Of a DNA stretch of 64,000 nucleotides, positions 1 through 64,000 are shown piece after piece; position 1 is the first letter of the stretch, and each line of letters begins with the position of its first letter. The stretch comes from an uncultured Gammaproteobacteria bacterium. Its GTDB lineage: Bacteria; Patescibacteriota; Patescibacteriia; Magasanikbacterales; GCA-002688135. The position numbers and the translations under genes are program-made. The stretch spans positions 1,982 to 65,981 of the forward strand of contig CAZHVT010000002.1 of the NCBI GenBank assembly GCA_964536205.1, given 5' to 3'. The notes under the pieces were generated by a model that made no database searches, was not told the origin of the DNA, and saw nothing but the letters and a program-made list of their open reading frames with translations.

Positions 1-435
1 TTACCACATGTTGTTGAGCCAAGTTTAGGAGTTGATCGATCAATTTTGGTTGCATTACTTTCAGCCTACACAGAAGAAGAAGTAGGAACTGCAAACGATG
101 GCGAAAAAGCAACACGCGTCGTCATGAAATTCCCATCTGCAATCGCACCGGTACAAGTCGCAGTTTTACCCTTATCAAAAAAAGAAGAACTCGCAAAACC
201 AGCTCGAGAACTTGCACAAACATTACGAGAAAATTTCAGAGTTGAATACGACGAAACACAATCAATCGGAAAACGATATCGCCGACAAGATGAAATCGGA
301 ACGCCGTTATGTGTAACATTCGATTTCGAATCAATTGAAGACAACGCGGTTACAGTCCGCGATCGCGACACAATGGAACAAAAACGAATTAAAATCCCAG
401 AATTAGAATCCTACATTAAAGAACAATTGAATTGA
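1..435 (+). CDS. glyQS: glycine--tRNA ligase, C-terminal anticodon-binding part (5-prime partial, gene starts upstream of window)
   Basis: Frame 1 is open from nt 1 (PHVVEPSLGVDRSILV...). Motifs IGKRYRRQDEIGTP and VTVRDRDTMEQ are typical of class II GlyRS C-termini. Confidence 0.7.
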   Translation, partial: LPHVVEPSLGVDRSILVALLSAYTEEEVGTANDGEKATRVVMKFPSAIAPVQVAVLPLSKKEELAKPARELAQTLRENFRVEYDETQSIGKRYRRQDEIGTPLCVTFDFESIEDNAVTVRDRDTMEQKRIKIPELESYIKEQLN

Positions 436-436
436 T

Positions 437-1708
437 ATGTATCAAAAAACAGAATTGCAGAATTCATCGACTCTCATCACCATCCCAAATCCAAACACAC
501 AGGCTGTGACGGTACTGGTGATGTTTCCAGTCGGTTCACGATATGAAACGAAAGAGTTAAATGGCGTTTCACATTTCATCGAACACATCATGTTTAAGGG
601 AACAGAAAAACGTCCGACAACGTTGGATATTTCAAAAGAGTTGGATGGATTGGGTGCAGAATACAATGCATACACATCAAAAGATTACACAGGATATTAC
701 GTCCGCATCGACGCAACAAAAATCGAAACTGCAATGGATATCGTTTCAGATATGCTCTGGAATTCGAAATTCGATGCAGATGAAATCGAGAGAGAAAAGG
801 GTGTGATTGCAGAAGAACTTCACATGTATGAGGATAATCCGATGATGGATATTGAGGAATTGTTGGAAGCACAAATATTTCACGGATCACCACTCGGATG
901 GAAAATCGGTGGAACAGATAAAATCATTCACACATTCACACGCGAAGCCATGGTAGATTTTCGTGACCGATTTTATACACCTGATCAAATGACAGTTGTT
1001 GTAGCTGGAAACATGCCGGCAAATATTAACGATCGCGTAGAACATTATTTCGGGGGAGCACAGCGAGAACCATCACAAAACATTGATTTCATAAAACACG
1101 AATTTGTTGATTCGCCACAAGTCGCAGTCAAATGGAAAGAAACAGAACAAGCAGTGATGATGGCAGGATTTCCAGCATATGCATACACAGATGATAAATT
1201 GTATGCGCTCAAATTATTGCATGTAATTTTGGGTGGAACTATGTCATCACGATTATTCATTGAGGTTCGCGAGCGTCGCGGATTAGCATATGTGATCAGA
1301 ACAGACGTCAGTCCATATCATGAAACAGGAGCATTCAGTGTCAAAGCTGGATTGCTCCCAGAAAAATGTGGAGACGCACTCAAAACAATTATTTCCGAAT
1401 TACAAAAAGTAAAAACAGAAGGCGTAACTGCAGAAGAACTCGCACAAGCAAAACAACATATGCGCGGTAGAATCATGTTGGCTTTGGAAAATTCCAGCAC
1501 ACTAGCTGAATGGTATGCAAAACAGTGGGCGCTCAAAGGAACAGCAGATACTCCAGAACAACAATTAGCAAAACTCGACGCCGTAACCCTTGACGACATT
1601 CTCAATGTCGCGCAAGAAGTGATACAATTTGAAAAGATGAAGGTCGCAACAATCGGGCCATTCAAGGATGAATCTGTGTTTTCAAATGCTATCGCAGAAT
1701 CTGTATGA
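437..1708 (+). CDS. M16 family (pitrilysin/insulinase-like) zinc peptidase
   Basis: Inverted zinc-binding motif HFIEHIMFKGT (HxxEH). Length about 420 aa, typical of bacterial M16B peptidases. Confidence 0.75.
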   Translation: MYQKTELQNSSTLITIPNPNTQAVTVLVMFPVGSRYETKELNGVSHFIEHIMFKGTEKRPTTLDISKELDGLGAEYNAYTSKDYTGYYVRIDATKIETAMDIVSDMLWNSKFDADEIEREKGVIAEELHMYEDNPMMDIEELLEAQIFHGSPLGWKIGGTDKIIHTFTREAMVDFRDRFYTPDQMTVVVAGNMPANINDRVEHYFGGAQREPSQNIDFIKHEFVDSPQVAVKWKETEQAVMMAGFPAYAYTDDKLYALKLLHVILGGTMSSRLFIEVRERRGLAYVIRTDVSPYHETGAFSVKAGLLPEKCGDALKTIISELQKVKTEGVTAEELAQAKQHMRGRIMLALENSSTLAEWYAKQWALKGTADTPEQQLAKLDAVTLDDILNVAQEVIQFEKMKVATIGPFKDESVFSNAIAESV

Positions 1709-2403
1709 AAAAATTATTCGTAGCAAACTGGAAGCGATATCTCACAACTGACGAATCTGTTGTATTGTGGGAAATTTTGTCAAAAAAAATATCTGAAAAA
1801 TTCGATGTAGTAGTTGCACCAAATCATTTAGCAATTGATCAAATTGCAGACAAGCCAAACGCGCATGCACTAGCGGCACAAGATGCATTTTACGAAAGCG
1901 AAGGAGCATTTACTGGAATAGTGTCACCGGAAGATTTAAAAGAAATTGGTGTAAGTTATGTGATCGTCGGACATTCAGAACGGCGTGCAATGGGGGAGAC
2001 AGATGAAATAGTAGCAAAAAAAGTTGAAGCAGTTTTGAAGGCTCAGCTCATTCCAATTTTGTGTGTGGGTGAAAGTAGGGGGGAACGCAATGCAGGAAGA
2101 GCACAAGAAATAGTACAAAATCAAGTCGAAGCTGGATGTTCACTCGCACCAATGGGAAGTCAAATAATTATCGCATACGAACCAATTTGGGCGATAAGTA
2201 AAGATGGACAGGGAGAGCCAATTAAGCCTGAGGATGCAGAGAGTATGATGGCATTCATTAAGGAATTGAAAGGGTATCGTGTGTTGTATGGTGGATCTGT
2301 AAAACCAGAAAACATCGACAATTTTATTTCACTAGATTCATGCAACGGAGTACTCGTAGGGTCAGCATCAACAAAACTCGATTCATTAAAACAGATGCTC
2401 TAA
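1705..2403 (+). CDS. tpiA: triosephosphate isomerase
   Basis: Motifs VVAPNHLAI, IVGHSERR, CVGE and AYEPIWAI. Start overlaps the previous stop by 4 nt. Confidence 0.85.
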   Translation: MKKLFVANWKRYLTTDESVVLWEILSKKISEKFDVVVAPNHLAIDQIADKPNAHALAAQDAFYESEGAFTGIVSPEDLKEIGVSYVIVGHSERRAMGETDEIVAKKVEAVLKAQLIPILCVGESRGERNAGRAQEIVQNQVEAGCSLAPMGSQIIIAYEPIWAISKDGQGEPIKPEDAESMMAFIKELKGYRVLYGGSVKPENIDNFISLDSCNGVLVGSASTKLDSLKQML

Positions 2404-2404
2404 C

Positions 2405-3295
2405 ATGCCATTTACGATTTTGCCATTCATATTAATTCTAGCTGGTGCAGTTATTGCATCCGTAATTTTGATTCGCAAATTCCCACAAATTGCATTACTC
2501 GATGTAGACAAATTACCGCAAGAAGTTCAATCACAAAAGAAAAAAGCAATTATTGAAGAGCAATATAAACGATCAATGAAAAAAACTGCAGAGAAGTTGA
2601 AAAAGTGGTCTGGGCCAATGCATACATTTTGGACAAAAACACAAAAGAAGTTTCGTGATCGTGTGCAAAAAACATATGTGCAATACGCAAAGTCTCGTGC
2701 AAAGAAACCAAAAAAATCAGAAAAAGCTCCACCACCAGAAGCGATCGCTGCATTGTTGAAAGATGCACAAACACAATTATTGATGGAGAATTACAAAGAG
2801 GCCGAGCAAAAATATATTGAGGTGATTCGTTTTGCGCCACGAACAGTTGAGGCATATCGTGGATTAGGAAGATTATACTTTGCAAAAAAACAATGGGATG
2901 AAGCGCGCGAAACATATTTGTTTATTGTGAAATTGGATGAGAAAGATGGTCGTGCTCACAATCGATTGGGAATGATTGCGGTTGAAACAGAAGATTGGAA
3001 AACAGCAGTCGCACATTTCAAACGCGCTGTTGAAATCGATAACAAAATTGCTCTGCGACATTACGATCTCGCTCATGCCTATGACAAAATGGGAAAACAG
3101 TTATATGCATTACGTTCATATGAGCGCGCAGTTTCACTCGAACCGCTCAATCCAAAATATCTTGACGCTTATTTGAAAACGGCTATACTACTCAAAAATA
3201 AAGAACTTGCACAAGCAGCATACGATCAATTAAAGATAGCAAACCCAGAAAATAAAAAGCTCGATCAGCTGCGCAGAACAATAGAAGAGTTGTGA
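2405..3295 (+). CDS. TPR-repeat protein with N-terminal transmembrane helix
   Basis: N-terminal hydrophobic segment, a Lys-rich linker, then repeated A/Y/L tetratricopeptide-like units (AYRGLGRLYFAKKQWDEA...). Confidence 0.5.
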   Translation: MPFTILPFILILAGAVIASVILIRKFPQIALLDVDKLPQEVQSQKKKAIIEEQYKRSMKKTAEKLKKWSGPMHTFWTKTQKKFRDRVQKTYVQYAKSRAKKPKKSEKAPPPEAIAALLKDAQTQLLMENYKEAEQKYIEVIRFAPRTVEAYRGLGRLYFAKKQWDEARETYLFIVKLDEKDGRAHNRLGMIAVETEDWKTAVAHFKRAVEIDNKIALRHYDLAHAYDKMGKQLYALRSYERAVSLEPLNPKYLDAYLKTAILLKNKELAQAAYDQLKIANPENKKLDQLRRTIEEL

Positions 3296-3296
3296 G

Positions 3297-3380
3297 GTTG
3301 TACGTTATACGTTCTACGATGTACGAATTTTATTAATCGCTTCGCGATTTTCGTGTGACGTAGAACGTATAACGTACAAC
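3297..3380. repeat. Perfect 22-bp inverted repeat (GTTGTACGTTATACGTTCTACG / CGTAGAACGTATAACGTACAAC) around a 40-nt core holding the palindrome AATCGCTTCGCGATT
   Basis: Read directly. The arms are built of TACGTT(A/C)-type heptamers. The same core palindrome recurs at 48815-48830. Confidence 0.6.
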
Positions 3381-3388
3381 GTTAATGT

Positions 3389-3462
3389 GCCAACGTAGCT
3401 CAGTTGGTTAGAGCGCATCCATGGTAAGGATGAGGTCAGCGGTTCAACTCCGCTCGTTGGCT
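3389..3462 (+). tRNA. tRNA-Thr (anticodon GGU)
   Basis: Manual cloverleaf: acceptor GCCAACG/CGTTGGC, D-arm GCTC..GAGC, anticodon loop ATGGTAA, T-loop TTCAACT. CCA is encoded at 3463-3465. Confidence 0.85.
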
Positions 3463-3580
3463 CCAGAACACCTTTTGGGTGTTTTTTGTTATACACAGTT
3501 TTCCACATTGTGTGTGGATGTATGTGTGGTAAAATGCGTCCTTAAGCAAATACTTAAACATTAATAAGTATCTCTATTAT

Positions 3581-4366
3581 ATGAATGACTATCATCAGAG
3601 TCAGCAGCCAAAGCGTGATAAAGATCTTTTCGATAAGATCGGATCAAAAAACTCTTTCTTTTTTGGATTGAGTTCAGGTGTCGCAGGATTTTTTGTGATC
3701 GGATTTTTTGTCCTTCTCGGAGTCTATATGACTGGCGGAGGAGGCGGAGGGGGTCGCACAGTTCAGGCAAACAAAAATCCAAGCGTAAATCCAACTCCAA
3801 CACAGCCAGCAAATCCTGGAGCAGGAGCGCCTGTCGATGTACAATTATCAGAAGATGACTGGGTGCGCGGAGATGAAAATGCAAAAATCTCCATTGTAGA
3901 ATTTTCAGATTATGATTGCCCATTCTGCTCACGTCATCACGAAACAATGAAGCAGATTCTTGATGAATATCCAGGAGATGTAAATTGGGTATATCGACAC
4001 TTCCCATTAGAACAATTGCATCCATTTGCAAAGAAAAAGTCAGAAGCAGCTGAATGTGTAGGGTCACTCGCAGGAGCAGATGCATTCTGGAAATTCACAG
4101 ATGCAATTTTTGAGGGTGATGAGGGCGGAACAGACGCAGAACTTGCAGCACTTGCAGCACAAGCAGGAGCAAATCAATCAAAATTCCAAACATGCTTAAC
4201 CAATGGAGATTTTACAGATGTTGTGGAAAATGACACGCAAAACGCACTTGCGGCCGGCGGATCAGGAACTCCATACAACGTAATCATTGCAGGGGATCAA
4301 ACAATCCCGGTAAATGGCGCAGTTCCATTCGAGCAGTTTAAGAGTATTATTGATTCACTGTTGTAG
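3581..4366 (+). CDS. DsbA/thioredoxin-fold thiol:disulfide oxidoreductase, membrane anchored
   Basis: N-terminal TM helix, a Gly-rich linker, and a CPFC active-site motif in a thioredoxin-like context (YDCPFCSRHH). Confidence 0.6.
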   Translation: MNDYHQSQQPKRDKDLFDKIGSKNSFFFGLSSGVAGFFVIGFFVLLGVYMTGGGGGGGRTVQANKNPSVNPTPTQPANPGAGAPVDVQLSEDDWVRGDENAKISIVEFSDYDCPFCSRHHETMKQILDEYPGDVNWVYRHFPLEQLHPFAKKKSEAAECVGSLAGADAFWKFTDAIFEGDEGGTDAELAALAAQAGANQSKFQTCLTNGDFTDVVENDTQNALAAGGSGTPYNVIIAGDQTIPVNGAVPFEQFKSIIDSLL

Positions 4367-4478
4367 AGGAAAGAAGCAAGAAGTAAGAATAAAGATGAGC
4401 CTCCAGTGGAGGCTCTTTTGTTTATTGACACTTTCGCAGTTGAAGATTATACTATTGGCACAATTGAATACAGTTCAT

Positions 4479-4560
4479 GGGTCGGTACCAAAGTGGTCAA
4501 CTGGGGCAGGCTGTAAACCTGCTGGCTTCGCCTTCGGGGGTTCGAACCCTCCCCGGCCCA
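4479..4560 (+). tRNA. tRNA-Tyr (anticodon GUA), class II with long variable arm
   Basis: Acceptor GGGTCGG/CCGGCCC, anticodon stem GCAGG/CCTGC with loop CTGTAAA, T-arm GGGGG-TTCGAAC-CCTCC. No CCA is encoded. Confidence 0.85.
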
Positions 4561-4574
4561 TACGAAATAGCCAT

Positions 4575-4592
4575 CCACTCGGGTGGTTTTTT
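4575..4592 (+). terminator. intrinsic terminator (CCACTCGGGTGG + T6)
   Basis: Hairpin followed by a T-run immediately after tRNA-Tyr. Confidence 0.5.
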
Positions 4593-4707
4593 CATACTTA
4601 ATTCTCACCCCCTCTTTCGGGCGTAGCCCTCGTACCTCGGGCCATCTCACTCGCTTCATTCGGATATGCAAAGCTATCGCTTTTCACATCACTCATTCCG
4701 CTCGCTC

Positions 4708-4728
4708 GTCCGAACCCTCCCCGGCCCA
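4708..4728 (+). repeat. Direct repeat of the 3-prime 21 nt of tRNA-Tyr (GTCCGAACCCTCCCCGGCCCA vs GTTCGAACCCTCCCCGGCCCA)
   Basis: 20 of 21 identity to 4540-4560. No complete tRNA can be folded around the second copy. Confidence 0.6.
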
Positions 4729-4772
4729 AATAAAAACCTCGTCTTGTGATGGACTTTTTATTTGGGTTTTTT
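4725..4772 (+). terminator. intrinsic terminator (CCCAAATAAAAA ... TTTTTATTTGGG + T6)
   Basis: 12-bp inverted repeat followed by a T-run. Confidence 0.5.
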
Positions 4773-4782
4773 GTTTGAGAGG

Positions 4783-4811
4783 TTGACAGGGTAATCAAAA
4801 AGACCTAGTAT
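4783..4811 (+). promoter_or_regulatory. sigma70-like promoter TTGACA-N17-TAGTAT for the VIT-vWA gene
   Basis: Consensus -35 and 17-nt spacing, about 45 nt upstream of the ATG. RBS AAAAGGAG. Confidence 0.45.
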
Positions 4812-4853
4812 ACAAACGGTTAATTCACAACAACAGAGCAAAAGGAGTGAGAA

Positions 4854-7208
4854 ATGACACAATCAGCTCTCGCAAGACGAATACAAGAACAAGTCGGACT
4901 GGCGATCGAACATCTGCCGCTACGATCAATGCATTTCGATGCAGAGGTTCGTGGGTTGCATGTTGGTGTACGTGTTACACAGACATTCAAAAACACACTC
5001 GACAATCCTGTGGAGGCGATTTACGTTTTTCCAATGGTTCCACAAGCTGCTGTGCTTGGTGCAAAACTGAAGATTGGAGACAAAACGATCGAATCAGAAT
5101 TGCGTAAGCGCGAAGATGCGCAAAAAGCATATGCTGAAGCTCGTGATGCTGGTCATCATGCGGCGATGGTAGGGCAGGAGCGTCCTAACATTTTCACTAT
5201 GTCTGTTGCAGGTGTTGAGCCTGGCGAGCAGATCAGTGTGGATATTCATTACATCGCGCCGGTCGACTGGCAAGATGGTGGTGGGCGCTTGCAGATTCCG
5301 CTTGTGGTTGCGCCGCACTTTGTGCCGGGGCATGCGACTGGAAAAACCGGTGGGGGATTTTCTATGGATACCGATGAGGTTCCTGATGCATCTCGCATTA
5401 CACCCAAATCGGTTCCAGAGGTGAGTTACAGCGCATCGCTTAAGTTGTCGCTGACTCCAGGATTCGAGGCTAAACTTGGATCTCCATCTCACAGCGCATT
5501 AGTTGTGTGTGACGTTGAACAGATTTGTGAAGGCGACACACGAATCATCGAACTCAACGATCTGCGTTGCGATCGCGATATCGTCATCACATACAAAACA
5601 CAAGATGAGCAGCCGACAATCGCGGTCGAGCGTCAGTCATTCATCACCACAAACGGCGAGACGGATGAACTTACGCTTCTGCAGATCTCCGCTGGATGCA
5701 TCGAAAATGAATCAGAACATCCTCTGGATGTCGCGCTTCTGCTCGACACATCCGGAAGTATGAGAGGTCAGAAAATTAACGGGTTGAAGAAGGTGGCAAA
5801 AAAGCTGCTTACTCGTTTAAGTACATTCAGTCGTCCAGTCCGAGTAACTATTCATCGATTCGCAAATTATTGTGAAGAGTTGTCTAAGTTAGCAGAGGTT
5901 GATGACTCACACTTTGATGTTATCGATCAGCTGGATGCCAGGGGTGGCACAAACGCAGGTCGTGCGATCACGGCAGTGATGGATGTCTTCAGGAGAGAAA
6001 ATAAGTATCATGAAAAATGCATTGTGTTGGTCTGCGATGGGCAGACGGATGACAGGCATTTCAAGGGTCTGGAGGGAGTTCGTATTCATTCTGTCGGAAT
6101 TGATAATGCGATTGACAACGCGACTCTCAAAGAATTTTCTGACATAACTGGAGGATCGTGCGAATGGATTCTGCCAGGCGAGGATTATGATGCAGCAGCT
6201 GCGCGAGTGGCTGGTATGGCATCTGGCCCTGTGCTGCGTGATCTGCAAATCCGTGGCTTGCCCGATAAGGCAAAAGTCGTGAATCTTGGTGATTGCTATC
6301 ATGCACAACCTCGCACGATCGGAATTCTCACTGCAGAGCCTATCGAAGGATGTGTTGTAGTTGGATGTGGTCCGGATGACACGCTATACGAGCGAGCAGT
6401 CCGTGTACCAAAAGAGACAACGACAACTCTCGTAGGTCCGCTATTTGGCAAGATGTTGCTGAACGAGCTTCAGGATCAATCTGTCAAAACTGAAACATCA
6501 CTTCGTTATGGCGTTCTGTGCAGTTCAACTGCGCTCATCGCTGTAAGTAAGAAAGATGTTCCGGGCGCAAAACCGGAAACCATCGACATTCCAGTTCTCA
6601 TGCCACATGGGTGGGAGTATGACGATCGTAGTGAGTTCGCGGTTCGTCGAATGTCAGTTGGTGTTGGTGGTCCAGCTCGCAGACGTAGAATTAGAAGATT
6701 GAGTGCTCAAGGCATTACGAGAAGAGCTATTGCGGGAGATGTTTTGAGCAAAGTATCCTATAGGACAGAAAATGCTGGCCCTCCGCGTCATGCAACCATG
6801 CAAGGCGCAAAGGAAGTCGATACTATCGATTACTCCGATATGTTGGGTGGCGGTTTGCTGGAAGATTCGGCAGGGATTTCAGCTGATGCGGATTCGAAGA
6901 AAGAAAAAGGAACTGCTGGATATTTCATCGAGCAAGCACTAATTCTTCTCAACGCGCTAGAGAATCGTCCGACATCAAAGCCTCTTCATGCACTCCATCA
7001 AGAACTCAAGATGCTAATTGCAGATTCTACGAAGTTCGCTCAATGGAGTGGTGAAGAGAAATCCCAACTCCTTCTGCTGATCGCGCAAATCGGACATGCG
7101 AATCCAGCCTATGCAATCAAGCCCAACGAGGTGTTGTTGCAAGAGCCAGCCGGACAATTCGCTCGACTCCATTGGATGCAGGCCAAGAAAATTCTCGGTC
7201 TCGCATAA
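4854..7208 (+). CDS. VIT (vault/inter-alpha-trypsin) domain + von Willebrand factor A domain protein
   Basis: N-terminal VIT-like region (EAIYVFPMVPQAAVLGAKLKIGDKTIESEL...). vWA MIDAS motif DVALLLDTSGSMRGQK. GC clearly higher than flanking genes. Confidence 0.75.
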   Translation: MTQSALARRIQEQVGLAIEHLPLRSMHFDAEVRGLHVGVRVTQTFKNTLDNPVEAIYVFPMVPQAAVLGAKLKIGDKTIESELRKREDAQKAYAEARDAGHHAAMVGQERPNIFTMSVAGVEPGEQISVDIHYIAPVDWQDGGGRLQIPLVVAPHFVPGHATGKTGGGFSMDTDEVPDASRITPKSVPEVSYSASLKLSLTPGFEAKLGSPSHSALVVCDVEQICEGDTRIIELNDLRCDRDIVITYKTQDEQPTIAVERQSFITTNGETDELTLLQISAGCIENESEHPLDVALLLDTSGSMRGQKINGLKKVAKKLLTRLSTFSRPVRVTIHRFANYCEELSKLAEVDDSHFDVIDQLDARGGTNAGRAITAVMDVFRRENKYHEKCIVLVCDGQTDDRHFKGLEGVRIHSVGIDNAIDNATLKEFSDITGGSCEWILPGEDYDAAAARVAGMASGPVLRDLQIRGLPDKAKVVNLGDCYHAQPRTIGILTAEPIEGCVVVGCGPDDTLYERAVRVPKETTTTLVGPLFGKMLLNELQDQSVKTETSLRYGVLCSSTALIAVSKKDVPGAKPETIDIPVLMPHGWEYDDRSEFAVRRMSVGVGGPARRRRIRRLSAQGITRRAIAGDVLSKVSYRTENAGPPRHATMQGAKEVDTIDYSDMLGGGLLEDSAGISADADSKKEKGTAGYFIEQALILLNALENRPTSKPLHALHQELKMLIADSTKFAQWSGEEKSQLLLLIAQIGHANPAYAIKPNEVLLQEPAGQFARLHWMQAKKILGLA

Positions 7209-7214
7209 GGGCAT

Positions 7215-7247
7215 AAGCTCTTCGACTACGGTCGGAGAGCTTTTTTT
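7215..7247 (+). terminator. intrinsic terminator
   Basis: AAGCTCTTCGAC-TACG-GTCGGAGAGCTT hairpin followed by T7. Confidence 0.55.
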
Positions 7248-7261
7248 GTTATAATCAGAGC

Positions 7262-8578
7262 ATGAAAAGTATAGAGTTACATATTGATAAGGCTCGAGTC
7301 GATGAGGGTATTCTCGGAAATGCAGAGCGAGAGTTAGGCGAATACATAAACCACTGCAATTCTGTTGTAAAAAATCAGAATTACAATGAAGACGAAGCAT
7401 CGCTCAACTGTCCATCAGATCAAAAAGTACACATAGCTGTATCAGATATGGTCGTGCAAAAAGTCTCAAGCAAATTGAGATATATTGTGGTGTGTGGAAT
7501 TGGCGGTTCAAATTTGGGGACAAAAGCAATCTACGAATCAATAATTGGCACAGTGGATCCACATGCAGATTCGCATCCAAAAATCATTTTTGTTGATACA
7601 GTTTCAGCACAAGTGATGACCGATGTAATCACATTACTCAAAGAGAGGGTTGTACATGCTGATGAAGTTCTCATAAACGTCGTCACAAAATCCGGCGGCA
7701 CAACAGAAACAATCGGAAATTTCGAAACACTGTATAATGCATTATCAGAAAGATTCCAAAACCTAAAAGACAGAGTAGTCGTAACAACAGATGAAGGAAG
7801 TAAATTATGGGATGCAGCTGGTGAAGTCGGAATTGCTCGACTCGCAATTCAGAAAAAAGTTGGAGGAAGATTTTCAGTATTCACGCCAGTAGGATTATTT
7901 CCATTACAATGCGCAGGATTAGACGTAAAAGATGTGTTGAATGGAGCGGCAGATATGAGAGATGAATGTTTGAAGGGTGATGCACAATCAAATCCAGCTC
8001 TTGCATCCGCAGCAATCACCGCACATCATCACCGCCACGGAATCCACGTTAATAATACATTTTTATTTAACACAGAATTGGAATCAGTAGGTAAGTGGTA
8101 CAGACAACTCACAGGAGAATCAATCGGCAAACGCGAAAATCTCGATGGAGAAGAAGCTCACGAGGGTATCACGCCCATCGTTTCAATCGGCTCAACAGAT
8201 CTACATTCAATGGCGCAATTATTTTACGGAGGACCTCACGACAAGCTCACAACTCTCGTCTATGCAAAACAAAGTCCAGCAGAAGTTAAAGTTCCGCAAG
8301 ATTTAGTATTTCCAGGATTAGTAGATGACATTACCGGCAAGAGTTACAAAGAAATTATGCAGGCAATTTATGGCGGTGTGAAGAAAGCATACGAAAAAAA
8401 CGGCCTGCCATACATGGAAATTCTGATTCCTGAAATCAGTGAATATACGGTCGGGCAATTCCTGCAATTCAAAATGTGCGAGATGATGTATCTTGCACAA
8501 CTTCTCAATGTGAATGCATTTAATCAGCCTGCAGTGGAGGATTATAAGTCGGAAACACGGGAGTTATTAAAGAGTTGA
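7262..8578 (+). CDS. pgi: glucose-6-phosphate isomerase
   Basis: Motifs CGIGGSNLG and GGRFSVFTPVGL. Length about 440 aa. Confidence 0.8.
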   Translation: MKSIELHIDKARVDEGILGNAERELGEYINHCNSVVKNQNYNEDEASLNCPSDQKVHIAVSDMVVQKVSSKLRYIVVCGIGGSNLGTKAIYESIIGTVDPHADSHPKIIFVDTVSAQVMTDVITLLKERVVHADEVLINVVTKSGGTTETIGNFETLYNALSERFQNLKDRVVVTTDEGSKLWDAAGEVGIARLAIQKKVGGRFSVFTPVGLFPLQCAGLDVKDVLNGAADMRDECLKGDAQSNPALASAAITAHHHRHGIHVNNTFLFNTELESVGKWYRQLTGESIGKRENLDGEEAHEGITPIVSIGSTDLHSMAQLFYGGPHDKLTTLVYAKQSPAEVKVPQDLVFPGLVDDITGKSYKEIMQAIYGGVKKAYEKNGLPYMEILIPEISEYTVGQFLQFKMCEMMYLAQLLNVNAFNQPAVEDYKSETRELLKS

Positions 8579-8631
8579 CGAAAAGTTTAGAAAAACATAT
8601 ACTGTGGCAGTATAAATTACTGCTATCATAA

Positions 8632-8705
8632 GCCGTCTTAGCTCAGTTGGTCAGAGCAACTGTTTTGTAAACAGTAGGTCCGCGGTTCGAATCCGCGAGA
8701 CGGCT
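8632..8705 (+). tRNA. tRNA-Thr (anticodon UGU)
   Basis: Acceptor GCCGTCT/AGACGGC, anticodon loop TTTGTAA, T-loop TTCGAAT. CCA encoded at 8706-8708. Confidence 0.85.
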
Positions 8706-8740
8706 CCATCAATTGAACGTGATAGTAGATAACGATAAGT

Positions 8741-8896
8741 ATGTCACAGGATAACTTAATTAAGCTCGAGTGCACCGACTGTAAAACAATCGGATACCGC
8801 AGCACCAAAAATAAGAAGAAGCTCAAGAATCGTCTCGAGCTCAAAAAACACTGCAAGAAATGCACGAAGCACACAAACCACAAGGAGACAAAATAA
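8741..8896 (+). CDS. rpmG: 50S ribosomal protein L33 (51 aa; absent from the ORF track because it is under 60 aa)
   Basis: Translation [51 protein letters not shown], with the L33 C4 zinc-ribbon pattern (CxxC...CxxC). Confidence 0.8.
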
Positions 8897-9813
8897 ACGG
8901 CGTTCGTCAGGACGCCGATTCCCCACCCGCTAAGGGGGGGCAAGGGGGGGTTCATGAGATCGCGATAATCATCGTCTCATGGAATGTCTCACAGCAATTG
9001 AAACATTGTTTGGAATCAATCGACTCACATGCAGATGTTGCATGTGAAGTCATCGTCATCGACAATGATTCAGCAGATGAGAGTGTAGCCATGCTGCGCT
9101 CTTTTGCGTTTAGTAATCCGCACATCAAAAAATACAAAGTCATTGAGAACAAAGATAATCCAGGATTTGCCACAGCATGTAATCAGGGGATAGATGAGAT
9201 GCATGCAAAACATGCATTGCTGTTAAATCCAGATGCAAGAATCAGAGAAAACACACTAGGCGATTCAATGAAGTATGTTGATGAACATTCAGACGCTGGA
9301 GTAATAGGATGCAAAATCGAAAATGAAGATGGATCAAAACAAGGTTCAGCCGGAGCATTCCCAACCATCCGCGGACAAATCGCTCGACGATTAGGATTAA
9401 CAAAAAAAATCGGCCACACAAAATATTTCTCAATCGCACCAAAAGGAAAATGGAATGAGAATAAAGAAATGCAAGTCGATCATGTGAAAGGTGCGTTTTT
9501 TCTCATCACAAAACGAGCATTACATAACGTCGGAAAACTCGATGGGAATATTTTCCTGTGGTTTGAAGAAACAGATTATTGTTTGCGCGCGTGGCGTTCA
9601 GGATTAAAAGTTTTCTACACACCATCAATAGTAATAACTCATATTGGCGGAGCAAGTTTCAAAAAAGTAGGATTCTGGAAAAAACAAGCGATCTGGAACA
9701 AATCAATCCGCTACTATTTCACCAAACACAATGGATTGCTTTCCGGCATCTTGATTGCTATACTTGACCCGATTTGCCTCACACTCGGGGCGATCAAAAA
9801 ACGATTATCTTAA
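8860..9813 (+). CDS. family 2 glycosyltransferase
   Basis: GT-A signature IAIIIVSWN ... [10 protein letters not shown] ... NPGFATACN. The first in-frame ATG lies inside rpmG, so the true start is probably an internal or non-ATG codon near 8940-8960. Confidence 0.65.
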
Positions 9814-9822
9814 AAGAAACAT

Positions 9823-9893
9823 AGGCGGGTCGGTTAATGGTAAACCACAGGTCTCCAAAACCTGGACTGCGAGTTCGATCCTCGCCCCGCCTG
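9823..9893 (+). tRNA. tRNA-Trp (anticodon CCA)
   Basis: Acceptor AGGCGGG/CCCGCCT, anticodon loop CTCCAAA, T-arm GCGAG-TTCGATC-CTCGC. No CCA is encoded. Confidence 0.8.
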
Positions 9894-9900
9894 TATCAGA

Positions 9901-9932
9901 AAATCTTCACTAAATTAGGTGAAGATTTTTTG
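9901..9932 (+). terminator. intrinsic terminator (AAATCTTCAC ... GTGAAGATTT + T4)
   Basis: Perfect 10-bp inverted repeat immediately after tRNA-Trp. Confidence 0.5.
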
Positions 9933-9974
9933 ATAGGGCGGTTGGAAATACAAAACAGGAAAAAGTGTGTGCTA

Positions 9975-10003
9975 TTGACAAACACGATAAATTATGATAG
10001 ATT
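9975..10003 (+). promoter_or_regulatory. sigma70-like promoter TTGACA-N17-TAGATT
   Basis: Same architecture as the promoters of the other GC-rich genes. RBS AAAAAGGAG lies before the ATG at 10072. Confidence 0.45.
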
Positions 10004-10071
10004 TTGATCGTTCTTTAACTCGGCATCAGCTTGTAATAGCCTAAGCCACAAAATAAAAAGGAGTCAGAGTA

Positions 10072-10893
10072 ATGGGTACTCGAAATCCTCAGTTCGATTC
10101 ATACGACACGATTCACGCTACCATGACAGTGTTGCGGAAAGCAGGTTTGTTCACTGATGGTCTGGATGCGATCCTTCGTAAAAAAGGTAATGCCAAGCGA
10201 GGAGTCGACGCTCTCATGCGCGAGTTCAAGCTCGATGGAGTCAACGAGTTCACACTCGATCTCGAAACGCAACTCGAGCGATTCGCAGAAGCACTCCCAA
10301 AGCTTCGACAGATCGGCTTCACCTTCATGGACAAGTCAGATGAAGAGGTGCTGCGAGAGCTCCGTGAAACAGCACCTGCCTGGCCCGAAGGTAAACGATG
10401 CTTTCGCTTCGTCCAAATCCGCGAGGGTGAGGGTGGCGAAGGTGTGCAAAAGACCTTCGATCTCCATAAGCAAATGATGTCACAAACATTCACACCCAAG
10501 TGGCGGCGCGGGGATCATATCAAAACAGATAAGGATCATCTGCGCCTACTCGCTGGCAACGAAACACACAAGACCTGCTTCGGCTGGGTCTGTGCGGACA
10601 TGGACTCCAACAGGCAGCGCAATTCCATCATTGCAGTGCGTGGAGATAGCTCTCTCGCCGACGAGATTTTGGCCTTCAACTGGCAGTTCCCCGCGTACTG
10701 CAAAGCGATCGATTATAAGGAGAATCCTGGCCTGTTCGCTGCGGGTTACGAGCTTTCAGTCGATGGCTGCGAGGACTGGAGCCATATGCCGCTCATGGGC
10801 CGCGATCTGGACACCGACGAGGTCGACCTGCTCGCCCACCACCGTAGCATCGACAACTCTGTCTACTCTGTGCCGTCTCGTCTCAGGGAGTAA
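10072..10893 (+). CDS. hypothetical protein (GC-rich, no recognisable motif)
   Basis: 273-aa ORF with strong RBS, promoter and terminator. Composition near 50 percent GC against about 35 percent for the backbone. Confidence 0.5.
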   Translation: MGTRNPQFDSYDTIHATMTVLRKAGLFTDGLDAILRKKGNAKRGVDALMREFKLDGVNEFTLDLETQLERFAEALPKLRQIGFTFMDKSDEEVLRELRETAPAWPEGKRCFRFVQIREGEGGEGVQKTFDLHKQMMSQTFTPKWRRGDHIKTDKDHLRLLAGNETHKTCFGWVCADMDSNRQRNSIIAVRGDSSLADEILAFNWQFPAYCKAIDYKENPGLFAAGYELSVDGCEDWSHMPLMGRDLDTDEVDLLAHHRSIDNSVYSVPSRLRE

Positions 10894-10950
10894 GGTACTC
10901 GGCATTCGGAATCTTGATCCTCGGGTAACTCAGCCCTTGGCCTTTGGTAT

Positions 10951-10981
10951 GTCCGCGACGATAGTCGCGGACATTTTTTTA
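10951..10981 (+). terminator. intrinsic terminator (GTCCGCGAC-GATA-GTCGCGGAC + T7)
   Basis: Perfect 9-bp stem followed by a T-run. Confidence 0.6.
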
Positions 10982-11125
10982 TACCTGAAGAAAATATTGA
11001 TTATGAGTAAAAAAAGTTCGAACATCATCCACCAGCCCCTGTTGATAACATCAGCCTCATGGCTGGTGTTTTCTTTTTGTGTTATTCTTGATTTATATAG
11101 TTTTGCTTAAACTACGTCTCATACT

Positions 11126-11590
11126 ATGAAAGTATTTATCGAGAATGAAGCAGGATCAAATCAGAAAAATCTTTATAATGAGAAGACGTTGGAATATAAA
11201 AAAGCAGTAACTGTTTCAAGAAAGTATCCGTTCCCTTATGGATTTATTTTAGACACCACGAGTGGTGATGGTGATAATGTGGATGTGTTTGTGCTTACCA
11301 ACAAACCACTTAAACAAGGGGATATCATCGAGTGTGAAATCGTTGGATTAATGGAGCAAATAGAAAAAAATTTGGATGAATCGAAGTCTAGTGTTGAGGA
11401 GATTGACCACAATGTTCTTGCGGTAATAAAGGGGGAGGAGAAGCACGTAGTCTCCCAGGAAGCAAAAGAGAGCCTGACAGAGTTTGTGCTTCATGTCTTT
11501 GATCATATTCGCCACAACAAAAACAGAGTGGGGGAGTTTCTTGATGTAAAGGCTGCAAAAGAATATATAGAAAGCTGCAAAGACGCCTGA
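11126..11590 (+). CDS. ppa: inorganic pyrophosphatase (family I, short form)
   Basis: YPFPYGFILDTTSGDGDNVDVFVL matches the PPase active-site signature D-[SGN]-D-x-x-D-V. Confidence 0.65.
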   Translation: MKVFIENEAGSNQKNLYNEKTLEYKKAVTVSRKYPFPYGFILDTTSGDGDNVDVFVLTNKPLKQGDIIECEIVGLMEQIEKNLDESKSSVEEIDHNVLAVIKGEEKHVVSQEAKESLTEFVLHVFDHIRHNKNRVGEFLDVKAAKEYIESCKDA

Positions 11591-11650
11591 TCTAGTGACA
11601 TAGTTGATTCTGATTTTTTAAAAGTTAGAATTTCAGACACTCATCCATAC

Positions 11651-11685
11651 CAAAAAACAACAATTCAGTGATTGTTGTTTTTTGT
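11651..11685 (+). terminator. intrinsic terminator (AACAACAAT-TCAGTG-ATTGTTGTT + T5)
   Basis: Perfect 9-bp stem followed by a T-run. Confidence 0.5.
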
Positions 11686-11742
11686 TTGTATTGTGTTAAG
11701 ATGATGTCGTCAGTTTACATTTACTATTTACACACGAAACAT

Positions 11743-11862
11743 ATGGCAAAACGACATGGAGCTATCGGGCAAAGACAAAAGTCAAAATCAAGAAAGACTA
11801 AAAAACGACTTGCAGTAAAGGCAGAAATGCTCGCAAAAAAAGCTGGTAAAAAAGGTAAGTAA
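11743..11862 (+). CDS. small, very basic protein (39 aa, MAKRHGAIGQRQKSKSRKTKKRLAVKAEMLAKKAGKKGK), possibly ribosomal-like
   Basis: Internal ATG of the 64-aa track ORF, since the upstream part is hydrophobic junk. The identity is a guess. Confidence 0.25.
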   Translation: MAKRHGAIGQRQKSKSRKTKKRLAVKAEMLAKKAGKKGK

Positions 11863-11969
11863 AGTAAGGCACTGTTTTTCTGGAAAAGTTAGAACTTCAT
11901 CAACTAGTCCCTTAAAAAAATACTGATCCATATCGGTATTTTTTAGTATGAAAATCAAATAAAATAGTA

Positions 11970-11998
11970 TTGACATGATGCATTTCTCGTGCTAGCAT
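11970..11998 (+). promoter_or_regulatory. sigma70-like promoter TTGACA-N17-TAGCAT, followed by a 9-bp perfect inverted repeat (12007-12025) that contains the mini-ORF MKIIFI
   Basis: Read directly. GAGGAG-N5-ATGAAGATCATCTTCATCTAG lies between the promoter and the RBS of the AAA+ gene. Confidence 0.5.
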
Positions 11999-12059
11999 GA
12001 GGAGTTGATGAAGATCATCTTCATCTAGCTAGTTCATTACAAAAGTACAAGGAGAATCA

Positions 12060-13538
12060 ATGCGTAAAACAATGGAATATGTCGATATTGTCGGCAAGCG
12101 ACATGAAGTAAGGTGGAGCGAGTTATTGGAGGCAATTGAGCGCGTTCGTGCTTTGTTCTCTTCCGTGAAAAGGCGTTTTGTTGAAAGAGAGTCGGTCATT
12201 GATCAAATCAAACATGCCATGCTGTTGCGTGAGCATATTTTGATCAACGGACCATCTGGCGCAGCGAAGTCAATGTTGATTCGAGCGATTACCAAGGCGA
12301 TTACCAATGCTCGATTGTGGTCAATGGACTTGACTCGTTTTACGACAAACAGTCAGGTGTTTGGTGGATACGATGCTCGTCAGCTTCGTGAAACGGGACA
12401 CTCTATTCATTTGACCGAGTTTTCAGCCGCCGATGCACACTTCATTCAATTGGGTGAATTTTTCGATGCGCCTCCGCCAACACTACGAACGCTTCTCGGG
12501 TTGCTCAACGAGCGACGCATTAGAAATGGTCCGCAGTTGATCGAGCCGCCGCTGTTGACGGCGATTGGCGATACAAACTTCTCAATGGAAATGCTGACCG
12601 AAAAAAGTCAGCAGCAGCTGGCCGCAGTAGTGGATCGCTTCCTGTTCAGGGAAGAGGTTGATTATGTGGTCGAGCCAGCAAATCGACGTCAGATGCTCGC
12701 GATGAGTTTGGATCCCCGGGTCCAAGACAAACTTCCACAAGTATCACTCGATGATATTGTGATGATTTCTGGAGTCGTGAAAGGAATGAATCTGATGCTC
12801 GATCCGTACATCATCGATGCATATGAGGAGATGACTCGTCGGTACAGCGCATTGCGTCAAGAGAAAGGCGGCTTGAGAGTTTCAGATCGGCGCTATGTAC
12901 GCGGTGCACAGATCATGGAAGTTTCCGCGTTATTGCATGGTCGACAGGCGGTTACATTTGAGGATTTGGCGATTACGCGCTATGTGCTCGCTCACAATGA
13001 AAATGATGTTGATATGCTCATCGAGATCAAGAAGGGTGTTATTGGCACATGGGTAAAACGCGCATCTCGTCGTGAAATTGAATCTGAACTACATCGTCTC
13101 GCACAGGTCATAAAAGATCTACCAAAGAGTGATAACGTTGATATTGAATCCATGAAGCTGGATGAACTGAAGGCATTTGCATCTCAATTAGAAAAGATGC
13201 AAAGCTCGCTTCAAGAATTCAAAACAGATTCGCTTGAGGTGGGGCAAAAAGTTGCCGAGTGGACACGGGCGATTCTAGCTTTGCAACATCAAGCCGTGCA
13301 TCACGGAATTTCACTCATCGAACAGATGATTCCAGAGACGACAACGAACATGAGTGCTGAAACTGTGGGACCGGTTGGAAAGCAGGTGAATATAGCGCTG
13401 AATGAGTTGCGTAGTGTTCCAACACTAAGTGATGACTTAATTGTTCGTCAGTCTGAAGTGATGGTAAAGGCGTTGCAAGCTCGACATAATGTAGATTCTT
13501 CGATGGAGAATCTCGGTGTTGTGAGTAAGGAGGGCTAG
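12060..13538 (+). CDS. MoxR-like AAA+ ATPase with C-terminal coiled-coil extension
   Basis: Walker A ILINGPSGAAKS, MoxR-type LLTAIGDTN (the ATQNP-equivalent) and sensor region RVSDRRYVRGAQIMEVSALLHGRQAVTFEDL. The translated sequence is GC-richer than the backbone. Confidence 0.65.
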   Translation: MRKTMEYVDIVGKRHEVRWSELLEAIERVRALFSSVKRRFVERESVIDQIKHAMLLREHILINGPSGAAKSMLIRAITKAITNARLWSMDLTRFTTNSQVFGGYDARQLRETGHSIHLTEFSAADAHFIQLGEFFDAPPPTLRTLLGLLNERRIRNGPQLIEPPLLTAIGDTNFSMEMLTEKSQQQLAAVVDRFLFREEVDYVVEPANRRQMLAMSLDPRVQDKLPQVSLDDIVMISGVVKGMNLMLDPYIIDAYEEMTRRYSALRQEKGGLRVSDRRYVRGAQIMEVSALLHGRQAVTFEDLAITRYVLAHNENDVDMLIEIKKGVIGTWVKRASRREIESELHRLAQVIKDLPKSDNVDIESMKLDELKAFASQLEKMQSSLQEFKTDSLEVGQKVAEWTRAILALQHQAVHHGISLIEQMIPETTTNMSAETVGPVGKQVNIALNELRSVPTLSDDLIVRQSEVMVKALQARHNVDSSMENLGVVSKEG

Positions 13539-14570
13539 ATGGATCCTATTACGTTTTGGTTGTTAATGTCTGGCTTAGGAGGAGCTGGAGCTGCAGGAGC
13601 GGCTCTGTTGTATCGGTTGATGAAAGGTCCGAGACTACCTGAATTACCTCCAATGCCAGAACCAAAACCACCGGAAATTCCTGTAAGACAGGATGGTATT
13701 ATCGATGCAGAGGAGCTAGAAGAAGAGGAGGATGACTCTTTATTGAGCGACAAGGATGTCGTGAAGCAGATTGTTGGTGGCATAGGTTTTTCCGCGCAGT
13801 ACGTGCAGGTTGGCGAGCGAGTTGTCGGACAACGTTTTCTCGGTTATCGAGAAGAAGAATCTATATATCCTGATGACGACATGACAGTTCGACCAATACG
13901 AGATGTAGCTGAGATGGCTTCATTATTGGGCAGCGAGAATGCGCAAGATGATGATATATTGTACGCACGCATTGCACGTGGGGAAGCACTCGTTACAGCT
14001 TACACAACACAAGAAGAAGTGTTTGAAGATGTACACGAGCCAGTTATGGAAGCTCGGCGCAGAACACTGTATATTCTCCTTGATCTTTCGCCATCCATGT
14101 TTCCAAAACACTCTCGTTGGAGATGGAAGATTTGGGGACCGCTTGTGCTGATGCTTCTACAAAAAGCATTTCAAAATCAAGTTGTGTTTTTGATGAGGTA
14201 TTTTGGCGGAACGGTTTCAAAGTTGATGCGCGCCGTATCACAAGAAGAAGTTGCGAAACTTGAGCGATCTATCAGAAGTGCACAATGGATCTCCTCAACA
14301 GATATAACTGCTGCGGTATACACGGCACTACGGGATTTTGATGATGAAGAATACGACAATGCACAAGTTGTATTGATCACAGACGGGGAGCACAATCAGG
14401 GGACATTCAATCCATCGAAAGTGCGTAAGGCTTTTGATGATCGTAATGTCACATTACATGCGATCTTGCTCGGCGTTAAGAATGACGGATTGAGACAAGC
14501 TGCGCACAGTTACGTGCAAGTTGATCATCATGATCGCAGGGGATTATTTACCATAATCAATCAAGTATAA
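13539..14570 (+). CDS. membrane-anchored von Willebrand factor A domain protein, partner of the MoxR-like ATPase
   Basis: N-terminal TM helix plus Pro-rich linker. MIDAS motif LYILLDLSPSMF with downstream vWA-like beta-alpha pattern (VVLITDGEHNQG). Start abuts the stop of 12060-13538. Confidence 0.65.
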   Translation: MDPITFWLLMSGLGGAGAAGAALLYRLMKGPRLPELPPMPEPKPPEIPVRQDGIIDAEELEEEEDDSLLSDKDVVKQIVGGIGFSAQYVQVGERVVGQRFLGYREEESIYPDDDMTVRPIRDVAEMASLLGSENAQDDDILYARIARGEALVTAYTTQEEVFEDVHEPVMEARRRTLYILLDLSPSMFPKHSRWRWKIWGPLVLMLLQKAFQNQVVFLMRYFGGTVSKLMRAVSQEEVAKLERSIRSAQWISSTDITAAVYTALRDFDDEEYDNAQVVLITDGEHNQGTFNPSKVRKAFDDRNVTLHAILLGVKNDGLRQAAHSYVQVDHHDRRGLFTIINQV

Positions 14571-14579
14571 TATGGGGTA

Positions 14580-15074
14580 GTGGAAACTGCCTCTTTTTTA
14601 TTCGAAAAATATTCAAAAAAAATTCATACTAATTTTGGAATGGACACAATTATGATAGAGTGTAGTCATATGAAAAACATACACAACGCAATTCGAATTA
14701 TCACCGGTCTATTTTTTGTAGCGATTTTCTTTTCCAAATTTGGATTTTTGCCATCGGCTGCGCATTCTCCAGAAATGTTTTCCGCAACAGGATGGGTTTT
14801 TATTTCTGCGATAAATGAAATTGGATATTTATTTCCAGTGATCGGACTCATATCGCTGGCTTCCGGTGTCGCATTTCTTGCTAATCGTTATGTTGCACTG
14901 GCTGCGTTATTGATGTTGCCACTCACCGTAAACTTCGCACTGTTTCATATTTTCGTCGGGCTTCCGATGGAAACACATTTCCTCCGCGAGTCAGCTGGAT
15001 TTATCCCTCTCGCTTTGAATGTCTACATGATCTACAGCCAACGCAAAAAATATAAAGAACTACTCAAACCATAA
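14580..15074 (+). CDS. hypothetical polytopic membrane protein
   Basis: Four predicted TM segments. No motif recognised. Confidence 0.4.
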   Translation: METASFLFEKYSKKIHTNFGMDTIMIECSHMKNIHNAIRIITGLFFVAIFFSKFGFLPSAAHSPEMFSATGWVFISAINEIGYLFPVIGLISLASGVAFLANRYVALAALLMLPLTVNFALFHIFVGLPMETHFLRESAGFIPLALNVYMIYSQRKKYKELLKP

Positions 15075-15106
15075 AATAAAAAAACCCGAGCATGCTCGGG
15101 TGAGGG

Positions 15107-15976
15107 CTAGGAAAGTTTGACCTCTTTCCATTTGTCGCTGTCAGAATCACGCTTGTACAATCGAATGTACGAGCTTGTTTTTTCACTGCGCAGGCTGCGA
15201 CTCAAAAGGTGTTGCGCCTGCTTGAGTTCGGGGAAAACATCGGCATCAATGCTGATCGAAAGGAATCGATACAGATCCGGGCCGACTTTGAACGAAACAC
15301 GCTCGACGAGAATGTTTTCAAGAATCTCGATCAGAGCACGAGCTCTATCGTCTTCTTCATCCTGTCGCGTTTTGGCAAATCGATCAAAGAACTTGTTGAT
15401 TTGCTCTCTGGCTTCGTGAGCCAAAGTTGTATCGATGCGCGAGATATGGTTCACCAGCGCGACAACGCGACGCAAACCATCTGTACTCGTGAGTGAAATC
15501 TGTGATCGAAGTGATCCATCTTCATTGGTCAGCATGTCATAGACATTCGCTGTCAGAAACTCGTTTCGTGCGCGGAATGCTTCTACAACTTGATCATTGA
15601 GAGCAAACACTTGCGTCACGATATCATCCGTTCGACGATCAACATTCTCAAGTCGCGCAATGAGTACAGCGAGTTCAGTTCGCTGCTTCTGCAATTCAGC
15701 TTCTGATGCAGTGATATCTGCCCGGGCTGCATCACGTTCTTTCGTAAGTTCAACTGTCTCAGTTGACCAAGAATTAATAATATCTTTCAACCGTTGTGCA
15801 CGTTGCGTCGCGGTATTTTTCAGTCCAGCGAGTGATGCAGCAGCACCCAAGAACCGCTGGTATTTCTTAGTCCATTTCGCACGAGACTTTGCCTCTTTGT
15901 TGCGTAATCTCTCAAGAGATTTTTCAGTTGCGGCAATCGCGCGCTCCAACTGCTTTCGCATTTTTGCTGGCGTCAT
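15107..15976 (-). CDS. hypothetical coiled-coil protein
   Basis: 289-aa ORF, highly charged with heptad-like E/K/R/L pattern. No enzymatic motif. Confidence 0.45.
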   Translation of the reverse strand: MTPAKMRKQLERAIAATEKSLERLRNKEAKSRAKWTKKYQRFLGAAASLAGLKNTATQRAQRLKDIINSWSTETVELTKERDAARADITASEAELQKQRTELAVLIARLENVDRRTDDIVTQVFALNDQVVEAFRARNEFLTANVYDMLTNEDGSLRSQISLTSTDGLRRVVALVNHISRIDTTLAHEAREQINKFFDRFAKTRQDEEDDRARALIEILENILVERVSFKVGPDLYRFLSISIDADVFPELKQAQHLLSRSLRSEKTSSYIRLYKRDSDSDKWKEVKLS

Positions 15977-16123
15977 TTTTTCTCCTTTGATTTGAAATGA
16001 GCAGGCAGATAATAGCAGGGATATACAGTGATGTCAATAGAACAGTGGATTCTATAGAGAATATATTTTTTTGAAAAAATAAGGTATAATATAGTTGTGC
16101 AAATTAAAGAGCTAAAATAAAGT

Positions 16124-16315
16124 ATGCCTCAAAAAGCAACAAAGCAGCAATTACAAACATGGATGAAAAATCCAAAACAGCGATATAAATTGTTGCGTTA
16201 TTTGCGTGCACGATTAGAATCAGTCACTAAAAAAAATAAGGACAGAATAAGATCAGGTGACAGTGATGAGAAAGTTTCAAAATTAAAGCGCATCGTAAAA
16301 TCACGAAAAAAATAA
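16124..16315 (+). CDS. small basic protein (63 aa)
   Basis: Lys/Arg-rich ORF ending 2 nt before the next gene. Coding status uncertain. Confidence 0.3.
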   Translation: MPQKATKQQLQTWMKNPKQRYKLLRYLRARLESVTKKNKDRIRSGDSDEKVSKLKRIVKSRKK

Positions 16316-16316
16316 T

Positions 16317-18812
16317 ATGGCAATAGCAAATCGAATCCCAATGCCATCTCATGAGGGGAGAAAAGAAGATGGTGAGCACAGATCGCGTGAGGCACAAGGA
16401 GCGCCAGTTGAAAGATTTCGACAAATCGTAAAATTATCTCCGAAGGTGTATGAGGAGTTAGTTGTGATTGAAAACGAAGTTGAATTGCCAAGCGAAATAA
16501 ATGAAGAGGATTGGGAGGGCGTGGATTTTTATGAATACATGGAGACAGTTCGAGTTGAAGAAGAGATGACGGAAATTGAACACAAAATTTTTACAACATA
16601 TGCATTAGAAGAAGTTGAGAGAATTACAGAATTATTGGCTGATGATTATGAAGAGGAGTTGATTGATGAATTAGAAGCAAGATATGGAGTTCCAAAAGAG
16701 GAAATCATGCATATACTTCTGGAGGAAAAAGGATTGTTGGGAGATAATGATGCGACATACATTGTTGTTGAAGCTGTAAAAGCTCGATTGCAAAATCGGG
16801 TAGAAGAGCGTCAAGGAAGAGAGAAAATGCCTACTGCTCAGGAGAGAGCTGAATTAGATGAATTGCGTGAAATTAATAAACAGATGAAGGAGGAGCAAAA
16901 AGAGAGGGAGCAAGATCACCGACGAGAACAAACACTCAGTATGATCGATGATCTATTTGAAAGTTTGCCAGAAAGAATCAGAGAAGAAGATCAGGTGCAA
17001 TTCGAGTCGCTGGAAAAAGTTTATAGCGATACATTGCAAGAAGGAATAAAAGATGACGAAGCACAGGAAAATCAAGACAGATTATTTACAGAAATTCTTG
17101 TCGAATTAAGGAGGATGGAAGAGTTGGCAGCACAAGAGAGGGGTGAGGAGGCAGAATATCAACCACCAATTTCCGATAGAGATCCTGGTTATGTTCGTCA
17201 GATCATAAATCGCATAGCTGATTCACGAGCAGGTAGATATCTTGCGGTTGGGATTGAGGGATTAAAATTGGTATATGGGGCAGCAGCAATAGGTCAAGAA
17301 GCGCATGGTATGGCATTTGGATCAGATGAGATAGTCGAAGTATCAACAAGAGGTGGTGATCTAACAGATAAAATAACTTCCGGATCTGGAAGAGCGGTTA
17401 CAGTTAAGGGCGCACCTGCAATTGCAGCACATGATGCCCAGCGTAGAGGCACAGAAACTTATGAGGATAGGGTTGAGATCACACCACAAGCTCCAAAGTC
17501 AGAAACAATATATGGTGAGCAAGAAGTAAGTCATGCAACATTGCATTTCGATACCATGCCAATGTCACCAGATTTTAAAGTTAAGGGCCATGAGAAATTT
17601 ATTGATGCAGGTCCGCTCATTGAATATATTCGCGGACAAATAGAAGGAAGAGAGGATTTAGAAGGACAGAAAATTGACATTCAATTAGAAGGACGCGCTT
17701 CAATTGATGCGCGAAGATGGGCGTATGAAAAAAATGAGAAGTTGGCAGGAAAGCGAGCTGAAATGGCAAAATTGCAAATTGAACAATTACTTGCAAAAGC
17801 ATTTCCGGGAGTTGAGATTAATATTACAATTGCTGATGGCGCGGCAACAGTTGAGTTGGATGGACAGAAATTGACTCATGAGCAAGCAAGGGAGCAAATG
17901 AAACTATTATTGGGCGTAACATCTGAAAAAGATTTACAAAAGAAATTGCGGCAGTTTAGAGCGGGGGATATGACAGGATTTGATGCCGCACAAATTGCAG
18001 CAATGGAGCAGGTTGTCACAAATGCACGTGGTGTGTTAATGGATATTACATTCACGGGGCAATCAGTAGTTGAATCTGAAAGAAGTGTGCCTCAGCCAGA
18101 CGAAGTGAAGGTTGTGAGAACAATGACAGATGGAGCGCAGCGAAGAGGAAGAAGAGATGGAGAGCCAACTCCAGACCTACCCCCAACACCACCAGAGCAA
18201 GGTCAGGCTCCAGCAGAAATTTTAACAGGTCATCGCATGGATCCCGTCATTAAAGAAGAATTTGATGATACAAAAGCTCCAGAAACAGAAATGACACAAG
18301 AACCTGTGCCTGGCGATAATCCAGATACATACATTAGAGAAAATCAGCAGGATATTCACGAGATAACAAATCAATTAGAACGGACAAGATATATACGTCG
18401 TGCGAGAAGAAAGATTGATGATGTTGTGGATCCACCACCCCCACCGCCACCTCCACCGCCTCCACCACCAGAACCAGAATACAGGAGAGCCCAAGGACAA
18501 CAATCCGTAGAACTCGGGCCAATGAAAACAGAACGAGTTAATTTACGCACACAGGGAGTGGATGAGAGGGATGAAATACAATTTTCCGGTTCTGTAAATC
18601 AGGATTCAGGAATGGGAACATCCAGCAGAAGAAGGGAAAAGCAGATTAGATACGACGAATTTGGAGATGTCATTCCTCCAGATAAAGAACAGCCAATAGC
18701 TCGTGTACAAAGAGAAAAGGGTAGGGATCGCCAAGCTTCAGAAAAACAAAAAGCACGAGAACTGCGCCGAGCACGCCGACAAAGACGACGAGAAGAGAGA
18801 GGAGAAAATTAG
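16317..18812 (+). CDS. large (831 aa) highly acidic, Glu-rich low-complexity protein with a poly-proline tract and an Arg-rich C-terminus
   Basis: Uninterrupted ORF. A run of 13 consecutive Pro codons at about 18426-18470. No catalytic motif recognised. Confidence 0.55.
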   Translation: MAIANRIPMPSHEGRKEDGEHRSREAQGAPVERFRQIVKLSPKVYEELVVIENEVELPSEINEEDWEGVDFYEYMETVRVEEEMTEIEHKIFTTYALEEVERITELLADDYEEELIDELEARYGVPKEEIMHILLEEKGLLGDNDATYIVVEAVKARLQNRVEERQGREKMPTAQERAELDELREINKQMKEEQKEREQDHRREQTLSMIDDLFESLPERIREEDQVQFESLEKVYSDTLQEGIKDDEAQENQDRLFTEILVELRRMEELAAQERGEEAEYQPPISDRDPGYVRQIINRIADSRAGRYLAVGIEGLKLVYGAAAIGQEAHGMAFGSDEIVEVSTRGGDLTDKITSGSGRAVTVKGAPAIAAHDAQRRGTETYEDRVEITPQAPKSETIYGEQEVSHATLHFDTMPMSPDFKVKGHEKFIDAGPLIEYIRGQIEGREDLEGQKIDIQLEGRASIDARRWAYEKNEKLAGKRAEMAKLQIEQLLAKAFPGVEINITIADGAATVELDGQKLTHEQAREQMKLLLGVTSEKDLQKKLRQFRAGDMTGFDAAQIAAMEQVVTNARGVLMDITFTGQSVVESERSVPQPDEVKVVRTMTDGAQRRGRRDGEPTPDLPPTPPEQGQAPAEILTGHRMDPVIKEEFDDTKAPETEMTQEPVPGDNPDTYIRENQQDIHEITNQLERTRYIRRARRKIDDVVDPPPPPPPPPPPPPEPEYRRAQGQQSVELGPMKTERVNLRTQGVDERDEIQFSGSVNQDSGMGTSSRRREKQIRYDEFGDVIPPDKEQPIARVQREKGRDRQASEKQKARELRRARRQRRREERGEN

Positions 18813-18890
18813 AAAAGAACAAGCACAATACTCCTGCAAGGGAGTATTTGAGATTGCGAATAGAAGACATGAAGAGGTATAATACAACCT

Positions 18891-19721
18891 ATGCCAAATC
18901 AAGAAAAAGTAACGAACATAAGCACATCCGTAAACAAACAGATGGGGAAATGGAAATATCCGTGGTGCGGCATGTGGATCATATTACCATTTATTTTGTG
19001 GTGGGAGGCTTCACAAACACACTGGGGGGAAGAATTTCCATTCATAACCATAGCAATCGGTGCGGTATTGGTTATATATATCGCACAGATTACAAAAAAA
19101 GTCCGCATACAGTTCTGGAAAGATTTCGCACACAAACATGGTTGGACATATTCGGACAAAGGTAATGCGTCTGGCGAAAAAGCACTGCTACTCTCACAAG
19201 CGAAAAGAACGACCATGCAGCATGTCATTGACGGAACATTTGAAGATCGGCCCATGAGAATTTTCGAAATGGCATTTACGATTGGATCAGGAGACGATGC
19301 AGTAACATACAACTACACGGTATTTGAATTCACTATGAAGGGTGCATTCCCTCACATCTATCTAGATAAAAAAAGCAATCAGTATAAAGCAAATACCGGA
19401 AGTGTGGGCGTGCGAATTCCATTACCATCCGAATTTGCAAAAAAATATAATTTGTATGCACCGGAGCAATATGAGATTGAGGCATTAGAAGTATTTAATG
19501 AAGATGTAATGCAGTACATTTTGAATGAAGAATTTCCACATGATGTTGAGATTGTAGATGCAGAAGTTTTAATTTTCCGAGATCATCACATCAACACAGC
19601 TGAAGAATTAGAAAAAGAATATGAAGGGGCTACAAAATTATTACAAAAAATTGAGAAGCGGTTGGATCGAAGTAAGCTGTATAAGATTGGCGACAAACCA
19701 CACGAAATGAAATACAAATAG
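18891..19721 (+). CDS. hypothetical membrane-anchored protein
   Basis: Two N-terminal hydrophobic segments (WIILPFILWW, ITIAIGAVLVIYIAQI) followed by a soluble domain. Confidence 0.45.
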   Translation: MPNQEKVTNISTSVNKQMGKWKYPWCGMWIILPFILWWEASQTHWGEEFPFITIAIGAVLVIYIAQITKKVRIQFWKDFAHKHGWTYSDKGNASGEKALLLSQAKRTTMQHVIDGTFEDRPMRIFEMAFTIGSGDDAVTYNYTVFEFTMKGAFPHIYLDKKSNQYKANTGSVGVRIPLPSEFAKKYNLYAPEQYEIEALEVFNEDVMQYILNEEFPHDVEIVDAEVLIFRDHHINTAEELEKEYEGATKLLQKIEKRLDRSKLYKIGDKPHEMKYK

Positions 19722-19915
19722 CTTTACAGTCAGGAGATGTATGTGATATATACAATATCCGTTCATTAGGAGAAAAGTATGAAGTTGAAAGGGATTCATT
19801 TAGTGGCTATTGGCTTGATTGCAATTGGGCTGGCAGCGATCGCTGTGTAAAGGGAACACACAAAACATCGCATTCGTTGAGTGCGTTTTTTTATTGGAAA
19901 TGATACAATACATAT

Positions 19916-20386
19916 ATGAATAAAGTATACGCAACATTTGATAAGATTTTCATTCATGAGGTGAAGAGGTTGGCGCCGATCACGTCTCGAGTAGCACTAG
20001 CTATTATATTTATTTGGTTTGGCGCGATGAAAGTGATTGCGATGAGTCCGGCCAATCCTCTCGTGCAAGCACTGCTACAGAAGATGTTGCCGTTTGTATC
20101 ATTTGAAACATTCATTATAAGTTTTGGATTATTTGAAGTTCTCATTGGAATGTTGTTTATCATTCCTCGTTGGGGTCGCATTGCAATTCTATTGCTTGCA
20201 TTGCACATGATAACAACCATCCTTCCATTATTCCTCTTACCTGAAATTGCATGGCAAGGATTCTTACTTCCAACAATGGAAGGGCAGTACATTATCAAGA
20301 ATATTGCGATTGTTGCATTGGGTATGGGGGTGATCGGAACATTTCATCCAATGAAAAAAATTGACAAAAAAATAAACAAAAGATAA
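19916..20386 (+). CDS. small polytopic membrane protein (DoxX/YkgB-like guess)
   Basis: Four TM helices. Family assignment is only a guess. Confidence 0.4.
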   Translation: MNKVYATFDKIFIHEVKRLAPITSRVALAIIFIWFGAMKVIAMSPANPLVQALLQKMLPFVSFETFIISFGLFEVLIGMLFIIPRWGRIAILLLALHMITTILPLFLLPEIAWQGFLLPTMEGQYIIKNIAIVALGMGVIGTFHPMKKIDKKINKR

Positions 20387-20545
20387 CATGTAGTCACAAT
20401 TAAAGAGCTATCAAGAGTGTGGCGAGGGACAGGCCCTATGACCCACCGGCAACTTGCGTAAGCGTAGTGCCAATTCCTCCTCGAGAAATCGAGAAAGATA
20501 ATTATTTATGCAACGCCTTCCTGTGGGCGTTTTTATATTTTCAGT

Positions 20546-21604
20546 ATGATGTACAAACCATCAACCTACACCATCGAGAGTGTAACATCCGGACATCCGG
20601 ATAAAGTATGCGATCAGATTTCTGACGCAATTTTAGATGCATGTTTAGCACAAGATCCTTACAGTCGAGTTGCAGTCGAAACATTCGGCTCGCACGGGCT
20701 ATTAGTGTTGGGAGGAGAAGTATCAACATCCGCAATTGTAGATTACAAAACAATTGCAAAAAAAGTGTACAAAGAAATCGGATATGATGATGAACTGGAA
20801 ATCATCTGCCGTATAGTCGAGCAATCAAATGATATCGCACAGGGAGTAGACACAGGCGGCGCAGGCGATCAGGGAATTATGTATGGATATGCGACAAACG
20901 AAACAAGTCAGTTGCTTCCAAGTGCATTAGTGAAAGTTCATCAACTTACAGAAGGTTTAGAAAAGTTGCGCAAAATTGAAGCGTGTCCATGGCTTGGTCC
21001 GGATGGAAAAGCTCAAATCACCGTTGAAAATAATGTCATCACAAAAGTTCTCGTAAGCACGCAACATGATAAAGACGTATCGCAAGAACAAATCCATCGA
21101 GAATTAACAGAAAAATTAATTCACCCGATTGTGGGAGAAGTCGATGAAATTCTCATCAATCCAACAGGAATTTTCATTCAAGGAGGGTTTGAAGCAGACG
21201 CAGGATTAACGGGCAGAAAAATAATGGTCGATACATATGGCGGATTAGCTCCGCACGGCGGCGGAGCATTCTCCGGAAAAGATGCTACAAAAGTAGATCG
21301 ATCCGCAGCATATATGGCACGCTACGTCGCTAAACAATTAGTACATCGAGGATTAGGAAAAGAAGTTTTAGTTTCTGTTGCTTATGCTATCGGAAAAGTA
21401 GAGCCACTGATGGTGCAGGCTTACAATGAAAAAGGTGCGTCTTTAGATGTATCAGAATTCGATTTCAGGCCAGCGGCAATTATAGAAAATCTCGGACTCC
21501 GAAATCCAATATTCAGACAAACCGCATGCTACGGACACTTCGGGAAAAATGAATTGCCCTGGGAACATGTCGTACAGAAAAAGGTGTTGACGAAAGTTGC
21601 ATAA
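20546..21604 (+). CDS. metK: S-adenosylmethionine synthetase
   Basis: N-terminal GHPDKVCDQISDAILDA and the GGGAFSGKDATKVDRSAAYMARY signature. Confidence 0.85.
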   Translation: MMYKPSTYTIESVTSGHPDKVCDQISDAILDACLAQDPYSRVAVETFGSHGLLVLGGEVSTSAIVDYKTIAKKVYKEIGYDDELEIICRIVEQSNDIAQGVDTGGAGDQGIMYGYATNETSQLLPSALVKVHQLTEGLEKLRKIEACPWLGPDGKAQITVENNVITKVLVSTQHDKDVSQEQIHRELTEKLIHPIVGEVDEILINPTGIFIQGGFEADAGLTGRKIMVDTYGGLAPHGGGAFSGKDATKVDRSAAYMARYVAKQLVHRGLGKEVLVSVAYAIGKVEPLMVQAYNEKGASLDVSEFDFRPAAIIENLGLRNPIFRQTACYGHFGKNELPWEHVVQKKVLTKVA

Positions 21605-21641
21605 AAGGTACAATGCAACCATCTCAAAAAAAGGAGAACTG

Positions 21642-22370
21642 ATGGGACAACCCAAAGATAGAATTATCCTTGCATTAGACGTACCAGATGCAGCAAGCGC
21701 TCATCTCTTGGCAGGGCAGGTCGATGGAAGAGTTGGAAAACTCAAGATCGGCATGCAGTTGTTCTACGCAAAAAGCGGCGGACATTCTCTGCTGGAAGGC
21801 TTGTGCGAAGTTGCACAAGAGACAGAGATCATGCTCGATCTCAAACTCTGCGATATTCCCAACACGATGAGGGAAGCGATCAAAAGCGTCGCGTGCTTGA
21901 AGCCGCGGTATCTGACAGTTCATGCATCAAGTGGGCCAGATCATCTCAAAGCATGTGTTGATATGGCTGGCGAGTTTGGGATCGGTGTGCTCGCGATTAC
22001 TGTGCTCACTACCATTTCCCAAGAAGATTTTTATGCATCCGGTCACACAGCACTCATTGGAGATGTAGTGTTGAAACGCGCGGAATTCGCAGCAGAAACT
22101 GGATGTGTGGGAATTGTGTGTTCGGGATTGGAATTGGCGATGCTTGCAAAGCGTGGTGTTCCAACATCACTCAAACGCATTGTCCCGGGCATTCGACCGC
22201 AATGGGCCGTTGCTGGTGATCAAAAAAGAATCGCTACTCCAAAGTTTGCGTTGGAAGCTGGTGCCGACGAGCTTGTCATTGGACGTCCGATTCGCACACC
22301 ACCAACAGATGTCGGATCACCCGTTCATGCACTCGCTCTCATTCACGACGAAATCCAAGCAGTATCGTAA
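21642..22370 (+). CDS. pyrF: orotidine 5-prime-phosphate decarboxylase
   Basis: Motifs ILALDV, LKIGMQLF, LDLKLCDIPNTM and IGRPI. Start chosen at the ATG after RBS AAAGGAG (the track ORF starts 45 nt earlier, inside metK). Confidence 0.8.
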   Translation: MGQPKDRIILALDVPDAASAHLLAGQVDGRVGKLKIGMQLFYAKSGGHSLLEGLCEVAQETEIMLDLKLCDIPNTMREAIKSVACLKPRYLTVHASSGPDHLKACVDMAGEFGIGVLAITVLTTISQEDFYASGHTALIGDVVLKRAEFAAETGCVGIVCSGLELAMLAKRGVPTSLKRIVPGIRPQWAVAGDQKRIATPKFALEAGADELVIGRPIRTPPTDVGSPVHALALIHDEIQAVS

Positions 22371-22447
22371 TTGCAGCCGGACCACATGTCCGGTTTTTAC
22401 ATTCAACAAAAAAATGATAAGATATACTATAATCATTAAAAAATTCT

Positions 22448-22657
22448 ATGAAAGGAATTCTCAATATTTTAGTATTTGCCGTAGTGATCGGCGTGATTGT
22501 CAGTGGATTGCTCGGCATCATGATTGTGCTCGATGTTGCATCTGCAGCAGAAAGTCGCGAAGCATTGATCAAAACAGCGCAGGTAATCGGTATTGTCACG
22601 CTCACATCAGTTGTAGCACTTCTCGCATTGAAACTCGGAAATCTTGGAAATAAATAA
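22448..22657 (+). CDS. small two-TM membrane protein (69 aa)
   Basis: Hydrophobic ORF followed by a terminator. Confidence 0.35.
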   Translation: MKGILNILVFAVVIGVIVSGLLGIMIVLDVASAAESREALIKTAQVIGIVTLTSVVALLALKLGNLGNK

Positions 22658-22665
22658 GTAAGAGA

Positions 22666-22690
22666 AAAAGCACTCTCACGAGTGCTTTTA
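22666..22690 (+). terminator. intrinsic terminator (AAAGCACTC-TCAC-GAGTGCTTT)
   Basis: Perfect 9-bp stem plus T-rich tail. Confidence 0.5.
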
Positions 22691-22697
22691 TAATTAT

Positions 22698-23180
22698 ATG
22701 AAAACACACAAGGTAATGTTCGGCGCTGGGTGTTTTTGGGGGATAGAGGAAAAGTTACGTATAGTTGAAGGTGTGATTGAAACTGAGGTGGGATATGCTG
22801 GTGGTCATCTAGAAAATCCTACTGAACAGGAAGTCCATGATGAGGATACTGGTCACACGGAAGTTGCAGTGGCGGAGTATAATCCAGAAAAAATAACATA
22901 CGAAGAATTACTCGATATTTTTTGGAAAAGCAATGACCCAACACAGGTAAATCGTGAAGGACCAAATATAGGATATCAATATCGCAGTGTAATTTTTTAT
23001 TATGATGATAATCAAAAGGCTGCAGCAGAAAAAGCAAAAAAAGAACTTGAGTCGTCAGGGGAGTATAATGCGCCGATCGCAACTGCTATTGAACCAGTCA
23101 CAACGTATTTCCCGGCAGCGGATTTTCATCAACAGTGGTTACTAAAACACGGCTTAAAAGTTTGTCCCTGGAAAAAGTAA
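22698..23180 (+). CDS. msrA: peptide methionine sulfoxide reductase MsrA
   Basis: Catalytic GCFWG motif (MFGAGCFWGIEE). Confidence 0.85.
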   Translation: MKTHKVMFGAGCFWGIEEKLRIVEGVIETEVGYAGGHLENPTEQEVHDEDTGHTEVAVAEYNPEKITYEELLDIFWKSNDPTQVNREGPNIGYQYRSVIFYYDDNQKAAAEKAKKELESSGEYNAPIATAIEPVTTYFPAADFHQQWLLKHGLKVCPWKK

Positions 23181-23214
23181 TAAAAAACCTCCGATGTATA
23201 CTCGGAGGTTCGCT

Positions 23215-23844
23215 TTATACAGCACTGTATTTTTTGACGATAGGAATCAGGCTGTCATTTTGAGCCCAAAAGATCTTTGCGAAAGCATCAAAAGTCGGAC
23301 GACAAGATTCGGGAATAAGTTGGGAACATCGCTCAAACATCGGAGTAAACTCTCGACGAGTTTCAGTAAACTGTTTTTCGATGAACTCAAGATCGTCGGG
23401 CGGAAGCGATCGCAAGTTATGCAATCGATCACACATTTTGATGCGCATGACTTGCCAGCTCGAGCGTGTAAGTAGCCGCTCGTAGTATCCTTCTTTGGGA
23501 AGTTTGGAAAGTTGCAAAACCATACGGCACGTTCGCTTTCCCAAGAATTGTTCGATCAATTCAGGAGTGATGGTTGTATCCTCAAGCGAATCGTGAAGGA
23601 GTGCGGCGCAAATTTCATCAACATCCATACAGCCAGCCTCATCAATATCGATGAGAGCTACTTGTCGAACATGTTCGAAATATCGGATGTGATTCCCATC
23701 ATCATCCACACCCTTGCGCGTATCAAATCGATGATAGTGCTTCGCAAGAACATACGCGAGCTCCACCCGTCGCACATCGGAAGGCGCCAGCAATGGAGTG
23801 AGTCGTGCAAGGAACGTAGCTTTGTTTTCTTGTGTATCTGTCAT
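23215..23844 (-). CDS. HD-domain hydrolase, small alarmone ((p)ppGpp) hydrolase-like
   Basis: RelA/SpoT-type HD motif ALLHDSLEDT with upstream His (YFEHVRQVA). About 210 aa with no synthetase domain. Confidence 0.6.
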   Translation of the reverse strand: MTDTQENKATFLARLTPLLAPSDVRRVELAYVLAKHYHRFDTRKGVDDDGNHIRYFEHVRQVALIDIDEAGCMDVDEICAALLHDSLEDTTITPELIEQFLGKRTCRMVLQLSKLPKEGYYERLLTRSSWQVMRIKMCDRLHNLRSLPPDDLEFIEKQFTETRREFTPMFERCSQLIPESCRPTFDAFAKIFWAQNDSLIPIVKKYSAV

Positions 23845-23900
23845 GGTAAACCTCTCTGAATGGTTAAGAATATATCAGAAATTAGGGCGGCCGTCAATAG

Positions 23901-23929
23901 TTGACAGATGTGATATTCAACGATAGTGT
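23901..23929 (+). promoter_or_regulatory. sigma70-like promoter TTGACA-N17-TAGTGT for the vWA/FHA cassette, overlapped by palindrome GTCAATAGTTGAC
   Basis: Read directly. RBS GGAGG lies 7 nt before the ATG at 24018. Confidence 0.45.
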
Positions 23930-24017
23930 AGAAGTACAGTCCAAAAGATACAATCACTTATCTTGGGAGACTGGTTTACGGCCCGGGAGAAATCCCACCA
24001 GAGGCTGGAGGTGACAA

Positions 24018-25262
24018 ATGGCACAACTTTGTGTCCAAACTATCTATGGGCAGGATCCTGCGTATGCAGATCCACGAACTGGAACCCTGGTGAACGCCAT
24101 CGTGCGGATCACTCCTGAAATCCCGGATGTGAGTACACCACTCAACATCATCTGGGTGCAGGATCGGTCTGGATCGATGAAAGGCGAAAAGCTGAAGCAG
24201 AGCAAGACTGTTCTGAAAAAGCTGATCGACGGTCTTGATAGAAATGACCGTGCGGGTGTGATTGCGTTCAATCAAGAACATGAGATCATCGCCCCTCTCA
24301 AGACGATGCGTGCACATTACAGGCGGATGGCAAAGATCGCTGTAAAGCGGATGGGGGCGAAGGGTGCAACTCGACTGTCAGCTCCGCTGCTTGAAGCGGT
24401 GAGTCTGAAAGATGAGGAGTCACAGATTCCTCGTACGGTTGTGATGCTGACTGACGGTCTTTCACAATGTGGCAGTGTTAAACATGATGAAGAGCAACTC
24501 ATCCGAGCTGCTCAAAAGCTCTATCGGGAAGGTGGACGTCTGATCATGATTGGGATTGGCGCAGATTACAATTCAGATCTTCTGGAGCGTGTCTGTGAGG
24601 CTGGACCAGATTTCGAGATGTTCCATGTCTCCACAACAAATCCTGCGGAAATCGATGAAGTCACGCGGGAGGTGATGTGTGAACTTCGCTCTGCTTCGAT
24701 TGGTAATCTTCAGATTGCTGGTCAAGTTGCGCGTGGTGTCGAACTCAAAAGTGTGACATCATTCACGCCAACGCAGCGCCCTCATGAAGTGAAGCGCGGA
24801 AAGTTCTCTATCAATTCAGGTTCGCTTTCAAAGCATCGAGGTCAGCATCTGCTGTTCGAGATGTTGGTGAAAAATCCGAAAGTCGGATCGAGGAATCTCA
24901 TGACACTTGCAATGAAAGGTGTCAGAAGAGGTGATTCAGTCGAAGAGATCAGTATGTCACACGTACTCTCTTTGAGATTCACGACTAATCCAAAAGATGC
25001 AGTCAAGCAGACTGAAAAAGAAGTCCAAGACTGCATCATTCGCGCTGAAGCTCATCGAAAGATGAAAAACAAGCTGTACGATGTTGCGGCACATCTCTAT
25101 GAGATGATCGGCGATACATTCATGGCGCAGCAGGCTAGAAAAGCTGAGCGTCAGGCTGCGCGAGGTGGTCTCGAGGCAATCGACGCTCACCGAACCATCA
25201 CGACAGGCTCTGTGGGAAGCACACGAGCTGTGTCTCGCGACTGGTCGACAAGGGAGTGTTAA
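24018..25262 (+). CDS. von Willebrand factor A domain protein (414 aa)
   Basis: MIDAS motif IIWVQDRSGSMKGEK with downstream VVMLTDG. The C-terminal 200 aa are unassigned. GC-rich. Confidence 0.65.
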   Translation: MAQLCVQTIYGQDPAYADPRTGTLVNAIVRITPEIPDVSTPLNIIWVQDRSGSMKGEKLKQSKTVLKKLIDGLDRNDRAGVIAFNQEHEIIAPLKTMRAHYRRMAKIAVKRMGAKGATRLSAPLLEAVSLKDEESQIPRTVVMLTDGLSQCGSVKHDEEQLIRAAQKLYREGGRLIMIGIGADYNSDLLERVCEAGPDFEMFHVSTTNPAEIDEVTREVMCELRSASIGNLQIAGQVARGVELKSVTSFTPTQRPHEVKRGKFSINSGSLSKHRGQHLLFEMLVKNPKVGSRNLMTLAMKGVRRGDSVEEISMSHVLSLRFTTNPKDAVKQTEKEVQDCIIRAEAHRKMKNKLYDVAAHLYEMIGDTFMAQQARKAERQAARGGLEAIDAHRTITTGSVGSTRAVSRDWSTREC

Positions 25263-25263
25263 G

Positions 25264-25902
25264 ATGAAAGATGCACTCTTTACGCAAGTTGTCTGCAGGA
25301 AATGCAGTACGGAAAATCGGGTTGGTGCGGTGCTGTGCGAGAATCAAGATTGTCGTGCTGTATTGCAAGCTCGTCGTATTGTAACCCAAGACGCTGATCC
25401 AGATGCTGATCTCGGTCCTGTAACAATGCCAGAAGCGTCATCTGCGGACATCGACAACAATGATGATATACCTCGATTTGTTGTCATCGAAAATGATGGC
25501 GTCAGCATTCTGGAAGCAGCGAAGTTTGAAGCGCATATTCCACTGATTCGGCTTTTTGATAAGGATATGATCAGTATCGGAAGACGCGCACGACCACATC
25601 CTGATTTCGAGCCACACATGGATTTCGGTTTTCTCTTCTACAATTGGACTGAAGGGAGAGACTATCCTATTTCTCGCAAAGGAGCTTTGTTGTATGGCGA
25701 GAAAGGAACATTGAAATTGCGACGTGTGGGACGAGCTCCAATTCGTGTGCGGAGACAGGGGAAAGGCAAGGCGCTGGCTTTGCAAAAATATGTCACAATT
25801 AAAGTCGAGAACGGCGATGTGCTGTGTTTCGGCAATCTCACGAACCACTTTAAAGTAGTGATTCGTGGTGTGACGCAAGAGATTCTTGATGATCTAGATT
25901 GA
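25264..25902 (+). CDS. zinc-ribbon + FHA (forkhead-associated) domain protein
   Basis: N-terminal CxxC-N14-CxxxxC (CRKCSTENRVGAVLCENQDC). C-terminal FHA-like pattern ISIGRRA ... ISRKGALL ... NGDVLCFGN. Starts 2 nt after the vWA stop. Confidence 0.55.
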   Translation: MKDALFTQVVCRKCSTENRVGAVLCENQDCRAVLQARRIVTQDADPDADLGPVTMPEASSADIDNNDDIPRFVVIENDGVSILEAAKFEAHIPLIRLFDKDMISIGRRARPHPDFEPHMDFGFLFYNWTEGRDYPISRKGALLYGEKGTLKLRRVGRAPIRVRRQGKGKALALQKYVTIKVENGDVLCFGNLTNHFKVVIRGVTQEILDDLD

Positions 25903-25922
25903 GCTCTAAGGAGTCTCAATAT

Positions 25923-25949
25923 GCCGCCCGTAACTCGGGCGGTTTTTTA
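25923..25949 (+). terminator. intrinsic terminator (CCGCCCG-TAACT-CGGGCGG + T6)
   Basis: Read directly. Confidence 0.6.
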
Positions 25950-26042
25950 TTTTATTTAACTCAAATTATACACAAATGAATCATCCCGCGCCTTATATCT
26001 TAGTGTAGAACATACACTAAGTAAGTTACGAGTAAAAAAGGG

Positions 26043-26095
26043 TTGACAAGGATGTGGGGAATTGATATGTTGATTGGCCTTATCGATAGTATAAT
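26043..26095 (+). promoter_or_regulatory. promoter region with TTGACA (26043) and TAGTATAAT (26087-26095)
   Basis: Possibly tandem promoters. The spacing to TATAAT is suboptimal, so confidence is low. Confidence 0.35.
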
Positions 26096-26164
26096 GATGA
26101 GGAAAACGACTTATGTATTGAGTCGTAAACGATCATTAAACCTCGTGCAAAAAGGGAGAAGCAC

Positions 26165-27496
26165 ATGGCTGATGAAAAGAAAACAACAACCAAGAAACCA
26201 GCAAAGAAAAAGAAACCAGATTATCCGGAGCGATGGGCCAATGTGATCGGAGCTTTTGCGAAGTCACTTGGTTCGGATCTTGAGGCGATGACGCCGGTAC
26301 TGGCCTCTCTGGCCGGCGAACCGAGCGATGAAGCGCTGGAGACTCTCGCAAACAGCGGGTATGTCTCTGACGAGCTCATCCGGGAAGCTCTCGGAAATGC
26401 AGGATTGAAGGTTGGCGAAAGCGTGCCGATCGGCGTGTTCAACAAGAACCTCGCCGCTCTGCGAACTGCATGTGCACCCGCCGCACCTACTGCACCTACT
26501 GCACCAGCACCCACCGCCGATCTTTTCGGTGGCGGTGTTGGCTCGTACGACATTCTGCCGAACGTCCCCGAAGACAGCGTGAGCCTGCTTAGCAAGCTCA
26601 CGATCGGTGGCGAACTCAAGGTGGATGAAGTTTCTGTTCTGTGCGCCGCTCGAGCATTGCTCGCACAGCGAACTGGCGTTCGAGACGTGCCCGGAAAGCT
26701 GATCGATCTCATGGATGCGCATGCAGACGACGTCACTGCAGAGCCGTTCACAACGGCAATGTATGATGTGTACGAAACGGTCGAGAAGATCAAGAATCGT
26801 CGGTCTCATGGGGATATCCTCAAGGCTGTCGGTGTGCCCGGAAGTTTTGCAAACGCGAAGCGGAAGAGGCAGTTCCTCGAGCGTGTTGAAAAGCATCTTG
26901 TTCCCGGACTCTTCGAGTTCCGAAGCACGGTCAAGAGCTGGCAGGATTCGTATCTTGCTGCAGGCGCCAATCCCATGCAGATGATGCAGGTGATCGCGGC
27001 TGTCGTGCAGCGATTGCCGGTGCCGGGAGGGATGGCGCCACCCGACACCGCGATGATTCGCGATGCGGCGCTGTCGTTCAACGATGCGGCCAACAAAACG
27101 TTCGCCGGTTCCGGCATTCCTTGTGCTCGTGCACTCGCTCACGATGTGATCGAGATCCACGGGCTGCTCGATCTCGATCTTCTGCCTTTGGCATGCGGAT
27201 TCACGACGCGTGACCAGTTGCTCAAATCGCTCAAGATCAATGCGAGTCGAACCGATGAGCGCAACGAGCACGCGCTGGCTCGCTACATCATCTCGGTCAT
27301 CCGCATGAAGGACGTTGCGCCGGGTCATTCGGAGCTTGCGTACGTCAATGCACTGACTATGCTCGACACGCAGATCAAGTGGGATTCGCTGGGTCTCGCT
27401 GGAAGAGGAACGCCCGGCTTCATCGATCGCGCGAGCGGATCCGGTCCGTTGTCCGACAAGGGCAATGGTGGCTCGTCCAGCCGCTATCCGCGGTAG
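26165..27496 (+). CDS. hypothetical protein, very GC-rich (443 aa), Lys-rich N-terminus, Ala/Pro linker (PAAPTAPTAPAPTAD)
   Basis: Long ORF with RBS AAAGGGAG. A 413-aa antisense ORF is open opposite it, as expected for high-GC DNA. No motif recognised. Confidence 0.5.
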   Translation: MADEKKTTTKKPAKKKKPDYPERWANVIGAFAKSLGSDLEAMTPVLASLAGEPSDEALETLANSGYVSDELIREALGNAGLKVGESVPIGVFNKNLAALRTACAPAAPTAPTAPAPTADLFGGGVGSYDILPNVPEDSVSLLSKLTIGGELKVDEVSVLCAARALLAQRTGVRDVPGKLIDLMDAHADDVTAEPFTTAMYDVYETVEKIKNRRSHGDILKAVGVPGSFANAKRKRQFLERVEKHLVPGLFEFRSTVKSWQDSYLAAGANPMQMMQVIAAVVQRLPVPGGMAPPDTAMIRDAALSFNDAANKTFAGSGIPCARALAHDVIEIHGLLDLDLLPLACGFTTRDQLLKSLKINASRTDERNEHALARYIISVIRMKDVAPGHSELAYVNALTMLDTQIKWDSLGLAGRGTPGFIDRASGSGPLSDKGNGGSSSRYPR

Positions 27497-27506
27497 ATCC
27501 ATCACG

Positions 27507-27534
27507 GAGTATCTAAGGATACTCCGTTTTTTTA
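27507..27534 (+). terminator. intrinsic terminator (GGAGTATC-TAAG-GATACTCC + T7)
   Basis: Perfect 8-bp stem followed by a T-run. Confidence 0.6.
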
Positions 27535-29424
27535 TTGAAAAATGAAGAAAAAAATGTTACGATACACTCACATATGAAATCACTCTACAAAGTTTCAGGA
27601 GTGATGGCGGTTGTGATATTACTCACAACGGTCGGTTTTTTTATTGGATTGCAAAATCCGGAGAAAACAGTGGTAGCAGAAACAAAAAAAGTAAGCAATA
27701 TCAAAGTTCAGACAGTCCAGGTAAAACGCTCTGTTTCAGATCGTCAACATAACTCCGCAAAGCAACCATCAGGATATTATCAGATGTTTTATGACCGCGC
27801 ATTGCCAACACCAAAAATCGATCAAGATATCCGTGTTGGAATCGTACCGCATCATCTATTAGTAGGTAGGTATATCGCATCTGCATTTAACGGAATGTCA
27901 TCCAAAAAAATAAAACGCGTAGTGCTCATAAGTCCAGATCATTTTGCGCGCGGAAAAACACGAGTTTCAGCTACGGTGCATCCATGGGAAACTCCATTTG
28001 GAAAATTATTGCCCGACACAAAATATATAGAATCGTTGGTGAATCATGCAGGAGTATATATCGATCCAGAACCATTTGATGGAGAACATGGAATCAGCGG
28101 GCTCGTACCATTTGTAAAAAAATCATTTCCGAACGCAAAAATAGTTCCAATTGTTGTGAGAGATGATTTATCAGAAGATGGGGAACAAAGACTTGCGCGA
28201 GCATTAGGAAATATTGATGATAAAACAATCATCATTGGATCATTCGATTTCTCACATTACGTTCCGCACAATGCAGCAGAATTTCATGACGCCACATCAC
28301 AAACAGTGTTAGAACTTCTCGATCATGAAACCGCGCGAAGATTAGATATCGATTCACAGCCAGGACTCGCAATTGTATTACGAGCAGCAAAACGACTCAA
28401 CGCACCACACTGGAATCAAGTATTGCATGCAAGTTCTGCGTCACTCAGTGAAAATCATGACACAAAAGAAAATACAAGTTACTTCGCGGGATATTTCACG
28501 AGCGGGCCAATTCCATGGCATGACAAAATCACCATGCATTTTTTCGGAGATATGATGTTTGATCGCGGCGTGCGCAATCTCATGGAAAAACATGGAAATG
28601 ATTATGTATTCCAAAATGTAGAACGTTTCATGATGGGATCAGATGTGGTTATCGGAAATTTGGAGGGTGCAATTACCACAAACAAATCAATAGCTGGAAA
28701 CCTCTCTCCACTATTATTTACATTCGATCCATCCGTCGCAGCGACAATGAAAAAATTCGGCATTACAGATGTAAGTTTGGCGAACAACCACTCAAGAAAT
28801 TTCGGACAAGATGGCCTCGATCAAACAAAACATTATTTAACAAAAGAAGGAATCAGATATTTCGGCGATCAAATCAACGAAGAGAATATTTCGTATTGGA
28901 CAGAAGTTCGTGGAACAAAAATCGGCTGGGTAGGATTTAGTGCATTTGGAGGAAAACAAAATGACGTGATTGATGAAATTCGAAGATTGCGAAACGAGGT
29001 AGATGTATTGGTCGTCATGCCGCACTGGGGAGCAGAATATAAATTAGTACATGGAAGATCACAAACTCGATTAGCTCATACGTTTATCGATTCTGGTGCT
29101 GACATGGTAATTGGAGCGCACCCACATGTCATCCAACCCATGGAAATCTACAAAGGAAAACCAATTTTCTATTCACTCGGAAATTTCGTGTTCGATCAAT
29201 ATTTTTCAAAAGATGTCACGGTAGGGTTAAGTGTTGGGGTTGAATGGGAACACAATAAAATGAAATTAAGATTATTTGTGTTACAAAACAATCAAGGAGA
29301 GATAGATCTTGCAACGCCAGAAAAACGTGATGAAATTTTAAAAAGAATATCAAAAACTTCGATTGTATCGCCTGAAGTTTCTACGCAAATTAGAAGTGGT
29401 GTGATACACTTAGAAAAAGAATAA
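27535..29424 (+). CDS. membrane-anchored fusion protein: Memo/AmmeMemoRadiSam-like N-domain + CapA (poly-gamma-glutamate synthesis, metallophosphatase) C-domain
   Basis: N-terminal TM helix. VGIVPHHLLVGR...LISPDHF resembles the Memo1 family. The C-terminus has CapA motifs (NHSRNFG, GAHPHVIQP, YSLGNFVFDQ). Confidence 0.55.
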   Translation: MKNEEKNVTIHSHMKSLYKVSGVMAVVILLTTVGFFIGLQNPEKTVVAETKKVSNIKVQTVQVKRSVSDRQHNSAKQPSGYYQMFYDRALPTPKIDQDIRVGIVPHHLLVGRYIASAFNGMSSKKIKRVVLISPDHFARGKTRVSATVHPWETPFGKLLPDTKYIESLVNHAGVYIDPEPFDGEHGISGLVPFVKKSFPNAKIVPIVVRDDLSEDGEQRLARALGNIDDKTIIIGSFDFSHYVPHNAAEFHDATSQTVLELLDHETARRLDIDSQPGLAIVLRAAKRLNAPHWNQVLHASSASLSENHDTKENTSYFAGYFTSGPIPWHDKITMHFFGDMMFDRGVRNLMEKHGNDYVFQNVERFMMGSDVVIGNLEGAITTNKSIAGNLSPLLFTFDPSVAATMKKFGITDVSLANNHSRNFGQDGLDQTKHYLTKEGIRYFGDQINEENISYWTEVRGTKIGWVGFSAFGGKQNDVIDEIRRLRNEVDVLVVMPHWGAEYKLVHGRSQTRLAHTFIDSGADMVIGAHPHVIQPMEIYKGKPIFYSLGNFVFDQYFSKDVTVGLSVGVEWEHNKMKLRLFVLQNNQGEIDLATPEKRDEILKRISKTSIVSPEVSTQIRSGVIHLEKE

Positions 29425-29461
29425 AGAATAAGAAGTAAGAAGTAAGAAGTAAGAATTTTAT

Positions 29462-31534
29462 ATGCACAATCAACTCGAAAACAATCCACACGAAAGTGGG
29501 CCAAACCAGGGAATGACTCCAGCTAAATGGGCGCTCGTCGGAGTCGCTGCGATAATTGGAATCGCCACGATTGTCGGTGGAGGTTTTTATATCGGGAAAA
29601 AAGTAGCCGAGCGAGACACAGTAACTACAAAAAAAGAAGGAAAAACAATCACTCCAAAGAAAACAGTTCAAGAAGATCCAGAGCTTGGATTTCCTGTGGT
29701 TGGTGAGCCACTGGGTTCATACAAATTTAAAGTATGCAAGCAACTTCCTGATAACAACACCGTGTATGCGGTGACATCCAGATTTGCACAACATGAACCT
29801 TTTCATGTGATATACGACGAACATTCAAATCAACTTCAAATCGATGAAGAATTTTATCCTATTACGCGTTTTCATGGCGATGAGAGTGCATCAATTGTAG
29901 ATTGCAAGTTAACAACAGAAAAATACTTTTTATCCGTAGTTGATGCTGAATTACCAGAAATACAAGTAAGAACATCGAAGCCTGAACCATCAGAACCGGA
30001 AGATGAGAAAAAAAATTCAGAGCAGGTTGTTACAGAAGTTCATGGTGCAAAAATACAACTTGAAGATATTACGTGGCAAGATAGGACAGAAGTAGAGCAA
30101 TCGCTGGTACTGAACAATCCAGAGCATTATACAGCGTACAAGGTTGGTATGGTTAATTCCGGCGAGTTCGCGGGATATGAATTGCATTACACAAATGTAC
30201 CGTGTGAATGTATGATCGGATATCCACCATGGGTGATGCTTAAAAAAGGTGATGAGCTCCGCGTTCTCAAAGAATATTCTGTAGATTCCGGACCGGATTT
30301 TGCATATAACGATAGGTTTAATTCGTACATCTTAGATCATCGACTTACTATTTCAGATTTAGTTGCTCCATACAGTATTGAATTACCGGATCTCAACACA
30401 ACATTAAAGCAGGAACGTGTTCGATTATCTGATCATAACACTGAGATACTTTTTGATGCTGCAAACATGGAGTTGTGGCGACCACACCCAGAAGTTGGAA
30501 ACATATATGTAGAAAAAACTCATCGCACCGGAGCATTTATTCTGAAAATGCCAGACGGTACAGTAGCGGAATATTCGTACCAAATCCCATTTCAAAAGGC
30601 AGATACGACAAGTGTGAGTTTTGGTGAAGTGCAAAATTTTGTGGCGTATGAGCATGGTAGTGTGGGAGGCTGTGGTTGGATGGGGTATGCTGACGTAGTA
30701 AAAGCAGATGAGGTAAGTATTCCAAAGGATCTCAAAAAAATTGGGGAAATAAATTCTGGCATCGCAACTGAAATTACCCAACGTAATATTCTCGGATACA
30801 ATGACCCACAGCATCCGCAGTTACAAGAGTTATATGGCAACAGGTCAGGTTTCGCCGAAATCACAACTGGGAAAGAGTTGAGTTATGAAGAGTATCTCGC
30901 GTTGAACCCAGTATTCTTCTGGGTAGATCCATTCGGGCGTCTAACAAGATTTATTCATCCCGCGCTGCAAGTGATGGCAGAATGTGGTAAGCCAGTAATT
31001 TATCTATATCCGAAAGAAACAACAGATGTGTCAGTGCAAGTATATCCAAATGGCGGATTCACATTCACAGAGCCAGATTATGGAAGAGGGTGGAATGTAA
31101 CGGCGCAGCCGAATGGACAACTCACAAACCACGCAGATGGAACGCAGTGGCCATATCTGTTTTGGGAAGGTCATGGTGAATCGAATGTTCCGGTTGAGAC
31201 CAGAGGATTTGTTGTGAAGGCAAGTGAAGTAGAATCAATGCTTGAAGATAAATTAGGACAACTTGGATTAAACAAACAAGAAACTGCAGATTTCAATGAA
31301 TTCTGGGTACCAAAAATGCAGCACTATCCATATTATTTCGTGACATTCTACACAAACGAATTTTTGGATTCATTAGCGCCGTTAAAAGTTAATCCACAGC
31401 CAGACTCAATTATCAGAATCATGATGGATTACAAACCACTCATGCGACCAATCCGCGTACAAGAATTGCCGATAGTCACACCAGAACGAGATGGGTTTAC
31501 ACTAGTTGAGTGGGGAGGGGTTCTGCGAAAATAA
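29462..31534 (+). CDS. hypothetical protein (690 aa), N-terminal TM anchor
   Basis: Single TM helix after a short cytoplasmic N-terminus. No recognisable domain. Confidence 0.45.
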   Translation: MHNQLENNPHESGPNQGMTPAKWALVGVAAIIGIATIVGGGFYIGKKVAERDTVTTKKEGKTITPKKTVQEDPELGFPVVGEPLGSYKFKVCKQLPDNNTVYAVTSRFAQHEPFHVIYDEHSNQLQIDEEFYPITRFHGDESASIVDCKLTTEKYFLSVVDAELPEIQVRTSKPEPSEPEDEKKNSEQVVTEVHGAKIQLEDITWQDRTEVEQSLVLNNPEHYTAYKVGMVNSGEFAGYELHYTNVPCECMIGYPPWVMLKKGDELRVLKEYSVDSGPDFAYNDRFNSYILDHRLTISDLVAPYSIELPDLNTTLKQERVRLSDHNTEILFDAANMELWRPHPEVGNIYVEKTHRTGAFILKMPDGTVAEYSYQIPFQKADTTSVSFGEVQNFVAYEHGSVGGCGWMGYADVVKADEVSIPKDLKKIGEINSGIATEITQRNILGYNDPQHPQLQELYGNRSGFAEITTGKELSYEEYLALNPVFFWVDPFGRLTRFIHPALQVMAECGKPVIYLYPKETTDVSVQVYPNGGFTFTEPDYGRGWNVTAQPNGQLTNHADGTQWPYLFWEGHGESNVPVETRGFVVKASEVESMLEDKLGQLGLNKQETADFNEFWVPKMQHYPYYFVTFYTNEFLDSLAPLKVNPQPDSIIRIMMDYKPLMRPIRVQELPIVTPERDGFTLVEWGGVLRK

Positions 31535-31592
31535 TTAGAACAAGAACACGGTCATTGGACTGTGTTTTTGTATCTTGATAAGATGAGAACCT

Positions 31593-32252
31593 ATGAAAAA
31601 GATACTAATTCTAGTTGCGATTCTCGTCGCGGTGGGGGCGCTTGTGGTCGCATTTCAAAAGAAACCAAACAAGGTTTCAGATTACCCACCAAAAGACTTG
31701 GAGGACTTATATAATCAAAAGGAGAATAAAAAAGAGGAGCCAGTTGAGGCTAACTCAAATCAACCTATGGAACGACAAACTATCGTCATGAAGACGAATC
31801 AAGGAGATATCACTATCGAATTATTTAATGATAAATCGCCAAAGACAGTAGAAAATTTTGTGAAGTTAGCGAAAGATGGATTTTATGATGGAACACGTTT
31901 TCATCGTGTGATAAAAGATTTCATGATTCAAGGCGGAGATCCACAATCAAAAGATCTCGATCTCGCAGACAGATGGGGGACTGGCGGGCCAGGCTATCAA
32001 TTCGAAGATGAATTTAATGATGAGAAATTAGTTCGTGGTTCACTTGCGATGGCAAACTCCGGGCCAAACACAAACGGCTCACAATTTTTCATCGTGACAC
32101 TTGATGCAACACCGTGGCTAGATGGGATGCATACAAATTTCGGAATGGTCACTGATGGATTAGATGTTGTATTAGGAATTGAAAAAACAGAAACTGGCGC
32201 AGGGGACCGTCCAGTCGCTGATATGCTCATCGAATCGATCGAGATTCGATAA
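31593..32252 (+). CDS. ppiB: peptidyl-prolyl cis-trans isomerase, cyclophilin type (secreted or anchored)
   Basis: Motifs FHRVIKDFMIQGGDP, GGPGYQFEDEF and GSLAMANSGPNTNGSQFFI. Confidence 0.8.
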   Translation: MKKILILVAILVAVGALVVAFQKKPNKVSDYPPKDLEDLYNQKENKKEEPVEANSNQPMERQTIVMKTNQGDITIELFNDKSPKTVENFVKLAKDGFYDGTRFHRVIKDFMIQGGDPQSKDLDLADRWGTGGPGYQFEDEFNDEKLVRGSLAMANSGPNTNGSQFFIVTLDATPWLDGMHTNFGMVTDGLDVVLGIEKTETGAGDRPVADMLIESIEIR

Positions 32253-32399
32253 TGACCAAGATGTGGTAATGACCAATGATCAAATTCCAAAAAACAAACA
32301 AAACTCAAATTCTAAATCCAAAACTCAAAAACTGACATTTGAAAATTGTAATTCGGAAATTGAAAATTCCGCACTACAAAGTAATTAGTCTTAATAAAT

Positions 32400-32978
32400 A
32401 TGAAGAATATATTAAAGATTATCATCTTACTACTCATCATGGGTGCGGTGTGGTATCTCGCATCTCCGCTATTCATCGATGAAGAAGTACATGAAGATGC
32501 GCCAGTTGCAGTTGAGACAGAAGTGAAAACAAATCTAGAAGAACAAATTCCAGATCCTGAAATGCGAGAAAAGCATGACAAAATGATGGAAGAAGTGGGC
32601 GAAGGAAAAGAAATGAAAGAAGAAGCGCCAGAAGTTGTGACCGTTCCAGCACCTACATTAAGCGGGTCATTTGCAGCGGTGGCTCATAAGGGAACAGGGA
32701 TTGCACGATTGATTCCGCAGGGCGAAATGAAATATGTTTTGCGGCTTGAGAATTTAGATGTGGATAATGGTCCTGATTTGCGTGTATTGTTATCTCCAAA
32801 CGCAGATGTGCGATCATCCGGCGATTTAGGGGAGTATCTTGAACTCGGAAAGTTAAAAGGAAATAAAGGAAATCAGAATTACGTTGTCCCAGACGGAACA
32901 GATGTATCACAGTACAAATCAGCAATTATTTATTGCAAACCATTTAAAGTTGTGTTTAATAGCGCAAATTTAAAATAA
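32400..32978 (+). CDS. DM13-domain-like exported protein
   Basis: Signal or TM segment, acidic linker, and a C-terminal region (HKGTGIARLIPQGEMKYVLRLENLDVDNGPDLRVLLS) resembling DM13. Confidence 0.4.
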   Translation: MKNILKIIILLLIMGAVWYLASPLFIDEEVHEDAPVAVETEVKTNLEEQIPDPEMREKHDKMMEEVGEGKEMKEEAPEVVTVPAPTLSGSFAAVAHKGTGIARLIPQGEMKYVLRLENLDVDNGPDLRVLLSPNADVRSSGDLGEYLELGKLKGNKGNQNYVVPDGTDVSQYKSAIIYCKPFKVVFNSANLK

Positions 32979-33007
32979 TCATCAATGTGTCATGCGAGCT
33001 AGAGATT

Positions 33008-33073
33008 GTCATCCCGGCGTAGGCCGGGATCCACGTCTCTAGAAGCATGGATCCCGGCCTTCGCCGGGATGAC
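33008..33073. repeat. 70-bp-class palindromic repeat, copy A (GTCATCCCGGCGTAGGCCGGGATCCA-N14-TGGATCCCGGCCTTCGCCGGGATGAC)
   Basis: Read directly. Each arm contains an inner CCCGGC/GCCGGG hairpin. Confidence 0.7.
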
Positions 33074-33081
33074 ATTAAAAT

Positions 33082-34305
33082 ATGAAACACGTTGTTATTC
33101 TCGGAGGGGGGTTTGGCGGAGTGGAATGTTATCGAAAGTTAACTTCAATCGCAGGCAAAAAAGTCCGCATCACCCTCATCAACCGAAACAATTATTCACT
33201 CTTCACGCCCATGTTGCACGAAGTTGCAACAGGGTCTATTTCGCGTAAAGACATTGTGCAGCCATTGCGCGAGTTCGTGAAATGCTGCCACAATCGATTT
33301 ATTGAAGCGGAGGTCACAGGGATTGATGTCAAAAAGAAAATCGTCAAAACAAATGTGAAAGATGTAGAATATGATTTTTTGGTTGTCGCATTAGGAAGTA
33401 CAACAAACTTTTTCAATTGTGAGGGTGCAAAAGAATGTGCATTTCCGCTGAAGAATATGGATGATGCAATACGATTACGAAATCACATTTTAGAACAATA
33501 CGAAAAAGCAGCAGTCACAGAAGACAAAAAAGAACGCGAAGAACGCACATCATTTGTGATTGTAGGAGGGGGATTAACCGGAGTAGAAATGGCAGGGCAA
33601 CTCGCAGACTTTATTCATGAAATGCGAGAGCTGTATCCAGAAATTCCTAAATCAGTTCCAAAAATCACATTGGTTCACGCGGGAGAGAGAATTCTCCCGC
33701 GACTCGCACCTGTCTCAAGTCGTAAAGCAAAAAAAGTATTATCAAAAAAAGGAGTTGATTGTGAATTAGAAAATCGTGTGGTTCGCCTCACGCCAAAAGT
33801 AGTTGAGCTCAAGGATGGGACAAAAATTAAAACTCGGACAACGATCTGGGCAACAGGAATCAAATCTTCATTACCAGGAATTTTACCTGCAGCTCTATTA
33901 AGTGATCGTGGATTGATTGAGGTACAAAATGATTTAACATGTCCAGAATATCCAGAAATTTTTGGTGTGGGAGATGTGGTGGCTTGGATCGGCGAAAAAG
34001 CAAATCCTCCTTCAACTGCGCAAGCAGCAACACAAGCAGGAAATATTGCAGCACAAAACATTGTAGCAACTATAAAGAAAAAAGATAAAAAAGCATTTGA
34101 ATTTAAAAGCAAAGGAGATTTGGTGCCGATCGGCGATTGGTATGGTGTTGCAGAAATTGGCCGAATAAAATTTGGCGGGAAGCTTGCGTGGTGGATGCGT
34201 CGCACGATATTTATCCAACGTCTCTGGAGTTGGACAAATCGATTGAGAGTCGTTATAGATTGGACATTCAACATTTTCAGACCACGAGATACAAGCAAAT
34301 TATAA
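33082..34305 (+). CDS. FAD-dependent pyridine nucleotide-disulfide oxidoreductase, type II NADH dehydrogenase-like
   Basis: N-terminal Rossmann VVILGGGFGGVE and a second dinucleotide-binding site FVIVGGGLTGVE. Confidence 0.7.
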   Translation: MKHVVILGGGFGGVECYRKLTSIAGKKVRITLINRNNYSLFTPMLHEVATGSISRKDIVQPLREFVKCCHNRFIEAEVTGIDVKKKIVKTNVKDVEYDFLVVALGSTTNFFNCEGAKECAFPLKNMDDAIRLRNHILEQYEKAAVTEDKKEREERTSFVIVGGGLTGVEMAGQLADFIHEMRELYPEIPKSVPKITLVHAGERILPRLAPVSSRKAKKVLSKKGVDCELENRVVRLTPKVVELKDGTKIKTRTTIWATGIKSSLPGILPAALLSDRGLIEVQNDLTCPEYPEIFGVGDVVAWIGEKANPPSTAQAATQAGNIAAQNIVATIKKKDKKAFEFKSKGDLVPIGDWYGVAEIGRIKFGGKLAWWMRRTIFIQRLWSWTNRLRVVIDWTFNIFRPRDTSKL

Positions 34306-34325
34306 AAACCCGAAAGGGTTTTTTA
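34305..34325 (+). terminator. intrinsic terminator (AAAAACCCGAAAGGGTTTTT)
   Basis: Perfect hairpin flanked by A and T runs. Confidence 0.55.
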
Positions 34326-34371
34326 AAAAACAACGAAAAATGGTATAATACCTGTCTTTAAGAAAAAAGAT

Positions 34372-35727
34372 ATGTTCGGGAGGAAGAAAAAAAAGAATAC
34401 CCATTCACATGGGAAAAAGGGTGTGTGTCATGTGATAGCAGTTGATATGGGATATGGACATGAACGTCCGGCAAATGCACTCAAAGACATTTCTCATGAT
34501 GGTGAAATTTGGGTTGCAAACAATTACAAAGGGATTCCAGCCAAAGATAAAAAAATGTGGAAGCAGGGAAGAGAATTGTATGAAAAGATTTCTCGACTCA
34601 AGCCCATCCCGATTTTAGGACATTACATTTTCGAGGCAATGGATCGCATGCAACAAATTCCGCCGTTTTATCCACATCGAGATTTATCAGAACCTACTTT
34701 TCAACTCAAGCAGCAGCATAATTTTATTAAGAAGGGATTAGGAAAACATCTCATTGAAAAATTATCAGAAAACCCTAAGCCACTGGTTTGTACATTTCCA
34801 CTCCCAGCATTTGCTGCAGAAATGTACGATTATCCAGAGGATATTTATTTGGTGTGCACGGATTCTGATATTTCACGCGCATGGGTTTCAGTTAATGCGC
34901 ACACATCACGCATCAAATATTTTGCGCCAACCGGCCGTGTCGTAGAGCGTTTACAAATGTATGGTATTCGTCGAGAAAATATCACGCATACTGGTTTTCC
35001 GATGGCAAAATCATTAATCGGAGGCTCTGAATCAACAATCATTAAAAAAGATTTACAACGAAGATTAAACAATCTCGATCCACATCGACGCTTTTTTGAT
35101 CGATATTACTCAACACTCGAAAGAGAGTTTGGAGCAAAATTCTGCAAGCGAGTAAAACCCCAAGCACCAACCATCGCATTTGCAGTAGGAGGAGCAGGAG
35201 CACAACGAGCACTCGGTATCAACATCGCAAAAAGCCTCAAAAAACAAATCATAAAAAAACAAATCAAATTAATTTTGGTAGCAGGAGCACGAAAAGAAGT
35301 TGCATCATATTTCAATAGAGAACTCAAAAAACTCAAACTAGATAAAAAAGTTGAAGTACTCTACGAAAAAGAACGTCGCGCGTATTTCAGAAAATTCGAT
35401 GAGAAATTACGACAAGTTGATATTCTTTGGACAAAACCCTCCGAACTTTCATTTTACACAGGACTCGGAATTCCTATTGTTATGTCGCCATCAGTCGGCT
35501 CGCAAGAAGAATACAATCGATTATGGTTACAACAAGTTGGCGGAGGTATAGCACAGCACGATGAAACCTATACAAGTGAGTGGCTATTCGACTGGATCAA
35601 CTCCGGAGCACTCGCACGCATGGCTTGGAATGGATATATCGAAGCTCCAACACATGGCATTTATCGCATCGAAGACACCATGCTCGGCCGCCCATCAGAA
35701 CTCCCCCCACACCCGATGATTGTCTAA
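34372..35727 (+). CDS. putative GT-B glycosyltransferase (GT28, MGDG-synthase/UgtP-like N-terminal motif)
   Basis: VIAVDMGYGHERPANAL resembles the G-x-G-H motif of MGDG-synthase/MurG-like N-domains. Weak assignment. Confidence 0.4.
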   Translation: MFGRKKKKNTHSHGKKGVCHVIAVDMGYGHERPANALKDISHDGEIWVANNYKGIPAKDKKMWKQGRELYEKISRLKPIPILGHYIFEAMDRMQQIPPFYPHRDLSEPTFQLKQQHNFIKKGLGKHLIEKLSENPKPLVCTFPLPAFAAEMYDYPEDIYLVCTDSDISRAWVSVNAHTSRIKYFAPTGRVVERLQMYGIRRENITHTGFPMAKSLIGGSESTIIKKDLQRRLNNLDPHRRFFDRYYSTLEREFGAKFCKRVKPQAPTIAFAVGGAGAQRALGINIAKSLKKQIIKKQIKLILVAGARKEVASYFNRELKKLKLDKKVEVLYEKERRAYFRKFDEKLRQVDILWTKPSELSFYTGLGIPIVMSPSVGSQEEYNRLWLQQVGGGIAQHDETYTSEWLFDWINSGALARMAWNGYIEAPTHGIYRIEDTMLGRPSELPPHPMIV

Positions 35728-35767
35728 AAATCAAAGTCAGAGTTCGAACTCCGACTTTGATTTTTAA
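35728..35767 (+). terminator. long perfect hairpin terminator (ATCAAAGTC-AGAGTTCGAACTCC-GACTTTGAT + T5)
   Basis: Read directly. Confidence 0.55.
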
Positions 35768-35896
35768 AGGATATCCACAAAAGGGTTGTATTTGTTGGGT
35801 TTTATGAGTATACTGGGTGACAAGGTTAAATAAAGGTCAACCGTGTTAATAATATTTAGATTTAAAAAGTCACATATTCATCTAATTTAAGAGATT

Positions 35897-36178
35897 ATGG
35901 CAAAGTTCACAAAGACGCAGATGCATCAAGCATTGGCAGATTTAATGGGAACAAGTAAGAAGGAAGCGGGAGAATTTTGGGAGAAGTTCGTAGAACTCAC
36001 ACTCGACCAAGTAAAGGGTGAGGGCGAAATGCCATTGCCAGGATTGGGCAAATTGGTAAAGGTTCACCGAAAGGCACGCATGGGTCGAAACCCAGCAACA
36101 GGAGAATCAATCCAAATCGCTGCAAAGACAGTTGTAAAATTCCGCGTAGCAAAAGCTGCAAAGGAAGCAGTTCTCTAA
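35897..36178 (+). CDS. hup: HU family DNA-binding protein
   Basis: 93 aa with HU signature (GFGKF-like LPGLGKLVKVHRKARMGRNPATGESIQIAAKTVVKF). Confidence 0.8.
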   Translation: MAKFTKTQMHQALADLMGTSKKEAGEFWEKFVELTLDQVKGEGEMPLPGLGKLVKVHRKARMGRNPATGESIQIAAKTVVKFRVAKAAKEAVL

Positions 36179-36210
36179 GAAAAATATTGAACTAAAAAAG
36201 AGATGCGAAA

Positions 36211-37284
36211 GTGTCTCTTTTTTGTTATACTAATGTCATGTTTGGCAGAAGACGGCGAACAATTGGAGAAAAAATTCGTAGGCTTTTTTTCTATGCCATT
36301 CTTTTGGCAATCATCGGAAGTTTTATATTCTTTTTTGTCGGAAAAGCAGAGCCAGCTGAAAATATAAAATGGGGTGTGACATATGCAAAAGAATATTCAC
36401 AGTATTTGGGTTTAGATTGGAAAGAGATGTATCTAAGTATTTTAGATGATTTACAGGTTTCACATATTCGAATCGCAATCCCATGGAAAGATATTGAACG
36501 CGAGCAGGATGTATTTACCTTCGATGATTATCATTTCATGCTTCAGGCTGCCAAAGAGCGGGGTGTGAGCGTAGTGCCAGTTATTGGACATCGCACGCCA
36601 CGATGGCCAGAATGTCATACACCAGATTGGGCAAGTGCGTTACCAGAACGAGAGTTATCAGAACGCACGTTAATATTGATTGAGAAAGAAGTAAACGAAT
36701 TCAAGCAGTACGATAATATTGCGATGTGGCAAGTTGAAAATGAGCCGCTCGTAAAATTCTTTGGAAGGTGTCCTTCAATTGCAGCAGATTTGCTAGGTCG
36801 TGAAATTGAACGTGTAAAAAGTTTAGATGGACGACCTATCATGACAACAGATTCTGGGGAGTGGGGGAAATGGGGAAAGGCTTCGGCACAAGTAGATGTG
36901 TTAGGAGTCACTATGTATCGCTGGGTTTGGAATAAATTTCCAAAGTATTTCAAATATCCATTTCCACCGATTTTCTATGCGCGTAAAGCAAGTATGCTGA
37001 AAAAAGAAAATCCAAACCTACGTGTTATCGGATCAGAATTACAAATGGAACCGTGGCTGCCAGAGCGCTCATATAACGATGTGCCACTCGACGAACAGCA
37101 TATCACCATGAACCTTACACAGTTCAAAGAAAATATAGAATTCGCAAAAAAATCTGGTTTTGATGAGCATTATTTGTGGGGCGTTGAATGGTGGTATTGG
37201 ATGAAAGAAGTAAAAGGGGATGAGAGTTTCTGGGAAGAAGGAAAGAAATTATGGATTCAAAATGAGAGTGAAATCATTAACTGA
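36211..37284 (+). CDS. putative glycoside hydrolase (clan GH-A TIM barrel), membrane anchored
   Basis: N-terminal TM helix. WQVENEP (NEP catalytic acid/base motif) and a second conserved Glu region LQMEPW. Confidence 0.45.
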   Translation: MSLFCYTNVMFGRRRRTIGEKIRRLFFYAILLAIIGSFIFFFVGKAEPAENIKWGVTYAKEYSQYLGLDWKEMYLSILDDLQVSHIRIAIPWKDIEREQDVFTFDDYHFMLQAAKERGVSVVPVIGHRTPRWPECHTPDWASALPERELSERTLILIEKEVNEFKQYDNIAMWQVENEPLVKFFGRCPSIAADLLGREIERVKSLDGRPIMTTDSGEWGKWGKASAQVDVLGVTMYRWVWNKFPKYFKYPFPPIFYARKASMLKKENPNLRVIGSELQMEPWLPERSYNDVPLDEQHITMNLTQFKENIEFAKKSGFDEHYLWGVEWWYWMKEVKGDESFWEEGKKLWIQNESEIIN

Positions 37285-37290
37285 TAACTT

Positions 37291-38451
37291 ATGGGGAAGC
37301 GCATAAAAAAGCACGCAAAACGAATAAAAAACATCGCATATTTCGAAGCAGTTGCATTGATGGTCGGAGCAATTATCGGCGCGGGAGTATTGGGAATTCC
37401 ATATGTAGTAGCACAAGCCGGTGTAGCAATTGGCGCATTTTATATTGTGTTATTAGGAATCATCATCACCTTTGTACATTTGATGATAGGTGAAGTCACA
37501 CTCCGCACAAAAAAGAAATTGCAAATCCCCGGACTTGGTACAAAATACCTAGGGAAATTCGGTGGGGTACTCATTGGAATAAATTTCATGTTCTTTAGTT
37601 ACATGGCGATTTTGGCATACATCATAGCTTCAGGGGATGTATTGGCGAGTATCGCACCGATCTTATCGGAATTTGGATGGAGTATGGTATTTTTTGCTGC
37701 ACTTGCTGTTGTTGTATACATTGGGCTTGAGGGAGTAAAAGTCGCAGAATTAATTTTAGCCGGCATTTTATTTCTACTTCTGACATCGCTTGTTATATTT
37801 GGCATCCCACACATCGATCCATCAAATTTGGTAGTTGTGCAATTTGCAAATGTATTTCTTCCTTTTGGCGTCATTATGTTTGCACTCGGCGGTGTTTCGG
37901 CAATTCCAGAGCTTGAAAATCTCATGCCAAACTCCGGACGCAAAATAGAACGTACAATCATTCTTGGAACAGCACTTCCGATGATTCTCTATTTGTTATT
38001 CTCGATTGTGGTCGTGGGGGTAAATGGATTATCAACAACTGAAGTCGCAACTATCGGATTAGGAAATGCAATCGGCTCGCACATCGTAGTTTTAGGAAGT
38101 TTATTTGCAATCATCGCCATGGGCACAAGTTTCCTTACTATCGGATTGGCTCTGCGACGTGTGTATGAATGGGATTTAAAACTTCCTAAGATGATTGCGT
38201 GGGCACTTGCACTGGGAATCCCACTCGGGTTATATCTCATCGGCGCACGAGATTTCATTAAAACTCTCGGATTGGCTGGCGCTTTGGGTGGTGGATTAGA
38301 AGGGATTTTACTCGTATTAATCTTCTGGAACGCACGCAAAAAAGGGGATATACAACCACGCGGATTACATGTACACTTCCCAAAAACAATCGGATCGATC
38401 GTCATTGCAACATTTGCTTTGGGAATGATCGTAACGTTATTTTTCGCGTAA
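37291..38451 (+). CDS. amino acid transporter (APC superfamily / aromatic amino acid permease-like)
   Basis: About 11 TM helices. N-terminal motif AVALMVGAIIGAGVLGIPY is typical of the amino-acid permease family. Confidence 0.55.
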   Translation: MGKRIKKHAKRIKNIAYFEAVALMVGAIIGAGVLGIPYVVAQAGVAIGAFYIVLLGIIITFVHLMIGEVTLRTKKKLQIPGLGTKYLGKFGGVLIGINFMFFSYMAILAYIIASGDVLASIAPILSEFGWSMVFFAALAVVVYIGLEGVKVAELILAGILFLLLTSLVIFGIPHIDPSNLVVVQFANVFLPFGVIMFALGGVSAIPELENLMPNSGRKIERTIILGTALPMILYLLFSIVVVGVNGLSTTEVATIGLGNAIGSHIVVLGSLFAIIAMGTSFLTIGLALRRVYEWDLKLPKMIAWALALGIPLGLYLIGARDFIKTLGLAGALGGGLEGILLVLIFWNARKKGDIQPRGLHVHFPKTIGSIVIATFALGMIVTLFFA

Positions 38452-38452
38452 T

Positions 38453-39151
38453 ATGTCATTTTTTGGAAATATCTGGAACACCTATCTCTACGAGCCACTC
38501 ATTAATGTGCTCGTATGGCTATACAATGGCCCAGCAAATGAAAATATCGTATGGGCAGTTATAGCGCTCACTCTTTTGCTACGCGTTCTTCTTTTGCCGC
38601 TATCAATCATTTCAGAAAAAAACAAAGCAAAGTTTGAAATGTTGAAAGATAAATTTGTTGGCATTCAAAAGAAATTCAAAAACGATCCAGTACAACGAAA
38701 AGCTGAAATCAGATCACTTTTGCGTGAACACAAATTCTCACCATGGGCGAAGGCAGTACTGTTGGGAATTCAGGTTTTGGTTTTTATCGTTTTGTATCAG
38801 GTATTTATCGGAGGAGTAAAAGGAAAAATCTCACGAGATATTTTGTATAGCTGGGTGGATTTTCCAAGTGTGATCAACACAAATTTCTATGGATTCAATG
38901 CTGCAGAAAAGAGCTTATTTTGGGCTGTGGTAGTTGGGGTTGTATTGATGTGGGGTGTGCGCAGAGAACTCAAACAACGCCGAGGAAAACTCACAAAATC
39001 TGACCTGTATTACTCCATTTTATTCCCCGGATCCGTCGTATTATTCCTCTGGCTCCTGCCAATGGTGAAGTCCATGTTCATATTGACAACAATATTATTT
39101 TCTGTTACGATTGCTGCGTTTGGTAAAGCTTTACGCAAACCAGACAAATAA
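38453..39151 (+). CDS. yidC: YidC/Oxa1 family membrane protein insertase (short form)
   Basis: Pattern LYEPLINVLVWLY ... ALTLLLRVLLLPLSI ... KFEMLKDKF ... Q..YQVF matches short YidC/SpoIIIJ. Confidence 0.6.
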   Translation: MSFFGNIWNTYLYEPLINVLVWLYNGPANENIVWAVIALTLLLRVLLLPLSIISEKNKAKFEMLKDKFVGIQKKFKNDPVQRKAEIRSLLREHKFSPWAKAVLLGIQVLVFIVLYQVFIGGVKGKISRDILYSWVDFPSVINTNFYGFNAAEKSLFWAVVVGVVLMWGVRRELKQRRGKLTKSDLYYSILFPGSVVLFLWLLPMVKSMFILTTILFSVTIAAFGKALRKPDK

Positions 39152-39160
39152 CCCTAAAAT

Positions 39161-39733
39161 ATGTCGCAAAACAGCGATTCAATCGACAAAATGATGTATT
39201 CCTTCGTCGTTGAGGACGTCCTCAAGGGCGTATTTGTATATGTCCCGCCCGGATATGTAGCATGTGTCTACGATCTCGGACGAGGTGTTTTAAAGAAAGT
39301 ATACGCACCAGGATTACACTTAAAAATCCCATTTTGGCAGAAAGCCAAGCTTTTTAATACACAAACATTAGAGTACGCAATTTCAAAGGATGTGACATTA
39401 GAAAACCCACGTGCATTGGGCGATGTGCCTATTGCATGTATGACATCAGATGATAAAAATATTGTTGTTGAAGCAACAGTTTTATTGCGCTTGAACGTCC
39501 ACCAAATCCCCGCAATCTGGCAGGCAATTGGTGAAGATTTTGTAGAAAAGATTGTGCGCCCAACCATTCAGTCTCGCGCACGCATGGTAGCATCTCGCTA
39601 TACTTCTTCAGAAATCACACAAACAAAACGCGAAGAAGTTGAAGATGCATTAAAAGCAGAACTTGAGCGCATTTTCTCACCACGAGGAATTCATGTTGAA
39701 AATGTGCTTCTTTCACAGGTTTGTCACGCATAA
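39161..39733 (+). CDS. SPFH/band-7 (stomatin/prohibitin/HflK-like) domain protein, short (190 aa, possibly C-terminally truncated)
   Basis: SPFH core pattern (LHLKIPFWQKAKLFNTQTLEY ... VEATVLLRLNV ... RPTIQSRARMVASRYTSSEI). It ends abruptly before the ORF-free region. Confidence 0.6.
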   Translation: MSQNSDSIDKMMYSFVVEDVLKGVFVYVPPGYVACVYDLGRGVLKKVYAPGLHLKIPFWQKAKLFNTQTLEYAISKDVTLENPRALGDVPIACMTSDDKNIVVEATVLLRLNVHQIPAIWQAIGEDFVEKIVRPTIQSRARMVASRYTSSEITQTKREEVEDALKAELERIFSPRGIHVENVLLSQVCHA

Positions 39734-39799
39734 CCACATAATGCAAAAAATCCTGCTCTGGCGGGATTTTTTAATTGACAAAAAAATAAGATGAATATA

Positions 39800-40085
39800 A
39801 GATAACTCGGCACTTAAAAACAAGGTCCAGTTGGTCTGGCCTGGGGGCGTCCCAGTGGAGGGTTCGAATCCCTTGATGCCTTGGCTGAGCGATAGGTTGG
39901 TCTGTGGGAGCCTAGGTGGGAGAAGCGACCACAGGGTTTTTCGCAATTCCATAAGACGCTTCGTATTGAGATACCACCCTTTCCATCCGAAATGGTTGAG
40001 GAATAAGACGATCCATAAGGGTGTCCCTCAATGTTCAATCGGCTCTGTGCACCCCTCACATCTACGGATGAGAGGGGGTTTTTAT
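39800..40085 (+). ncRNA. candidate structured non-coding RNA (identity unresolved), ending in an intrinsic terminator (40052-40085)
   Basis: About 290 nt with no credible ORF on either strand, and locally GC-rich. Contains a tRNA-like T-arm GAGGG-TTCGAAT-CCCTT (39857-39873) and several GGG/CCC helices. The terminator is CCCCTCACATC-TACG-GATGAGAGGGG + T5. Confidence 0.25.
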
Positions 40086-40100
40086 TTACACACATAAGTA

Positions 40101-40129
40101 TTGACAATAAATACGCTTTATTTTATACT
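40101..40129 (+). promoter_or_regulatory. sigma70-like promoter TTGACA-N17-TATACT of the hrcA operon
   Basis: Consensus spacing. Immediately followed by CIRCE. Confidence 0.5.
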
Positions 40130-40130
40130 C

Positions 40131-40157
40131 TTAGCACTCACATAGGGAGAGTGCTAA
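40131..40157 (+). promoter_or_regulatory. CIRCE operator (TTAGCACTC-N9-GAGTGCTAA), HrcA binding site
   Basis: Perfect match to the CIRCE consensus inverted repeat. Confidence 0.8.
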
Positions 40158-40265
40158 TCGACGCGAAGCGTCGTCCTGAGCATAATGTTAGTGGAGTCGA
40201 AGGATCCCGAGAGGATTTCTCACGAGATCCTTCGACTAAAACGCTCAGGATGACGTGGTTTCTAT

Positions 40266-40943
40266 ATGTTAAATCAACGACGTGCACACATTCTCGGGTT
40301 ACTTATTCGAGACTATATCGAACATCCACGTCCTGTGGGATCTTCGTCGTTGGTGAGAAAACATAATATGCAGATTTCTCCTGCAACAGTCCGAAACGAT
40401 TTCGCGGTACTGGAAGAAAACGGATTTATCACACAACCACACACATCCGCAGGACGCATCCCAACAGTGAGAGGATACAAATATTTTGTACAATATCTCG
40501 TCCGCGAAAGTGCATTAGCAAAACGCCAAGCCGCACAATTGAAATCTGCACGAGAACACAATCGTCGTTTATTGGCACAGCAGCTTTCAGATTTGTCAGG
40601 AGAATCAATTGCGCTTGTAGATCGCGACGGAAGATATTTCGTATCAGGATTATCTCAATTATTTAACAAACCAGAATTCGGTGACGAGAGAACACGAAAT
40701 TCAATTGGTGAACTGTTCGATCAATTTGAAAACATGGCACAAGATTTATTTAAACAGATGGATAATGAAGTTGAAACATTTATTGGTGATAAACGATTAG
40801 TCGCACCAAAATGCGCGGTCATGGGAATCAAAGTACATCCAGAAAGTCGCGAACCATTTCTCATTATGATGTGCGGGCCACTTCGCATGAATTACGAAGC
40901 AAATCGAGCCCTCCTCCAACATATTAAGAAGATCTATGAATAA
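40266..40943 (+). CDS. hrcA: heat-inducible transcription repressor HrcA (short, 225 aa)
   Basis: N-terminal winged-helix MLNQRRAHILGLLIRDYIEHPRPVGSSSL ... ISPATVRNDFAVLEENGF. CIRCE upstream and grpE-dnaK downstream. Confidence 0.7.
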   Translation: MLNQRRAHILGLLIRDYIEHPRPVGSSSLVRKHNMQISPATVRNDFAVLEENGFITQPHTSAGRIPTVRGYKYFVQYLVRESALAKRQAAQLKSAREHNRRLLAQQLSDLSGESIALVDRDGRYFVSGLSQLFNKPEFGDERTRNSIGELFDQFENMAQDLFKQMDNEVETFIGDKRLVAPKCAVMGIKVHPESREPFLIMMCGPLRMNYEANRALLQHIKKIYE

Positions 40944-41454
40944 AACAAAAGACACGACCAACGAGTCATCCCGTAGTCGTACGGGATCCACCAAGAAGAA
41001 ATCAAAAAAAGATACTGAGCAAGAAAGAGATGAGTATTTATTGGGATGGAAAAGAGCATTAGCAGATTATGAAAATCTGAAAAAAGATCTACACATCCAG
41101 AAGCAACACGCGCGTGAATCTGTCACCGCAGATATCGCACAAGCATACCTCCCCATTCTCGATCATCTGCAATCCGCAACCAAAAACACACCAGATATTC
41201 CAGAAGCAAAAGAGTGGTTCACCGGTGTCGGATTCATTGCACAGCAATGCGCAGATGTACTCAAAGAATTCGGAGTAGAGCAAATTGAGGCTGAAGGAGA
41301 ATTCAATCCCGAACTACACGAAGCAGTAGGAATGGAAACACACGAAGAAATGGAGGACAATATAATCATTAAGCAAACACAAGCAGGATTTAAACTAAAG
41401 GATCGAATCTTGCGCCCAGCAAAAGTAATTGTAAATAAATTAAACAACGAATAA
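40936..41454 (+). CDS. grpE: nucleotide exchange factor GrpE
   Basis: Coiled-coil N-terminal part and C-terminus GFKLKDRILRPAKVIV. Overlaps hrcA by 8 nt. Residues 10-18 are encoded by a palindromic-repeat arm. Confidence 0.75.
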   Translation: MNKTKDTTNESSRSRTGSTKKKSKKDTEQERDEYLLGWKRALADYENLKKDLHIQKQHARESVTADIAQAYLPILDHLQSATKNTPDIPEAKEWFTGVGFIAQQCADVLKEFGVEQIEAEGEFNPELHEAVGMETHEEMEDNIIIKQTQAGFKLKDRILRPAKVIVNKLNNE

Positions 41455-41462
41455 CTAGAAGT

Positions 41463-41529
41463 GTTATTCCGTAGTCGTACGGAATCCATCTCGGGAAAAG
41501 GCATGGATCCCGTACGACTGCGGGATGAC
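41463..41529. repeat. palindromic repeat copy B, variant subfamily (GTTATTCCGTAGTCGTACGGAATCCA-N15-TGGATCCCGTACGACTGCGGGATGAC)
   Basis: Read directly. The right arm is the near-exact inverse of the arm inside grpE at 40965-40990. Confidence 0.6.
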
Positions 41530-41561
41530 AGTCTAACTAATCGCTAAACGCTAACAAATAT

Positions 41562-43457
41562 ATGTCAAAAATCTTAGGAATTGATCTCGGAACCACAAAC
41601 TCATGTATGTCTATTATTGAGGGTGGAAAACCAAAGATCCTCGAAAACGCTGAAGGGCAGCGCACAACCCCATCAATTGTCGCAACAAATAAATCAGGTG
41701 AACGCATTGTTGGATTACCAGCAAAACGTCAAGCTGTGACTAATCACAAAAACACACTTTTTAGTGTGAAACGTTTGATTGGACGACGTTGGGAAGATAA
41801 AGAAGTGCAACGTGAAAAAGATTTGCTTCCGTATGAAATCGTGAAATCAGGTGTGGGAGTAAAAGTGAAAATGGGTGACAAAGAATTCACACCACAAGAA
41901 ATCGCAGCAATGATTCTCGCAAAAATGAAAGCGGATGCAGAAGCAAAAACTGGAGAAACTATCACAGAAGCTGTGATTACCGTTCCTGCATATTTTGACG
42001 ATGCTCAACGACAAGCAACAAAAGAAGCTGGAGAAATCGCAGGTTTGAAAGTTGCACGAATTATCAATGAGCCAACAGCAGCTGCTTTGGCATACGGTTT
42101 TGATAAACAAAAAGGAGAAAAAGTTGCTGTGTATGATTTGGGTGGTGGAACATTCGATATCTCAATTTTGGAAGTCGATGAAAACACAGTCGAAGTAAAA
42201 GCAACAAATGGTGACACACATTTAGGTGGAGATGATTTTGACAAAGCAATCATCAATTGGATCATCGAAGAATTCAAAAAGGATAAAGGAAAGGATCTTG
42301 CAAAAGATGATCTTGCGTTGCAACGAATTAAAGAAGCTGCAGAAAAAGCAAAAATTGAATTGTCATCTGCTGGTGAAACCGAAATCAATCAGCCATTTAT
42401 CACACAAGATGCAGATGGAACGCCATTGCATTTGGTATTGAAAATGACACGAGCAAAACTTGAGGAGCTCGTTTCTGAACTCGTACGAAATTCACTCGAC
42501 CCCGTAGAAAAGGCGTTGAAAGATGCAGGATTTGCAAAGGGTGATATCGATCAAATCATCATGGTTGGTGGAATGACTCGAATGCCACTAGTACAGGCTG
42601 AAGTTGAAAAATTCTTCGGCAAGAAAACAAATGTTTCAGTAAACCCTGATGAGGTGGTGGCTTCTGGTGCAGCAGTACAAGCTGGTGTGTTGCAAGGTGA
42701 AGTGAAAGACGTGCTTCTCTTGGATGTCACACCATTAACACTTGGTATCGAAACTATGGGTGGTGTCTCAACAGCTTTAATTGAGCGTAACACAACTATT
42801 CCCACATCAAAATCCCAAATCTTCTCAACTGCAGCAGAAAATCAACCTTCAGTTGAAATTCATGTGTTGCAAGGTGAGCGATCAATGTCTGGCGATAACA
42901 AAACCCTCGGACGATTCATGTTGGATGGAATTCCTCCAGCACCTCGCGGCGTTCCACAGATTGAGGTTTCGTTTGATATCGATGCAAACGGAATTTTGAA
43001 TGTATCTGCAAAAGATAAGGGGACAGGCAAAGAGCAAAAGATTACCATCACCGCATCAACCGGATTGTCAGATGAAGAAATTGAACGCATGACAAAAGAT
43101 GCGGAAGCACACGCTGAAGAAGACAAGAAAAAGAAGGATGCGGTAGAAACACGCAATAATGCAGAAACAATCATCGCAACAACAGATAAAATGATGAAAG
43201 AATCTGGCGATAAAATTGGTGAAGATGACAAAAAAGAAATCGAAGCAAAAATCGCTGAATTGAAAACTGCGCTTGAAGCTGATAACCTAGAAGACATGAA
43301 AGCAAAAATGGAAGAGCTTTCACAGGTTGCGCAAAAGATTGGTGCGGCAATGTATCAGCAGCAAGGAGCACCTACTCCGGAAGGAACAGAACCACAAAAA
43401 GAAAAAGTAGTTGATGGTGGGCCTGAAGATGTGATCGAAGGCGAGGTGGTTAAATAG
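41562..43457 (+). CDS. dnaK: molecular chaperone DnaK (Hsp70)
   Basis: Motifs [17 protein letters not shown] and IDANGIL. 631 aa. Confidence 0.9.
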
Positions 43458-43512
43458 TCAGGATAGTGCATGAGTAACTTTCTTTAATCAAAGAAGGATA
43501 AGAAGTAAACAT

Positions 43513-43896
43513 ATGAAAATTGATCTTGTACTGTTTTGTGATTATGCATTGAAGGACGCAAATAGTAAGACGAGCTTGATAGGAGTATTTACCGAGTTGT
43601 ATGGAAGCAAAATGAAGCAAGGGGTGTCGATATCTGCTTACTTAGGAATTGGAATGAGTGATGCAAAGGAAGGAGAGAGATTTTCACTTCGAATGAAGCA
43701 TGCGAGTGATACAAATCTTTCTGAAATACTGCTCGCAAGTGACGTAAAAGTAAATGCTGTGAAGGGTACTACGCTTGCGATAGTACCGATTAAGATTTCG
43801 CTACCAAAACCAGAAAAGGTGGGGGCATGGGGGTTGCAAGTAAAGTATGATGACGATAAATGGCATGATGTTTCTTCGACTCTGTTAGTTTCGTAA
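43513..43896 (+). CDS. hypothetical protein (127 aa)
   Basis: ORF with an RBS-like purine tract. No motif. Confidence 0.4.
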   Translation: MKIDLVLFCDYALKDANSKTSLIGVFTELYGSKMKQGVSISAYLGIGMSDAKEGERFSLRMKHASDTNLSEILLASDVKVNAVKGTTLAIVPIKISLPKPEKVGAWGLQVKYDDDKWHDVSSTLLVS

Positions 43897-43900
43897 TTCT

Positions 43901-44395
43901 ATGATGGAAAATAAACTAACAAGCAATCTCAGTAGAAGTCCGGGTATTGATTTGGAAGATGATATAGATAGGCTGACTGGAACAGCAGCGGAAGGAAACA
44001 TGGGTATAGACGAGCTTAGGGTGATTGTTGGCAATATAGCGCATGCACTAAGGGAGGAGATTAGGGTCAGCGTTGAAAAGGTAGAGCCTGCGATTCAAAA
44101 AATAGGACCAGAGATCGATCGTGTCAGAAAGGAGGCCTTTACTCTATTATCTGTTTTCGCTGCCCTGTTTGCTTTCCTGTTTACGCAACAGCAGTTAACA
44201 GGTATTGGGTTGGCAAGTGGAATAGGAATAAAGGATATTATCAGACTTCAACAACATGGTGGCTTAATAATGCTTTTATTTCTCGGCGCTGTCTATCTCA
44301 TTCTAAATAATATTTCAAAGCAGATTTACAAAAAAATTATCATAACAGGATTTGGTATTGGTATTGTAATTTTAATTATAATGTTATCTATATGA
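43901..44395 (+). CDS. hypothetical membrane protein (164 aa)
   Basis: C-terminal TM helices. Confidence 0.4.
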   Translation: MMENKLTSNLSRSPGIDLEDDIDRLTGTAAEGNMGIDELRVIVGNIAHALREEIRVSVEKVEPAIQKIGPEIDRVRKEAFTLLSVFAALFAFLFTQQQLTGIGLASGIGIKDIIRLQQHGGLIMLLFLGAVYLILNNISKQIYKKIIITGFGIGIVILIIMLSI

Positions 44396-44802
44396 TAAAT
44401 AAAGTGAAGTACATAATGATCCCAGTCACTCTAATCCTACTAGGACTCGGCTGCAATCCAATCGAGCAACGACCAGAAAAACCAATAGCAGAATCAGTCC
44501 CACAACAAGCCACGGAACAAGATGTAATAGGAGCATGGATCACACAAGAAGGATCGATATTCGAAGAAATCATCATTGAGGAAGACGGAAGATATTTCAC
44601 GTTCTTGCGTGAACTACCTCTTGATGAAGGAAAATGGTTTTGGAATGACGAAACATCACAGTTAAAATTGAGCTCAACATTCAATGAAAAACTCTCACTA
44701 AATTTTGTGGAGTTGGAAGTTGAGGAAGAAGCATTGTTTCTAACAGATACAGATGATGTGCAACACGTCTGGTGGGTCGTAGATGCCTCCCACGACGATT
44801 AA
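44392..44802 (+). CDS. putative lipoprotein (136 aa)
   Basis: Signal peptide with lipobox LLGLGC. Confidence 0.4.
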   Translation: MINKVKYIMIPVTLILLGLGCNPIEQRPEKPIAESVPQQATEQDVIGAWITQEGSIFEEIIIEEDGRYFTFLRELPLDEGKWFWNDETSQLKLSSTFNEKLSLNFVELEVEEEALFLTDTDDVQHVWWVVDASHDD

Positions 44803-44810
44803 TACAAGTT

Positions 44811-44877
44811 GTCATCCCGGCGCAGGCCGGGATCCATCTTGATAAAAGGTATGGATCCCGGCCTGCGCCGGGATGAC
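44811..44877. repeat. palindromic repeat copy C (GTCATCCCGGCGCAGGCCGGGATCCA-N15-TGGATCCCGGCCTGCGCCGGGATGAC), perfect
   Basis: Read directly. Sits between the lipoprotein gene and dnaJ. Confidence 0.75.
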
Positions 44878-44888
44878 AATAAGAATAT

Positions 44889-45944
44889 ATGAGTAAAGAT
44901 TACTACAAAACTCTCGGAGTCGAACGATCAGCAACTGCTGACGAGATTAAACGTGCCTTCAGAAAGCAAGCTCATGAGCATCATCCCGATAAGGGCGGAG
45001 ACGAAGCAAAATTCAAGGAAGTAAACGAAGCATATCAAGTATTATCCGACGACCAAAAAAGGGGACAATACGATCAATTCGGATCTGACTTTCAAAATGG
45101 AGGAGGCTTCGGAGGTTTCGGACAAGGCGGATTTTCAGGAGACTTTTCGCAATTCGCTGGCGGATTTGGAGATATTTTTTCAAGTTTCGGATTTGGCGGA
45201 GGAGGCAGAACAAGAACTGCACGCGGTCAGGATGTTGTCGTAGATTTAGAATTATCATTACACGATGTTGCGTTCGGAATTGAGCGAGAATTAAGTTTAC
45301 ATAAAAACGATCTCTGTGATGACTGTTTAGGAAGCGGTGCAAAAAAAGGAACAAATTTAAAAACATGTGCAGAGTGTCATGGAAAAGGACAAACCGTGCG
45401 TGTGCAGCAAACTATTCTCGGTGCAATGAAAGCGGCGCAAGTTTGCAATGAGTGCCAAGGACAAGGACAAAAGCCAGAACAAAATTGTAATACCTGTCGT
45501 GGAGAAGGGTCATACAAAAAAACAGGAAACTTCAATATAAAAATTCCAGCAGGAATTGACAATGGCGAACAAATCAGATTGCGTGGAAAAGGTGAGGCTG
45601 GACCGCGCGGTTCAGAAGCAGGGGATTTGTATGTTCGTGTGCGCGTGAAACCTCACAAGATTTTAACACGTCGCGGATTTGATATTTTCTCTCGGGTCAT
45701 GGTTCCATTTACTACGGCTACTTTAGGAGGAGAGGTTAATGTAGAAACAATCGACGGAGAAATCGGAGTCAAAATCCCAAACGGCACACAAGGCGGACAA
45801 ACCATCAGATTACAAGACAAAGGAATAAATCATCTCTCTGGAAACGCGCGCGGAGATCACTACATTGAAGTACAAATCGAAGTCCCCAAACGCCCGTCTC
45901 GAAAAGCAAAAAAACTCCTCAAAGAACTTGAAAACGAATTATAA
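44889..45944 (+). CDS. dnaJ: molecular chaperone DnaJ
   Basis: J-domain with HPD (YYKTLGV...HEHHPDKGG), a G/F region and four CxxCxGxG zinc-finger repeats. Confidence 0.85.
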
Positions 45945-46009
45945 GAAAAATAAAAAACTCGATGTGCGATCGGGTTTTTTATTTGGTCGTTTTCTAGTAT
46001 AATAAACAC

Positions 46010-46561
46010 ATGCCAAACATATCCGAAATCACAGAATTTCTATCCGGTGTAAACTGGAGCGAGCCGACATGGGATTTATTTGTCGCAGCTTTTTTTGTGT
46101 TAGCTGTTTTGTTGTATGGATTTTCAATGGGGAAATCAAGGCTCGTAGTGAACATGGTAGCGATCTATATCGCGATGGCAGTCGCACAAACTGTTCCAGA
46201 TTTAAGTGCGATCGGAAACAATCTGTCGCCACAAAACATGTTCACCGCTCAAGCAGTGGTATTCCTTATTGCTTTTGTTGGCCTCTACTATCTTCTCGCA
46301 AAAAAAAGCCCGCTCGGGCGAGTAGTACGAACATCACGAAAAGAGAAGTGGTCTCATGTCGCAGTGTATTCAGTTGTGCATGTTGGTTTGATTCTTTCAA
46401 CAATACTCTCATTCATTCCAGATGAAGAAGTCATGCCACTCTCACAAATCACACAAACAATCTTCACGCATGAAATCGCACACTTTCTCTGGGTCCTCGC
46501 ACCCATCATCATCATGATCCTCCTCCCCGAAAACATCCGTCGTTCAAATTACGACGATTAA
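46010..46561 (+). CDS. hypothetical membrane protein (CvpA-like guess)
   Basis: Four TM helices. Weak resemblance only. Confidence 0.35.
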   Translation: MPNISEITEFLSGVNWSEPTWDLFVAAFFVLAVLLYGFSMGKSRLVVNMVAIYIAMAVAQTVPDLSAIGNNLSPQNMFTAQAVVFLIAFVGLYYLLAKKSPLGRVVRTSRKEKWSHVAVYSVVHVGLILSTILSFIPDEEVMPLSQITQTIFTHEIAHFLWVLAPIIIMILLPENIRRSNYDD

Positions 46562-46594
46562 TTCAAGAAAACAATAAATCTAAAAAGCGAGAAA

Positions 46595-46619
46595 TCAAAA
46601 AACCGCATAGGCGGTTTTT
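46595..46619. terminator. bidirectional intrinsic terminator (AAAAAACCGC-ATAG-GCGGTTTTT) between convergent genes
   Basis: Read directly. Confidence 0.55.
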
Positions 46620-46626
46620 ATGGTTC

Positions 46627-47034
46627 CTACTTTCGATTATCTAGGGCCTTGTTGACCTCTGCATCAGCTTTTTTATTTTGCTCGCGCCGAACATGTTTGT
46701 ATGTGATGCGATCAAAACCAGTCGCGACATTCCAAACTTTCACAAAAATACTAGCCAGCTCATTATTCTTCACTTTATATTCTCGATTCATCTGCTTCAC
46801 GACTAATTCAGAATCTAGATAACAGGTGACTTCAGATGCGCCCATATCACGAACTTTCTCAACAGCAGCAAGCAATGCCAAATATTCCGCTTGGTTATTA
46901 GTCTTATGACCAATATATTTCCCAAACGATTCGATCACTTTTCGCTCTGCATCCATCACAACAACACCGATCGCCGCTGGTCCGGGGTTTCCACGAGCTC
47001 CTCCATCCGTATAGGTAATTAGTTTTTTACTCAT
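46627..47034 (-). CDS. rnhA: ribonuclease HI
   Basis: Motifs YTDGGARGNPGPAA ... AEYLALLAA ... DSELVV ... RREQNKKADAEV (the DEDD-type RNase H catalytic pattern). Confidence 0.8.
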   Translation of the reverse strand: MSKKLITYTDGGARGNPGPAAIGVVVMDAERKVIESFGKYIGHKTNNQAEYLALLAAVEKVRDMGASEVTCYLDSELVVKQMNREYKVKNNELASIFVKVWNVATGFDRITYKHVRREQNKKADAEVNKALDNRK

Positions 47035-47048
47035 AGTCTAATAGTATA

Positions 47049-48770
47049 CTATCTATGTGGACGCATGTCGATGAGGCTGCACTGGATTTCTTGTCTTCCG
47101 TTGTAGGAATTAATGCCAAGTCTATACACCACATCAACACGATCACCAAGGTTAAACTTTGTGACATATTCAGCCTTTCCAAAACCAACAAACTTCAACA
47201 TATTCCCATCATCATCAACAAGTTGCATAATAATAGTCGATCCAGAATTCCCAACAACTTGCGCATGAGCAACCTCAACATTTCGAGAGAGAAAAACAGG
47301 TTCCTCGTTTTTCATTCCATGAGGTTCAAGTTTTTGTAGATCGCGCACAAGCTCCCATGTAACATCACAAAATCGCAGCTCACAATCAACATGAAATTCA
47401 GGATCATCATGCACACCTTCCATCGCAGAAACAATCTTGACCAACTCCTCCTCAAAGTAGGGAAGCAGGCTTGGGTCTTTTAATGAAAATCCGCAAGCCT
47501 GCGGATGACCTCCATACTTTTCCAAATACTGTGAAGCAACATCGAGCGCACGAACGATATTTACATTGTTTACGCTCCTTCCAGAACCAACGACAGTTCC
47601 ATTTCGACTAGACATCACCAAAGCAGGTTTTTGATATGCATCTTTCAGTCTTCCGGCAATTAACCCGACTATTCCGCTGGGCCAATCATCATGATATGCA
47701 AACAAAATAGGGTTATCTCTCTGCGCCTCACTTTCAACTTGCTCCTTCGCTCTAGCAAGTGCAGATTTTGTAGATGTCTGTCGTCTGTTATTTATCGTTT
47801 TTATTTCCAACATCAAATCCTCTGCAACTTTCATGTCGTTCGCCCGAAGCAAATCAAAAGCAATGCGAGGATCTCCCATTCTTCCAGGAGCATTTATTTT
47901 CGGACCGATGCCAAATGAAAATGTTTTAGGTCCAAAATCATCATTACGACGATCCTTCAATAAGATCTCAAATCCTAGGCGAGAAGTACGGGCCAAACGT
48001 TCAATTCCATACTTTGCGATAATTCGAGACTCGCCAAGAAGAGGAACCATATCCGCAATTGTCGACATCGCAGCAACATCTAACATCGAATACAAAAAGT
48101 GCTCAACAGATTCAGGCGCAGGCTGACGATCTATGTTATGCGCATGCAACAATAATCCATGCGCAAATTTAAATGCCACGCCACCACCAGCCAAAGATTC
48201 ATCCGGATATGGCTCATCCGGAAGTTTCGGATGAAGTGTAGCATGTGCTGGAGGAAGGTTATCCTTAAATTGATGATGATCAGTTACAATCACATCAACA
48301 CTGTTATCCTGCAAATACTTCACCTCATCAATATTAGAAATTCCACAGTCAATACTAATCACAACCCCAGCCTTATCAGCTACAAATTTCTCTGCTGTGT
48401 GCATGCTCATGCCATATCCATCCTCATCACGATGCGGCAAAAATACATGAACTTCTGCTCCAAGTGCAACAAGGGTTTCAAGAAGAATAACAGAACCACC
48501 AATCCCATCAGCATCATAGTCCCCATGAATCATAATCAATTCCTTTTTCTCAATCGCTTTAAAAACACGCTCACAAGCTTTCGTCATATCAGAAAACAAA
48601 AAAGGATCATGCAGCTGATCCAAAGAAGGGGAGAGAAAAGCCGAAACATCAGAAACCTCACGTTGAGAAAGTAGATCCAAAACAACCCGATGAATATCAG
48701 GATGCGCGGAAATAAAATCTCCCGGCGCACCCTCCGATACACGCCATTTTTGGTTTTCAAATGAGGTCAT
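47049..48770 (-). CDS. recJ: single-stranded-DNA-specific exonuclease RecJ
   Basis: DHH family motifs (MIHGDYDADGI, DCGI, VIVTDHHQ) followed by a DHHA1 region (GGGH). Confidence 0.8.
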   Translation of the reverse strand: MTSFENQKWRVSEGAPGDFISAHPDIHRVVLDLLSQREVSDVSAFLSPSLDQLHDPFLFSDMTKACERVFKAIEKKELIMIHGDYDADGIGGSVILLETLVALGAEVHVFLPHRDEDGYGMSMHTAEKFVADKAGVVISIDCGISNIDEVKYLQDNSVDVIVTDHHQFKDNLPPAHATLHPKLPDEPYPDESLAGGGVAFKFAHGLLLHAHNIDRQPAPESVEHFLYSMLDVAAMSTIADMVPLLGESRIIAKYGIERLARTSRLGFEILLKDRRNDDFGPKTFSFGIGPKINAPGRMGDPRIAFDLLRANDMKVAEDLMLEIKTINNRRQTSTKSALARAKEQVESEAQRDNPILFAYHDDWPSGIVGLIAGRLKDAYQKPALVMSSRNGTVVGSGRSVNNVNIVRALDVASQYLEKYGGHPQACGFSLKDPSLLPYFEEELVKIVSAMEGVHDDPEFHVDCELRFCDVTWELVRDLQKLEPHGMKNEEPVFLSRNVEVAHAQVVGNSGSTIIMQLVDDDGNMLKFVGFGKAEYVTKFNLGDRVDVVYRLGINSYNGRQEIQCSLIDMRPHR

Positions 48771-48776
48771 GAAATT

Positions 48777-48902
48777 CGTAAAGCGTAACTCGTAATGCGT
48801 AACTCGGGAAATGTATCGCGAAGCGATAATTTATAGATCGTCGCCTTGCGACACTTTTTACGCTTTACGCTTTACGCTTTACGCTTTACGCATTACGAGT
48901 CA
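48777..48902. repeat. inverted heptamer-array element: (TAAAGCG/TAACTCG/TAATGCG/TAACTCG) ... core with ATCGCGAAGCGAT palindrome ... (CGCTTTA x4, CGCATTA, CGAGTCA)
   Basis: Read directly. Four perfect CGCTTTA tandem units at 48861-48888. The upstream array is the inverse complement. The core palindrome is shared with the element at 3297-3380. Confidence 0.6.
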
Positions 48903-48910
48903 CGAAAAAA

Positions 48911-49033
48911 TTAGTACCCAAATCCACCACCACCCACAAAAGCTGGTAGAATTGTAATACCAACAAGCGCGACAGTACTAATCGTCACAAAGATAATCTT
49001 GAATATCTTTTTCTGCTTTTTTGTCATCATAGA
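48911..49033 (-). CDS. possible small membrane protein (about 40 aa; C-terminal part of a longer track ORF)
   Basis: MMTKKQKKIFKIIFVTISTVALVGITILPAFVGGGGFGY. The upstream part of the 157-aa ORF is antisense to the Cys-rich gene and was rejected. Confidence 0.25.
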   Translation of the reverse strand, partial: SMMTKKQKKIFKIIFVTISTVALVGITILPAFVGGGGFGY

Positions 49034-49130
49034 AGTGTATAGTAGCATATCTGGAAAAAACACGAAATAGCAGGATATTGAGGGTGGGGTTGACAGGAAG
49101 GCGAGATTATGATAAAAAAAGGAGGATTTC

Positions 49131-49562
49131 ATGGAGGGAAAAATGTCAGGGAAACATGTGAGAACAGGTGCTGAAGAGCGAATTAATTGTGAGGATTGCA
49201 AAGGGACATGCATAGTCCCGAACACTGAATTCGTGGATTGTGGGGAGTGCGGCGGTGTACCGAATGTCTGCGATGTGTGTGAAGGTGGCGGGCAACTTGA
49301 GGGAGATGATGGCTTCGCGGAAGATTGCCACAAGTGTAGTGGAAGTGGTAAGAGGCGATACAAGTGCAAGCCATGCGGTGGCACAGGAAAAATCGAGCGC
49401 GAGGGCGATGGGACGCCTTGTCATGAGTGCATGGACATGGGAAGCGCCTGTAGCTTCTGCGAGGAGTTCGAGTGTAGTGGTTCGCCGTACTGCCAGAACT
49501 GCAATGAGTGTGGACACTCATGTAGCTGTCCCGAAGGCCAGCGAATCGAAGCCGAATTCTAG
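49131..49562 (+). CDS. cysteine-rich protein with multiple CxxC / CxxCxGxG zinc-finger-like repeats (143 aa)
   Basis: 24 Cys. Repeats CEDCKG, CGEC, CDVC, CHKCSGSGK, CKPCGGTGK, CHEC, CSFC and CQNCNEC. Strong RBS AAAGGAGG, promoter-like TTGACA upstream, GC-rich. Confidence 0.5.
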   Translation: MEGKMSGKHVRTGAEERINCEDCKGTCIVPNTEFVDCGECGGVPNVCDVCEGGGQLEGDDGFAEDCHKCSGSGKRRYKCKPCGGTGKIEREGDGTPCHECMDMGSACSFCEEFECSGSPYCQNCNECGHSCSCPEGQRIEAEF

Positions 49563-49569
49563 AACCAAA

Positions 49570-49599
49570 AAGTCCTCTACGCGAGGACTTATTTTTTTA
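49570..49599. terminator. bidirectional intrinsic terminator (AAGTCCTC-TACGC-GAGGACTT + T7) shared with convergent lepA
   Basis: Read directly. Confidence 0.55.
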
Positions 49600-51393
49600 C
49601 GATCGTTTTAAAACTGCAAGGTAGGCTTCTGGGGGAATTTTGACTTTCCCGGTTGCCATCATGCGCTTTTTTCCTTTCTTTTGTTTTTCTAAAAGTTTTC
49701 GTTTTCGTGTGACATCTCCGCCATACAATTTTGCCGTCACATCTTTTCGCATTGCAGACAATCGTTCTCCTGCAATTACTTTCCCGCCAATCGTCGCTTG
49801 TAATTTCAAAACAAATTGTTGACGCGGCAAAGTTTCCTTTAGTTTGGTTACAACTGTTTTCCCAATCTTAAATGCATCCTCGCGCCACACCAATTGAGAA
49901 AGCGCCTCAACCTGTTCTTCTGCAACCAAAATATCCAACTTCACCACGTCAGAATCACGATACCCAATCACATCATAATTCATTGATGCATATCCAGAAG
50001 AAATCGATTTCAAATTATCATAAAAATCTGTGAGAATCGCAGCAAGTGGAATATCATAATGTAAAATCACGCGCTTAGAACCACCAACACCTTCCAAAAA
50101 TTCTGTATTGATATATGTTCCTTTGCTCTCCTGCACAAACTGCATAATCCCGCCAAGCGTATCTTCTGTGGTAATAATATCCAATCGTACCCACGGTTCC
50201 TGCACTATCTCACGAATATTTGGATCTGGCATGGATTGTGGACTTTTCGCCGTCAACGTTTTCCCATCACGTAGCGTAACCTCGTACGCAACAGATGGAA
50301 CAGTCACTACAATCTCCAAATTATGCTCACGCCGCAATCGCTCCTGCACAATCTCTAAATGTAGCATCCCTAAAAATCCACATCGAAATCCAACTCCAAG
50401 GGCATCAGAATGTTCGGGTTCATACATGAGAGAAGAATCAGATAATACCAACCGCTCCAATCCTTCTCGTAGCTTCCCATAATCATTTCCTTCTGCAGGA
50501 AAAATCCCAGCAAACACCATCGATTTAATTTCTTCATATCCAGCAAGCGGCTGTGTTGAAGTTTTCTGATTGATAATCGTATCACCAACACGACAACTCG
50601 CAAGATCCTTAAATCCTGTCGCAATCATCCCAATCGATCCAGCCGTCAAATTCGGCACAACTTTAAACTGCGGACTTGAAACCCCCACATCCATCGGCGC
50701 AGCATCTGTATTCGTTTTTATAAAATGAATCAAATCATCACGCGCAACCTGTCCATTCACAATCCGCACATTTGCAATCACACCTTTATACTCATCATAA
50801 TATGAATCAAAAATCAGAGCTTGCAACGGCGCGGTCGGATCACCAACCGGAGCGGGCACACGATCAATAACAGCTTGCAAAACAGCCTCAATACCCTCAC
50901 CAGTTTTCGCAGAAACTGACAAAATATCCTCACGATCACAACCCAACAAATTGATAATCTCTTGAGAAACTGTTTCAACATCAGCTGCCGGCAAATCAAT
51001 TTTATTCATCACAGGAATAATCTTCAGATCCTGCTCCAAAGCCAAATATAAATTCGCAATCGTCTGCGCCTGTACACCTTGCGCCGCATCCACCAACAAA
51101 ATCGCTCCCTCAACAGCCGCAAGAGATCGAGAAACCTCATACGTAAAATCAACATGTCCCGGTGTATCAATCAAATTCAACTCATGTCCTAAAAATTCCA
51201 TTCGTACTGGCTGCAACTTAATCGTAATCCCACGCTCCTGCTCAATATCCATCGTATCCAACATCTGCGTCCCAATCTTCCGCTTATCAACCGCCCCCGT
51301 CAATTCCAAAAAACGATCGGCAAGCGTAGACTTCCCATGATCAATATGCGCGATAATGCAAAAATTTCGTATGTTCTGGAGTTCCATGTGCAC
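49597..51393 (-). CDS. lepA: elongation factor 4 (LepA)
   Basis: N-terminal IRNFCIIAHIDHGKSTLADR G-domain and a LepA-specific C-terminal region. 598 aa. Confidence 0.9.
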   Translation of the reverse strand: MHMELQNIRNFCIIAHIDHGKSTLADRFLELTGAVDKRKIGTQMLDTMDIEQERGITIKLQPVRMEFLGHELNLIDTPGHVDFTYEVSRSLAAVEGAILLVDAAQGVQAQTIANLYLALEQDLKIIPVMNKIDLPAADVETVSQEIINLLGCDREDILSVSAKTGEGIEAVLQAVIDRVPAPVGDPTAPLQALIFDSYYDEYKGVIANVRIVNGQVARDDLIHFIKTNTDAAPMDVGVSSPQFKVVPNLTAGSIGMIATGFKDLASCRVGDTIINQKTSTQPLAGYEEIKSMVFAGIFPAEGNDYGKLREGLERLVLSDSSLMYEPEHSDALGVGFRCGFLGMLHLEIVQERLRREHNLEIVVTVPSVAYEVTLRDGKTLTAKSPQSMPDPNIREIVQEPWVRLDIITTEDTLGGIMQFVQESKGTYINTEFLEGVGGSKRVILHYDIPLAAILTDFYDNLKSISSGYASMNYDVIGYRDSDVVKLDILVAEEQVEALSQLVWREDAFKIGKTVVTKLKETLPRQQFVLKLQATIGGKVIAGERLSAMRKDVTAKLYGGDVTRKRKLLEKQKKGKKRMMATGKVKIPPEAYLAVLKRS

Positions 51394-51452
51394 CTATCAT
51401 AAATGTTATGAGGAATCAGGTCAATGAGATGATTGACTGAAACGGAGAGAAT

Positions 51453-53150
51453 ATGATAAAAAAGACACTTATGTCAGCTCAAAAAGCAAAAAAGTTTGCA
51501 ATATATTCTGTAATCGCAGTGGGAGTTTTGGTGGTGTTTGCAGCAATGACAAATTTTCAAAGTTTGCGTGGAGGAGCGATAGCAAACCTATTACCCCAAG
51601 GAGTGCGTCACGGAATCAAAGACATGTTCTTTTTTATTCATGACGCACCATCATTAGCAAAAGCATCTCTATCAAAAGAAAAAATAGATCGTGTTGAAAT
51701 CACAATGGACCCAGAAGACTTGCGTGCAATCTATCAGATCGATACAGATCAAAAATATTTGGATCAAGGAAAACAGCGTCGCCCAGTAAAAGTTTCATTC
51801 AAGGGAAAAGAATACAATGCAGAAGTTCGATTGCGCGGTGAGACAAGTCCGCATTGGGCATATGAAAAAAAATCATGGCGGATTGAATTGGATAAAAAGA
51901 AAATTTTCGATGTAAGTACGCTAGAATTCATCGTCGCATCGGATCGATTCTATGTTGTCGAACAATTTAATAATGCGCGCGCGCGAAAGATGGGATTACT
52001 TGTTCCAGATTCGCAATACGCAAACCTCACCATCAACAACAAAGATTTCGGCGTCTATTTTGTATCAGAAAGAATTGCAGATGATTTTGTCACACGACAT
52101 GAGCTGCCAGAAGAAACAGTCATATATGGGGAAACAGATTTAAATCGAACAATTTATGAAAATGCAGGATTGTGGAAAATCAATGCAGGCGAAGAATCAG
52201 AAGTTGGATTCGGCCCGCTCATCACACTCATCGATGCAATGGATATTGAGGATGATGAGAAATTCTATAAGCGACTAAAAGAATTGGTAAATATCGAAAA
52301 GTTCGCACTTTGGAATGCGCATCAAATCCTCGCAGGATCAGAACATCAAGATTGGGCACACAACACACGCATCATGTATCGCCCTGACACAAACCTCATG
52401 TACTTCATTCCGTGGGATGTTGAATTCCAACCGCTCCATCGCGCGCGTCCGATCGATCGTCGTTACAATCCAATTATCAATCGACTCATCAACATTCCAG
52501 AATACCAGATCATGCGTGCACAGATTTTGTGGAGTATGGTTGGAAATGATGAGTGGGTGAGAATGGACAAAGAAATGTTCGATGAGATTGCAGGAGAAGT
52601 GACACCAGCCGCATATCGCGATCGAACAAAAGAACATACTAACAAAGAAGTCAAAGAGATGATTGCATATTATGATGGCGTGCGACAACAAAACATCAAT
52701 TATCTGCAAGAAGCATTACAACAAAACAGAGCACTCGCACATCTCACATGGAAAACAAATCAAAGAAAAACTGAAGGGAAGATGCGAATTTCAATTGATG
52801 ATGAATCGCCAGCTGCACTTGCGAGAATTGTATTTCCGCCAGAAGATGCACGTCATGATTGGAAACTATATAAAGATAATGGAGATGGAATACATAATAG
52901 ATTCGATCAGTTATTGGGAATATCACAAAACGGCGTGATAGAAATTAAAAAAGAAATCCCATTACACGCAATCAAATATGATGTGTGGCTTCACAATCGA
53001 TATGAACAATTTGAAACGAAACTTGGGCACTATGATTTCTTTCTGGTGAGAAGTGGATCACAGTTTAATACAGATGTCACACCTCGGATAACAGTTCAGA
53101 ATCTAGTAACACGAGAAAATCAAATCATAGAACCTGCTATTGGAATATGA
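51453..53150 (+). CDS. CotH kinase-family-like protein (putative), N-terminal TM anchor
   Basis: Weak resemblance to the CotH domain, strengthened by a downstream VTC-domain gene and a DUF4956-like membrane protein, which is a known CotH neighbourhood. Confidence 0.45.
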   Translation: MIKKTLMSAQKAKKFAIYSVIAVGVLVVFAAMTNFQSLRGGAIANLLPQGVRHGIKDMFFFIHDAPSLAKASLSKEKIDRVEITMDPEDLRAIYQIDTDQKYLDQGKQRRPVKVSFKGKEYNAEVRLRGETSPHWAYEKKSWRIELDKKKIFDVSTLEFIVASDRFYVVEQFNNARARKMGLLVPDSQYANLTINNKDFGVYFVSERIADDFVTRHELPEETVIYGETDLNRTIYENAGLWKINAGEESEVGFGPLITLIDAMDIEDDEKFYKRLKELVNIEKFALWNAHQILAGSEHQDWAHNTRIMYRPDTNLMYFIPWDVEFQPLHRARPIDRRYNPIINRLINIPEYQIMRAQILWSMVGNDEWVRMDKEMFDEIAGEVTPAAYRDRTKEHTNKEVKEMIAYYDGVRQQNINYLQEALQQNRALAHLTWKTNQRKTEGKMRISIDDESPAALARIVFPPEDARHDWKLYKDNGDGIHNRFDQLLGISQNGVIEIKKEIPLHAIKYDVWLHNRYEQFETKLGHYDFFLVRSGSQFNTDVTPRITVQNLVTRENQIIEPAIGI

Positions 53151-53878
53151 AACATCCGCGCATCCCACACGAATTCCAACGCTACGAATTCAAATACGTC
53201 ATGCCAGATTACATGACCGCCACGATCAAAAAATCGCTGGAACATTTTGGTATGATCAAGGATCCGATGGTGCCAGATGGAAAAAACAGTTACGACATCA
53301 CAAGTTTGTATTTTGATAATGAAAAACTTCTTGCATATCATTCAAAACTTGCCGGCGAGAGAAATCGATACAAACTCCGCTTACGATATTATGGCGATGT
53401 GAAAGATGCACCACAACATTCATTCGCAGAAATCAAAAGTAAGTACAACAGTGTTATTCACAAACGCCGTGAAAGAATTTCAGCAGAAGATGTAATTGCA
53501 CTATGCAATGGATTAGTACCATCACACAAAGACGATGCAGAAACATTCCAACTATTTGTTGCACGCATGAAAAAAAATAGCATGACACCCCGCATGCTCG
53601 TGCGATACAAACGAGAGCCATTGATTTGGAATAAAGATAAGAGATTGCGCATCACCTTTGATTCACACTTACAATCTCGCTCGTCAGAAAATCTATATGA
53701 TGCCGGCATGTTTCATGATTATATGAAACATCGTACTGTGATGGAGCTCAAATTCACCGGATGGGCACCCGGATGGGTCGGGCAAATCATACGAGAACAC
53801 AGACTTGACCGAGTCGCCTCATCCAAGTATTGTCTAGCGGTACGAGACGCATCTCGCGTCGGTCGCATTAGAATCTAA
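53147..53878 (+). CDS. VTC-domain (polyphosphate polymerase-like, CYTH-like fold) protein
   Basis: N-terminal HEFQRYEFKYVMPD and an R/K-rich pattern (RYKLRLRYYGD ... KRRERI) typical of bacterial VTC-domain proteins. Confidence 0.55.
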   Translation: MKHPRIPHEFQRYEFKYVMPDYMTATIKKSLEHFGMIKDPMVPDGKNSYDITSLYFDNEKLLAYHSKLAGERNRYKLRLRYYGDVKDAPQHSFAEIKSKYNSVIHKRRERISAEDVIALCNGLVPSHKDDAETFQLFVARMKKNSMTPRMLVRYKREPLIWNKDKRLRITFDSHLQSRSSENLYDAGMFHDYMKHRTVMELKFTGWAPGWVGQIIREHRLDRVASSKYCLAVRDASRVGRIRI

Positions 53879-53885
53879 TTACCTT

Positions 53886-53952
53886 GTCATCCCGGCGTAG
53901 GCCGGGATCCATCATGTTAATCAGCATGGATTCCGGCCTACGCCGGAATGAC
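53886..53952. repeat. palindromic repeat copy D (GTCATCCCGGCGTAGGCCGGGATCCA-N15-TGGATTCCGGCCTACGCCGGAATGAC)
   Basis: Read directly. Confidence 0.7.
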
Positions 53953-53961
53953 AAATAAAAT

Positions 53962-54636
53962 ATGTTAGAAGACATTTTTTTCTCCGCCGGCCCAGTCGAT
54001 GTAAACGTAGTAATCATGTCAATAAGTGTGATTATCGCGTTTGTATTATCGATGTTCATCGCATGGGTCTATAAACGAACTCACAGAGGATTATCATATT
54101 CTCCATCATTTGTTGCAAGTCTGGTCATGATGGGGCCGATTTTGTCAGTCATCATGATGATCGTTGGAACATCTGTCGCACGAGCATTTACGGTATTTGG
54201 AGCATTTACACTCATCCGTTTCAGAACAGCTATCAAAGATACACGAGACATCGCTTTCGTATTATGGATTTTGATGGCTGGACTTGGTGTAGGAACACAG
54301 AACCACATCATAGCTATCGTCGCGACATTGCTCATCAGTGTAGCTGTCTGGTGGTTATCAGTTTCTCGTTTTGGAGCAGTATCACGATTCGACTACGTTG
54401 TGACATTGGTAACTGCGGAACAAACAGACATGTACAAAGAGATTTTCGATCGTTTCGCAAAAAATGTATCTGTCCTATCATCTACTATTCAGAAAGATCG
54501 CAGCAGATCAGAAATGAGTGTTCAAATTACTCTCAAAGATGACACACAGTTGAAGGAACTGATTACAGCACTTAACAAAGAAGAAGCCATTCAAGAAGTT
54601 ATCGTCAACAGAACGCAAGGCGACTTGGAATTCTAA
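53962..54636 (+). CDS. DUF4956-like polytopic membrane protein
   Basis: Four or five TM helices then a soluble C-terminal domain. Assignment rests on gene context with CotH/VTC. Confidence 0.4.
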   Translation: MLEDIFFSAGPVDVNVVIMSISVIIAFVLSMFIAWVYKRTHRGLSYSPSFVASLVMMGPILSVIMMIVGTSVARAFTVFGAFTLIRFRTAIKDTRDIAFVLWILMAGLGVGTQNHIIAIVATLLISVAVWWLSVSRFGAVSRFDYVVTLVTAEQTDMYKEIFDRFAKNVSVLSSTIQKDRSRSEMSVQITLKDDTQLKELITALNKEEAIQEVIVNRTQGDLEF

Positions 54637-55775
54637 TGATCACCTATAACACAGTTTTGAAAAAAAGCACCACGCGGCTCATGCTGCTCGGTGTTATTTT
54701 TTTATTGGCAGGATGCGGTTCAAATACAAGGCAACTAAGTACATACATGTTGGATGAAGAACCATCTGGCACGCCGCCGCGCATTGAGCGAGAATTCAAA
54801 TTATCGATGCAAGGTGAAGGCGCAGAAACACATGATCCCGAAACAATCATCGCAGTTGTATCTCATGGATTATCTGAACTCATCAACGAAAAAAAATTAT
54901 CCGCGCAGAATATTACAAATAAAGAATATTACATTGATGATGCAAGCAAAGCATTTGTATTTCGCGATACATATTATGACAACAACAAAAAAGATCTAGC
55001 TGCACGCGCAATTTCATATCGACTACGATACAGATTCAATGATGTAGAAAAATATGAAAAACATGAGCGCTATCCAGAGGATCCGGCATTTTTCCCAAAC
55101 CGCGCAGAGATTCAAGCCAAAACAGATCGTGTTGAAATTGGTGATGGGTTTTCAACAGTGAAAGAAGCGCGATTCGAATTCAGAAATGCATCAGATCCAT
55201 TTTCCAAAAAAAATAAAGCTCCAAAATCTCCCTGGAAATATTCACAATTTTCAAAATATCCCGAAACAGGTCAATTTCAAAAATACACAATGTGGCCAAC
55301 ATATCATGTCGTTGAATCATTAGAGGAAGAAATAGGTAGAAGCGGGAGTTTATATGTCCGACCATCAACAGTTCTTCTGACTCGTCGCGATCGAGTGCAT
55401 CTCAACATGAAAACTCCGTGGGGTTCAGGTCCAAACCCAGAACAAGTTTTTATTATTTCACTCGACACAGTTCAAGTTTTTGACGATTTCTATCATGAGT
55501 ATCTTCTCGGAAAACAAAACAGACCCGAACCAGTCGGATCATACATAGAAATGGAAATCGAGTTCGAGCGAAACATTTCAACAGAAATCGATGATGTCAT
55601 CAAAAAGGGAAGCAAGAAAAAAAAGAAAAAAGCTGAAGATGCTCGAGATGCATTTTTAAAAGATCAGAAAGAAATTGTAACCAAACTCGAATCTCAACTT
55701 GCACAACTAAACATAACTCTAACCCCAGTCACGCAAAGCAAATATGGACAAGCTATAAACCTCCTAAACAGATAG
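54636..55775 (+). CDS. hypothetical lipoprotein, possibly a second CYTH/VTC-like domain
   Basis: Lipobox LLAGCGSN. IEREFKLSMQ resembles the EIERKF start of CYTH domains. Confidence 0.4.
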   Translation: MITYNTVLKKSTTRLMLLGVIFLLAGCGSNTRQLSTYMLDEEPSGTPPRIEREFKLSMQGEGAETHDPETIIAVVSHGLSELINEKKLSAQNITNKEYYIDDASKAFVFRDTYYDNNKKDLAARAISYRLRYRFNDVEKYEKHERYPEDPAFFPNRAEIQAKTDRVEIGDGFSTVKEARFEFRNASDPFSKKNKAPKSPWKYSQFSKYPETGQFQKYTMWPTYHVVESLEEEIGRSGSLYVRPSTVLLTRRDRVHLNMKTPWGSGPNPEQVFIISLDTVQVFDDFYHEYLLGKQNRPEPVGSYIEMEIEFERNISTEIDDVIKKGSKKKKKKAEDARDAFLKDQKEIVTKLESQLAQLNITLTPVTQSKYGQAINLLNR

Positions 55776-55788
55776 TCATCATAGAACG

Positions 55789-55814
55789 GTCATCCTGGCA
55801 CAGGCTGGGATGAC
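55789..55814. repeat. degenerate single arm of the palindromic repeat family (GTCATCCTGGCACAGGCTGGGATGAC)
   Basis: Read directly. Lies between convergent genes. Confidence 0.35.
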
Positions 55815-55837
55815 AATTTTGGTCACGATGACAATTC

Positions 55838-57463
55838 TTACAAACCTCCTGCATCAGTAATATCGTGTGGGAGGATTTTTATTTTGATGAGTTTGTCACG
55901 GACAACGCGGACAAAGACATGCATTTCATGAGACTTAAGAATGAGCCCAACAAAGACATACGTAAGACATCCAGCCAATCCAACTGCACACGCTTGAATA
56001 AAGATCCCCATTCCTGTGGTCATATCAACAAGTGACGAAATAGGGGATTTGAGAATCTGCATCACTAACGCCATAGCAAGCGCTGCAACGGTCATTTTAA
56101 AAAGTGAAACTAAGATTCTACGACCATCCAATGATTTTGTTTTGGGAACTAGCATTGTCCATAAAAGTGCGACTTGTACTAAGGCACCAACACTCACACC
56201 CAACGCAATACCTTGCACGCCAATCACGCGAGACGCAAGATACGCAACAAACAAAACAATCGTTTCCGCAAGAATCGCAATCACAACAGGAGTTTTGGTA
56301 TCCTCAAATGCATAAAATCCTCGCACCAGAAGATGAACCAAACCAAGTGCGGCAAATCCAACTGCAAACATCGCAAGTGTATCAAATGTCATGACGGTAT
56401 CTTGCCAATCAAACGCACCAGTTCCCAAAAGCACACGAACAATCTGCGCACGCAAAATCACAAACAAAACTGTAGAAGGGATCATCAAGAATAATATTTG
56501 TCGAACCGTACTTGAAAAACTTTTTGTAAATGTCTCTTGTGTTTTTTCCATCGCACCTTCAGACAGGGTGGGGAAGGCAGCAACAGCATATGAAACCGCA
56601 AAAATCCCAATCGGCACAAATGCAATATTATGTGCCAACTGAAATGCAGAAATCGATCCAGCTGAAAGTGTAGATGTGATTGCGGTCAGTGCAATCAATG
56701 AGACTTGACTCACCGCCAATCCTAAGGTACGAGGTGCCATCAAATACAAAATACGTTTCACCTCATGTGTAAGTTTCAGTGAAAATTGTAAGGTAAATCC
56801 CTGTCCGCGCAAAGCATAATATTGAATCCCTGCATGTAAAAGCGCGCCAAGCACCACACCCCAAGCCAATCCAATAACCCCCATCTTTGAATAAAAAAAT
56901 GTCGCCCCAACAATAATTCCTCCATTATATAAAATCGGAGCAAGCGCAAACACAAAAAATTGTCGAAGAGATTGCAATGCGCCGCCAAGCACAGCAGAAA
57001 ATCCAAGAAAGAAAGGTGATAAAAACATCACGCGCGTAAACGCGACAGCTTGAATATGTGCAGCTTCAGAAAAACCCGGAGCAACAAGTGACATTAATGG
57101 ATCAGCAAAAATAAAAAGAAAAACTGCAGCAATCGCCATCACAATAGAACCCAAACTCAAAACAGTTTGCACAATCGGCCACGAAGCCTTCAGCCCATTC
57201 ATTTTACGAAATTTCGTAAACACCGGAATGAATCCAGCAGAAAGCGCACCCAAAATAATCAAATTAAATAAAAGATCAGGAATTTTAAATGCCGCATAAT
57301 ACGCATCCAAAACCTCACCTGCCCCAAACTGATGCGCGAAAATACGATCACGAATCAATCCAAGAATACGACTTAAAAAAGTAGCACCCGCCATGAGGAC
57401 GGCCGCTCCGGTGATGGAGGTTGAGATGTGGTTCAGGAGTCTTTTTGGCATATTCATTGTCAT
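55838..57463 (-). CDS. murJ: lipid II flippase MurJ (MviN)
   Basis: 14-TM protein. N-terminal motif FLSRILGLIRDRIFAHQFGAGEVLDAYYAAFKIPDLLFNL is characteristic of MurJ. Confidence 0.75.
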   Translation of the reverse strand: MTMNMPKRLLNHISTSITGAAVLMAGATFLSRILGLIRDRIFAHQFGAGEVLDAYYAAFKIPDLLFNLIILGALSAGFIPVFTKFRKMNGLKASWPIVQTVLSLGSIVMAIAAVFLFIFADPLMSLVAPGFSEAAHIQAVAFTRVMFLSPFFLGFSAVLGGALQSLRQFFVFALAPILYNGGIIVGATFFYSKMGVIGLAWGVVLGALLHAGIQYYALRGQGFTLQFSLKLTHEVKRILYLMAPRTLGLAVSQVSLIALTAITSTLSAGSISAFQLAHNIAFVPIGIFAVSYAVAAFPTLSEGAMEKTQETFTKSFSSTVRQILFLMIPSTVLFVILRAQIVRVLLGTGAFDWQDTVMTFDTLAMFAVGFAALGLVHLLVRGFYAFEDTKTPVVIAILAETIVLFVAYLASRVIGVQGIALGVSVGALVQVALLWTMLVPKTKSLDGRRILVSLFKMTVAALAMALVMQILKSPISSLVDMTTGMGIFIQACAVGLAGCLTYVFVGLILKSHEMHVFVRVVRDKLIKIKILPHDITDAGGL

Positions 57464-57532
57464 CCCGGCGCAGGCCGGGATCCATTGTCCGGATCATTAC
57501 AACGCATGGATCCCGGCCTGCGCCGGGATGAC
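57459..57532. repeat. palindromic repeat copy E (GTCATCCCGGCGCAGGCCGGGATCCA-N22-TGGATCCCGGCCTGCGCCGGGATGAC), perfect arms
   Basis: Read directly. Sits between murJ and the GT2 gene on the minus strand. Confidence 0.75.
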
Positions 57533-57535
57533 AAG

Positions 57536-58318
57536 TTACTTCTTTTTCTTGAAAATCTTTTTCGCAATCAAATCTTTCTTTTCTTTGAGTTTTTTAAAAC
57601 GAGTTGATTTTTCAGCATGCTTGCCATAACCAAATCTATAATTAAACAGATCGTGTTTTACACTACCCAAAGTAGACATATGCAATTCACACGCAGCATA
57701 TTTGGCCATAGTTTTAAGTCGTCCATCTTTTTGTAAACGACGCGTACTTGTCAAAATAGGCGCACTTCGCAAAACCCCAAATGAACCATAATGCGCGGCA
57801 CGCTGCACATAATCATGATCCTCCGCCAACTTCACCTCCTCATCAAAACCACTAATTTTCTCATGAATCTCTCGCATGATAAAAATACAAAATCCCGGAG
57901 CATGAGGTTTGAGTTTTTCAGTAAGACGCGTATATCCGTTATAAGCTTTATACAATAATGCATCAATCATTTGACCATCAGAAGCCTTGATATCACATGT
58001 CGCAATATCAAGATTTCGAGATTTCATTTCATCCAACGTATCCTCAAGATATGTCGAAGAGGGAAATCGAACATCAGCATCAAAAAAAATGAGAAGTTTT
58101 GTACGCGCAACAGCAGCACCAGCATTTCGTCCAGCGGAAGGTAATCCGCCCTCCACAACGCGCGCGCCGTTCATATGAGCTATTTCACGTGTACGATCTG
58201 TCGAATGCGCATCAGCAATAATCACTTCATGAGGCTGACGAGTTTGCTCCTTAATATCCTTCAACAATAAAGGAAGATATTGTTCTTCGTTATATGTAGG
58301 AATAATAATCGAAAACAT
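57536..58318 (-). CDS. family 2 glycosyltransferase
   Basis: MFSIIIPTYNEEQYLPLLL ... DAHSTD ... FDADV GT-A motifs. Confidence 0.65.
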   Translation of the reverse strand: MFSIIIPTYNEEQYLPLLLKDIKEQTRQPHEVIIADAHSTDRTREIAHMNGARVVEGGLPSAGRNAGAAVARTKLLIFFDADVRFPSSTYLEDTLDEMKSRNLDIATCDIKASDGQMIDALLYKAYNGYTRLTEKLKPHAPGFCIFIMREIHEKISGFDEEVKLAEDHDYVQRAAHYGSFGVLRSAPILTSTRRLQKDGRLKTMAKYAACELHMSTLGSVKHDLFNYRFGYGKHAEKSTRFKKLKEKKDLIAKKIFKKKK

Positions 58319-58319
58319 A

Positions 58320-59090
58320 TCAAAATGTATGTGGAACTGTCACAATCAATTTCATAGCCTCAACACCCTTTCGACGCAAATCATAATTCTCAATCAACAA
58401 ACTTCCAGAAATTTCACCTCGCTTAAATTCAGCTTCAAAATTATTTGCATTGTCAAAACGAGTTGTCACGCGCACGCCAGCATCCTCAAAAGCTCGCATA
58501 TAAAAATCTCGAACTTCTTCAATATCTTCAGGAAGCTCGCCCCATGAAAGTGTAATTCGATCCGAAGAGCTTTCATCACCAGGGGTCAAAAAGATTTCTC
58601 GAATTTCACCTCCTGCTGCGACAAATTGATCAAGCAATGATGGACTTTCGGATTTACGCAGAGAAATAATTTTCTCAATCGGATTATAAATCAAACGAGG
58701 AAGTGCTGTTGCAGTTGAAAGTGTTCGATTTGCATTTACTGCCCGCGTAACTTTGATAGATCGAATTGAATCTGGCTCAAACACAGAAACAGCCTCTGGA
58801 AAATGATCAGGAACTTGAGATAAATTGATGGTCCGTGGCCCCCATGCAATTCTCAAAATCAACAGCATCAAAATACCAATCATCACCAAACATCCACATG
58901 ACGAAAAACACCCGCCTCGCAGACAGGATCGTTTTTCCGATAAAATCGGCTCTTGTACATCACTGACGGCTTCTTCGTGGATTCGTGACATATTCGAGGT
59001 TATGTTAGCACAGATAGATATCAAAATAAAGACATAAAAAACACCCCATAAGGGTGTTATTAATCGCGATGTTTTGCCTTCAAACGCCAC
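58320..59090 (-). CDS. hypothetical protein with TM anchor
   Basis: ORF only. Start uncertain. Confidence 0.35.
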   Translation of the reverse strand: MAFEGKTSRLITPLWGVFYVFILISICANITSNMSRIHEEAVSDVQEPILSEKRSCLRGGCFSSCGCLVMIGILMLLILRIAWGPRTINLSQVPDHFPEAVSVFEPDSIRSIKVTRAVNANRTLSTATALPRLIYNPIEKIISLRKSESPSLLDQFVAAGGEIREIFLTPGDESSSDRITLSWGELPEDIEEVRDFYMRAFEDAGVRVTTRFDNANNFEAEFKRGEISGSLLIENYDLRRKGVEAMKLIVTVPHTF

Positions 59091-59344
59091 ATTCCAGAAT
59101 CAACAACAGGTTCTAATGTGATCGTATATCGATCAGGCCATCGAGTTTCAAGTTCCTGCGAATGTTTCCGTACCGTTTCTTCAGGACCGACTTCGCTAAT
59201 CGAAAAGCAATCGCCCTCTTCAATCGTCTCGACACATTCAGAATCTGGAGGTTCCTTTTTTTCATCATCCATGACGTCCTCGCAGGGGATAGAGGTCTCA
59301 AAAAGAACTGTCGCCAGTGTACCCTCGATTGTGATATAGTGCAA
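59060..59344 (-). CDS. small acidic hypothetical protein (94 aa)
   Basis: ORF only. Overlaps the previous gene end by 31 nt. Confidence 0.25.
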   Translation of the reverse strand: MHYITIEGTLATVLFETSIPCEDVMDDEKKEPPDSECVETIEEGDCFSISEVGPEETVRKHSQELETRWPDRYTITLEPVVDSGMWRLKAKHRD

Positions 59345-59365
59345 TATCAGATAATAAGCAATATT

Positions 59366-60721
59366 ATGAAACTACATTTTTTTGGAGCGGCAGGGGAAGT
59401 GACAGGGTCGTTGTATTTATTGGAGATTAAGGATAAGAAGATTATTGTGGATTGTGGGATGTTTCAGGGGAGTAAGTTTGCGGATGTGAAGAATTTGGAG
59501 GCGTTTAAGTTTGATCCTACTGAAATTGATGCGGTGGTGGTGACGCATGCGCACGCAGATCATAATGCGAGAATTCCGAAATTGGTGCATGAAGGATATC
59601 GTGGGCCTGTCTACGCAACAGATGTTTCTGCAAAGCTCATTCCTATTGTGTGGTACGACGCCGCAAAGATCATGGATTATGATCATAAAAAAACTGGCGA
59701 TGAAAGATTATATACCGCAATTGATGTTGATCGTGCAGTAGAACACATCGAACCGGTCGAATATGGAAAAACAATCAACCTCACTCAAGACATTACGATC
59801 ACATTTCATGACGCAGGGCATATTTTGGGCTCAGCATGGGTAACTATTACAAACGAAGATTTTTCATATGTCTTTTCCGGAGATTTAGGAAATGTGGATG
59901 TTCCGTTAGTAAAAGAAAAAGAACCGTATGAAGGTTCTGATGTGTTAATCATGGAATCAACATATGGAGATCGAACGCACGGCCCAGGAACCGACCGAGC
60001 AGAAAAATTAAAAGAAGTTTTGATTGATACGGTTGAGCGCGGCGGAGTTTTAATGATCCCTGCCTTCTCATTAGAACGAACCCAAGAAATTTTATACGAA
60101 TTGAATTATTTGATAGATGAATGTAAATGCGTTCCGAAAGTTCCTATCTTTCTCGATTCCCCCATGGCGATCCGAGCAACAAATGTGTACACCGAATCCA
60201 CACACGTGATGGATAAAGAAGCCAGAGAAAAAGTTGGGGCAGGAGATGCATTATTTGATTTTCCAGGACTCAAAATGACCATGGCGACGGATGAATCAAA
60301 AGCTATCAATAATGTCCCCAATCCTAAAATTATTATTGCAGGTTCAGGCATGATGGCGGGTGGAAGAATCATGCATCATTTAAAACGATATTTGAAAGAT
60401 CCAAAATCGACTTTGCTCATTGTCTCATATCAAGCACAAGGAACACTCGGCAGTAAAATCCAATCCGGCGCAAAGAGCGTTTCAATCTACGGAGAAAAAA
60501 TCGAGATCAAATGTTTAGTCACACAAATCGGCGCATACTCCGCGCATGCAGATTCAGACATGCTCATCGATTGGGTCAAAGGCGCGAAGAAAAAACCAAA
60601 ACACATCTACCTCACACACGGCGATCCAGAATCTGCTGAAGCTCTCGCCGAACGCTTGAGAAATGAACTCGGCTGCGATGTCCGTGTTCCAGCTCGTGGT
60701 GATGTTGCAGAATTACAATAG
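59366..60721 (+). CDS. MBL-fold metallo-hydrolase, beta-CASP family (RNA-metabolising ribonuclease-like)
   Basis: HxHxDH motif VVVTHAHADHNARIP. Downstream motifs (ESTYGDR ... AGSGMMAGGRIMHH ... HAD) are typical of beta-CASP nucleases. Start moved to the internal ATG (MKLHFFGAAGE). Confidence 0.65.
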   Translation: MKLHFFGAAGEVTGSLYLLEIKDKKIIVDCGMFQGSKFADVKNLEAFKFDPTEIDAVVVTHAHADHNARIPKLVHEGYRGPVYATDVSAKLIPIVWYDAAKIMDYDHKKTGDERLYTAIDVDRAVEHIEPVEYGKTINLTQDITITFHDAGHILGSAWVTITNEDFSYVFSGDLGNVDVPLVKEKEPYEGSDVLIMESTYGDRTHGPGTDRAEKLKEVLIDTVERGGVLMIPAFSLERTQEILYELNYLIDECKCVPKVPIFLDSPMAIRATNVYTESTHVMDKEAREKVGAGDALFDFPGLKMTMATDESKAINNVPNPKIIIAGSGMMAGGRIMHHLKRYLKDPKSTLLIVSYQAQGTLGSKIQSGAKSVSIYGEKIEIKCLVTQIGAYSAHADSDMLIDWVKGAKKKPKHIYLTHGDPESAEALAERLRNELGCDVRVPARGDVAELQ

Positions 60722-60796
60722 ACCAGCTATAGTACAGTCACTACAAAGCAGACAACCCTAGTGGACCAATCCGCGGGGTTTTGTCGTTGGAGATAT

Positions 60797-62851
60797 ATGA
60801 AATTTAAATTAGAGTCGAAATTCAAACCAGCGGGGGATCAACCAAAGGCAATTAATGCCTTAGTTAAGGGTGTCAAAAAGGGAGAGGAGTTTCAGACATT
60901 GCTCGGTGTAACAGGTTCAGGGAAAACATATGTGATGGCAAATGTCATTGAGAAAGTGCAGAAGCCAACATTGATTATTGTGCATAACAAAACGCTTGCC
61001 GCACAACTCTGTTCCGAGCTGCGAGAATTTTTTCCTCACAACGCAGTTGAGTATTTCGTATCATATTATGATTATTATCAACCAGAAGCATATGTTTCAG
61101 CCTCTGACACATATATCGATAAAGAAGCACAGGTGAATGATGAGATAGACCGATTGCGACACTCAGCGACACAATCATTGCTCACACGGAAAGATGTTAT
61201 TATTGTTGCGAGTGTTTCATGTATATTTTCAATTGGTGCGCCAGAAGAATACATGAAAGGATCGATGAAATTAACAGTTGGGCAAACAGTGACGCGTGGA
61301 GATATCATGCGACATTTAGTTGAAATGCAATTCATCAGAACAAATGCAGATGTACTGCGCGGACAATTTCGAGTACGCGGAGATGTAATCGAATTGCATC
61401 CAGTCCATCAAGAATTTCTAGTGAGAATTACAATGGATGAACAAAAAATAAAAAAACTTGAGATTTTAGATACCATCAAGCATGCAGTAGAGGATGAGCG
61501 CAAAAGCGTGATCGTATTTCCCGCAACACATTACGTCACAGGAGAAGCATCACGCGAAAAAGCGATCAAAACAATCCGAGCAGAATTGAATGAGCGATTG
61601 AAGTTTTATCAAAAAGCAGGAAAAGTACTCGAATCAGAACGAATCGAACGGAGAACTAAAATGGATTTAGAAATGATGAAGAATGTTGGATTCTGTCATG
61701 GAATTGAAAACTACTCGCGACATTTTGATGGACGACATCCTGGAGAAGCGCCAACAACGCTCGTTGATTATTTCCCCGATAACTTCCTCACAATTATCGA
61801 TGAATCACACGTAACAGTCCCACAGATTCGAGGAATGTACGCTGGCGATCACGCACGAAAAAAGCAACTCGTGGAATATGGATTTCGATTACCATCAGCA
61901 ATCGATAACAGACCGTTGCAATTTGATGAATATGAAGATCGTATCAAACAAACAATTTTCACATCAGCTACGCCAAGCGTCTATGAAAAAGAACATGCGG
62001 GAAAACCGGTCGAAATGATTGTGCGTCCAACAGGGTTGGTCGATCCAGAGGTGATCATCAAACCAGTGACGCCAACAGATGAGGTTGAAGGGCAGATTGA
62101 TGATTTGTTGGAAAGAGTTCGAGATAGAATCAAAAAAGGTGAGCGTGTTTTGGTTACAACACTCACAAAGAAAATGGCAGAAGATCTCTCGGATTTTATT
62201 AACGAGGAACACAAAAATTCTGCGGTCTATATTCATTCAGATGTAAAAACAATTGAACGACTCAAGATTTTGGAGAAATTCAGACGTGGCGATTACGATG
62301 TTTTGGTGGGAGTAAACTTATTGAGAGAAGGATTAGATTTGCCGGAAGTAACACTGGTAGCGATTTTGGATGCAGATAAGGAGGGATTCTTACGATCAGA
62401 AACATCGATCATTCAAACGATGGGACGAGCAGCTCGCAATGTCGATGGACAAGTAGTTTTATATGCAGACAACATCACCGGTTCATTGAAGCGAGCAATT
62501 GAGGAAACAGAACGCCGCCGCGAAATTCAATTAGCATACAACAAAAAACACAACATCACTCCACAAACAATCACAAAGAAAATCAAATCAATCGAATCAG
62601 AATTCGGATTAACTTCAGATGAAGACAAAGAAAAACGAGAAAAGAAACAAACAGTCATTCAGAAAATCATGGCGCTGGAACTTGCGCCATCATACGGAAT
62701 GGATCCAGCAAAACTCATCAAACAAAAAACAAAGGATATGAAAGAGGCTGCGGCGAATCTAGAATTCGAATTGGCAGCAATACTGCGTGATGAAATTAAG
62801 GAGTTATCAAAACAAACAAGGATCAAAAAGCCAAAGTCGAAGAAGAAGTGA
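60797..62851 (+). CDS. uvrB: excinuclease ABC subunit B
   Basis: Walker A GVTGSGKT, helicase motifs, and the C-terminal UVR domain ELAAILRDEIKEL. Start at the internal ATG (MKFKLESKF). Confidence 0.85.
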   Translation: MKFKLESKFKPAGDQPKAINALVKGVKKGEEFQTLLGVTGSGKTYVMANVIEKVQKPTLIIVHNKTLAAQLCSELREFFPHNAVEYFVSYYDYYQPEAYVSASDTYIDKEAQVNDEIDRLRHSATQSLLTRKDVIIVASVSCIFSIGAPEEYMKGSMKLTVGQTVTRGDIMRHLVEMQFIRTNADVLRGQFRVRGDVIELHPVHQEFLVRITMDEQKIKKLEILDTIKHAVEDERKSVIVFPATHYVTGEASREKAIKTIRAELNERLKFYQKAGKVLESERIERRTKMDLEMMKNVGFCHGIENYSRHFDGRHPGEAPTTLVDYFPDNFLTIIDESHVTVPQIRGMYAGDHARKKQLVEYGFRLPSAIDNRPLQFDEYEDRIKQTIFTSATPSVYEKEHAGKPVEMIVRPTGLVDPEVIIKPVTPTDEVEGQIDDLLERVRDRIKKGERVLVTTLTKKMAEDLSDFINEEHKNSAVYIHSDVKTIERLKILEKFRRGDYDVLVGVNLLREGLDLPEVTLVAILDADKEGFLRSETSIIQTMGRAARNVDGQVVLYADNITGSLKRAIEETERRREIQLAYNKKHNITPQTITKKIKSIESEFGLTSDEDKEKREKKQTVIQKIMALELAPSYGMDPAKLIKQKTKDMKEAAANLEFELAAILRDEIKELSKQTRIKKPKSKKK

Positions 62852-63995
62852 AGATGCGCCAATCCCATTCATCGTAGGTTTTGATCCAGTATTCATCGGT
62901 GATGAGCGTTGGATCAAGATCGATACGATGAGAAGTTCCGCCATTAGGATAGTTATCGATCCAAAAGTTTAACGGATATGAATCGGTCGTTTCATCATAA
63001 AAAAGCAATAAAGCATCAACAGGGGGATCAAGTTTTTGTGTGGCTTCAAAAAACGCTTGAGGAGTTGAAGTGGAAATGATTGAAGTTAACGTATCTAATC
63101 GATCAGAAAACCCAGCAGCGAAATGAGAGTAATGTTCATTGTGAGAAATATAATATTTCAGCGGAAGATACGTATTGATTTCCGGTCGCGTCGGCGCAAG
63201 CCATGTGCGATCTGCATAATCCGGAGCATGTTCGCGGATAGATTCTGCCAAAATAAACTCCTTTGGCACAAGAGTATTTTCATTCATCTGCTCGATAATT
63301 CCGGGACGATCAATCATATCTATAAGTGGCGAAAGACTTCCAAGAATTACGACACCTACGACACCCGCAGAAATCTGCGCGGAACGACCATATCGAAATG
63401 AAAGATAATAAAAAGCCTGAAGTAGTACATGTCCAAGTCCAACAGCTAAACATGCGCGCACAAGATAGAGAAATGGTTTTGAGGGAAGTAGTGGAGTCGC
63501 ATCCTTCACAAACTGGAACAATCCGAAAAATTGATAGAGATATGAAATCGCAAACAGAATCAAAACAGAACTGAAAAATCGTTTCTTGCGAGCAAGAATC
63601 AAACCAATCAATCCAACAAGGGAAAGTACTCCGCGCAAACTAAATTCAGCCCACGGAGTAAAAGTAAGAATATCGTGAATGCTAAAGTATGTGCCTTGTG
63701 CGAGGTCAATGCCATGAATTTGAATCGATTGATAGAGCGGAACAAGATACGGAGATGAAAAAGCAAGAACAAAAATTCCTAAAAAAATGAGATGCATGAC
63801 ATTATGAAATCGATGGGGTGGAAGGAAGACGAGAAATGCGAGCGTGGCGGCAATCAGAACTCCCCAGAAATAATATGACATCAAAATAATCGCACCAGAA
63901 ATTCCATAGAAAAATAAATGTTTGAGTTTCCATCGATCCTTTTGGAACTGTACGCCGATCGCGCCGACAAGCAGTACACTCAATAACGCAGACAA
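62823..63995 (-). CDS. hypothetical polytopic membrane protein (N-terminus may extend beyond the window)
   Basis: Several TM helices in the N-terminal half and a soluble C-terminal domain. Overlaps the uvrB end by 29 nt. Confidence 0.4.
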   Translation of the reverse strand: MSALLSVLLVGAIGVQFQKDRWKLKHLFFYGISGAIILMSYYFWGVLIAATLAFLVFLPPHRFHNVMHLIFLGIFVLAFSSPYLVPLYQSIQIHGIDLAQGTYFSIHDILTFTPWAEFSLRGVLSLVGLIGLILARKKRFFSSVLILFAISYLYQFFGLFQFVKDATPLLPSKPFLYLVRACLAVGLGHVLLQAFYYLSFRYGRSAQISAGVVGVVILGSLSPLIDMIDRPGIIEQMNENTLVPKEFILAESIREHAPDYADRTWLAPTRPEINTYLPLKYYISHNEHYSHFAAGFSDRLDTLTSIISTSTPQAFFEATQKLDPPVDALLLFYDETTDSYPLNFWIDNYPNGGTSHRIDLDPTLITDEYWIKTYDEWDWRIFTSSSTLAF

Positions 63996-64000
63996 AGCTT

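Follow-up and report, generated by a model that had tools for sequence, protein, structure and literature searches.

Positions 11970-14600 of the window (the whole 64-kb stretch of DNA analyzed) probably constitute a self-contained two-gene operon that encodes a distant version of the RavA-ViaA (MoxR AAA+/vWA) pair, tethered to the membrane. While the RavA-ViaA chaperone pair is itself well known, the pair reported here is an uncharacterized variant. Gene 1 encodes a MoxR-class AAA+ ATPase whose closest characterized relative is Escherichia coli RavA. Gene 2 encodes a ViaA-like partner in which a single transmembrane (TM) helix plus a flexible linker takes the place of the N-terminal part. Translation of the two genes is coupled, they are inherited together as a strict pair, and the sequence provides them with a predicted promoter and a predicted terminator of their own (Table 1).

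Table 1. Features of the two-gene operon and its surroundings, in window coordinates
Feature	Position	Strand	Basis or remark
Inverted repeat AAAAAATACTGAT-ccat-ATCGGTATTTTTT	11915-11944	.	Inverted-repeat search and sequence
Putative sigma-70-type promoter, TTGACA-17 nt-TAGCAT, with TG extended -10	11970-11998	+	Promoter matching
Perfect 9-1-9 palindrome GATGAAGATCATCTTCATC (GATGAAGAT-C-ATCTTCATC)	12007-12025	+	Sequence, folding
Mini-ORF MKIIFI and TAG (ATG AAG ATC ATC TTC ATC TAG)	12008-12028	+	ATG inside the palindrome stem
Shine-Dalgarno AGGAG, ATPase gene	12050-12054	+	5 nt before ATG
RavA-like MoxR AAA+ ATPase, 492 aa	12060-13538	+	Pfam, PDB sequences, hhalign, AF2, Foldseek
Walker A GPSGAAKS, residues 64-71	12249-12272	+	Aligns to RavA GPPGIAKS
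Variant Walker B FIQLGEFFD, residues 128-136	12441-12467	+	Three independent alignments concordant
Sensor-1 D171-T172-N173 (within AIGDTN, 168-173)	12570-12578	+	N173 is the sensor-1 asparagine
R193 in VVDRFLF, putative arginine finger	12636-12638	+	Invariant; aligns to RavA R170
R277-R278 in SDRRY (within VSDRRYVRG, 274-282), sensor-2 region	12888-12893	+	Aligns to RavA SDRRW / R251 region
C-terminal helical extension, residues 314-485	12999-13514	+	Five long helices (AF2 secondary structure)
Shine-Dalgarno AAGGAGGG, partner gene	13527-13534	+	Within 3' end of ATPase gene
ViaA-like partner, 343 aa	13539-14570	+	TM anchor, linker, ViaA-type middle domain, vWA domain
N-terminal TM helix, residues ~5-25, TFWLLMSGLGGAGAAGAALLY and K/R-rich flank	13551-13613	+	Hydropathy, AF2
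Proline-rich then acidic low-complexity linker, residues 29-68	13623-13742	+	AF2 coil, pLDDT 53-74
Conserved middle domain, residues 70-172	13746-14054	+	hhalign, AF2 pLDDT 86-98
vWA domain, residues 175-340	14061-14558	+	Family profile, Foldseek
MIDAS D182-x-S184-x-S186; T254; D282	14082-14096; 14298-14300; 14382-14384	+	Complete
Intrinsic-terminator-like hairpin GGGGTAGTGGAAACTGCCTC then TTTTTTATTC	14574-14600	+	Operon end

Operon organization and distribution

The promoter, which we regard as strong, is the top-scoring candidate between 11500 and 15200, with 10 of 12 positions matched; its -10 hexamer lies at 11993-11998, and transcription is expected to start at about 12004-12007. Similar promoters precede the homologous loci, where the -10 element ends 44-62 nt 5' of the start codon. 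Upstream, between a 64-aa ORF and the promoter, the inverted repeat looks like a bidirectional terminator that would insulate the operon. At the gene junction, the ATPase stop codon TAG (13536-13538) directly adjoins the partner ATG (13539); together with a partner Shine-Dalgarno (SD) sequence located inside gene 1, this indicates translational coupling. The two genes likewise abut or overlap in homologous loci L004 and L005.

The pair recurs as a strict two-gene module in approximately 35 unrelated metagenomic and metagenome-assembled genome (MAG) loci, from Patescibacteria, Gammaproteobacteria MAGs and others. The partner is directly downstream of the ATPase wherever downstream DNA is available (30/30 loci), and when all ORFs of 35 non-redundant loci were clustered, the two genes formed the only conserved families. 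Flanking genes differ from locus to locus. An additional downstream gene of 235-246 aa, without a Pfam match, occurs in 4 loci only, and no respiratory-complex (Frd, Nuo) or LdcI genes are conserved near the pair. The original prediction had proposed a search for a third, VMAP-like gene; across the 35 loci, there is neither a conserved third component (VMAP, iSTAND, FtsH, beta-propeller) nor an effector domain. It had also called the pair GC-rich relative to the host, a hint of foreign origin that the composition does not support: GC contents of 47.1% and 45.1% (gene mean, 42.4 +/- 4.0%) place the two genes 8th and 10th among 53, the partner GC3 equals the mean, and the excess is marginal.

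The ATPase and its membrane-anchored partner

The MoxR assignment of gene 1 agrees with the original prediction, whose first refuting condition, an ATPase falling outside MoxR, is not borne out. Pfam returned PF20030 (118 bits; cut-off 27), AAA_5 (E 1.3e-16) and AAA_lid_8 (E 3.9e-10), with no match to AAA_3. Among proteins of solved structure, RavA is the closest in sequence (E 5e-35 against PDB sequences), and hhalign aligns the protein to E. coli RavA at E 1.1e-23, with the match stopping at RavA residue 297. Similarly, a Foldseek search with the AF2 model (pLDDT 88) placed RavA structures 4upb, 3nbx and 6q7l on top, followed by MoxR CHU_0153 and then MCM. The ATPase is not, however, a RavA orthologue, because it scores 104 bits on the NCBIfam RavA model, far under the equivalog cut-off of 681. 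Nor does it match LARA_dom (PF20265) or ATPase_RavA_C (PF12592), on which E. coli RavA itself scores 135 and 83 bits.

An N-terminal beta-hairpin specific to the family (residues 5-17) precedes the AAA+ core and lid (~28-312), which are followed by the previously noted C-terminal extension. This extension is confined to a "long" clade, where it stands in for the triple-helix, LARA and C-terminal regions of RavA; full-length ATPase homologues of the short clade have 409-441 aa. In the AF2 model, an insert at ~89-127 and two strands (154-156 and 159-161) that separate the Walker B helix from the sensor-1 strand correspond to the helix-2 insert and pre-sensor-1 beta-hairpin of AAA+ clade 7 architecture. 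Both ORFs lie at the coordinates given in the original prediction, and that of the ATPase contains GPSGAAKS and AIGDTN, which it named, as well as VSDRRYVRG. In Walker A, G64, G67 and K70 do not vary across 20 homologues, and N173, R193 and R277/R278, all invariant or almost so, match the sensor-1 asparagine, R170 and the R251 region of RavA. RavA R170 is discussed in PMC6987120, and we compare it with R193 as an arginine finger.

The Walker B motif is atypical. Rather than the canonical hhhhDE, the ATPase has a glycine, G132, at the position of the Walker B aspartate, which is D114 in RavA (PMC6987120). The catalytic glutamate, E133, is kept, and G132, E133 and D136 are invariant in the 20 homologues. 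Members with this GE motif form a monophyletic clade, while members of the sister clade read DE. The substitution is accompanied by an aspartate two residues before sensor 1, D171, that is restricted to the Gly members: position 171 is D in all 15 GE rows that cover it (three of these rows are near-duplicates of another row, and two further GE rows are truncated) and S, C, T or A in 18/18 DE members. Loss of the Walker B aspartate may leave ATP hydrolysis poor or absent, and the presence of G132 throughout the clade would fit an ATPase that serves not as a motor but as a nucleotide-binding switch or scaffold deficient in hydrolysis. We consider this improbable, as the catalytic glutamate, sensor-1 asparagine, arginine finger and sensor-2 arginine are invariant, under purifying selection, and an invariant D171 arising on the neighboring strand exactly in the Gly members resembles compensation rather than decay. 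We hypothesize that the glycine together with the new aspartate on the sensor-1 strand reflects a relocated Mg2+-coordinating carboxylate.

Gene 2 was originally described as a membrane-anchored vWA protein, and hydropathy, invariant residues and the structural comparisons agree. Its ORF contains a hydrophobic N-terminus, PRLPELPPMPEPKPPEIP and the MIDAS motif DLSPSM (182-187). The Kyte-Doolittle mean exceeds 1.6 over 19 residues in 40/49 family members; the window protein itself, at 1.53, is just below this cut-off, and AF2 places a low-confidence helix at residues 3-28. No family member has K or R before the TM helix, and most have 3-7 such residues within the 12 that follow it. The predicted topology is N-out, C-in, with the middle domain and the MIDAS-bearing vWA domain predicted to face the cytoplasm. 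Between membrane and middle domain, the charged and proline-rich linker is predicted to be disordered, and it varies in length and composition among homologues.

The middle domain comprises approximately 100 residues, with two strands of about 20 residues each (88-107 and 151-172) and an invariant P111. By homology it corresponds to ViaA ~219-319, in the C-terminal part of NTV, the region that binds RavA. Overall, hhalign matches the partner to E. coli ViaA 219-472 (E 1.5e-9), extending past the N-terminal boundary of the vWA domain by about 100 residues; the first ~218 residues of ViaA, in NTV, lack a counterpart, their position being taken by the TM helix and linker. NTV alone is enough to bind RavA (PMC9489729). 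Because the single-sequence Pfam vWA scores of the window protein (21 bits) are under the gathering thresholds, the vWA assignment rests on the family profile, which matches PDB vWA domains at E 2.8e-12, and on the AF2 model (pLDDT 89), which has a vWA fold and matches vWA domains in Foldseek, including NorD in NorQD complexes. The five MIDAS residues (D182, S184, S186, T254 and D282) are the same in all 49 homologues.

The leader palindrome and its mini-ORF

The leader was originally described as carrying a perfect palindrome enclosing the codons of a mini-ORF, and the palindrome is there. It is not a random occurrence: perfect inverted repeats whose arms measure 9 nt or more and whose loops do not exceed 5 nt number 10 in the window, this one included, compared with 1.1 in composition-matched shuffles. 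It is also unique, with no second copy within 3 mismatches in the 64 kb. Starting ~8 nt past the -10 hexamer, it occupies the extreme 5' end of the predicted transcript. The folding proposed as a check on the original prediction yields an 8-bp stem capped by a 3-nt loop, which can be lengthened to 12004-12030 at -11.6 kcal/mol, and leaves the SD of the ATPase gene unpaired.

The mini-ORF is most likely a by-product of this hairpin-forming palindrome and not a coding element. The start codon ATG, the stop codon TAG and an AGGAG ahead of them are all present, and it was on these that an RBS-preceded reading frame and a regulatory leader peptide were proposed, such that the six-residue MKIIFI would be translated and its translation, or ribosome stalling, would control the downstream genes. 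We give this almost no weight. Only 3 nt separate the AGGAG (12000-12004) from the ATG, compared with 5 nt in the real gene; because it is only 2-6 nt past the -10 hexamer, the AGGAG probably precedes or coincides with the transcription start and so escapes transcription. The stem sequesters the ATG, no terminator/anti-terminator alternative follows the mini-ORF, the real SD is already unpaired, and a palindrome containing CAT/ATG automatically yields an ATG and in-frame codons. Furthermore, an SD-preceded mini-ORF is absent from the leaders of at least 30 homologous loci. Neither palindrome nor uORF is conserved there, which is the second refuting condition set in the original prediction; the homologous leaders have no sequence in common beyond the true SD, and Rfam contains no match for the leader.

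What does recur, shortly past the -10 element, is a stable stem-loop, generic in form and unrelated in sequence. Among the closest relatives, its stem is 10 bp in L042, 9 bp with a G.U pair in L040, and 6 bp in L043 and L039; the G.U pair favors RNA rather than DNA symmetry. Folds of the MoxR-operon leaders are also more stable than those of controls taken from the same contigs (median -9.5 vs -6.6 kcal/mol; one-sided Mann-Whitney p = 0.005), in a comparison for which the control set is crude and some hairpins are terminators of upstream genes (L014 and L035). We tentatively regard the stem-loop, with confidence a little short of even, as an RNA-level feature and not a leader peptide; it could, for example, be a 5'-terminal stabilizer like the hairpins known for ompA and Bacillus mRNAs.

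The same symmetry could act in DNA. A palindrome over +1 has the classic position of a repressor operator, and a perfect 19-bp dyad beginning 8 nt past the -10 element could be bound by a dimeric repressor encoded elsewhere, possibly a metalloregulator, that blocks the operon at its transcription start. Its 9-1-9 geometry is that of a Fur box, with 14/19 consensus positions matched, and in L007 and L008 a promoter-spacer palindrome keeps its symmetry through a compensatory change, which is DNA-level behavior. MoxR-vWA pairs, moreover, often serve metal insertion (PMC13036017). We nevertheless judge an operator possible but unlikely: Fur-box matches of this quality are at chance level (2 sites in the window vs 1.95 in shuffles), the palindrome lacks a second copy, no locus has a regulator gene adjoining the operon, and the homologous leaders carry unrelated stem-loops, including the one with the G.U pair. 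That the palindrome has no function at all seems quite unlikely.

Relation to known MoxR-vWA systems and possible mode of action

RavA-ViaA is the nearest known system. It shares with the pair the ATPase-then-vWA gene order with overlapping or abutting genes, a homologous AAA+ core and lid, RavA as top structural match, and homology of the partner to the end of NTV and the MIDAS-bearing vWA domain of ViaA. We also count as a likeness that RavA-ViaA acts at the cytoplasmic face of the membrane (PMC9489729). Identity is only ~25-29%. The ATPase has a different, five-helix extension instead of LARA and the RavA C-terminal domain, and GE instead of DE in Walker B; the partner is truly TM-anchored, in contrast to ViaA, a soluble protein with peripheral lipid binding.

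NorQ-NorD, CbbQ-CbbO and Rea1/Midasin likewise combine a MoxR-class ATPase with a MIDAS vWA adaptor. NorD chains match the partner over 267-285 columns at an rmsd of ~15 Å, so that only the domain folds correspond. The vWA finger of NorD inserts in the NorQ pore, where ATP turnover rotates it (PMC13036017). The partner model features a long beta-ribbon beside the vWA domain that could have a finger-like role; its long strands, however, precede the vWA domain, whereas the NorD finger is an insertion within it. NorQ also belongs to the CGN subfamily rather than being RavA-like, and the pair has no metalloenzyme client gene nearby.

BatA and BatB also join a membrane anchor to a vWA domain and are encoded alongside a MoxR ATPase, and the partner profile has the BatB vWA domain among its best matches in PDB sequences (E 4.7e-12). 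Bat operons combine a MoxR ATPase of the MRP subfamily (AAA_3) with a DUF58 protein and several further genes. Unlike the Bat aerotolerance operon, the pair has a RavA-like ATPase without an AAA_3 match and no conserved DUF58 or other gene; only the idea of a TM helix plus a vWA domain is common to both.

Related pairs are also present in jumbo phages, namely gp66/gp63 of Bacillus phage 0305phi8-36 and CDS0115/0114 of Moorella phage MTATph1 (phrog_19600). The phage ATPases are 27-28% identical to the ATPase, which scores 157 bits on phrog_19600, and the phage partners are homologous over the middle and vWA domains (hhalign E 2.7e-13 and 3.2e-9). At 493-553 aa, with matches starting from residues 269-277, the phage partners have a long N-terminal region in contrast to the TM helix and linker here. 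These relatives, the variable flanking genes and the PF20030 score would agree with a role as the core of an anti-invader system, as the Pfam name bpMoxR hints. MoxR-vWA-centric ternary conflict systems were reportedly described by Kaur, Burroughs, Iyer and Aravind in 2020, and the bpMoxR model derives from that work. Although the pair shares their MoxR-vWA core and matches PF20030 above threshold, we find membership highly improbable. E. coli RavA scores higher on the same model (191 bits), so the match is not diagnostic; the third component and effector domain are missing from the 35 loci, and PADLOC returned zero matches. IMG/VR viral contigs yielded no member of the family, and phage and plasmid records contain only relatives of at most 33% identity.

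Finally, RavA-ViaA and NorQ-NorD suggest how the pair may work. No neighboring gene is conserved that could point to a client; we infer client, oligomeric state and ATPase activity of the family by analogy. An ATPase hexamer would dock on the middle/vWA module of the partner, and the MIDAS site would grip a membrane-associated client by an acidic residue. Driven by ATP, the adaptor would then move and remodel this client, for example in the assembly of a membrane complex or the loading of a cofactor.

Organization of the operon and identity of its two genes

The ATPase and partner genes form an operon bounded on both sides by terminator-like elements (see table), and re-reading the sequence confirmed the coordinates and motifs of the original prediction for both genes and for the leader palindrome. 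The ATPase stop codon, TAG, directly adjoins the partner ATG and the Shine-Dalgarno sequence of the partner is embedded in the ATPase gene, a sequence arrangement that indicates translational coupling of the two.

Features of the operon, of the surrounding window and of homologous loci (locus handles beginning with L denote separate contigs with their own numbering)
Feature	Position	Strand	Remarks
Terminator-like inverted repeat	11915-11944		Upstream boundary of operon
Sigma-70-type promoter TTGACA-17-TAGCAT with TG extension	11970-11998		Best such match in region
Perfect palindrome GATGAAGAT-C-ATCTTCATC	12007-12025		Encloses ATG AAG ATC ATC TTC ATC, then TAG
ATPase ORF	12060-13538		492 aa; GPSGAAKS, AIGDTN, VSDRRYVRG
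Partner Shine-Dalgarno AAGGAGGG	13527-13534		Within ATPase gene
Partner ORF	13539-14570		343 aa; N-terminus MDPITFWLLMSGLGGAGAAGAALLY, then proline-rich stretch; DLSPSM
Terminator-like hairpin and T-run	14574-14600		Downstream boundary of operon
DUF3164/phrog_846 coiled-coil protein	15107-15976	-	289 aa; DUF3164 28.9 bits, above cut-off; converges on downstream side of operon
VIT+vWA protein	4854-7208		784 aa
vWA protein	24018-25262		414 aa
GC-outlier gene	10072-10893		54.0% GC
GC-outlier gene	26165-27496		57.6% GC
ORF antisense to 26165-27496	26264-27505		413 aa
Highly charged protein	16317-18812	+	831 aa; 13-proline run
SAM riboswitch RF00162	20405-20504	+	67 bits
S-adenosylmethionine synthetase gene	20546-21604		Directly 3' of riboswitch
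Intergenic repeat, three copies	33007-33074, 44809-44879, 57457-57534		TTGTCATCCCGGCGCAGGCCGGGATCCAT and inverse
Extra small gene, L010	8296-9036		3' of vWA partner
Extra small gene, L016	8315-9022		3' of vWA partner
Extra small gene, L032	5203-5901		3' of vWA partner
Extra small gene, L036	2194-2431		3' of vWA partner
Promoter-spacer palindrome, L007	about 5760-5773		14 bp
Promoter-spacer palindrome, L008	about 5778-5791		14 bp
Phage pair, Moorella MTATph1 (L045)	3489-6067		RavA-like ATPase and ViaA-like vWA protein
Phage pair, Bacillus 0305phi8-36 (L046)	3270-6692		RavA-like ATPase and ViaA-like vWA protein

The identification as a MoxR-vWA pair is borne out by Pfam, by profile and structure matches to RavA and by a family-level vWA profile. 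The ATPase matches Pfam PF20030 “bpMoxR” (118 bits), AAA_5 and AAA_lid_8, and scores 104 bits on the NCBIfam RavA model, far under its equivalog cut-off. With a profile of 20 ATPase homologues, the best solved relative is E. coli RavA (E 5e-35), followed by Cytophaga MoxR 2r44, and hhalign aligns the protein with RavA from the K-12 genome across RavA residues 8-297 (E 1.1e-23). Structure matches to its AlphaFold2 model (pLDDT 88) ranked RavA, 2r44 and MCM proteins in that order, as expected for a clade-7 AAA+ protein. The PF20030 model was built for “ternary conflict systems” (PMC7159879); since it also gives E. coli RavA 191 bits, its name is uninformative on membership in such systems. By Pfam, the LARA and C-terminal domains of RavA are absent. 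In their place, the model has five long helices (residues 314-485), an extension limited to the “long” clade of the family; short-clade relatives span 409-441 aa where their alignment rows are full-length.

For the partner, the vWA assignment is solid at the family level. The window protein alone falls slightly under the Pfam vWA thresholds; the profile of 22 family sequences matches the vWA domains of CLCA1 and BatB (E about 1e-12), the MIDAS residues D182, S184, S186, T254 and D282 are invariant in 49 homologues, and the AlphaFold2 model (pLDDT 89) adopts a vWA fold matching many solved domains, including NorD of the NorQ-NorD complexes. The vWA domain is preceded by a middle domain of ~100 residues, predicted with high confidence, that has two strands of ~20 residues each. 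By hhalign, the two domains together are homologous to residues 219-472 of E. coli ViaA (E 1.5e-9), to the protein beside the MoxR-like ATPase of Moorella phage MTATph1 (E 2.7e-13) and to gp63 of Bacillus phage 0305phi8-36 (E 3.2e-9). Both are jumbo phages that encode RavA-like ATPase and ViaA-like vWA pairs. RavA binding is a function of the ViaA N-terminal region (PMC9489729), so by analogy the segment common to the partner and ViaA is likely an ATPase-docking module.

A hydrophobic 19-mer (Kyte-Doolittle mean >1.6) occupies the N-terminus in 40 of the 49 partner family members. No member has Lys or Arg ahead of it and most have 3-7 such residues in the 12 that follow, a pattern that points to a signal anchor of N-out, C-in topology and to a cytoplasmic location of the vWA domain. 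A predicted disordered linker, proline-rich and charged, connects the anchor to the remaining protein.

The Walker B motif and the sensor-1 strand

Three independent alignments place G132-E133 of the ATPase opposite D114-E115 of RavA, in which the nucleotide is contacted by D114 as Walker B residue (PMC6987120). The ATPase homologues show no variation in the Walker A motif, the catalytic Glu, sensor-1 N173, the Arg finger R193 or the sensor-2 arginines. Every family member with this Gly-Glu motif has an Asp two residues ahead of the sensor-1 Asn (D-T-N) in the 15 rows that cover the position, a number that counts three rows nearly identical to another; the other two Gly-Glu rows end before it. 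At the position of D171, all 18 canonical Asp-Glu members have Ser, Cys, Thr or Ala, and RavA and more distant relatives likewise combine Asp-Glu with Ala or Thr. Since the Gly-Glu/Asp members form one clade in the neighbor-joining tree, the pattern reflects a single coupled change that has since been retained rather than repeated covariation.

Because the AAA+ fold sets the sensor-1 strand between those of the P-loop and Walker B, it is plausible that the Mg2+-coordinating carboxylate has been relocated in the Gly-Glu clade. The broader proposal is an undescribed RavA-like clade in which the carboxylate moved from Walker B (Asp to Gly at 132) to the sensor-1 strand (Asp 171) and whose ViaA partner is N-terminally truncated and anchored by a single pass. 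We offer this combination tentatively and consider it rather unlikely as a whole.

The leader palindrome and the proposed upstream ORF

The palindrome upstream of the ATPase gene had been described as enclosing a six-codon, RBS-preceded ORF (MKIIFI), and the leader as a regulatory device, whether operator, leader peptide or both. With the -10 hexamer ending at 11998, transcription is expected to start around 12004-12007; the AGGAG at 12000-12004, which had been taken as the ribosome-binding site of the mini-ORF, therefore lies ahead of or at the predicted start, and it stands 3 nt from the mini-ORF ATG versus a spacer of 5 nt for the real gene. In the predicted leader fold, that ATG is within the stem and the real Shine-Dalgarno sequence is unpaired. 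None of the homologous loci has a Shine-Dalgarno-preceded mini-ORF in the leader, and neither palindrome nor ORF is conserved among these unrelated leader sequences; over the stretch between the -10 and the start codon, the true Shine-Dalgarno sequence is the only element common to their alignment. A regulatory peptide is thus unsupported. The leader result mainly clears a false lead, and the “uORF” should not be propagated as such.

What the palindrome does instead may be better judged from its position. Good promoters recur in the homologous loci, with 44-62 nt from the end of the -10 to the start codon, and the closest relatives place a sequence-unrelated stem-loop right after the promoter: a perfect 10-bp stem in L042, one of 9 bp that needs a G.U pair in L040, 7 bp in L009, and 6 bp in L043, L039 and L004. 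Median local folding energy is also lower in 31 MoxR leaders, a few of whose hairpins are upstream-gene terminators, than in 121 other leaders of the same contigs (-9.5 vs -6.6 kcal/mol; one-sided Mann-Whitney p = 0.005). On these grounds we take the palindrome as a 5'-proximal RNA stem-loop, a reading to which we give slightly less than even weight; its role would most simply be that of an mRNA stabilizer. Folding of the leader revealed no alternative structure or terminator after the stem, and Rfam scans, of the whole window at gathering thresholds and of the leader at E <= 10, placed no RNA family in the leader. The palindrome is non-random insofar as the window has ten times as many perfect inverted repeats of this size as its shuffles (10 vs 1.1); several of the others are at terminator-like sites.

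The main rival, that the palindrome is a repressor operator, is in our view somewhat less likely. It draws on the perfect dyad spanning +1 and on two related Obscuribacterales-type loci, L007 and L008, in which the promoter spacer has a 14-bp palindrome 109-96 nt ahead of the MoxR start codon. Two changes between these loci (CAGTGCTAGCACTG vs CAGTGTTAACACTG) leave this palindrome symmetrical, which for that family branch is suggestive of a DNA operator. Against this, the window has no second copy of the palindrome within 3 mismatches, and its 14/19 match to the 19-bp Fur consensus is at the chance rate for the window and is no evidence for a Fur/PerR/Zur box. The RNA stem-loop remains the reading that we prefer.

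Strict pairing, genomic context and significance

About 20 relatives of the ATPase at 35-54% identity were found, all metagenomic. A word-indexed protein search with the partner returned essentially the query only; an exhaustive search of 1.84 billion cluster representatives, used instead, gave 256 at E <= 1e-3. Scanning contigs from genomes and metagenomes yielded 35 non-redundant loci, and the partner is directly downstream of the ATPase in every locus with downstream sequence. All-against-all ORF clustering of the 35 loci found no other conserved gene family around the pair, including the third, VMAP-like gene that had been suggested; the remaining clusters are shadow ORFs on the strand opposite the ATPase gene. 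An extra small gene (235-246 aa, no Pfam match) follows the partner in four loci only and may represent a lineage-specific third component. Among the named hosts are Patescibacteria (Collierbacteria, Uhrbacteria, Saccharibacteria, Parcubacteria), Gammaproteobacteria MAGs, Obscuribacterales and Altiarchaeales. Three other contigs carrying the locus are base-for-base identical to the window over 13.5 kb.

The window is ordinary bacterial chromosome (dnaK, recJ, uvrB, metK, pgi, tRNAs). A mobile-element origin was rejected: no member of the family was found in IMG/VR viral contigs, the relatives in phage and plasmid records do not exceed 33% identity, and the GC content is not an outlier. The pair had been described as GC-rich relative to its host, which proved weak; at 47.1% and 45.1% versus 42.4 +/- 4.0% over 53 genes, the ATPase and partner genes rank 8th and 10th. 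Two genes at 54-58% (GC3 about 62-63%), neither with a Pfam match, are the real outliers, and one is shadowed by an antisense ORF. No PADLOC match reached the reporting threshold. The sole phage-flavored item nearby is the DUF3164/phrog_846 gene, of a family known from Mu-like phages; it is not conserved with the pair.

Other features of the window are listed in the table. Neither of the two further vWA proteins adjoins an AAA+ gene, the 831-aa charged protein has no Pfam, NCBIfam, PADLOC or PHROG match, and the intergenic repeat is long and palindromic and resembles a family of REP- or MITE-like elements.

Overall, the pair is an uncharacterized, membrane-anchored, LARA-less branch of the RavA/ViaA type with an unusual Walker B arrangement. 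Relative to RavA-ViaA, the membrane link is hard-wired by the transmembrane anchor of the partner, the adaptor is reduced to the ViaA segment common to the phage and enterobacterial homologues, and the LdcI-binding LARA domain of RavA has been dropped. What the analysis shows is the domain content, the relationship to RavA and ViaA, the strict pairing, the operon structure and the predicted topology. By analogy with RavA-ViaA (PMC9489729) and NorQ-NorD (PMC13036017), a hexameric ATPase would dock on the middle/vWA module, the MIDAS site would hold on to an acidic residue in a client on the cytoplasmic side of the membrane, and ATP turnover would shift the adaptor and so remodel the client.

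Most occurrences of the clade are in uncultivated lineages, genome-reduced Patescibacteria among them, and some of these may be without the respiratory complexes that RavA-ViaA serves. If the proposed clade is real, it would imply a membrane client different from that of RavA-ViaA and a non-canonical active-site geometry for clade-7 AAA+ proteins; the coupled Walker B Gly and sensor-strand Asp allow active-site rewiring of an AAA+ ATPase to be put to the test. Few AAA+ chaperone systems are as widespread as MoxR-vWA pairs, or as poorly understood, and for RavA-ViaA there is still debate on the true client and on what its association with the membrane means. Being transmembrane-anchored, stripped-down and LARA-less, the pair described here could serve as a minimal model for the role of the conserved RavA-ViaA core at the membrane.

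Follow-up and report, generated by a model that had tools for sequence, protein, structure and literature searches.

Gene organization at the locus

The window, which is the whole stretch of 64,000 nucleotides analysed here, belongs to a tiny-genome CPR/Parcubacteria bacterium. Three open reading frames (g1, g2 and g3) follow one another on the + strand, and a small HD hydrolase gene lies divergently upstream of them. The features of the locus are as follows.

23185–23211, − strand: intrinsic terminator of the HD gene (10-bp stem, then a T-run)
23215–23844, − strand: HD_4/SpoT-like small phosphohydrolase of 209 aa, divergent from g1 (PF13328, E=2.4e-11; TIGR00691, E=9e-13)
23869–23897, − strand: promoter-like site serving the HD gene (TTGACG-N17-TATATT, TG present), set back-to-back with the −35 element of g1
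23901–23929, + strand: promoter-like site of g1-g2, TTGACA-N17-TAGTGT, with a weak −10, read from the sequence
24018–25262, + strand: g1, cytoplasmic vWA protein of 414 aa, ArnB-like (Pfam VWA and PDB profile match)
25264–25902, + strand: g2, protein of 212 aa with zinc ribbon, acidic linker and predicted FHA fold, ArnA-like (invariant residues, predicted structure)
25923–25943, + strand: intrinsic terminator closing the g1-g2 unit (8-bp stem with 7 GC pairs, T-run)
25999–26021, no strand assigned: perfect 9-bp palindrome, CTTAGTGTA-GAACA-TACACTAAG, lying ahead of the promoter of g3, read from the sequence
26043–26071, + strand: promoter-like site of g3, TTGACA-N17-TATGTT with TG upstream (promoter scan)
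26165–27496, + strand: g3, all-helical protein of 443 aa, unannotated family (four-sequence profile homology)
27504–27527, + strand: intrinsic terminator of g3 (10-bp stem, T7 run)

The start of g2 lies 1 nt past the stop of g1 in the window and in the related lineage L005, and 2 nt past it in L011; g1 and g2 are a single, translationally coupled operon, transcribed back-to-back with the gene for the SpoT-like HD hydrolase. As a terminator stands 3' of g2 and a separate promoter begins at 26043, g3 forms its own transcription unit, and the single three-gene cassette proposed in an earlier, sequence-only reading of this DNA resolves into two units. L005 and L011 keep this arrangement: the g1-g2 terminator is conserved in L005 and has a counterpart at the equivalent place in L011, the g3 promoter is matched at equal position by TTGACG-N17-TATGTT in L005 and by TTGACA-N17-TATGGT in L011, and the g3 terminator has its L005 counterpart at 6540–6559. 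The two terminators downstream of g2 and g3 are as clean as that reading had described them. The promoter ahead of g1, which it had called consensus, is present from 23901 to 23929, but its −10 element has just 3 of 6 consensus bases, and for this reason the site fell below the threshold of the promoter scanner and was unlisted. L005 carries TTGACA-N17-TAATCT at the equivalent position and the same back-to-back arrangement with the HD gene. The palindrome upstream of the g3 promoter, partially conserved in L005, is a possible candidate operator.

A vWA protein with an intact MIDAS

The vWA domain of g1 was identified by Pfam search (PF00092, E=1.5e-18, residues 43–207), and the MIDAS recognised earlier is complete (D49, S51, S53, T118 and D146) and invariant in three orthologues. 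The domain follows an N-terminal stub of ~40 residues and precedes a middle region (~208–330) that is beta-rich by eye, a helical-looking C-terminus (~331–385) and a conserved Ser/Thr-rich tail (HRTITTGSVGSTRAVSRDWSTREC) in which H391, R392, T395, T396, S401 and R403 are invariant across the three orthologues. Inspection of the sequence gave no sign of a signal peptide or of a membrane-spanning segment.

When g1 was searched against the PDB as a single sequence, ArnB (8s05_A) came second (E=3.1e-6). A three-sequence g1 profile placed ArnB at the top (E=3e-9), co-linear over residues 30–204 of g1 and 28–190 of ArnB. The ArnB paralogue vWA2/ArnE was matched at 1.2e-3; both alignments are co-linear from residue ~25–30, and the stub that precedes the aligned part is equally long (~28 residues) in all three proteins. 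The significant similarity between g1 and ArnB is confined to the vWA core (~20–25% identity). The profile search of the PDB returned nothing for the C-terminal half of g1, the ArnB_C Pfam family gave no match at E<0.1, and the HMMER pairing of g1 367–407 with ArnB 332–371 was non-significant.

A zinc ribbon joined to a predicted FHA fold

The N-terminus of g2 holds a C4 zinc ribbon with invariant C11, C14, N18, C25 and C30 in the arrangement C-x2-C-x3-N-x6-C-x2/4-C. The four invariant cysteines bear out the CxxC zinc ribbon read from the sequence; the sole HMM match was a weak one to the L40e zinc ribbon (E~0.08). The C-terminal domain (~68–212) is predicted to adopt an FHA fold, and the earlier FHA call thus holds at the level of fold: the evidence is the predicted structure, while searches of Pfam, NCBIfam and the PDB, by sequence or by profile, gave no FHA match. 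The AF2 model was built from a three-sequence alignment and has a mean pLDDT of 58, with the zinc ribbon region poorly modelled; a structure search with it returned many FHA matches, ArnA among them at rank 10. G106-R107 and S137-R138 are invariant, and between these GR and SR motifs lies an unusual conserved insert of 30 residues (MDFGFLFY). No equivalent of the canonical FHA Asn was identified in g2.

Resemblance of g1-g2 to archaeal ArnB-ArnA

The nearest described counterpart of g1-g2 is ArnB and ArnA, which form a motility-repression module in Sulfolobus acidocaldarius (PDB 8S05, 5A8I and 5A8J) (PMC6509490, PMC12852372). This module is a switch in which ePK kinases phosphorylate ArnB and the FHA partner binds it in a phospho-dependent manner. 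ArnB is chain A of PDB 8S05 (PMC12852372). ArnA consists of a RanBP2-type zinc finger (C21, C24, C35 and C38) and an FHA domain, and the phosphothreonine sites of ArnB sit in its C-terminal region (PMC6509490, PMC12852372). The sequence-only reading knew no named system to match this locus, yet g1-g2 share the two-protein architecture of this pair. In both cases two adjacent genes encode a vWA protein of ~400 aa (414 aa for g1 and 387 aa for ArnB) with an intact MIDAS and a Ser/Thr-bearing C-terminal region, and a partner which in g2 (~210 aa) has the ArnA order of C4 zinc ribbon, linker and C-terminal FHA fold. The C-x2-C-x10-C spacing of g2 and ArnA is identical, and the RanBP2-type Asn is present.

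The two pairs also differ. The host of g1-g2 is a CPR bacterium and not a member of the Thermoprotei, the vWA gene comes first, no archaellum is present and no ArnC/ArnD-type kinase or PP2A lies near. By sequence the likeness of g1 is to the vWA core only, and any counterparts in g1 would be putative for two further parts of ArnB, the regulatory helical bundle at its C-terminus (ArnB_C, IPR040929), which carries the phosphorylated threonines, and a beta-sandwich of eight strands into which the vWA domain is inserted after the first two; the FHA fold of g2 carries the 30-residue insert and is without an identifiable Asn; and g1-g2 have extra conserved neighbours, the HD hydrolase and g3. ArnB-architecture vWA proteins are known from bacteria, namely a Catenulispora acidiphila protein (PDB 4FX5) and E. 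coli YfbK (PMC12852372). Like g1, these are bacterial proteins in which further C-terminal domains follow the vWA domain, but they have no described zinc-ribbon-FHA partner and their similarity to g1 is weaker than that of ArnB (E=0.0065 for 4fx5_A).

The likeness might instead be convergent or superficial, g1 being a generic ITIH/BatA-type vWA protein of adhesion or assembly and g2 an FHA-like beta-sandwich that does not bind phosphopeptides. The narrow margin of the g1 profile between ArnB (39.6 bits) and ITIH4 (37.6 bits), with ITIH1 also close, the match of g1 to TIGR03788 (sortase target, vWA part; E=1.5e-22) and the missing Asn of g2 all speak for such an explanation. It is nonetheless improbable, as g1 lacks any evident export or membrane signal, the zinc-ribbon spacing of g2 equals that of ArnA, g1 and g2 are tightly coupled in translation, and the Arg of GR and Ser of SR, the residues most critical for phosphothreonine binding, are invariant. 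We consider that g1-g2 probably work as an ArnAB-like, phosphorylation-dependent switch.

Genomic neighbourhood and inheritance of the locus

The divergent gene noted earlier as alarmone-hydrolase-like is indeed an HD gene, its product carrying an HD..ED motif (LLHDSLED), and it adjoins g1-g2 in L005 (77% identity) and L011 (58%) as well. A related Parcubacteria MAG shows the same order of PyrF, HD, g1, g2, g3, Memo/PGA_cap and a 609/690-aa protein, and its synteny with the window also takes in PPIase and NDH2 farther along. Core housekeeping genes occupy the 64 kb around the locus. The HD-g1-g2-g3 block was found in three lineages (the window, L005/L013 and L011), the co-location elsewhere that the earlier reading had proposed to look for; it is retained in L011 and the window while their outer flanks differ.

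In the sequence-only reading the GC content of all three genes was placed far above the backbone and taken as a sign of horizontal acquisition. The elevation stands for g3, which is a composition outlier (GC 0.576, GC3 0.63, z=3.5), and does not extend to g1, with mildly raised GC3 (z=1.5), or g2, which is ordinary (z=0.4). Moreover, the GC3 excess of g3 recurs in orthologues at 42–50% identity, which argues against recent import. Together with the synteny, this finding overturns the proposed acquisition, and within this small Parcubacteria clade the locus has very probably been inherited vertically and is not a defence island.

A rival reading is that the genes form an NTP- or phospho-dependent conflict cassette, similar to TerY-P or vWA-MoxR systems, in which g3 would be a new effector. 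vWA and FHA domains do recur in such systems, with FHA present in occasional effectors of the vWA-MoxR type (PMC7159879), and both the TerY-P triad (TerY vWA, PP2C and Ser/Thr kinase) and vWA-MoxR ternary systems (PMC7159879) resemble the locus in combining vWA with phospho-signalling parts; the unusual composition and fast evolution of g3 and the presence of a bpMoxR AAA+ gene upstream would also fit. However, as the earlier reading had itself observed for the cassette, no kinase, phosphatase or MoxR gene adjoins g1. Among the genes scanned in the window neither a Ser/Thr kinase nor PP2C was found, the only kinase-type gene being of the CotH family (51453–53150), 25 kb away. The nearest MoxR is the bpMoxR gene (12060–13538, ~10.5 kb upstream), which has its own weak vWA-like partner directly after it (13539–14570). 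PADLOC gave no match at E<0.1 for g1, g2, g3 or HD, PHROG gave none for g2 or g3, and no relatives were found in IMG/VR viral contigs. With no enzymatic motif or effector-like domain found in g3, with housekeeping flanks on a core chromosome, and with the g3 family in a conserved core context beside PurA in many CPR lineages, such a conflict system is very improbable. The wider theme of phospho-dependent signalling fared better and was judged the most plausible one for the locus.

The g3 family across CPR genomes

The third protein, left unassigned in the sequence-only reading, belongs to an unannotated family. It comprises an N-domain (~22–103), a disordered Ala/Pro linker (106–128) and a C-domain (~138–410); the translation bears out the earlier description of a Lys-rich N-terminus and an Ala/Pro linker, and the tails, Lys-rich at the N-terminus and Gly-rich at the C-terminus, are lineage-specific. 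A four-sequence profile of this family (~400 aa) recovered 328 representatives at E<=1e-3, of which 228 reached E<=1e-30. Most were matched along their whole length, and the family amounts to at least 328 sequence clusters, confined to CPR genomes in the data examined. No Ser/Thr is conserved across the family.

In flanking DNA retrieved around 28 g3 loci outside the lineage of the window, PurA was the commonest neighbour (22/28), followed by a large nucleotidyltransferase (NTase-620; 18/28), a Ser/Thr-kinase-like gene and a vWA-like gene (16/28 each). The usual block runs kinase-like, vWA-like, PurA, g3 and NTase-620, and no description of it was found in the literature searched. The kinase-like neighbour matches CK2alpha/TTK and in L018 is a Pkinase above the Pfam threshold. 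Here, as in the window, the g3 family has a vWA-type protein and a component of phospho-signalling for neighbours, but where the block carries the kinase-like, vWA-like and PurA genes the window has HD, an ArnB-like vWA protein and a zinc-ribbon-FHA protein, and it is without NTase-620 downstream. g1 has no detectable relation to the vWA-like protein of the usual block beyond the MIDAS motif.

The presence of g3 beside g1-g2 can be explained without any shared function, g1-g2 being a self-contained vWA-FHA pair or two adjacent regulators, and g3 a CPR-specific protein with a structural or housekeeping role of its own, perhaps purine/PurA-linked in view of its commonest neighbour. The adjacency of g1, g2 and g3 may simply be inherited, because the three lineages that have it are related. 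g3 is separated from g2 by a conserved terminator, strong in the window, and a promoter in all three, has its own codon bias, evolves much faster (42% identity versus 57–84% for its neighbours), and occurs without g1/g2 at all 28 other loci. Against this, the association of g3 with the kinase-like and vWA-like genes persists through changes of gene order in L018–L021, the sole lineage without that pair nearby has another pair of vWA protein and phospho-reader beside g3, and the HD-g1-g2-g3 block outlives its outer flanks. On balance we regard mere inherited adjacency as rather unlikely, and a functional tie of g3 to g1-g2 as possible, somewhat short of an even chance.

A proposed phosphorylation-dependent switch

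In an ArnAB-like switch, cytoplasmic g1 with its intact MIDAS would present the conserved Ser/Thr-rich tail, onto which an unlinked Ser/Thr kinase may place phosphate. The RanBP2-type zinc ribbon of g2 would dock onto g1, and its C-terminal FHA domain would clamp the phosphorylated tail. The non-enzymatic helical g3 could then serve as the partner or output of vWA/phospho modules, with the 'reader' pair (vWA and FHA) here replacing the 'writer' pair (kinase and vWA-like) which accompanies it in other lineages. The whole account, that is an ArnB/ArnA-type g1-g2 switch with g3 as its partner or output at a vertically inherited locus, is the best explanation we can offer and appears to us about evenly balanced between right and wrong.

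A broader and more speculative proposal, which we think unlikely to hold in full, is that CPR lineages share an undescribed signalling module built on vWA proteins under the control of Ser/Thr phosphorylation, with the new-fold helical g3 family as their partner or output. The 'writer' version (eukaryotic-type kinase and vWA-like protein, with PurA and a large nucleotidyltransferase) would be that of most lineages, and the 'reader' version found here would be a true bacterial counterpart of ArnB-ArnA coupled to an alarmone-type HD hydrolase. Such a module would tie a cellular process specific to CPR to the nutrient or nucleotide status of the cell, and the ArnAB switch would no longer be restricted to Archaea, whether by ancient inheritance or by inter-domain transfer.

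Layout and transcription of the locus

The locus comprises a vWA gene (g1), a gene for a zinc-ribbon protein with an FHA-like fold (g2), a gene for an orphan protein (g3) and a divergent SpoT-like gene (HD), and its features are as follows.

23215-23844 (-), HD, HD_4/SpoT-type hydrolase gene divergent from g1 (E=2.4e-11)
23901-23929 (+), promoter-like TTGACA-N17-TAGTGT of g1
24018-25262 (+), g1, ORF of 414 aa
25264-25902 (+), g2, ORF of 212 aa
25923-25943 (+), terminator after g2
25999-26021, perfect 9-bp palindrome CTTAGTGTA GAACA TACACTAAG just upstream of the g3 -35
26043 (+), promoter-like TTGACA-N17-TATGTT of g3
26165-27496 (+), g3, ORF of 443 aa
27504-27527 (+), terminator after g3

The positions and strand of the three ORFs, both clean terminators and the small divergent HD gene agree with the sequence-only reading, and the g1 promoter that it described is present, though with a weak -10, and it was not among the sites listed by the consensus scanner. 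The proposal of a single three-gene unit did not hold. The start of g2 lies 1 nt past the stop codon of g1, a terminator follows g2 and g3 has a separate promoter, and the locus therefore forms two transcription units; the g2 terminator and separate g3 promoter are kept in the same layout in two other lineages. The palindrome is partially conserved in L005, a locus of a related Parcubacteria MAG. The 10-mer TAGTGTAGAA has exact copies in the window only in the g1 promoter (23924-23933) and in the left arm of the palindrome. An operator shared by the g1 and g3 promoters was dropped as evidence because the sharing was not significant (an equal-length shared word arose in 37 of 500 shuffles of both regions) and the g1-side copy is not kept in L005. 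The Rfam search of the leaders for regulatory RNAs returned sroD alone, below threshold and corresponding to the terminator hairpin.

Composition and inheritance

The cassette had been described as far richer in GC than its backbone and as horizontally acquired. Compared with 56 window genes, this composition holds for g3, a real outlier (GC 0.576, GC3 0.63, z=3.5), but the rise is only mild for g1 (z=1.5), and g2 does not stand out (z=0.4). The GC3 of g3 also exceeds that of its neighbours at L005 (0.54 vs 0.32-0.46), L011 (0.80 vs 0.52-0.60) and L014 (0.62 vs 0.41-0.59), and as the excess recurs at orthologous loci it is a persistent property of the gene and does not mark a recent import. 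High GC3 was rejected as a proxy for strong expression, since DnaK in the window has a GC3 of 0.30.

The closest relatives of the window come from CPR MAGs that carry the label Parcubacteria, isolate ARS125 among them. The loci of this relative (L005/L013) share the order PyrF, 69-aa ORF, HD (opposite strand), g1, g2, g3 and Memo/PGA_cap, and the synteny continues through a 609-aa protein, PPIase and NDH2, with protein identities to the window from 84% (Memo/PGA_cap) down to 42% (g3). The 64-kb window is otherwise core chromosome, encoding TIM, PGI, pyrophosphatase, MetK, PyrF, MsrA, HU, YidC, HrcA-GrpE-DnaK-DnaJ, RecJ and LepA. PADLOC gave no defence-system match, PHROGs gave no phage match for g2 or g3 and a search of IMG/VR viral contigs turned up a relative for none of the three; on the last two results a phage or mobile origin was rejected. 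The locus is very probably inherited vertically and not a defence island. A conflict system gained horizontally is very improbable, and the locus should be tallied neither as a defence island nor as a recent horizontal transfer, which corrects the sequence-only reading.

A probable ArnB-ArnA-type protein pair

Residues 43-207 of g1 form a vWA domain (PF00092, E=1.5e-18), which bears out the vWA call made from the sequence; its MIDAS (D49, S51, S53, T118 and D146) is complete and invariant across three orthologues. In a single-sequence search of the PDB the second-best match was 8s05_A (E=3.1e-6); 8S05 is the ArnA/ArnB co-crystal, whose 387-aa chain fits ArnB (PMC12852372). With a three-sequence profile ArnB became the top match (E=3e-9) and its paralogue vWA2/ArnE was also found (E=1.2e-3), both alignments being co-linear from residue ~25-30. 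The significant similarity to ArnB is confined to the vWA core, and ITIH4 scores nearly as high; similarity beyond this core was rejected, as the profile of the g1 C-terminal half found no match in the PDB. The C-terminus of g1 is a conserved Ser/Thr-rich tail (HRTITTGSVGSTRAVSRDWSTREC). Relationship of g1 to the alternative vWA-like protein was also rejected (hhalign probability 0.3%, MIDAS motif only), as was relationship to the MoxR-associated vWA of the window, for which the comparison was negative.

The earlier description of g2 as a zinc ribbon joined to an FHA-like domain stands in its first part, as the N-terminus carries four invariant cysteines (C-x2-C-x3-N-x6-C-x2/4-C), but searches by Pfam, NCBIfam, PADLOC and the PDB (single sequence and four-sequence profile) found no FHA and only a weak zinc ribbon. 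The AlphaFold model, built from a three-sequence alignment (mean pLDDT 58), predicts with fair confidence (pLDDT 70-86) that the C-terminal part (residues ~68-212) is a beta-sandwich. In FHA domains phosphothreonine is bound by two loop motifs, GR and SR; in the g2 alignment G106-R107 and S137-R138 are invariant, and between them lies an unusual, conserved insert of 30 residues (..EPHMDFGFLFY..). At residues 110-135 this insert reads P-H-P-D-x-E-P-H-M-D-F-G-F-L-F-Y invariantly and far exceeds the length common for this FHA loop; its modelling is poor (pLDDT<50 at residues 127-137), and it could be a lineage-specific interaction surface.

The cysteine spacing of g2 equals that reported for the RanBP2-type zinc ribbon of ArnA (C21, C24, C35, C38), and the tail of g1 parallels the C-terminal region of ArnB, where the phospho-threonines read by the ArnA FHA are located (PMC12852372). 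The three-domain plan of ArnB is, however, widespread, bacteria included (PMC12852372). We read g1-g2 as having the two-protein architecture of ArnB-ArnA, with family membership partly supported, and so as a novel bacterial form of the known ArnB-ArnA type (vWA/ZnF-FHA). The phospho-signalling theme proposed earlier is supported. That the likeness to ArnAB is superficial is improbable. By analogy, g1-g2 is somewhat likely to be a phosphorylation-dependent switch working as ArnB-ArnA does. The zinc ribbon of g2 would tether it to g1, an unlinked Ser/Thr kinase would phosphorylate the g1 tail, and the FHA domain of g2 would then bind that tail tightly, which would alter the contacts available to the vWA/MIDAS face or the zinc ribbon. 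If so, a vWA-FHA phospho-mechanism characterised only in Sulfolobales would also be bacterial, and recombinant proteins would allow a direct test.

The divergently transcribed HD gene is kept in all three lineages with g1-g2-g3, and its promoter lies back-to-back with that of g1 in two of them, which may point to a link with nucleotide or alarmone status. In Sulfolobus, ArnAB likewise responds to starvation (PMC12852372).

The g3 family and its genomic context

From 1.84 billion cluster representatives, a four-sequence g3 profile recovered at least 328 relatives (228 at E<=1e-30), mostly of 380-450 aa and aligned over almost their entire length. The third protein had been left without assignment, and this was confirmed, with a credible Pfam domain in none of 79 aligned members and no fold match for the family. 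The conserved positions are chiefly Gly, Leu, Pro, Phe and Ala, together with R100, N310 and E368. No position keeps a Ser/Thr throughout the family; a conserved phospho-acceptor was accordingly rejected, T43-x-x-L46 being kept only among close relatives. This residue pattern suggests a scaffold or partner role for g3 more than an enzymatic one. In our analysis this sizeable, unannotated family was observed in CPR genomes only.

ORFs around g3 homologues were classed by family HMMs at 31 independent loci, 28 of them outside the lineage of the window. At these 28, where missing neighbours fell mostly at contig ends, we found adenylosuccinate synthetase (PurA) at 22, a protein of ~620-650 aa carrying a Pol-beta-type nucleotidyltransferase motif (NTase) at 18, and a ~280-aa kinase-like protein and a ~370-aa vWA-like protein (DTTGSMG motif) at 16 each. 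As a rule the genes run kinase-like, vWA-like, PurA and g3, followed by NTase on the opposite strand; at L018-L021 g3 comes first, then the kinase, then vWA-like or a 480-aa protein, and PurA last, with the genes still together. The kinase-like family matches CK2alpha (E=7e-6) and TTK; its equivalent at L018 is a Pkinase match above the Pfam threshold, with a second full Ser/Thr kinase nearby. The block is exemplified by L010 6359-13093 (kinase-like ~286 aa, vWA-like ~367 aa, convergent NTase), occurs also in L006, L014, L017, L022-L026, L028-L032 and L036-L038, and no published description of it was found in the literature searched.

Among the 31 loci, the HD-g1-g2-g3 arrangement is restricted to the window, L005/L013 and a third lineage, L011, where g3 is cut by the contig end and the outer flank is unlike that of the window; the three genes are thus co-located elsewhere. 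In a midpoint-rooted NJ tree the window and L005 form a long separate branch and loci of canonical context flank the root on both sides, which suggests that of the two contexts HD-g1-g2 is the derived one, though the rooting is uncertain.

Because a vWA protein and a phospho-signalling component adjoin g3 in both arrangements, g3 is the best candidate for a partner or output of g1-g2, and we tentatively consider such a functional link possible. That g3 is an unrelated neighbour, as the conserved terminator between g2 and g3, the separate g3 promoter and the different evolutionary rate of g3 would favour, is rather unlikely. The family is a well-defined conserved unknown (at least 328 clusters) worth structural and interaction studies for its constant kinase, vWA and PurA company. 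As CPR/Patescibacteria have tiny genomes and are for the most part uncultured, conserved unknown gene blocks are among the few leads on their host and nutrient sensing.

Other genes of the window

Two further GC3 outliers stand out, like g3, from the AT-rich background and lack a Pfam or PHROG match, namely a 273-aa protein (10072-10893, +; GC3 0.62) and a very Cys-rich 143-aa protein with many CxxC (49131-49562, +; GC3 0.54). About 10 kb upstream of g1-g2-g3 and distinct from it, 12060-14570 (+) encodes a bpMoxR-type AAA+ ATPase (PF20030, 'MoxR-vWA-beta-propeller ternary systems'; E=3.7e-34) and directly after it a 343-aa protein with a weak vWA match (E~3e-4), with no beta-propeller gene identified next to the pair. 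Just past it, a DUF3164 gene of raised GC (15107-15976, -; E=1e-6; GC 0.47) may be a mobile-element remnant. The third vWA protein of the window (4854-7208, +; 784 aa; GC 0.49, somewhat raised) combines VIT and vWA in an inter-alpha-trypsin-inhibitor-like architecture. The sole kinase-type gene seen within the window encodes a 565-aa CotH-family (atypical protein kinase) protein (51453-53150, +; PF08757, E=2e-19). Large proteins without a Pfam domain are encoded at 16317-18812 (+, 831 aa), 18891-19721 (+, 276 aa) and 29462-31534 (+, 690 aa), the last being conserved in L005 (65% identity).

Follow-up and report, generated by a model that had tools for sequence, protein, structure and literature searches.

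Inverted repeats in the window

The window, by which we mean the whole 64,000-nucleotide stretch of DNA analysed, contains five REP dimers with inverted arms, a lone unit within grpE and a solo, seemingly collapsed hairpin (none expected by chance), together with a related second palindromic family, at 40170-40254, that the initial annotation had overlooked. These elements, and one lying just beyond the window, are:

33006..33075, no strand: head-to-head dimer with arms at 33008-33033 (plus) and 33048-33073 (minus) and a 14-nt spacer, between a DM13-domain gene (stop 32978) and an NDH2-type oxidoreductase gene (start 33082); RNA fold -57.9 kcal/mol, z = -11.4
40170..40254, no strand: second-family GTC-tagged palindrome (GTCGTCCTGAGC...GTCGAAGGATCCC versus GGATCTCGTG...GCTCAGGATGAC), flanked by the CIRCE operator and the start of hrcA; RNA fold -50.5 kcal/mol, z = -8.1
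40965..40990, plus strand: single REP unit belonging to the CCGTA-GTCG-TACGG subfamily, in frame at GrpE codons 10-19 (...ESSRSRTGST...)
41463..41529, no strand: variant-subfamily dimer, head-to-head, separating grpE (stop 41454) from dnaK (start 41562), its left arm with GTT in place of GTC plus a compensated T-A pair; fold -45.8 kcal/mol, z = -8.4
44809..44879, no strand: perfect head-to-head dimer (29/29) with the 13-nt spacer CTTGATAAAAGGT, between orf136 (stop 44802) and dnaJ (start 44889); RNA fold -69.6 kcal/mol, z = -14.0, DNA fold -42.8 kcal/mol
53884..53954, no strand: head-to-head dimer between a VTC-domain gene (stop 53878) and a DUF4956 gene (start 53962), its right arm with a compensated C-G to T-A change
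55789..55814, plus strand: solo hairpin with an 11-bp stem (GTCATCCTGGC-ACAG-GCTGGGATGAC), followed by AATTTTGG and the end-fragment GATGACAA; fold -18 kcal/mol, z = -5.8
57457..57534, no strand: perfect head-to-head dimer (29/29) with a 20-nt spacer, between the minus-strand genes for a GT2 glycosyltransferase (stop 57536) and murJ (start at about 57451-57457); fold -66.7 kcal/mol
Just beyond the window, in frame: dimer inside a U5-methyltransferase gene, encoding VIPAQAGIQDSKGMDPGLRRDD

Searching the window with the 26-mer arm returned eight matches at 0-2 mismatches (0.00 expected in shuffles) and recovered the four main copies reported initially, and both the variant dimer and the lone variant arm in the grpE reading frame are likewise confirmed. 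A structure-based scan, for GTC followed by an 8-bp stem, a 4-nt loop and CCA, found 10 strict units (0.02 in shuffles), and about 14 units lie within the 73 kb of scaffold read (window plus adjoining sequence). Each 26-nt arm consists of a (T)GTC tag (TGTC in nine strict units, AGTC in the tenth), an 8-bp stem beginning with AT (ATCCCGGC/GCCGGGAT or a compensated variant), a loop of the form GYAG, GAAG or GTCG, and a CCA tail, which is present in all 10. The five dimers are all head-to-head, with the tags outermost, measure 66-78 bp and have spacers of about 12-13 nt, except for one of 20 nt.

The family had been described as perfect palindromes, which is true of only two of the five dimers (44809-44879 and 57457-57534), the other three being 86-93% complementary. 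In a covariation test of the hairpin, 99.2% of the cells were paired and four of the eight pairs had changed on both sides, a score reached by none of 500 shuffles. This supports the single-arm hairpin, kept paired by compensatory changes, as the conserved unit, rather than the long palindrome as such.

All five dimers lie between co-directional genes (DM13|NDH2, grpE|dnaK, orf136|dnaJ, VTC|DUF4956 and, on the minus strand, GT2|murJ), the gene orientation having been misread where they were called often convergent. They start 6-9 nt past a stop codon and end 8-11 nt ahead of the next start, or 32 nt ahead of dnaK in the case of the grpE|dnaK dimer. The sole copy between convergent genes (a 379-aa ORF and murJ) is the hairpin at 55789..55814, a genuine site but not the degenerate arm it was taken for: it is a complete hairpin, and looks like a dimer collapsed via deletion between its internal direct repeats. 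Spurious reading frames through the repeats, with IPAFAGMT-type peptides, are also real (the ORF at 33006 translates to LSSRRRPGSTSLEAWIPAFAGMT), and the repeats are a practical warning for annotation and assembly.

Assignment to the CGTC-1 family of REPs

CGTC-1 REPs are defined by an unpaired 5' tag CGTC (TGTC and CCTC being accepted variants), an 8-bp stem with A-T complementary residues at positions one and two, a 4-nt loop and a short unpaired 3' tail fitting CCA; they form mostly head-to-head dimers, among which homodimers predominate, and are dispersed in many copies through their host genomes (Di Nocera, De Gregorio and Rocco, BMC Genomics 2013, PMC3733652). Because the tag, the A-T/T-A-starting stem, the loop, the tail and the homodimer orientation found in the window each agree with this definition, the window repeats are CGTC-1-type REPs arranged as head-to-head dimers. 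The likeness extends to their location, downstream of ORF 3' ends where the neighbouring genes are co-directional, with occasional in-frame genic copies, and to the peptides VIPAxAGI, IPAFAGMT and SSRxRxGS: the read-through peptides WIPAFAGMT and SSRRRPGS of the window match published entries from S. wittichii, S. alaskensis and R. conorii, the peptides published for CGTC-1 copies including VIPAKAGI...IPAFAGMT and SSRRRPGS (supplement of PMC3733652). Unlike the published CGTC-1 REPs, those described here reside in a Patescibacteria/Parcubacteria host with an AT-rich, reduced genome, have short spacers of about 13 nt and are linked, in sister genomes, to a flanked GIY-YIG gene.

The initial reading as a REP/MITE-like element family recalling Rickettsia palindromic elements is therefore correct and, by tag, stem, loop, tail and dimer layout, can be narrowed to CGTC-1; it holds because RPE-6 of Rickettsia conorii and dRS3 of Neisseria are themselves CGTC-1 members, RPE-4 being CGTC-4 (PMC3733652). 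Like the Rickettsia elements, the window repeats include a palindromic unit in frame within a protein-coding gene of a reduced genome: the grpE unit leaves the ORF undisrupted, falls in the disordered N-terminal tail (the Pfam GrpE domain begins at residue 19) and has no counterpart in two of the three sister lineages. In contrast to RPE-1 (100-150 bp, mostly intragenic), however, the window copies are mostly intergenic dimers, the grpE unit being the only intragenic one in the window, plus the methyltransferase-gene dimer just outside. Classical MITEs combine terminal inverted repeats with a target-site duplication and arise from an IS that has lost its interior. Inverted arms are present in the window repeats, but neither the five filled sites examined nor four comparisons of filled with empty sites show a consistent duplication, and the ORF-bearing counterpart encodes a GIY-YIG nuclease, not an IS transposase.

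Host and distribution

The GrpE relatives of the window protein belong to Parcubacteria/Patescibacteria. The phyla listed for CGTC REPs are Proteobacteria, Chlorobi, Bacteroidetes, Spirochaetes and Thermotogae (PMC3733652), and Parcubacteria (CPR) is a host phylum unlisted for CGTC-1 repeats in that 2013 survey. A restriction of the copies to this region would have weakened the mobile-element interpretation; the data do not refute it, the scaffold carrying one more copy just beyond the window and the 29-mer matching at least 120 metagenome stretches, the 26-mer pattern at least 119 genome stretches. Among the 119 genome stretches listed, for which the central 8 nt of the pattern were unconstrained, these bases nearly always read GC-NNNN-GC, GTC is preceded by C in 181 of the 217 units, and the dimers are oriented head-to-head in 59 cases, tail-to-tail in 8 and head-to-tail in 11. 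The window has a GC content of about 41%, compared with 60-70% for most REP-bearing loci, and its REP unit is identical to proteobacterial copies at 26 of 26 positions. A known repeat family is thus found in an unexpected host, where GC-rich, proteobacteria-identical repeats within a reduced, AT-rich CPR genome make a clear marker of cross-phylum transfer.

Presence and absence at orthologous sites

The REP units behave as discrete insertions, because orthologous sites in three sister lineages are either occupied or cleanly empty. The grpE N-terminal unit is present in P0003 (locus L127) and missing from P0004 (L125-126) and P0005 (L131), while at grpE|dnaK the site is filled in L127, has diverged in L125 and is empty, with a 10-nt gap, in L131. 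The orf136|dnaJ site is empty in L125 (2-nt gap), the GT2|murJ site is empty in L355 (2-nt gap) and holds unrelated sequence in L350, and at the VTC|DUF4956 site L350 carries a dimer of the other subfamily. Conversely, three REP-GIY-YIG cassettes near uvrB and uvrA in L350 are all absent from the window genome, where their sites are REP-free.

These comparisons bear on a possible host role. The hairpins are predicted to be very stable (RNA, -45.8 to -69.6 kcal/mol for four of the dimers); inserted dimers would be co-transcribed in operons and fold into RNA hairpins of 29-34 bp, which, judging from position and folding, probably act as 3'-end or processing barriers, just as the solo hairpin, the top-ranked terminator-like site, probably acts as a terminator. 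One could accordingly regard the repeats as host-selected structural or regulatory elements (mRNA stabilisers, attenuators, terminators or protein-binding sites), kept because they are useful and not currently mobile, and their placement right behind stop codons in operons, including both sides of dnaK in the hrcA-grpE-dnaK-dnaJ cluster, the high stability of the hairpins, the compensatory maintenance of stem pairing and the terminator-like rank of the solo hairpin in its region are all consistent with this. We nevertheless consider it quite improbable, as sister genomes of 75-85% identity differ in where they carry repeats (sites being empty, occupied or filled by the other subfamily), copies occur in frame within coding regions, and the dimers have no T-tract. 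A host-selected role is in itself compatible with mobility.

REP-bounded GIY-YIG genes

In the sister genomes, the repeats also enclose a gene. The typical cassette consists of a REP(+), a 13-nt leader, the ATG of a GIY-YIG (UPF0213-like) gene of about 100 aa, and a REP(-) within which the stop codon lies. Four such cassettes were found in Parcubacteria (L196, L350, L355 and L356): REP(+) stands 13 nt ahead of the ATG in three, an expanded-loop REP standing about 2 nt ahead of it in the fourth; REP(-) supplies the stop codon in all four; and both flanks belong to one stem subfamily in three. The encoded proteins match Pfam GIY-YIG, have UPF0213 proteins (1zg2, 1ywl) as nearest solved structures and are invariant at Y7, Y18, R28, H32, E65 and N84, which we take to be the expected GIY-YIG catalytic positions. 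In domain and invariant residues they resemble GIY-YIG homing endonucleases and the structure-specific Slx1/UPF0213 (YhbQ-like) nucleases, and in their multiple copies and presence/absence polymorphism the genes resemble free-standing homing endonuclease genes and other selfish nuclease genes; unlike these enzymes, however, the partner lacks a separate DNA-binding domain, resides in neither an intron nor an intein and is bounded by inverted REPs. The domain, at about 100 aa, comes without an obvious DNA-binding module.

The association recurs well outside Parcubacteria. Among 31 IMG/VR loci chosen only by GIY-YIG homology, 18 have a correctly oriented CGTC REP within 120 nt, nine of them on both sides, against a background of 40 other units over 218 kb; in one group of these loci the tags point towards the gene. 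In three 40-kb neighbourhoods, nine units fall within the 2.1 kb beside the gene and eight in the other 118.7 kb, an enrichment of about 64-fold. Among 12 replicon loci of cultured bacteria, five enclose the gene between head-to-head REPs of the host's own CGTC type, three are less regular (complete dimers on both sides in Azospirillum, REPs at uneven distances in Neisseria and Sinorhizobium), two are flanked by other GTCAT-tagged palindromes, and two have no REPs within 150 nt. Enclosure recurs in Rhizobium, Shinella, Sphingobium, Novosphingobium and Aeromonas, and the gene-carrying taxa overlap the CGTC hosts of PMC3733652 (A. lipoferum, S. meliloti, N. aromaticivorans, Neisseria). Protein similarity did not follow REP stem type.

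CGTC REPs have been reported without a dedicated transposase (PMC3733652), which makes the flanked GIY-YIG gene a testable candidate. Enclosed as it is in Parcubacteria, cultured Proteobacteria and uncultured contigs, the gene is a concrete candidate for the long-missing enzyme that would move CGTC REPs, and is directly testable in culturable hosts such as Neisseria, Azospirillum and Sphingomonas.

The dimers share several traits with REPIN-RAYT systems (Bertels and Rainey, 2011; Nunvar et al., 2010), namely two inverted REP hairpins that combine into one larger hairpin, a non-autonomous doublet, a single-gene nuclease partner flanked by cognate REPs and the absence of an evident target-site duplication. 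That they are in fact REPIN-like elements moved by a RAYT (an IS200/IS605-type Y1 HUH transposase), with an incidental GIY-YIG link, would explain the doublet architecture, which is that of REPINs, but is very unlikely: the tag is (C/T)GTC, not GTAG, and the flanked gene encodes a GIY-YIG nuclease of about 100 aa, not a Y1 HUH transposase; no Y1_Tnp occurs among the precomputed Pfam matches of called genes at positions 1 to about 72,850 of a scaffold that continues for about 190 kb more; RAYT genes occur in CGTC hosts but none is flanked by CGTC units (Di Nocera et al., PMC3733652); and the GIY-YIG association is far above background.

The association of REPs and gene gives no direction by itself, as the nuclease gene might just ride along as a passenger, or might home into REPs. 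The GIY-YIG genes would then be independent, homing-type selfish genes that land in REP dimers, the REPs spreading otherwise or being old and no longer mobile, and the window dimers would be vacant targets. REPs are targets of other mobile elements, such as insertion sequences of the IS110/IS1111 family, and the arrangements in A. lipoferum, where the gene lies between two complete dimers and not within one, in N. gonorrhoeae, with REPs on both sides, and in the IMG/VR loci whose tags face the gene, fit such homing. We find it unlikely all the same. Each of the three Parcubacteria cassette sites is free of REPs in the genome without the gene, so that gene and flanking REPs together form the indel. 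The REP(-)-borne stop codon of all four cassettes and the recurrent leader of three point to an integrated unit; in three, the two flanks share one stem subfamily.

Proposed mechanism and origin of the ORF-less dimers

The overall explanation that we favour, and consider fairly probable, is that the window's CGTC-1 dimers are non-autonomous derivatives of the REP-bounded GIY-YIG cassette, mobilised, as we infer, by its nuclease. Most likely, the nuclease would recognise the REP hairpin when this is extruded from a duplex or lies exposed in single-stranded DNA, and would nick it at the tagged base, whereupon repair or replication would copy or remove the REP-bounded unit without target-site duplication; ORF-less dimers would use the nuclease in trans. 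Neither a duplication nor a conserved target sequence could be defined for the insertions. More tentatively, and with some doubt, we propose that CGTC REPs in general, including dRS3 and RPE-4/RPE-6, may be the non-autonomous half of a mobile system previously unrecognised in the open-access literature, whose autonomous unit would be the GIY-YIG cassette of about 350 bp and which would have moved from Proteobacteria to CPR and decayed there into the ORF-less dimers of the window. Such a system would be the GIY-YIG counterpart of the RAYT "REPtron". The Parcubacteria GIY-YIG protein is 70-73% identical to Bradyrhizobium-type proteins, and, on sequence similarity, the REPs and the nuclease gene probably entered this lineage together from Proteobacteria.

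Tblastn found no GIY-YIG gene in the window, nor is there one in the adjoining 8.9 kb (73 kb of scaffold), and the window units are all ORF-less; hence either the elements are fossils or, should they still be active, their enzyme must be encoded elsewhere. The window genome appears to have lost three nuclease copies still found in a sister genome. The window dimers look like ORF-less derivatives of the cassette: in four of the five the spacer, at 12-13 nt, matches in length the 13-nt leader found in three of the cassettes, and the spacers resemble the leaders in sequence as well (5.67 of 13 identities versus 3.68 in shuffles, p = 2e-4). The second family offers the same relation, with the ORF-less palindrome at 40170-40254 in the window and an ORF-bearing copy in L356 (5090-5480), where the inverted repeats of this family flank a second-type GIY-YIG gene.

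Repeat units in the window

The 26-mer GTCATCCCGGCGYAGGCCGGGATCCA has eight matches in the window at up to 2 mismatches, which form four inverted pairs, against 0.00 in dinucleotide-preserving shuffles. A scan that asked for structure alone (GTC, then an 8-bp stem in which 7 or more positions pair, a 4-nt loop and CCA) returns 10 units against 0.02 in shuffles, adding a lone unit within grpE and the right arm of a variant pair, whose left arm carries GTT instead of GTC. All copies listed in the initial annotation, i.e., the four main ones, the variant pair and the lone grpE arm, are thereby recovered, while the one described there as a degenerate arm is really a complete solo hairpin, GTCATCCTGGC-ACAG-GCTGGGATGAC, the form that would be expected of a dimer (two units head-to-head, tags outside) after loss of all that lies between its internal direct repeats.

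Repeat elements of the window
33008-33073, inverted pair of GTCATCCCGGCGYAGGCCGGGATCCA
40965-40990, lone unit within grpE
41463-41529, variant pair
44811-44877, inverted pair of GTCATCCCGGCGYAGGCCGGGATCCA
53886-53952, inverted pair of GTCATCCCGGCGYAGGCCGGGATCCA
55789-55814, solo hairpin
57459-57532, inverted pair of GTCATCCCGGCGYAGGCCGGGATCCA

Each arm has the anatomy (T)GTC - ATCCCGGC - GYAG - GCCGGGAT - CCA and is itself a hairpin with flanking tags. In an inverted-repeat search the arms grow to 29-34 nt, and the earlier description as perfect palindromes holds for two pairs (29/29) but not for the others, which are 88-93% complementary. As RNA, each dimer is predicted to form a single hairpin of -46 to -70 kcal/mol (z -8 to -14), and as DNA the 44.8-kb dimer reaches -42.8 kcal/mol, with single arms alone at about -9 to -10 kcal/mol.

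The conserved unit is the single hairpin. In an alignment of 26 units from the window and sister genomes, stem cells are paired in 99.2% of cases and four of the eight pairs show changes on both sides: pair 3 goes from C-G to T-A, and the CCGTA...TACGG subfamily has TA/AT where the others have GC/CG; the covariation score was reached in none of 500 shuffles, and the signal was gone when partners were slid by 1-3 columns. In two window dimers, a compensated change in one arm spares that arm's own hairpin and weakens the pairing between arms.

A CRISPR or tandem array was ruled out, as the copies are dispersed inverted pairs. At gathering thresholds, Rfam gave no match on the repeats and reported tRNAs and a SAM (S-box) riboswitch only, the latter at 20405-20504, directly upstream of the S-adenosylmethionine synthetase gene (20546-21604). 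Short partial element ends (GATGACAA, GGGAATGACAAGATAAA and TTGTCATCCCGGC) were also seen stacked beside full units, at window 55816-55836, at 14900-14950 of L350 (a sister Parcubacteria locus), and upstream of GIY-YIG gene 1 in L350 and in a second relative, L196; these may have been left behind by cleavage, repair or insertion events that recurred at tagged ends.

Identity as CGTC-1 REPs

The window repeats match the published CGTC-1 REP family, which is defined by a stem of 8 bp whose first two pairs are A-T, a loop of 4 nt and a CCA tail, and in which head-to-head dimers with the tags outside prevail and homodimers predominate (Di Nocera, 2013; PMC3733652). The match extends to the encoded peptides: Sphingomonas wittichii CGTC-1 dimers encode VIPAKAGI...IPAFAGMT and S. 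alaskensis units encode SSRRRPGS (supplement of PMC3733652), and the window peptides are the same. The REP/MITE-like reading of the initial annotation is thus both upheld and sharpened, with tag, stem, loop, tail, dimers and peptides all in agreement. Its parallel with Rickettsia palindromic elements also stands, given that R. conorii RPE-6 is CGTC-1 and RPE-4 is CGTC-4, just as Neisseria dRS3 is CGTC-1, and that in-frame intragenic copies are documented for CGTC REPs (PMC3733652). Patescibacteria are not among the five phyla listed as CGTC hosts (PMC3733652), and the element is a new member of a known family in a new host phylum.

Copies elsewhere, on which the mobile-element interpretation had been made to depend, are numerous. 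The pattern GTCATCCCG-N8-CGGGATCCA, with the 8 inner bases free and one genome per species, matches at least 119 genome stretches, the window 29-mer occurs in at least 120 metagenome-contig stretches, most of them GC-rich, and a further dimer lies on the window's own scaffold. In nearly all genome matches listed the free bases read GC-NNNN-GC, so that the stem is completed around a variable loop, and GTC is preceded by C in 181 of the 217 units among them. Most hosts among the matches listed belong to Sphingomonadales, Xanthomonadales/Lysobacterales, Burkholderiales and Hyphomicrobiales; CPR and other lineages account for a few. Unlike the dispersed dimers seen elsewhere, CGTC-1 units form head-to-tail tandem arrays with a 36-nt period in an uncultured gammaproteobacterium MAG (L063, 2673-3730). 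The CGTC-1 pattern is also present in 61 IMG/VR stretches (viral-contig loci L258-L318), and the GIY-YIG gene described below in 31 IMG/VR loci; these may be prophages, misclassified host fragments or phages that help to move the system between hosts.

Host genome

A 264-kb metagenome scaffold contains the window sequence unchanged, and independent assemblies (ENA, JGI and Logan) have it at 100% identity. By annotation, the closest relatives of its GrpE come from Parcubacteria or Patescibacteria group bacteria, and the short proteins and tightly packed genes fit a CPR genome. The GC content of the repeat unit is about 65%, that of the window about 41%; an assembly artefact or proteobacterial contamination was ruled out, as the independent assemblies agree and copies are found at the orthologous sites of sister MAGs. 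An apparent 14-nt strain polymorphism in the 57.5-kb dimer was likewise dismissed, being an N-run in one assembly. Several assemblies of relatives (L127-L130, L122-L124) break in or beside REP dimers around grpE and dnaK and, together with that N-run, these breaks indicate that short-read assembly of such genomes suffers from the repeats.

Position relative to genes

All five dimers lie between co-directional genes, namely DM13/NDH2-type oxidoreductase, grpE/dnaK, orf136/dnaJ, VTC/DUF4956 and GT2/murJ (minus strand); the placement between often convergent genes suggested in the initial annotation applies to the solo hairpin alone. Each dimer starts 6-9 nt past the upstream stop codon, and the distance from its end to the following start is 8-11 nt for four of the five and 32 nt for the grpE/dnaK dimer. 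We considered the dimers as intrinsic terminators and rejected this, since they have no T-tract and none was flagged; only the solo hairpin was, as the top terminator-like site in its region. Read-through ORFs with IPAFAGMT-type peptides do exist, translation from 33006 through the element reading LSSRRRPGSTSLEAWIPAFAGMT. The lone grpE unit makes up codons 10-19 of the 172-aa GrpE, whose Pfam GrpE domain begins at residue 19, and between the unit and the conserved core there is no in-frame ATG or GTG, the sole alternative start being a TTG at the core edge.

Occupied and empty orthologous sites

Three sister lineages, with 73-87% nucleotide identity to the window in flanking genes, allow filled and empty sites to be compared.

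Occupancy of orthologous sites (L and P numbers denote loci and proteins of sister or relative Parcubacteria)
grpE N-terminus: window, unit; present in P0003/L127, absent from P0004/L125-126 and P0005/L131
grpE/dnaK: window, variant dimer; L127 occupied, L125 with a diverged dimer, L131 empty with a 10-nt gap
orf136/dnaJ: window, dimer; L125 empty with a 2-nt gap
GT2/murJ: window, dimer; L355 empty with a 2-nt gap, L350 with unrelated sequence
VTC/DUF4956: window, main-subfamily dimer; L350 with a dimer of another subfamily
223-aa ORF/GT2: window, empty; L350 with a single unit

Site occupancy is all-or-none among sister genomes, and the units behave as discrete insertions. This includes the proposed insertion into grpE, where comparison of the N-termini finds the unit missing in two sister lineages and kept in the third. 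The further dimer on the scaffold, about 5.2 kb past the window end (18405-18470 of L358, the scaffold beyond the window; window-equivalent about 69201-69266), lies in frame within a RumA/TrmA-like U5-methyltransferase gene, where VIPAQAGIQDSKGMDPGLRRDD is added immediately ahead of the SAM-binding motif VLDLYCGSG; in a sister genome, too, a dimer occupies this place (L350, 19477-19542).

GIY-YIG cassettes in sister genomes

An AT-rich match to the window 29-mer, L196, is orthologous to window 60595-61167. Before uvrB, where the window has a 38-nt REP-free gap, L196 carries an insert composed, in order, of a REP fragment, a REP(+), 13 nt, a 103-aa ORF (MDKYFVYIVASKKNGTLYIGVTNDVMRRAYEH...) with its TGA stop within the following REP(-), and a further REP of the variant subfamily. 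The ORF encodes a GIY-YIG domain protein whose nearest solved structures are UPF0213 proteins. In L350 (sister MAG GCA_002688135.1) three such REP-flanked genes cluster around uvrB and uvrA.

GIY-YIG genes of L350
Gene 1: main-stem-type REPs on both sides
Gene 2: CCGTA-GCCG-TACGG REPs on both sides, close to the subfamily of the window's grpE region
Gene 3: ATTCCCGC-type REPs, the upstream one with an expanded loop

Genes 1 and 2 have REP(+) 13 nt ahead of their ATG, and the stop codon falls within REP(-) in all three. L355, from a third lineage, shows this architecture too, again at the site before uvrB. REPs are often found in uvrA, uvrB and other repair genes (PMC3733652). The window-genome counterparts of the three L350 cassette sites (window 60757-60796 and 62823-62851; L358 13733-13754) all lack the gene and are REP-free. 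One could take this association to mean that the nuclease gene homes into pre-existing REPs; this main rival reading is weakened by the three Parcubacteria sites, where genomes without the gene are also without REPs.

The family to which these proteins belong is a large one, of 5013 clusters at 50% identity (E <= 1e-10). Y7, Y18, R28, H32, E65 and N84 are invariant in the alignment and, judging by their expected fold position, we take them to be the GIY-YIG catalytic set.

Generality of the association

Among 31 IMG/VR loci picked by GIY-YIG homology alone, 18 have a CGTC-type REP within 120 nt of the gene in the expected orientation, nine of them on both sides, and the same loci hold 40 other units in 218 kb; several that fail this strict scan have longer, GTCAT-tagged palindromes in the flanks. 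Conversely, seven REP-selected loci contain a GIY-YIG gene, with a unit within 140 nt in six. In PLSDB, tblastn located the gene in Azospirillum lipoferum 4B, Sinorhizobium meliloti, Rhizobium, Shinella, Sphingobium, Novosphingobium aromaticivorans, Neisseria gonorrhoeae, Aeromonas and others, which overlap the CGTC hosts named by Di Nocera (PMC3733652).

We inspected 12 replicon loci from this set. In five, REPs of the CGTC type proper to the host enclose the gene head-to-head; in Rhizobium and Shinella this type has a 9-bp stem and a 5-nt loop, and in Aeromonas the stop codon is again within REP(-). Three have less regular flanks: Azospirillum has complete dimers on both sides of a gene located between sufB and sufC, while Neisseria has dRS3-type and Sinorhizobium CCTC-tagged REPs, both at uneven distances. 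Two (Planktothrix and Spirosoma) are flanked by other GTCAT-tagged palindromes, and two have no flanking repeat within 150 nt. Over three 40-kb neighbourhoods, the 2.1 kb around the gene hold nine units, compared with eight in all of the other 118.7 kb. Across phyla, cognate REPs physically enclose a GIY-YIG gene in which the residues at the catalytic positions are conserved.

Di Nocera (PMC3733652) writes that CGTC elements "seem lacking a dedicated transposase" and reports no RAYT gene with CGTC units on its flanks; our own search for a RAYT found no Y1 transposase in about 73 kb of the window genome. Among open-access papers and preprints we found none linking GIY-YIG/UPF0213 genes with REPs, REPINs, RAYTs, MITEs or dRS3, and no newer open-access work on CGTC REP transposases; one preprint names REPs and CPR together, each once only. 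We propose that the GIY-YIG nuclease acts on REP hairpins and drives their copying or excision, that ORF-less dimers may be mobilised in trans, and that dimers, when transcribed, could act as RNA barriers. Several results count against the nuclease's role: there is no GIY-YIG nuclease gene in the 73 kb of the window genome examined, the arrangement of gene and REPs varies in some taxa, similarity of the GIY-YIG proteins gives no signal of co-variation with REP stem type at the resolution available, and four comparisons of filled with empty sites revealed no definable target-site duplication. Should the link between GIY-YIG genes and these REPs hold, the CGTC superfamily would gain a candidate enzyme that is both concrete and testable.

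Probable ORF-less derivatives and probable origin

The spacers of four of the five window dimers are 12-13 nt long and are followed by ATGGATCC, and in three of four cassettes REP(+) is followed by a 13-nt leader and ATG, extended to ATGGAT in one. Spacers and leaders share 5.67 identities per 13 positions, against 3.68 in composition-matched shuffles (p = 2e-4, in a small sample). A second palindrome family shows the same pattern: the element at 40170-40254 of the window, which lies between CIRCE operator and hrcA, is an ORF-less version of the inverted repeats found on both sides of a second type of GIY-YIG gene in L356, another relative. On these two grounds, the window elements are probably ORF-less, MITE-like derivatives of REP-bounded GIY-YIG cassettes. 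Upstream of hrcA-grpE-dnaK (window 40101-40157), a near-consensus promoter, TTGACA-17-TATACT, precedes a perfect CIRCE, TTAGCACTC-N9-GAGTGCTAA. Each of the four lineages compared has a GTCAT-tagged palindrome in the CIRCE-hrcA stretch, no two of them from the same family, and the stretch looks like an insertion hot spot.

The Parcubacteria GIY-YIG proteins are 70-73% identical to Bradyrhizobium-type proteins, and the REP unit is identical over 26/26 positions to units in Sphingomonas, Dyella and others. Given these identities and a repeat GC content far above that of the host, the simplest reading is that REPs and GIY-YIG gene were jointly acquired by horizontal transfer from Proteobacteria.

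Other repeats of the window

Unrelated heptamer-based repeats were also noted in intergenic regions: arrays of the TTACGCT/TTACGAG type form 61-nt and 31-nt inverted repeats (48773-48904 and 3297-3380), and ACGCTAA repeats lie upstream of dnaK (41545-41560), with similar simple repeats before dnaK in sister loci.
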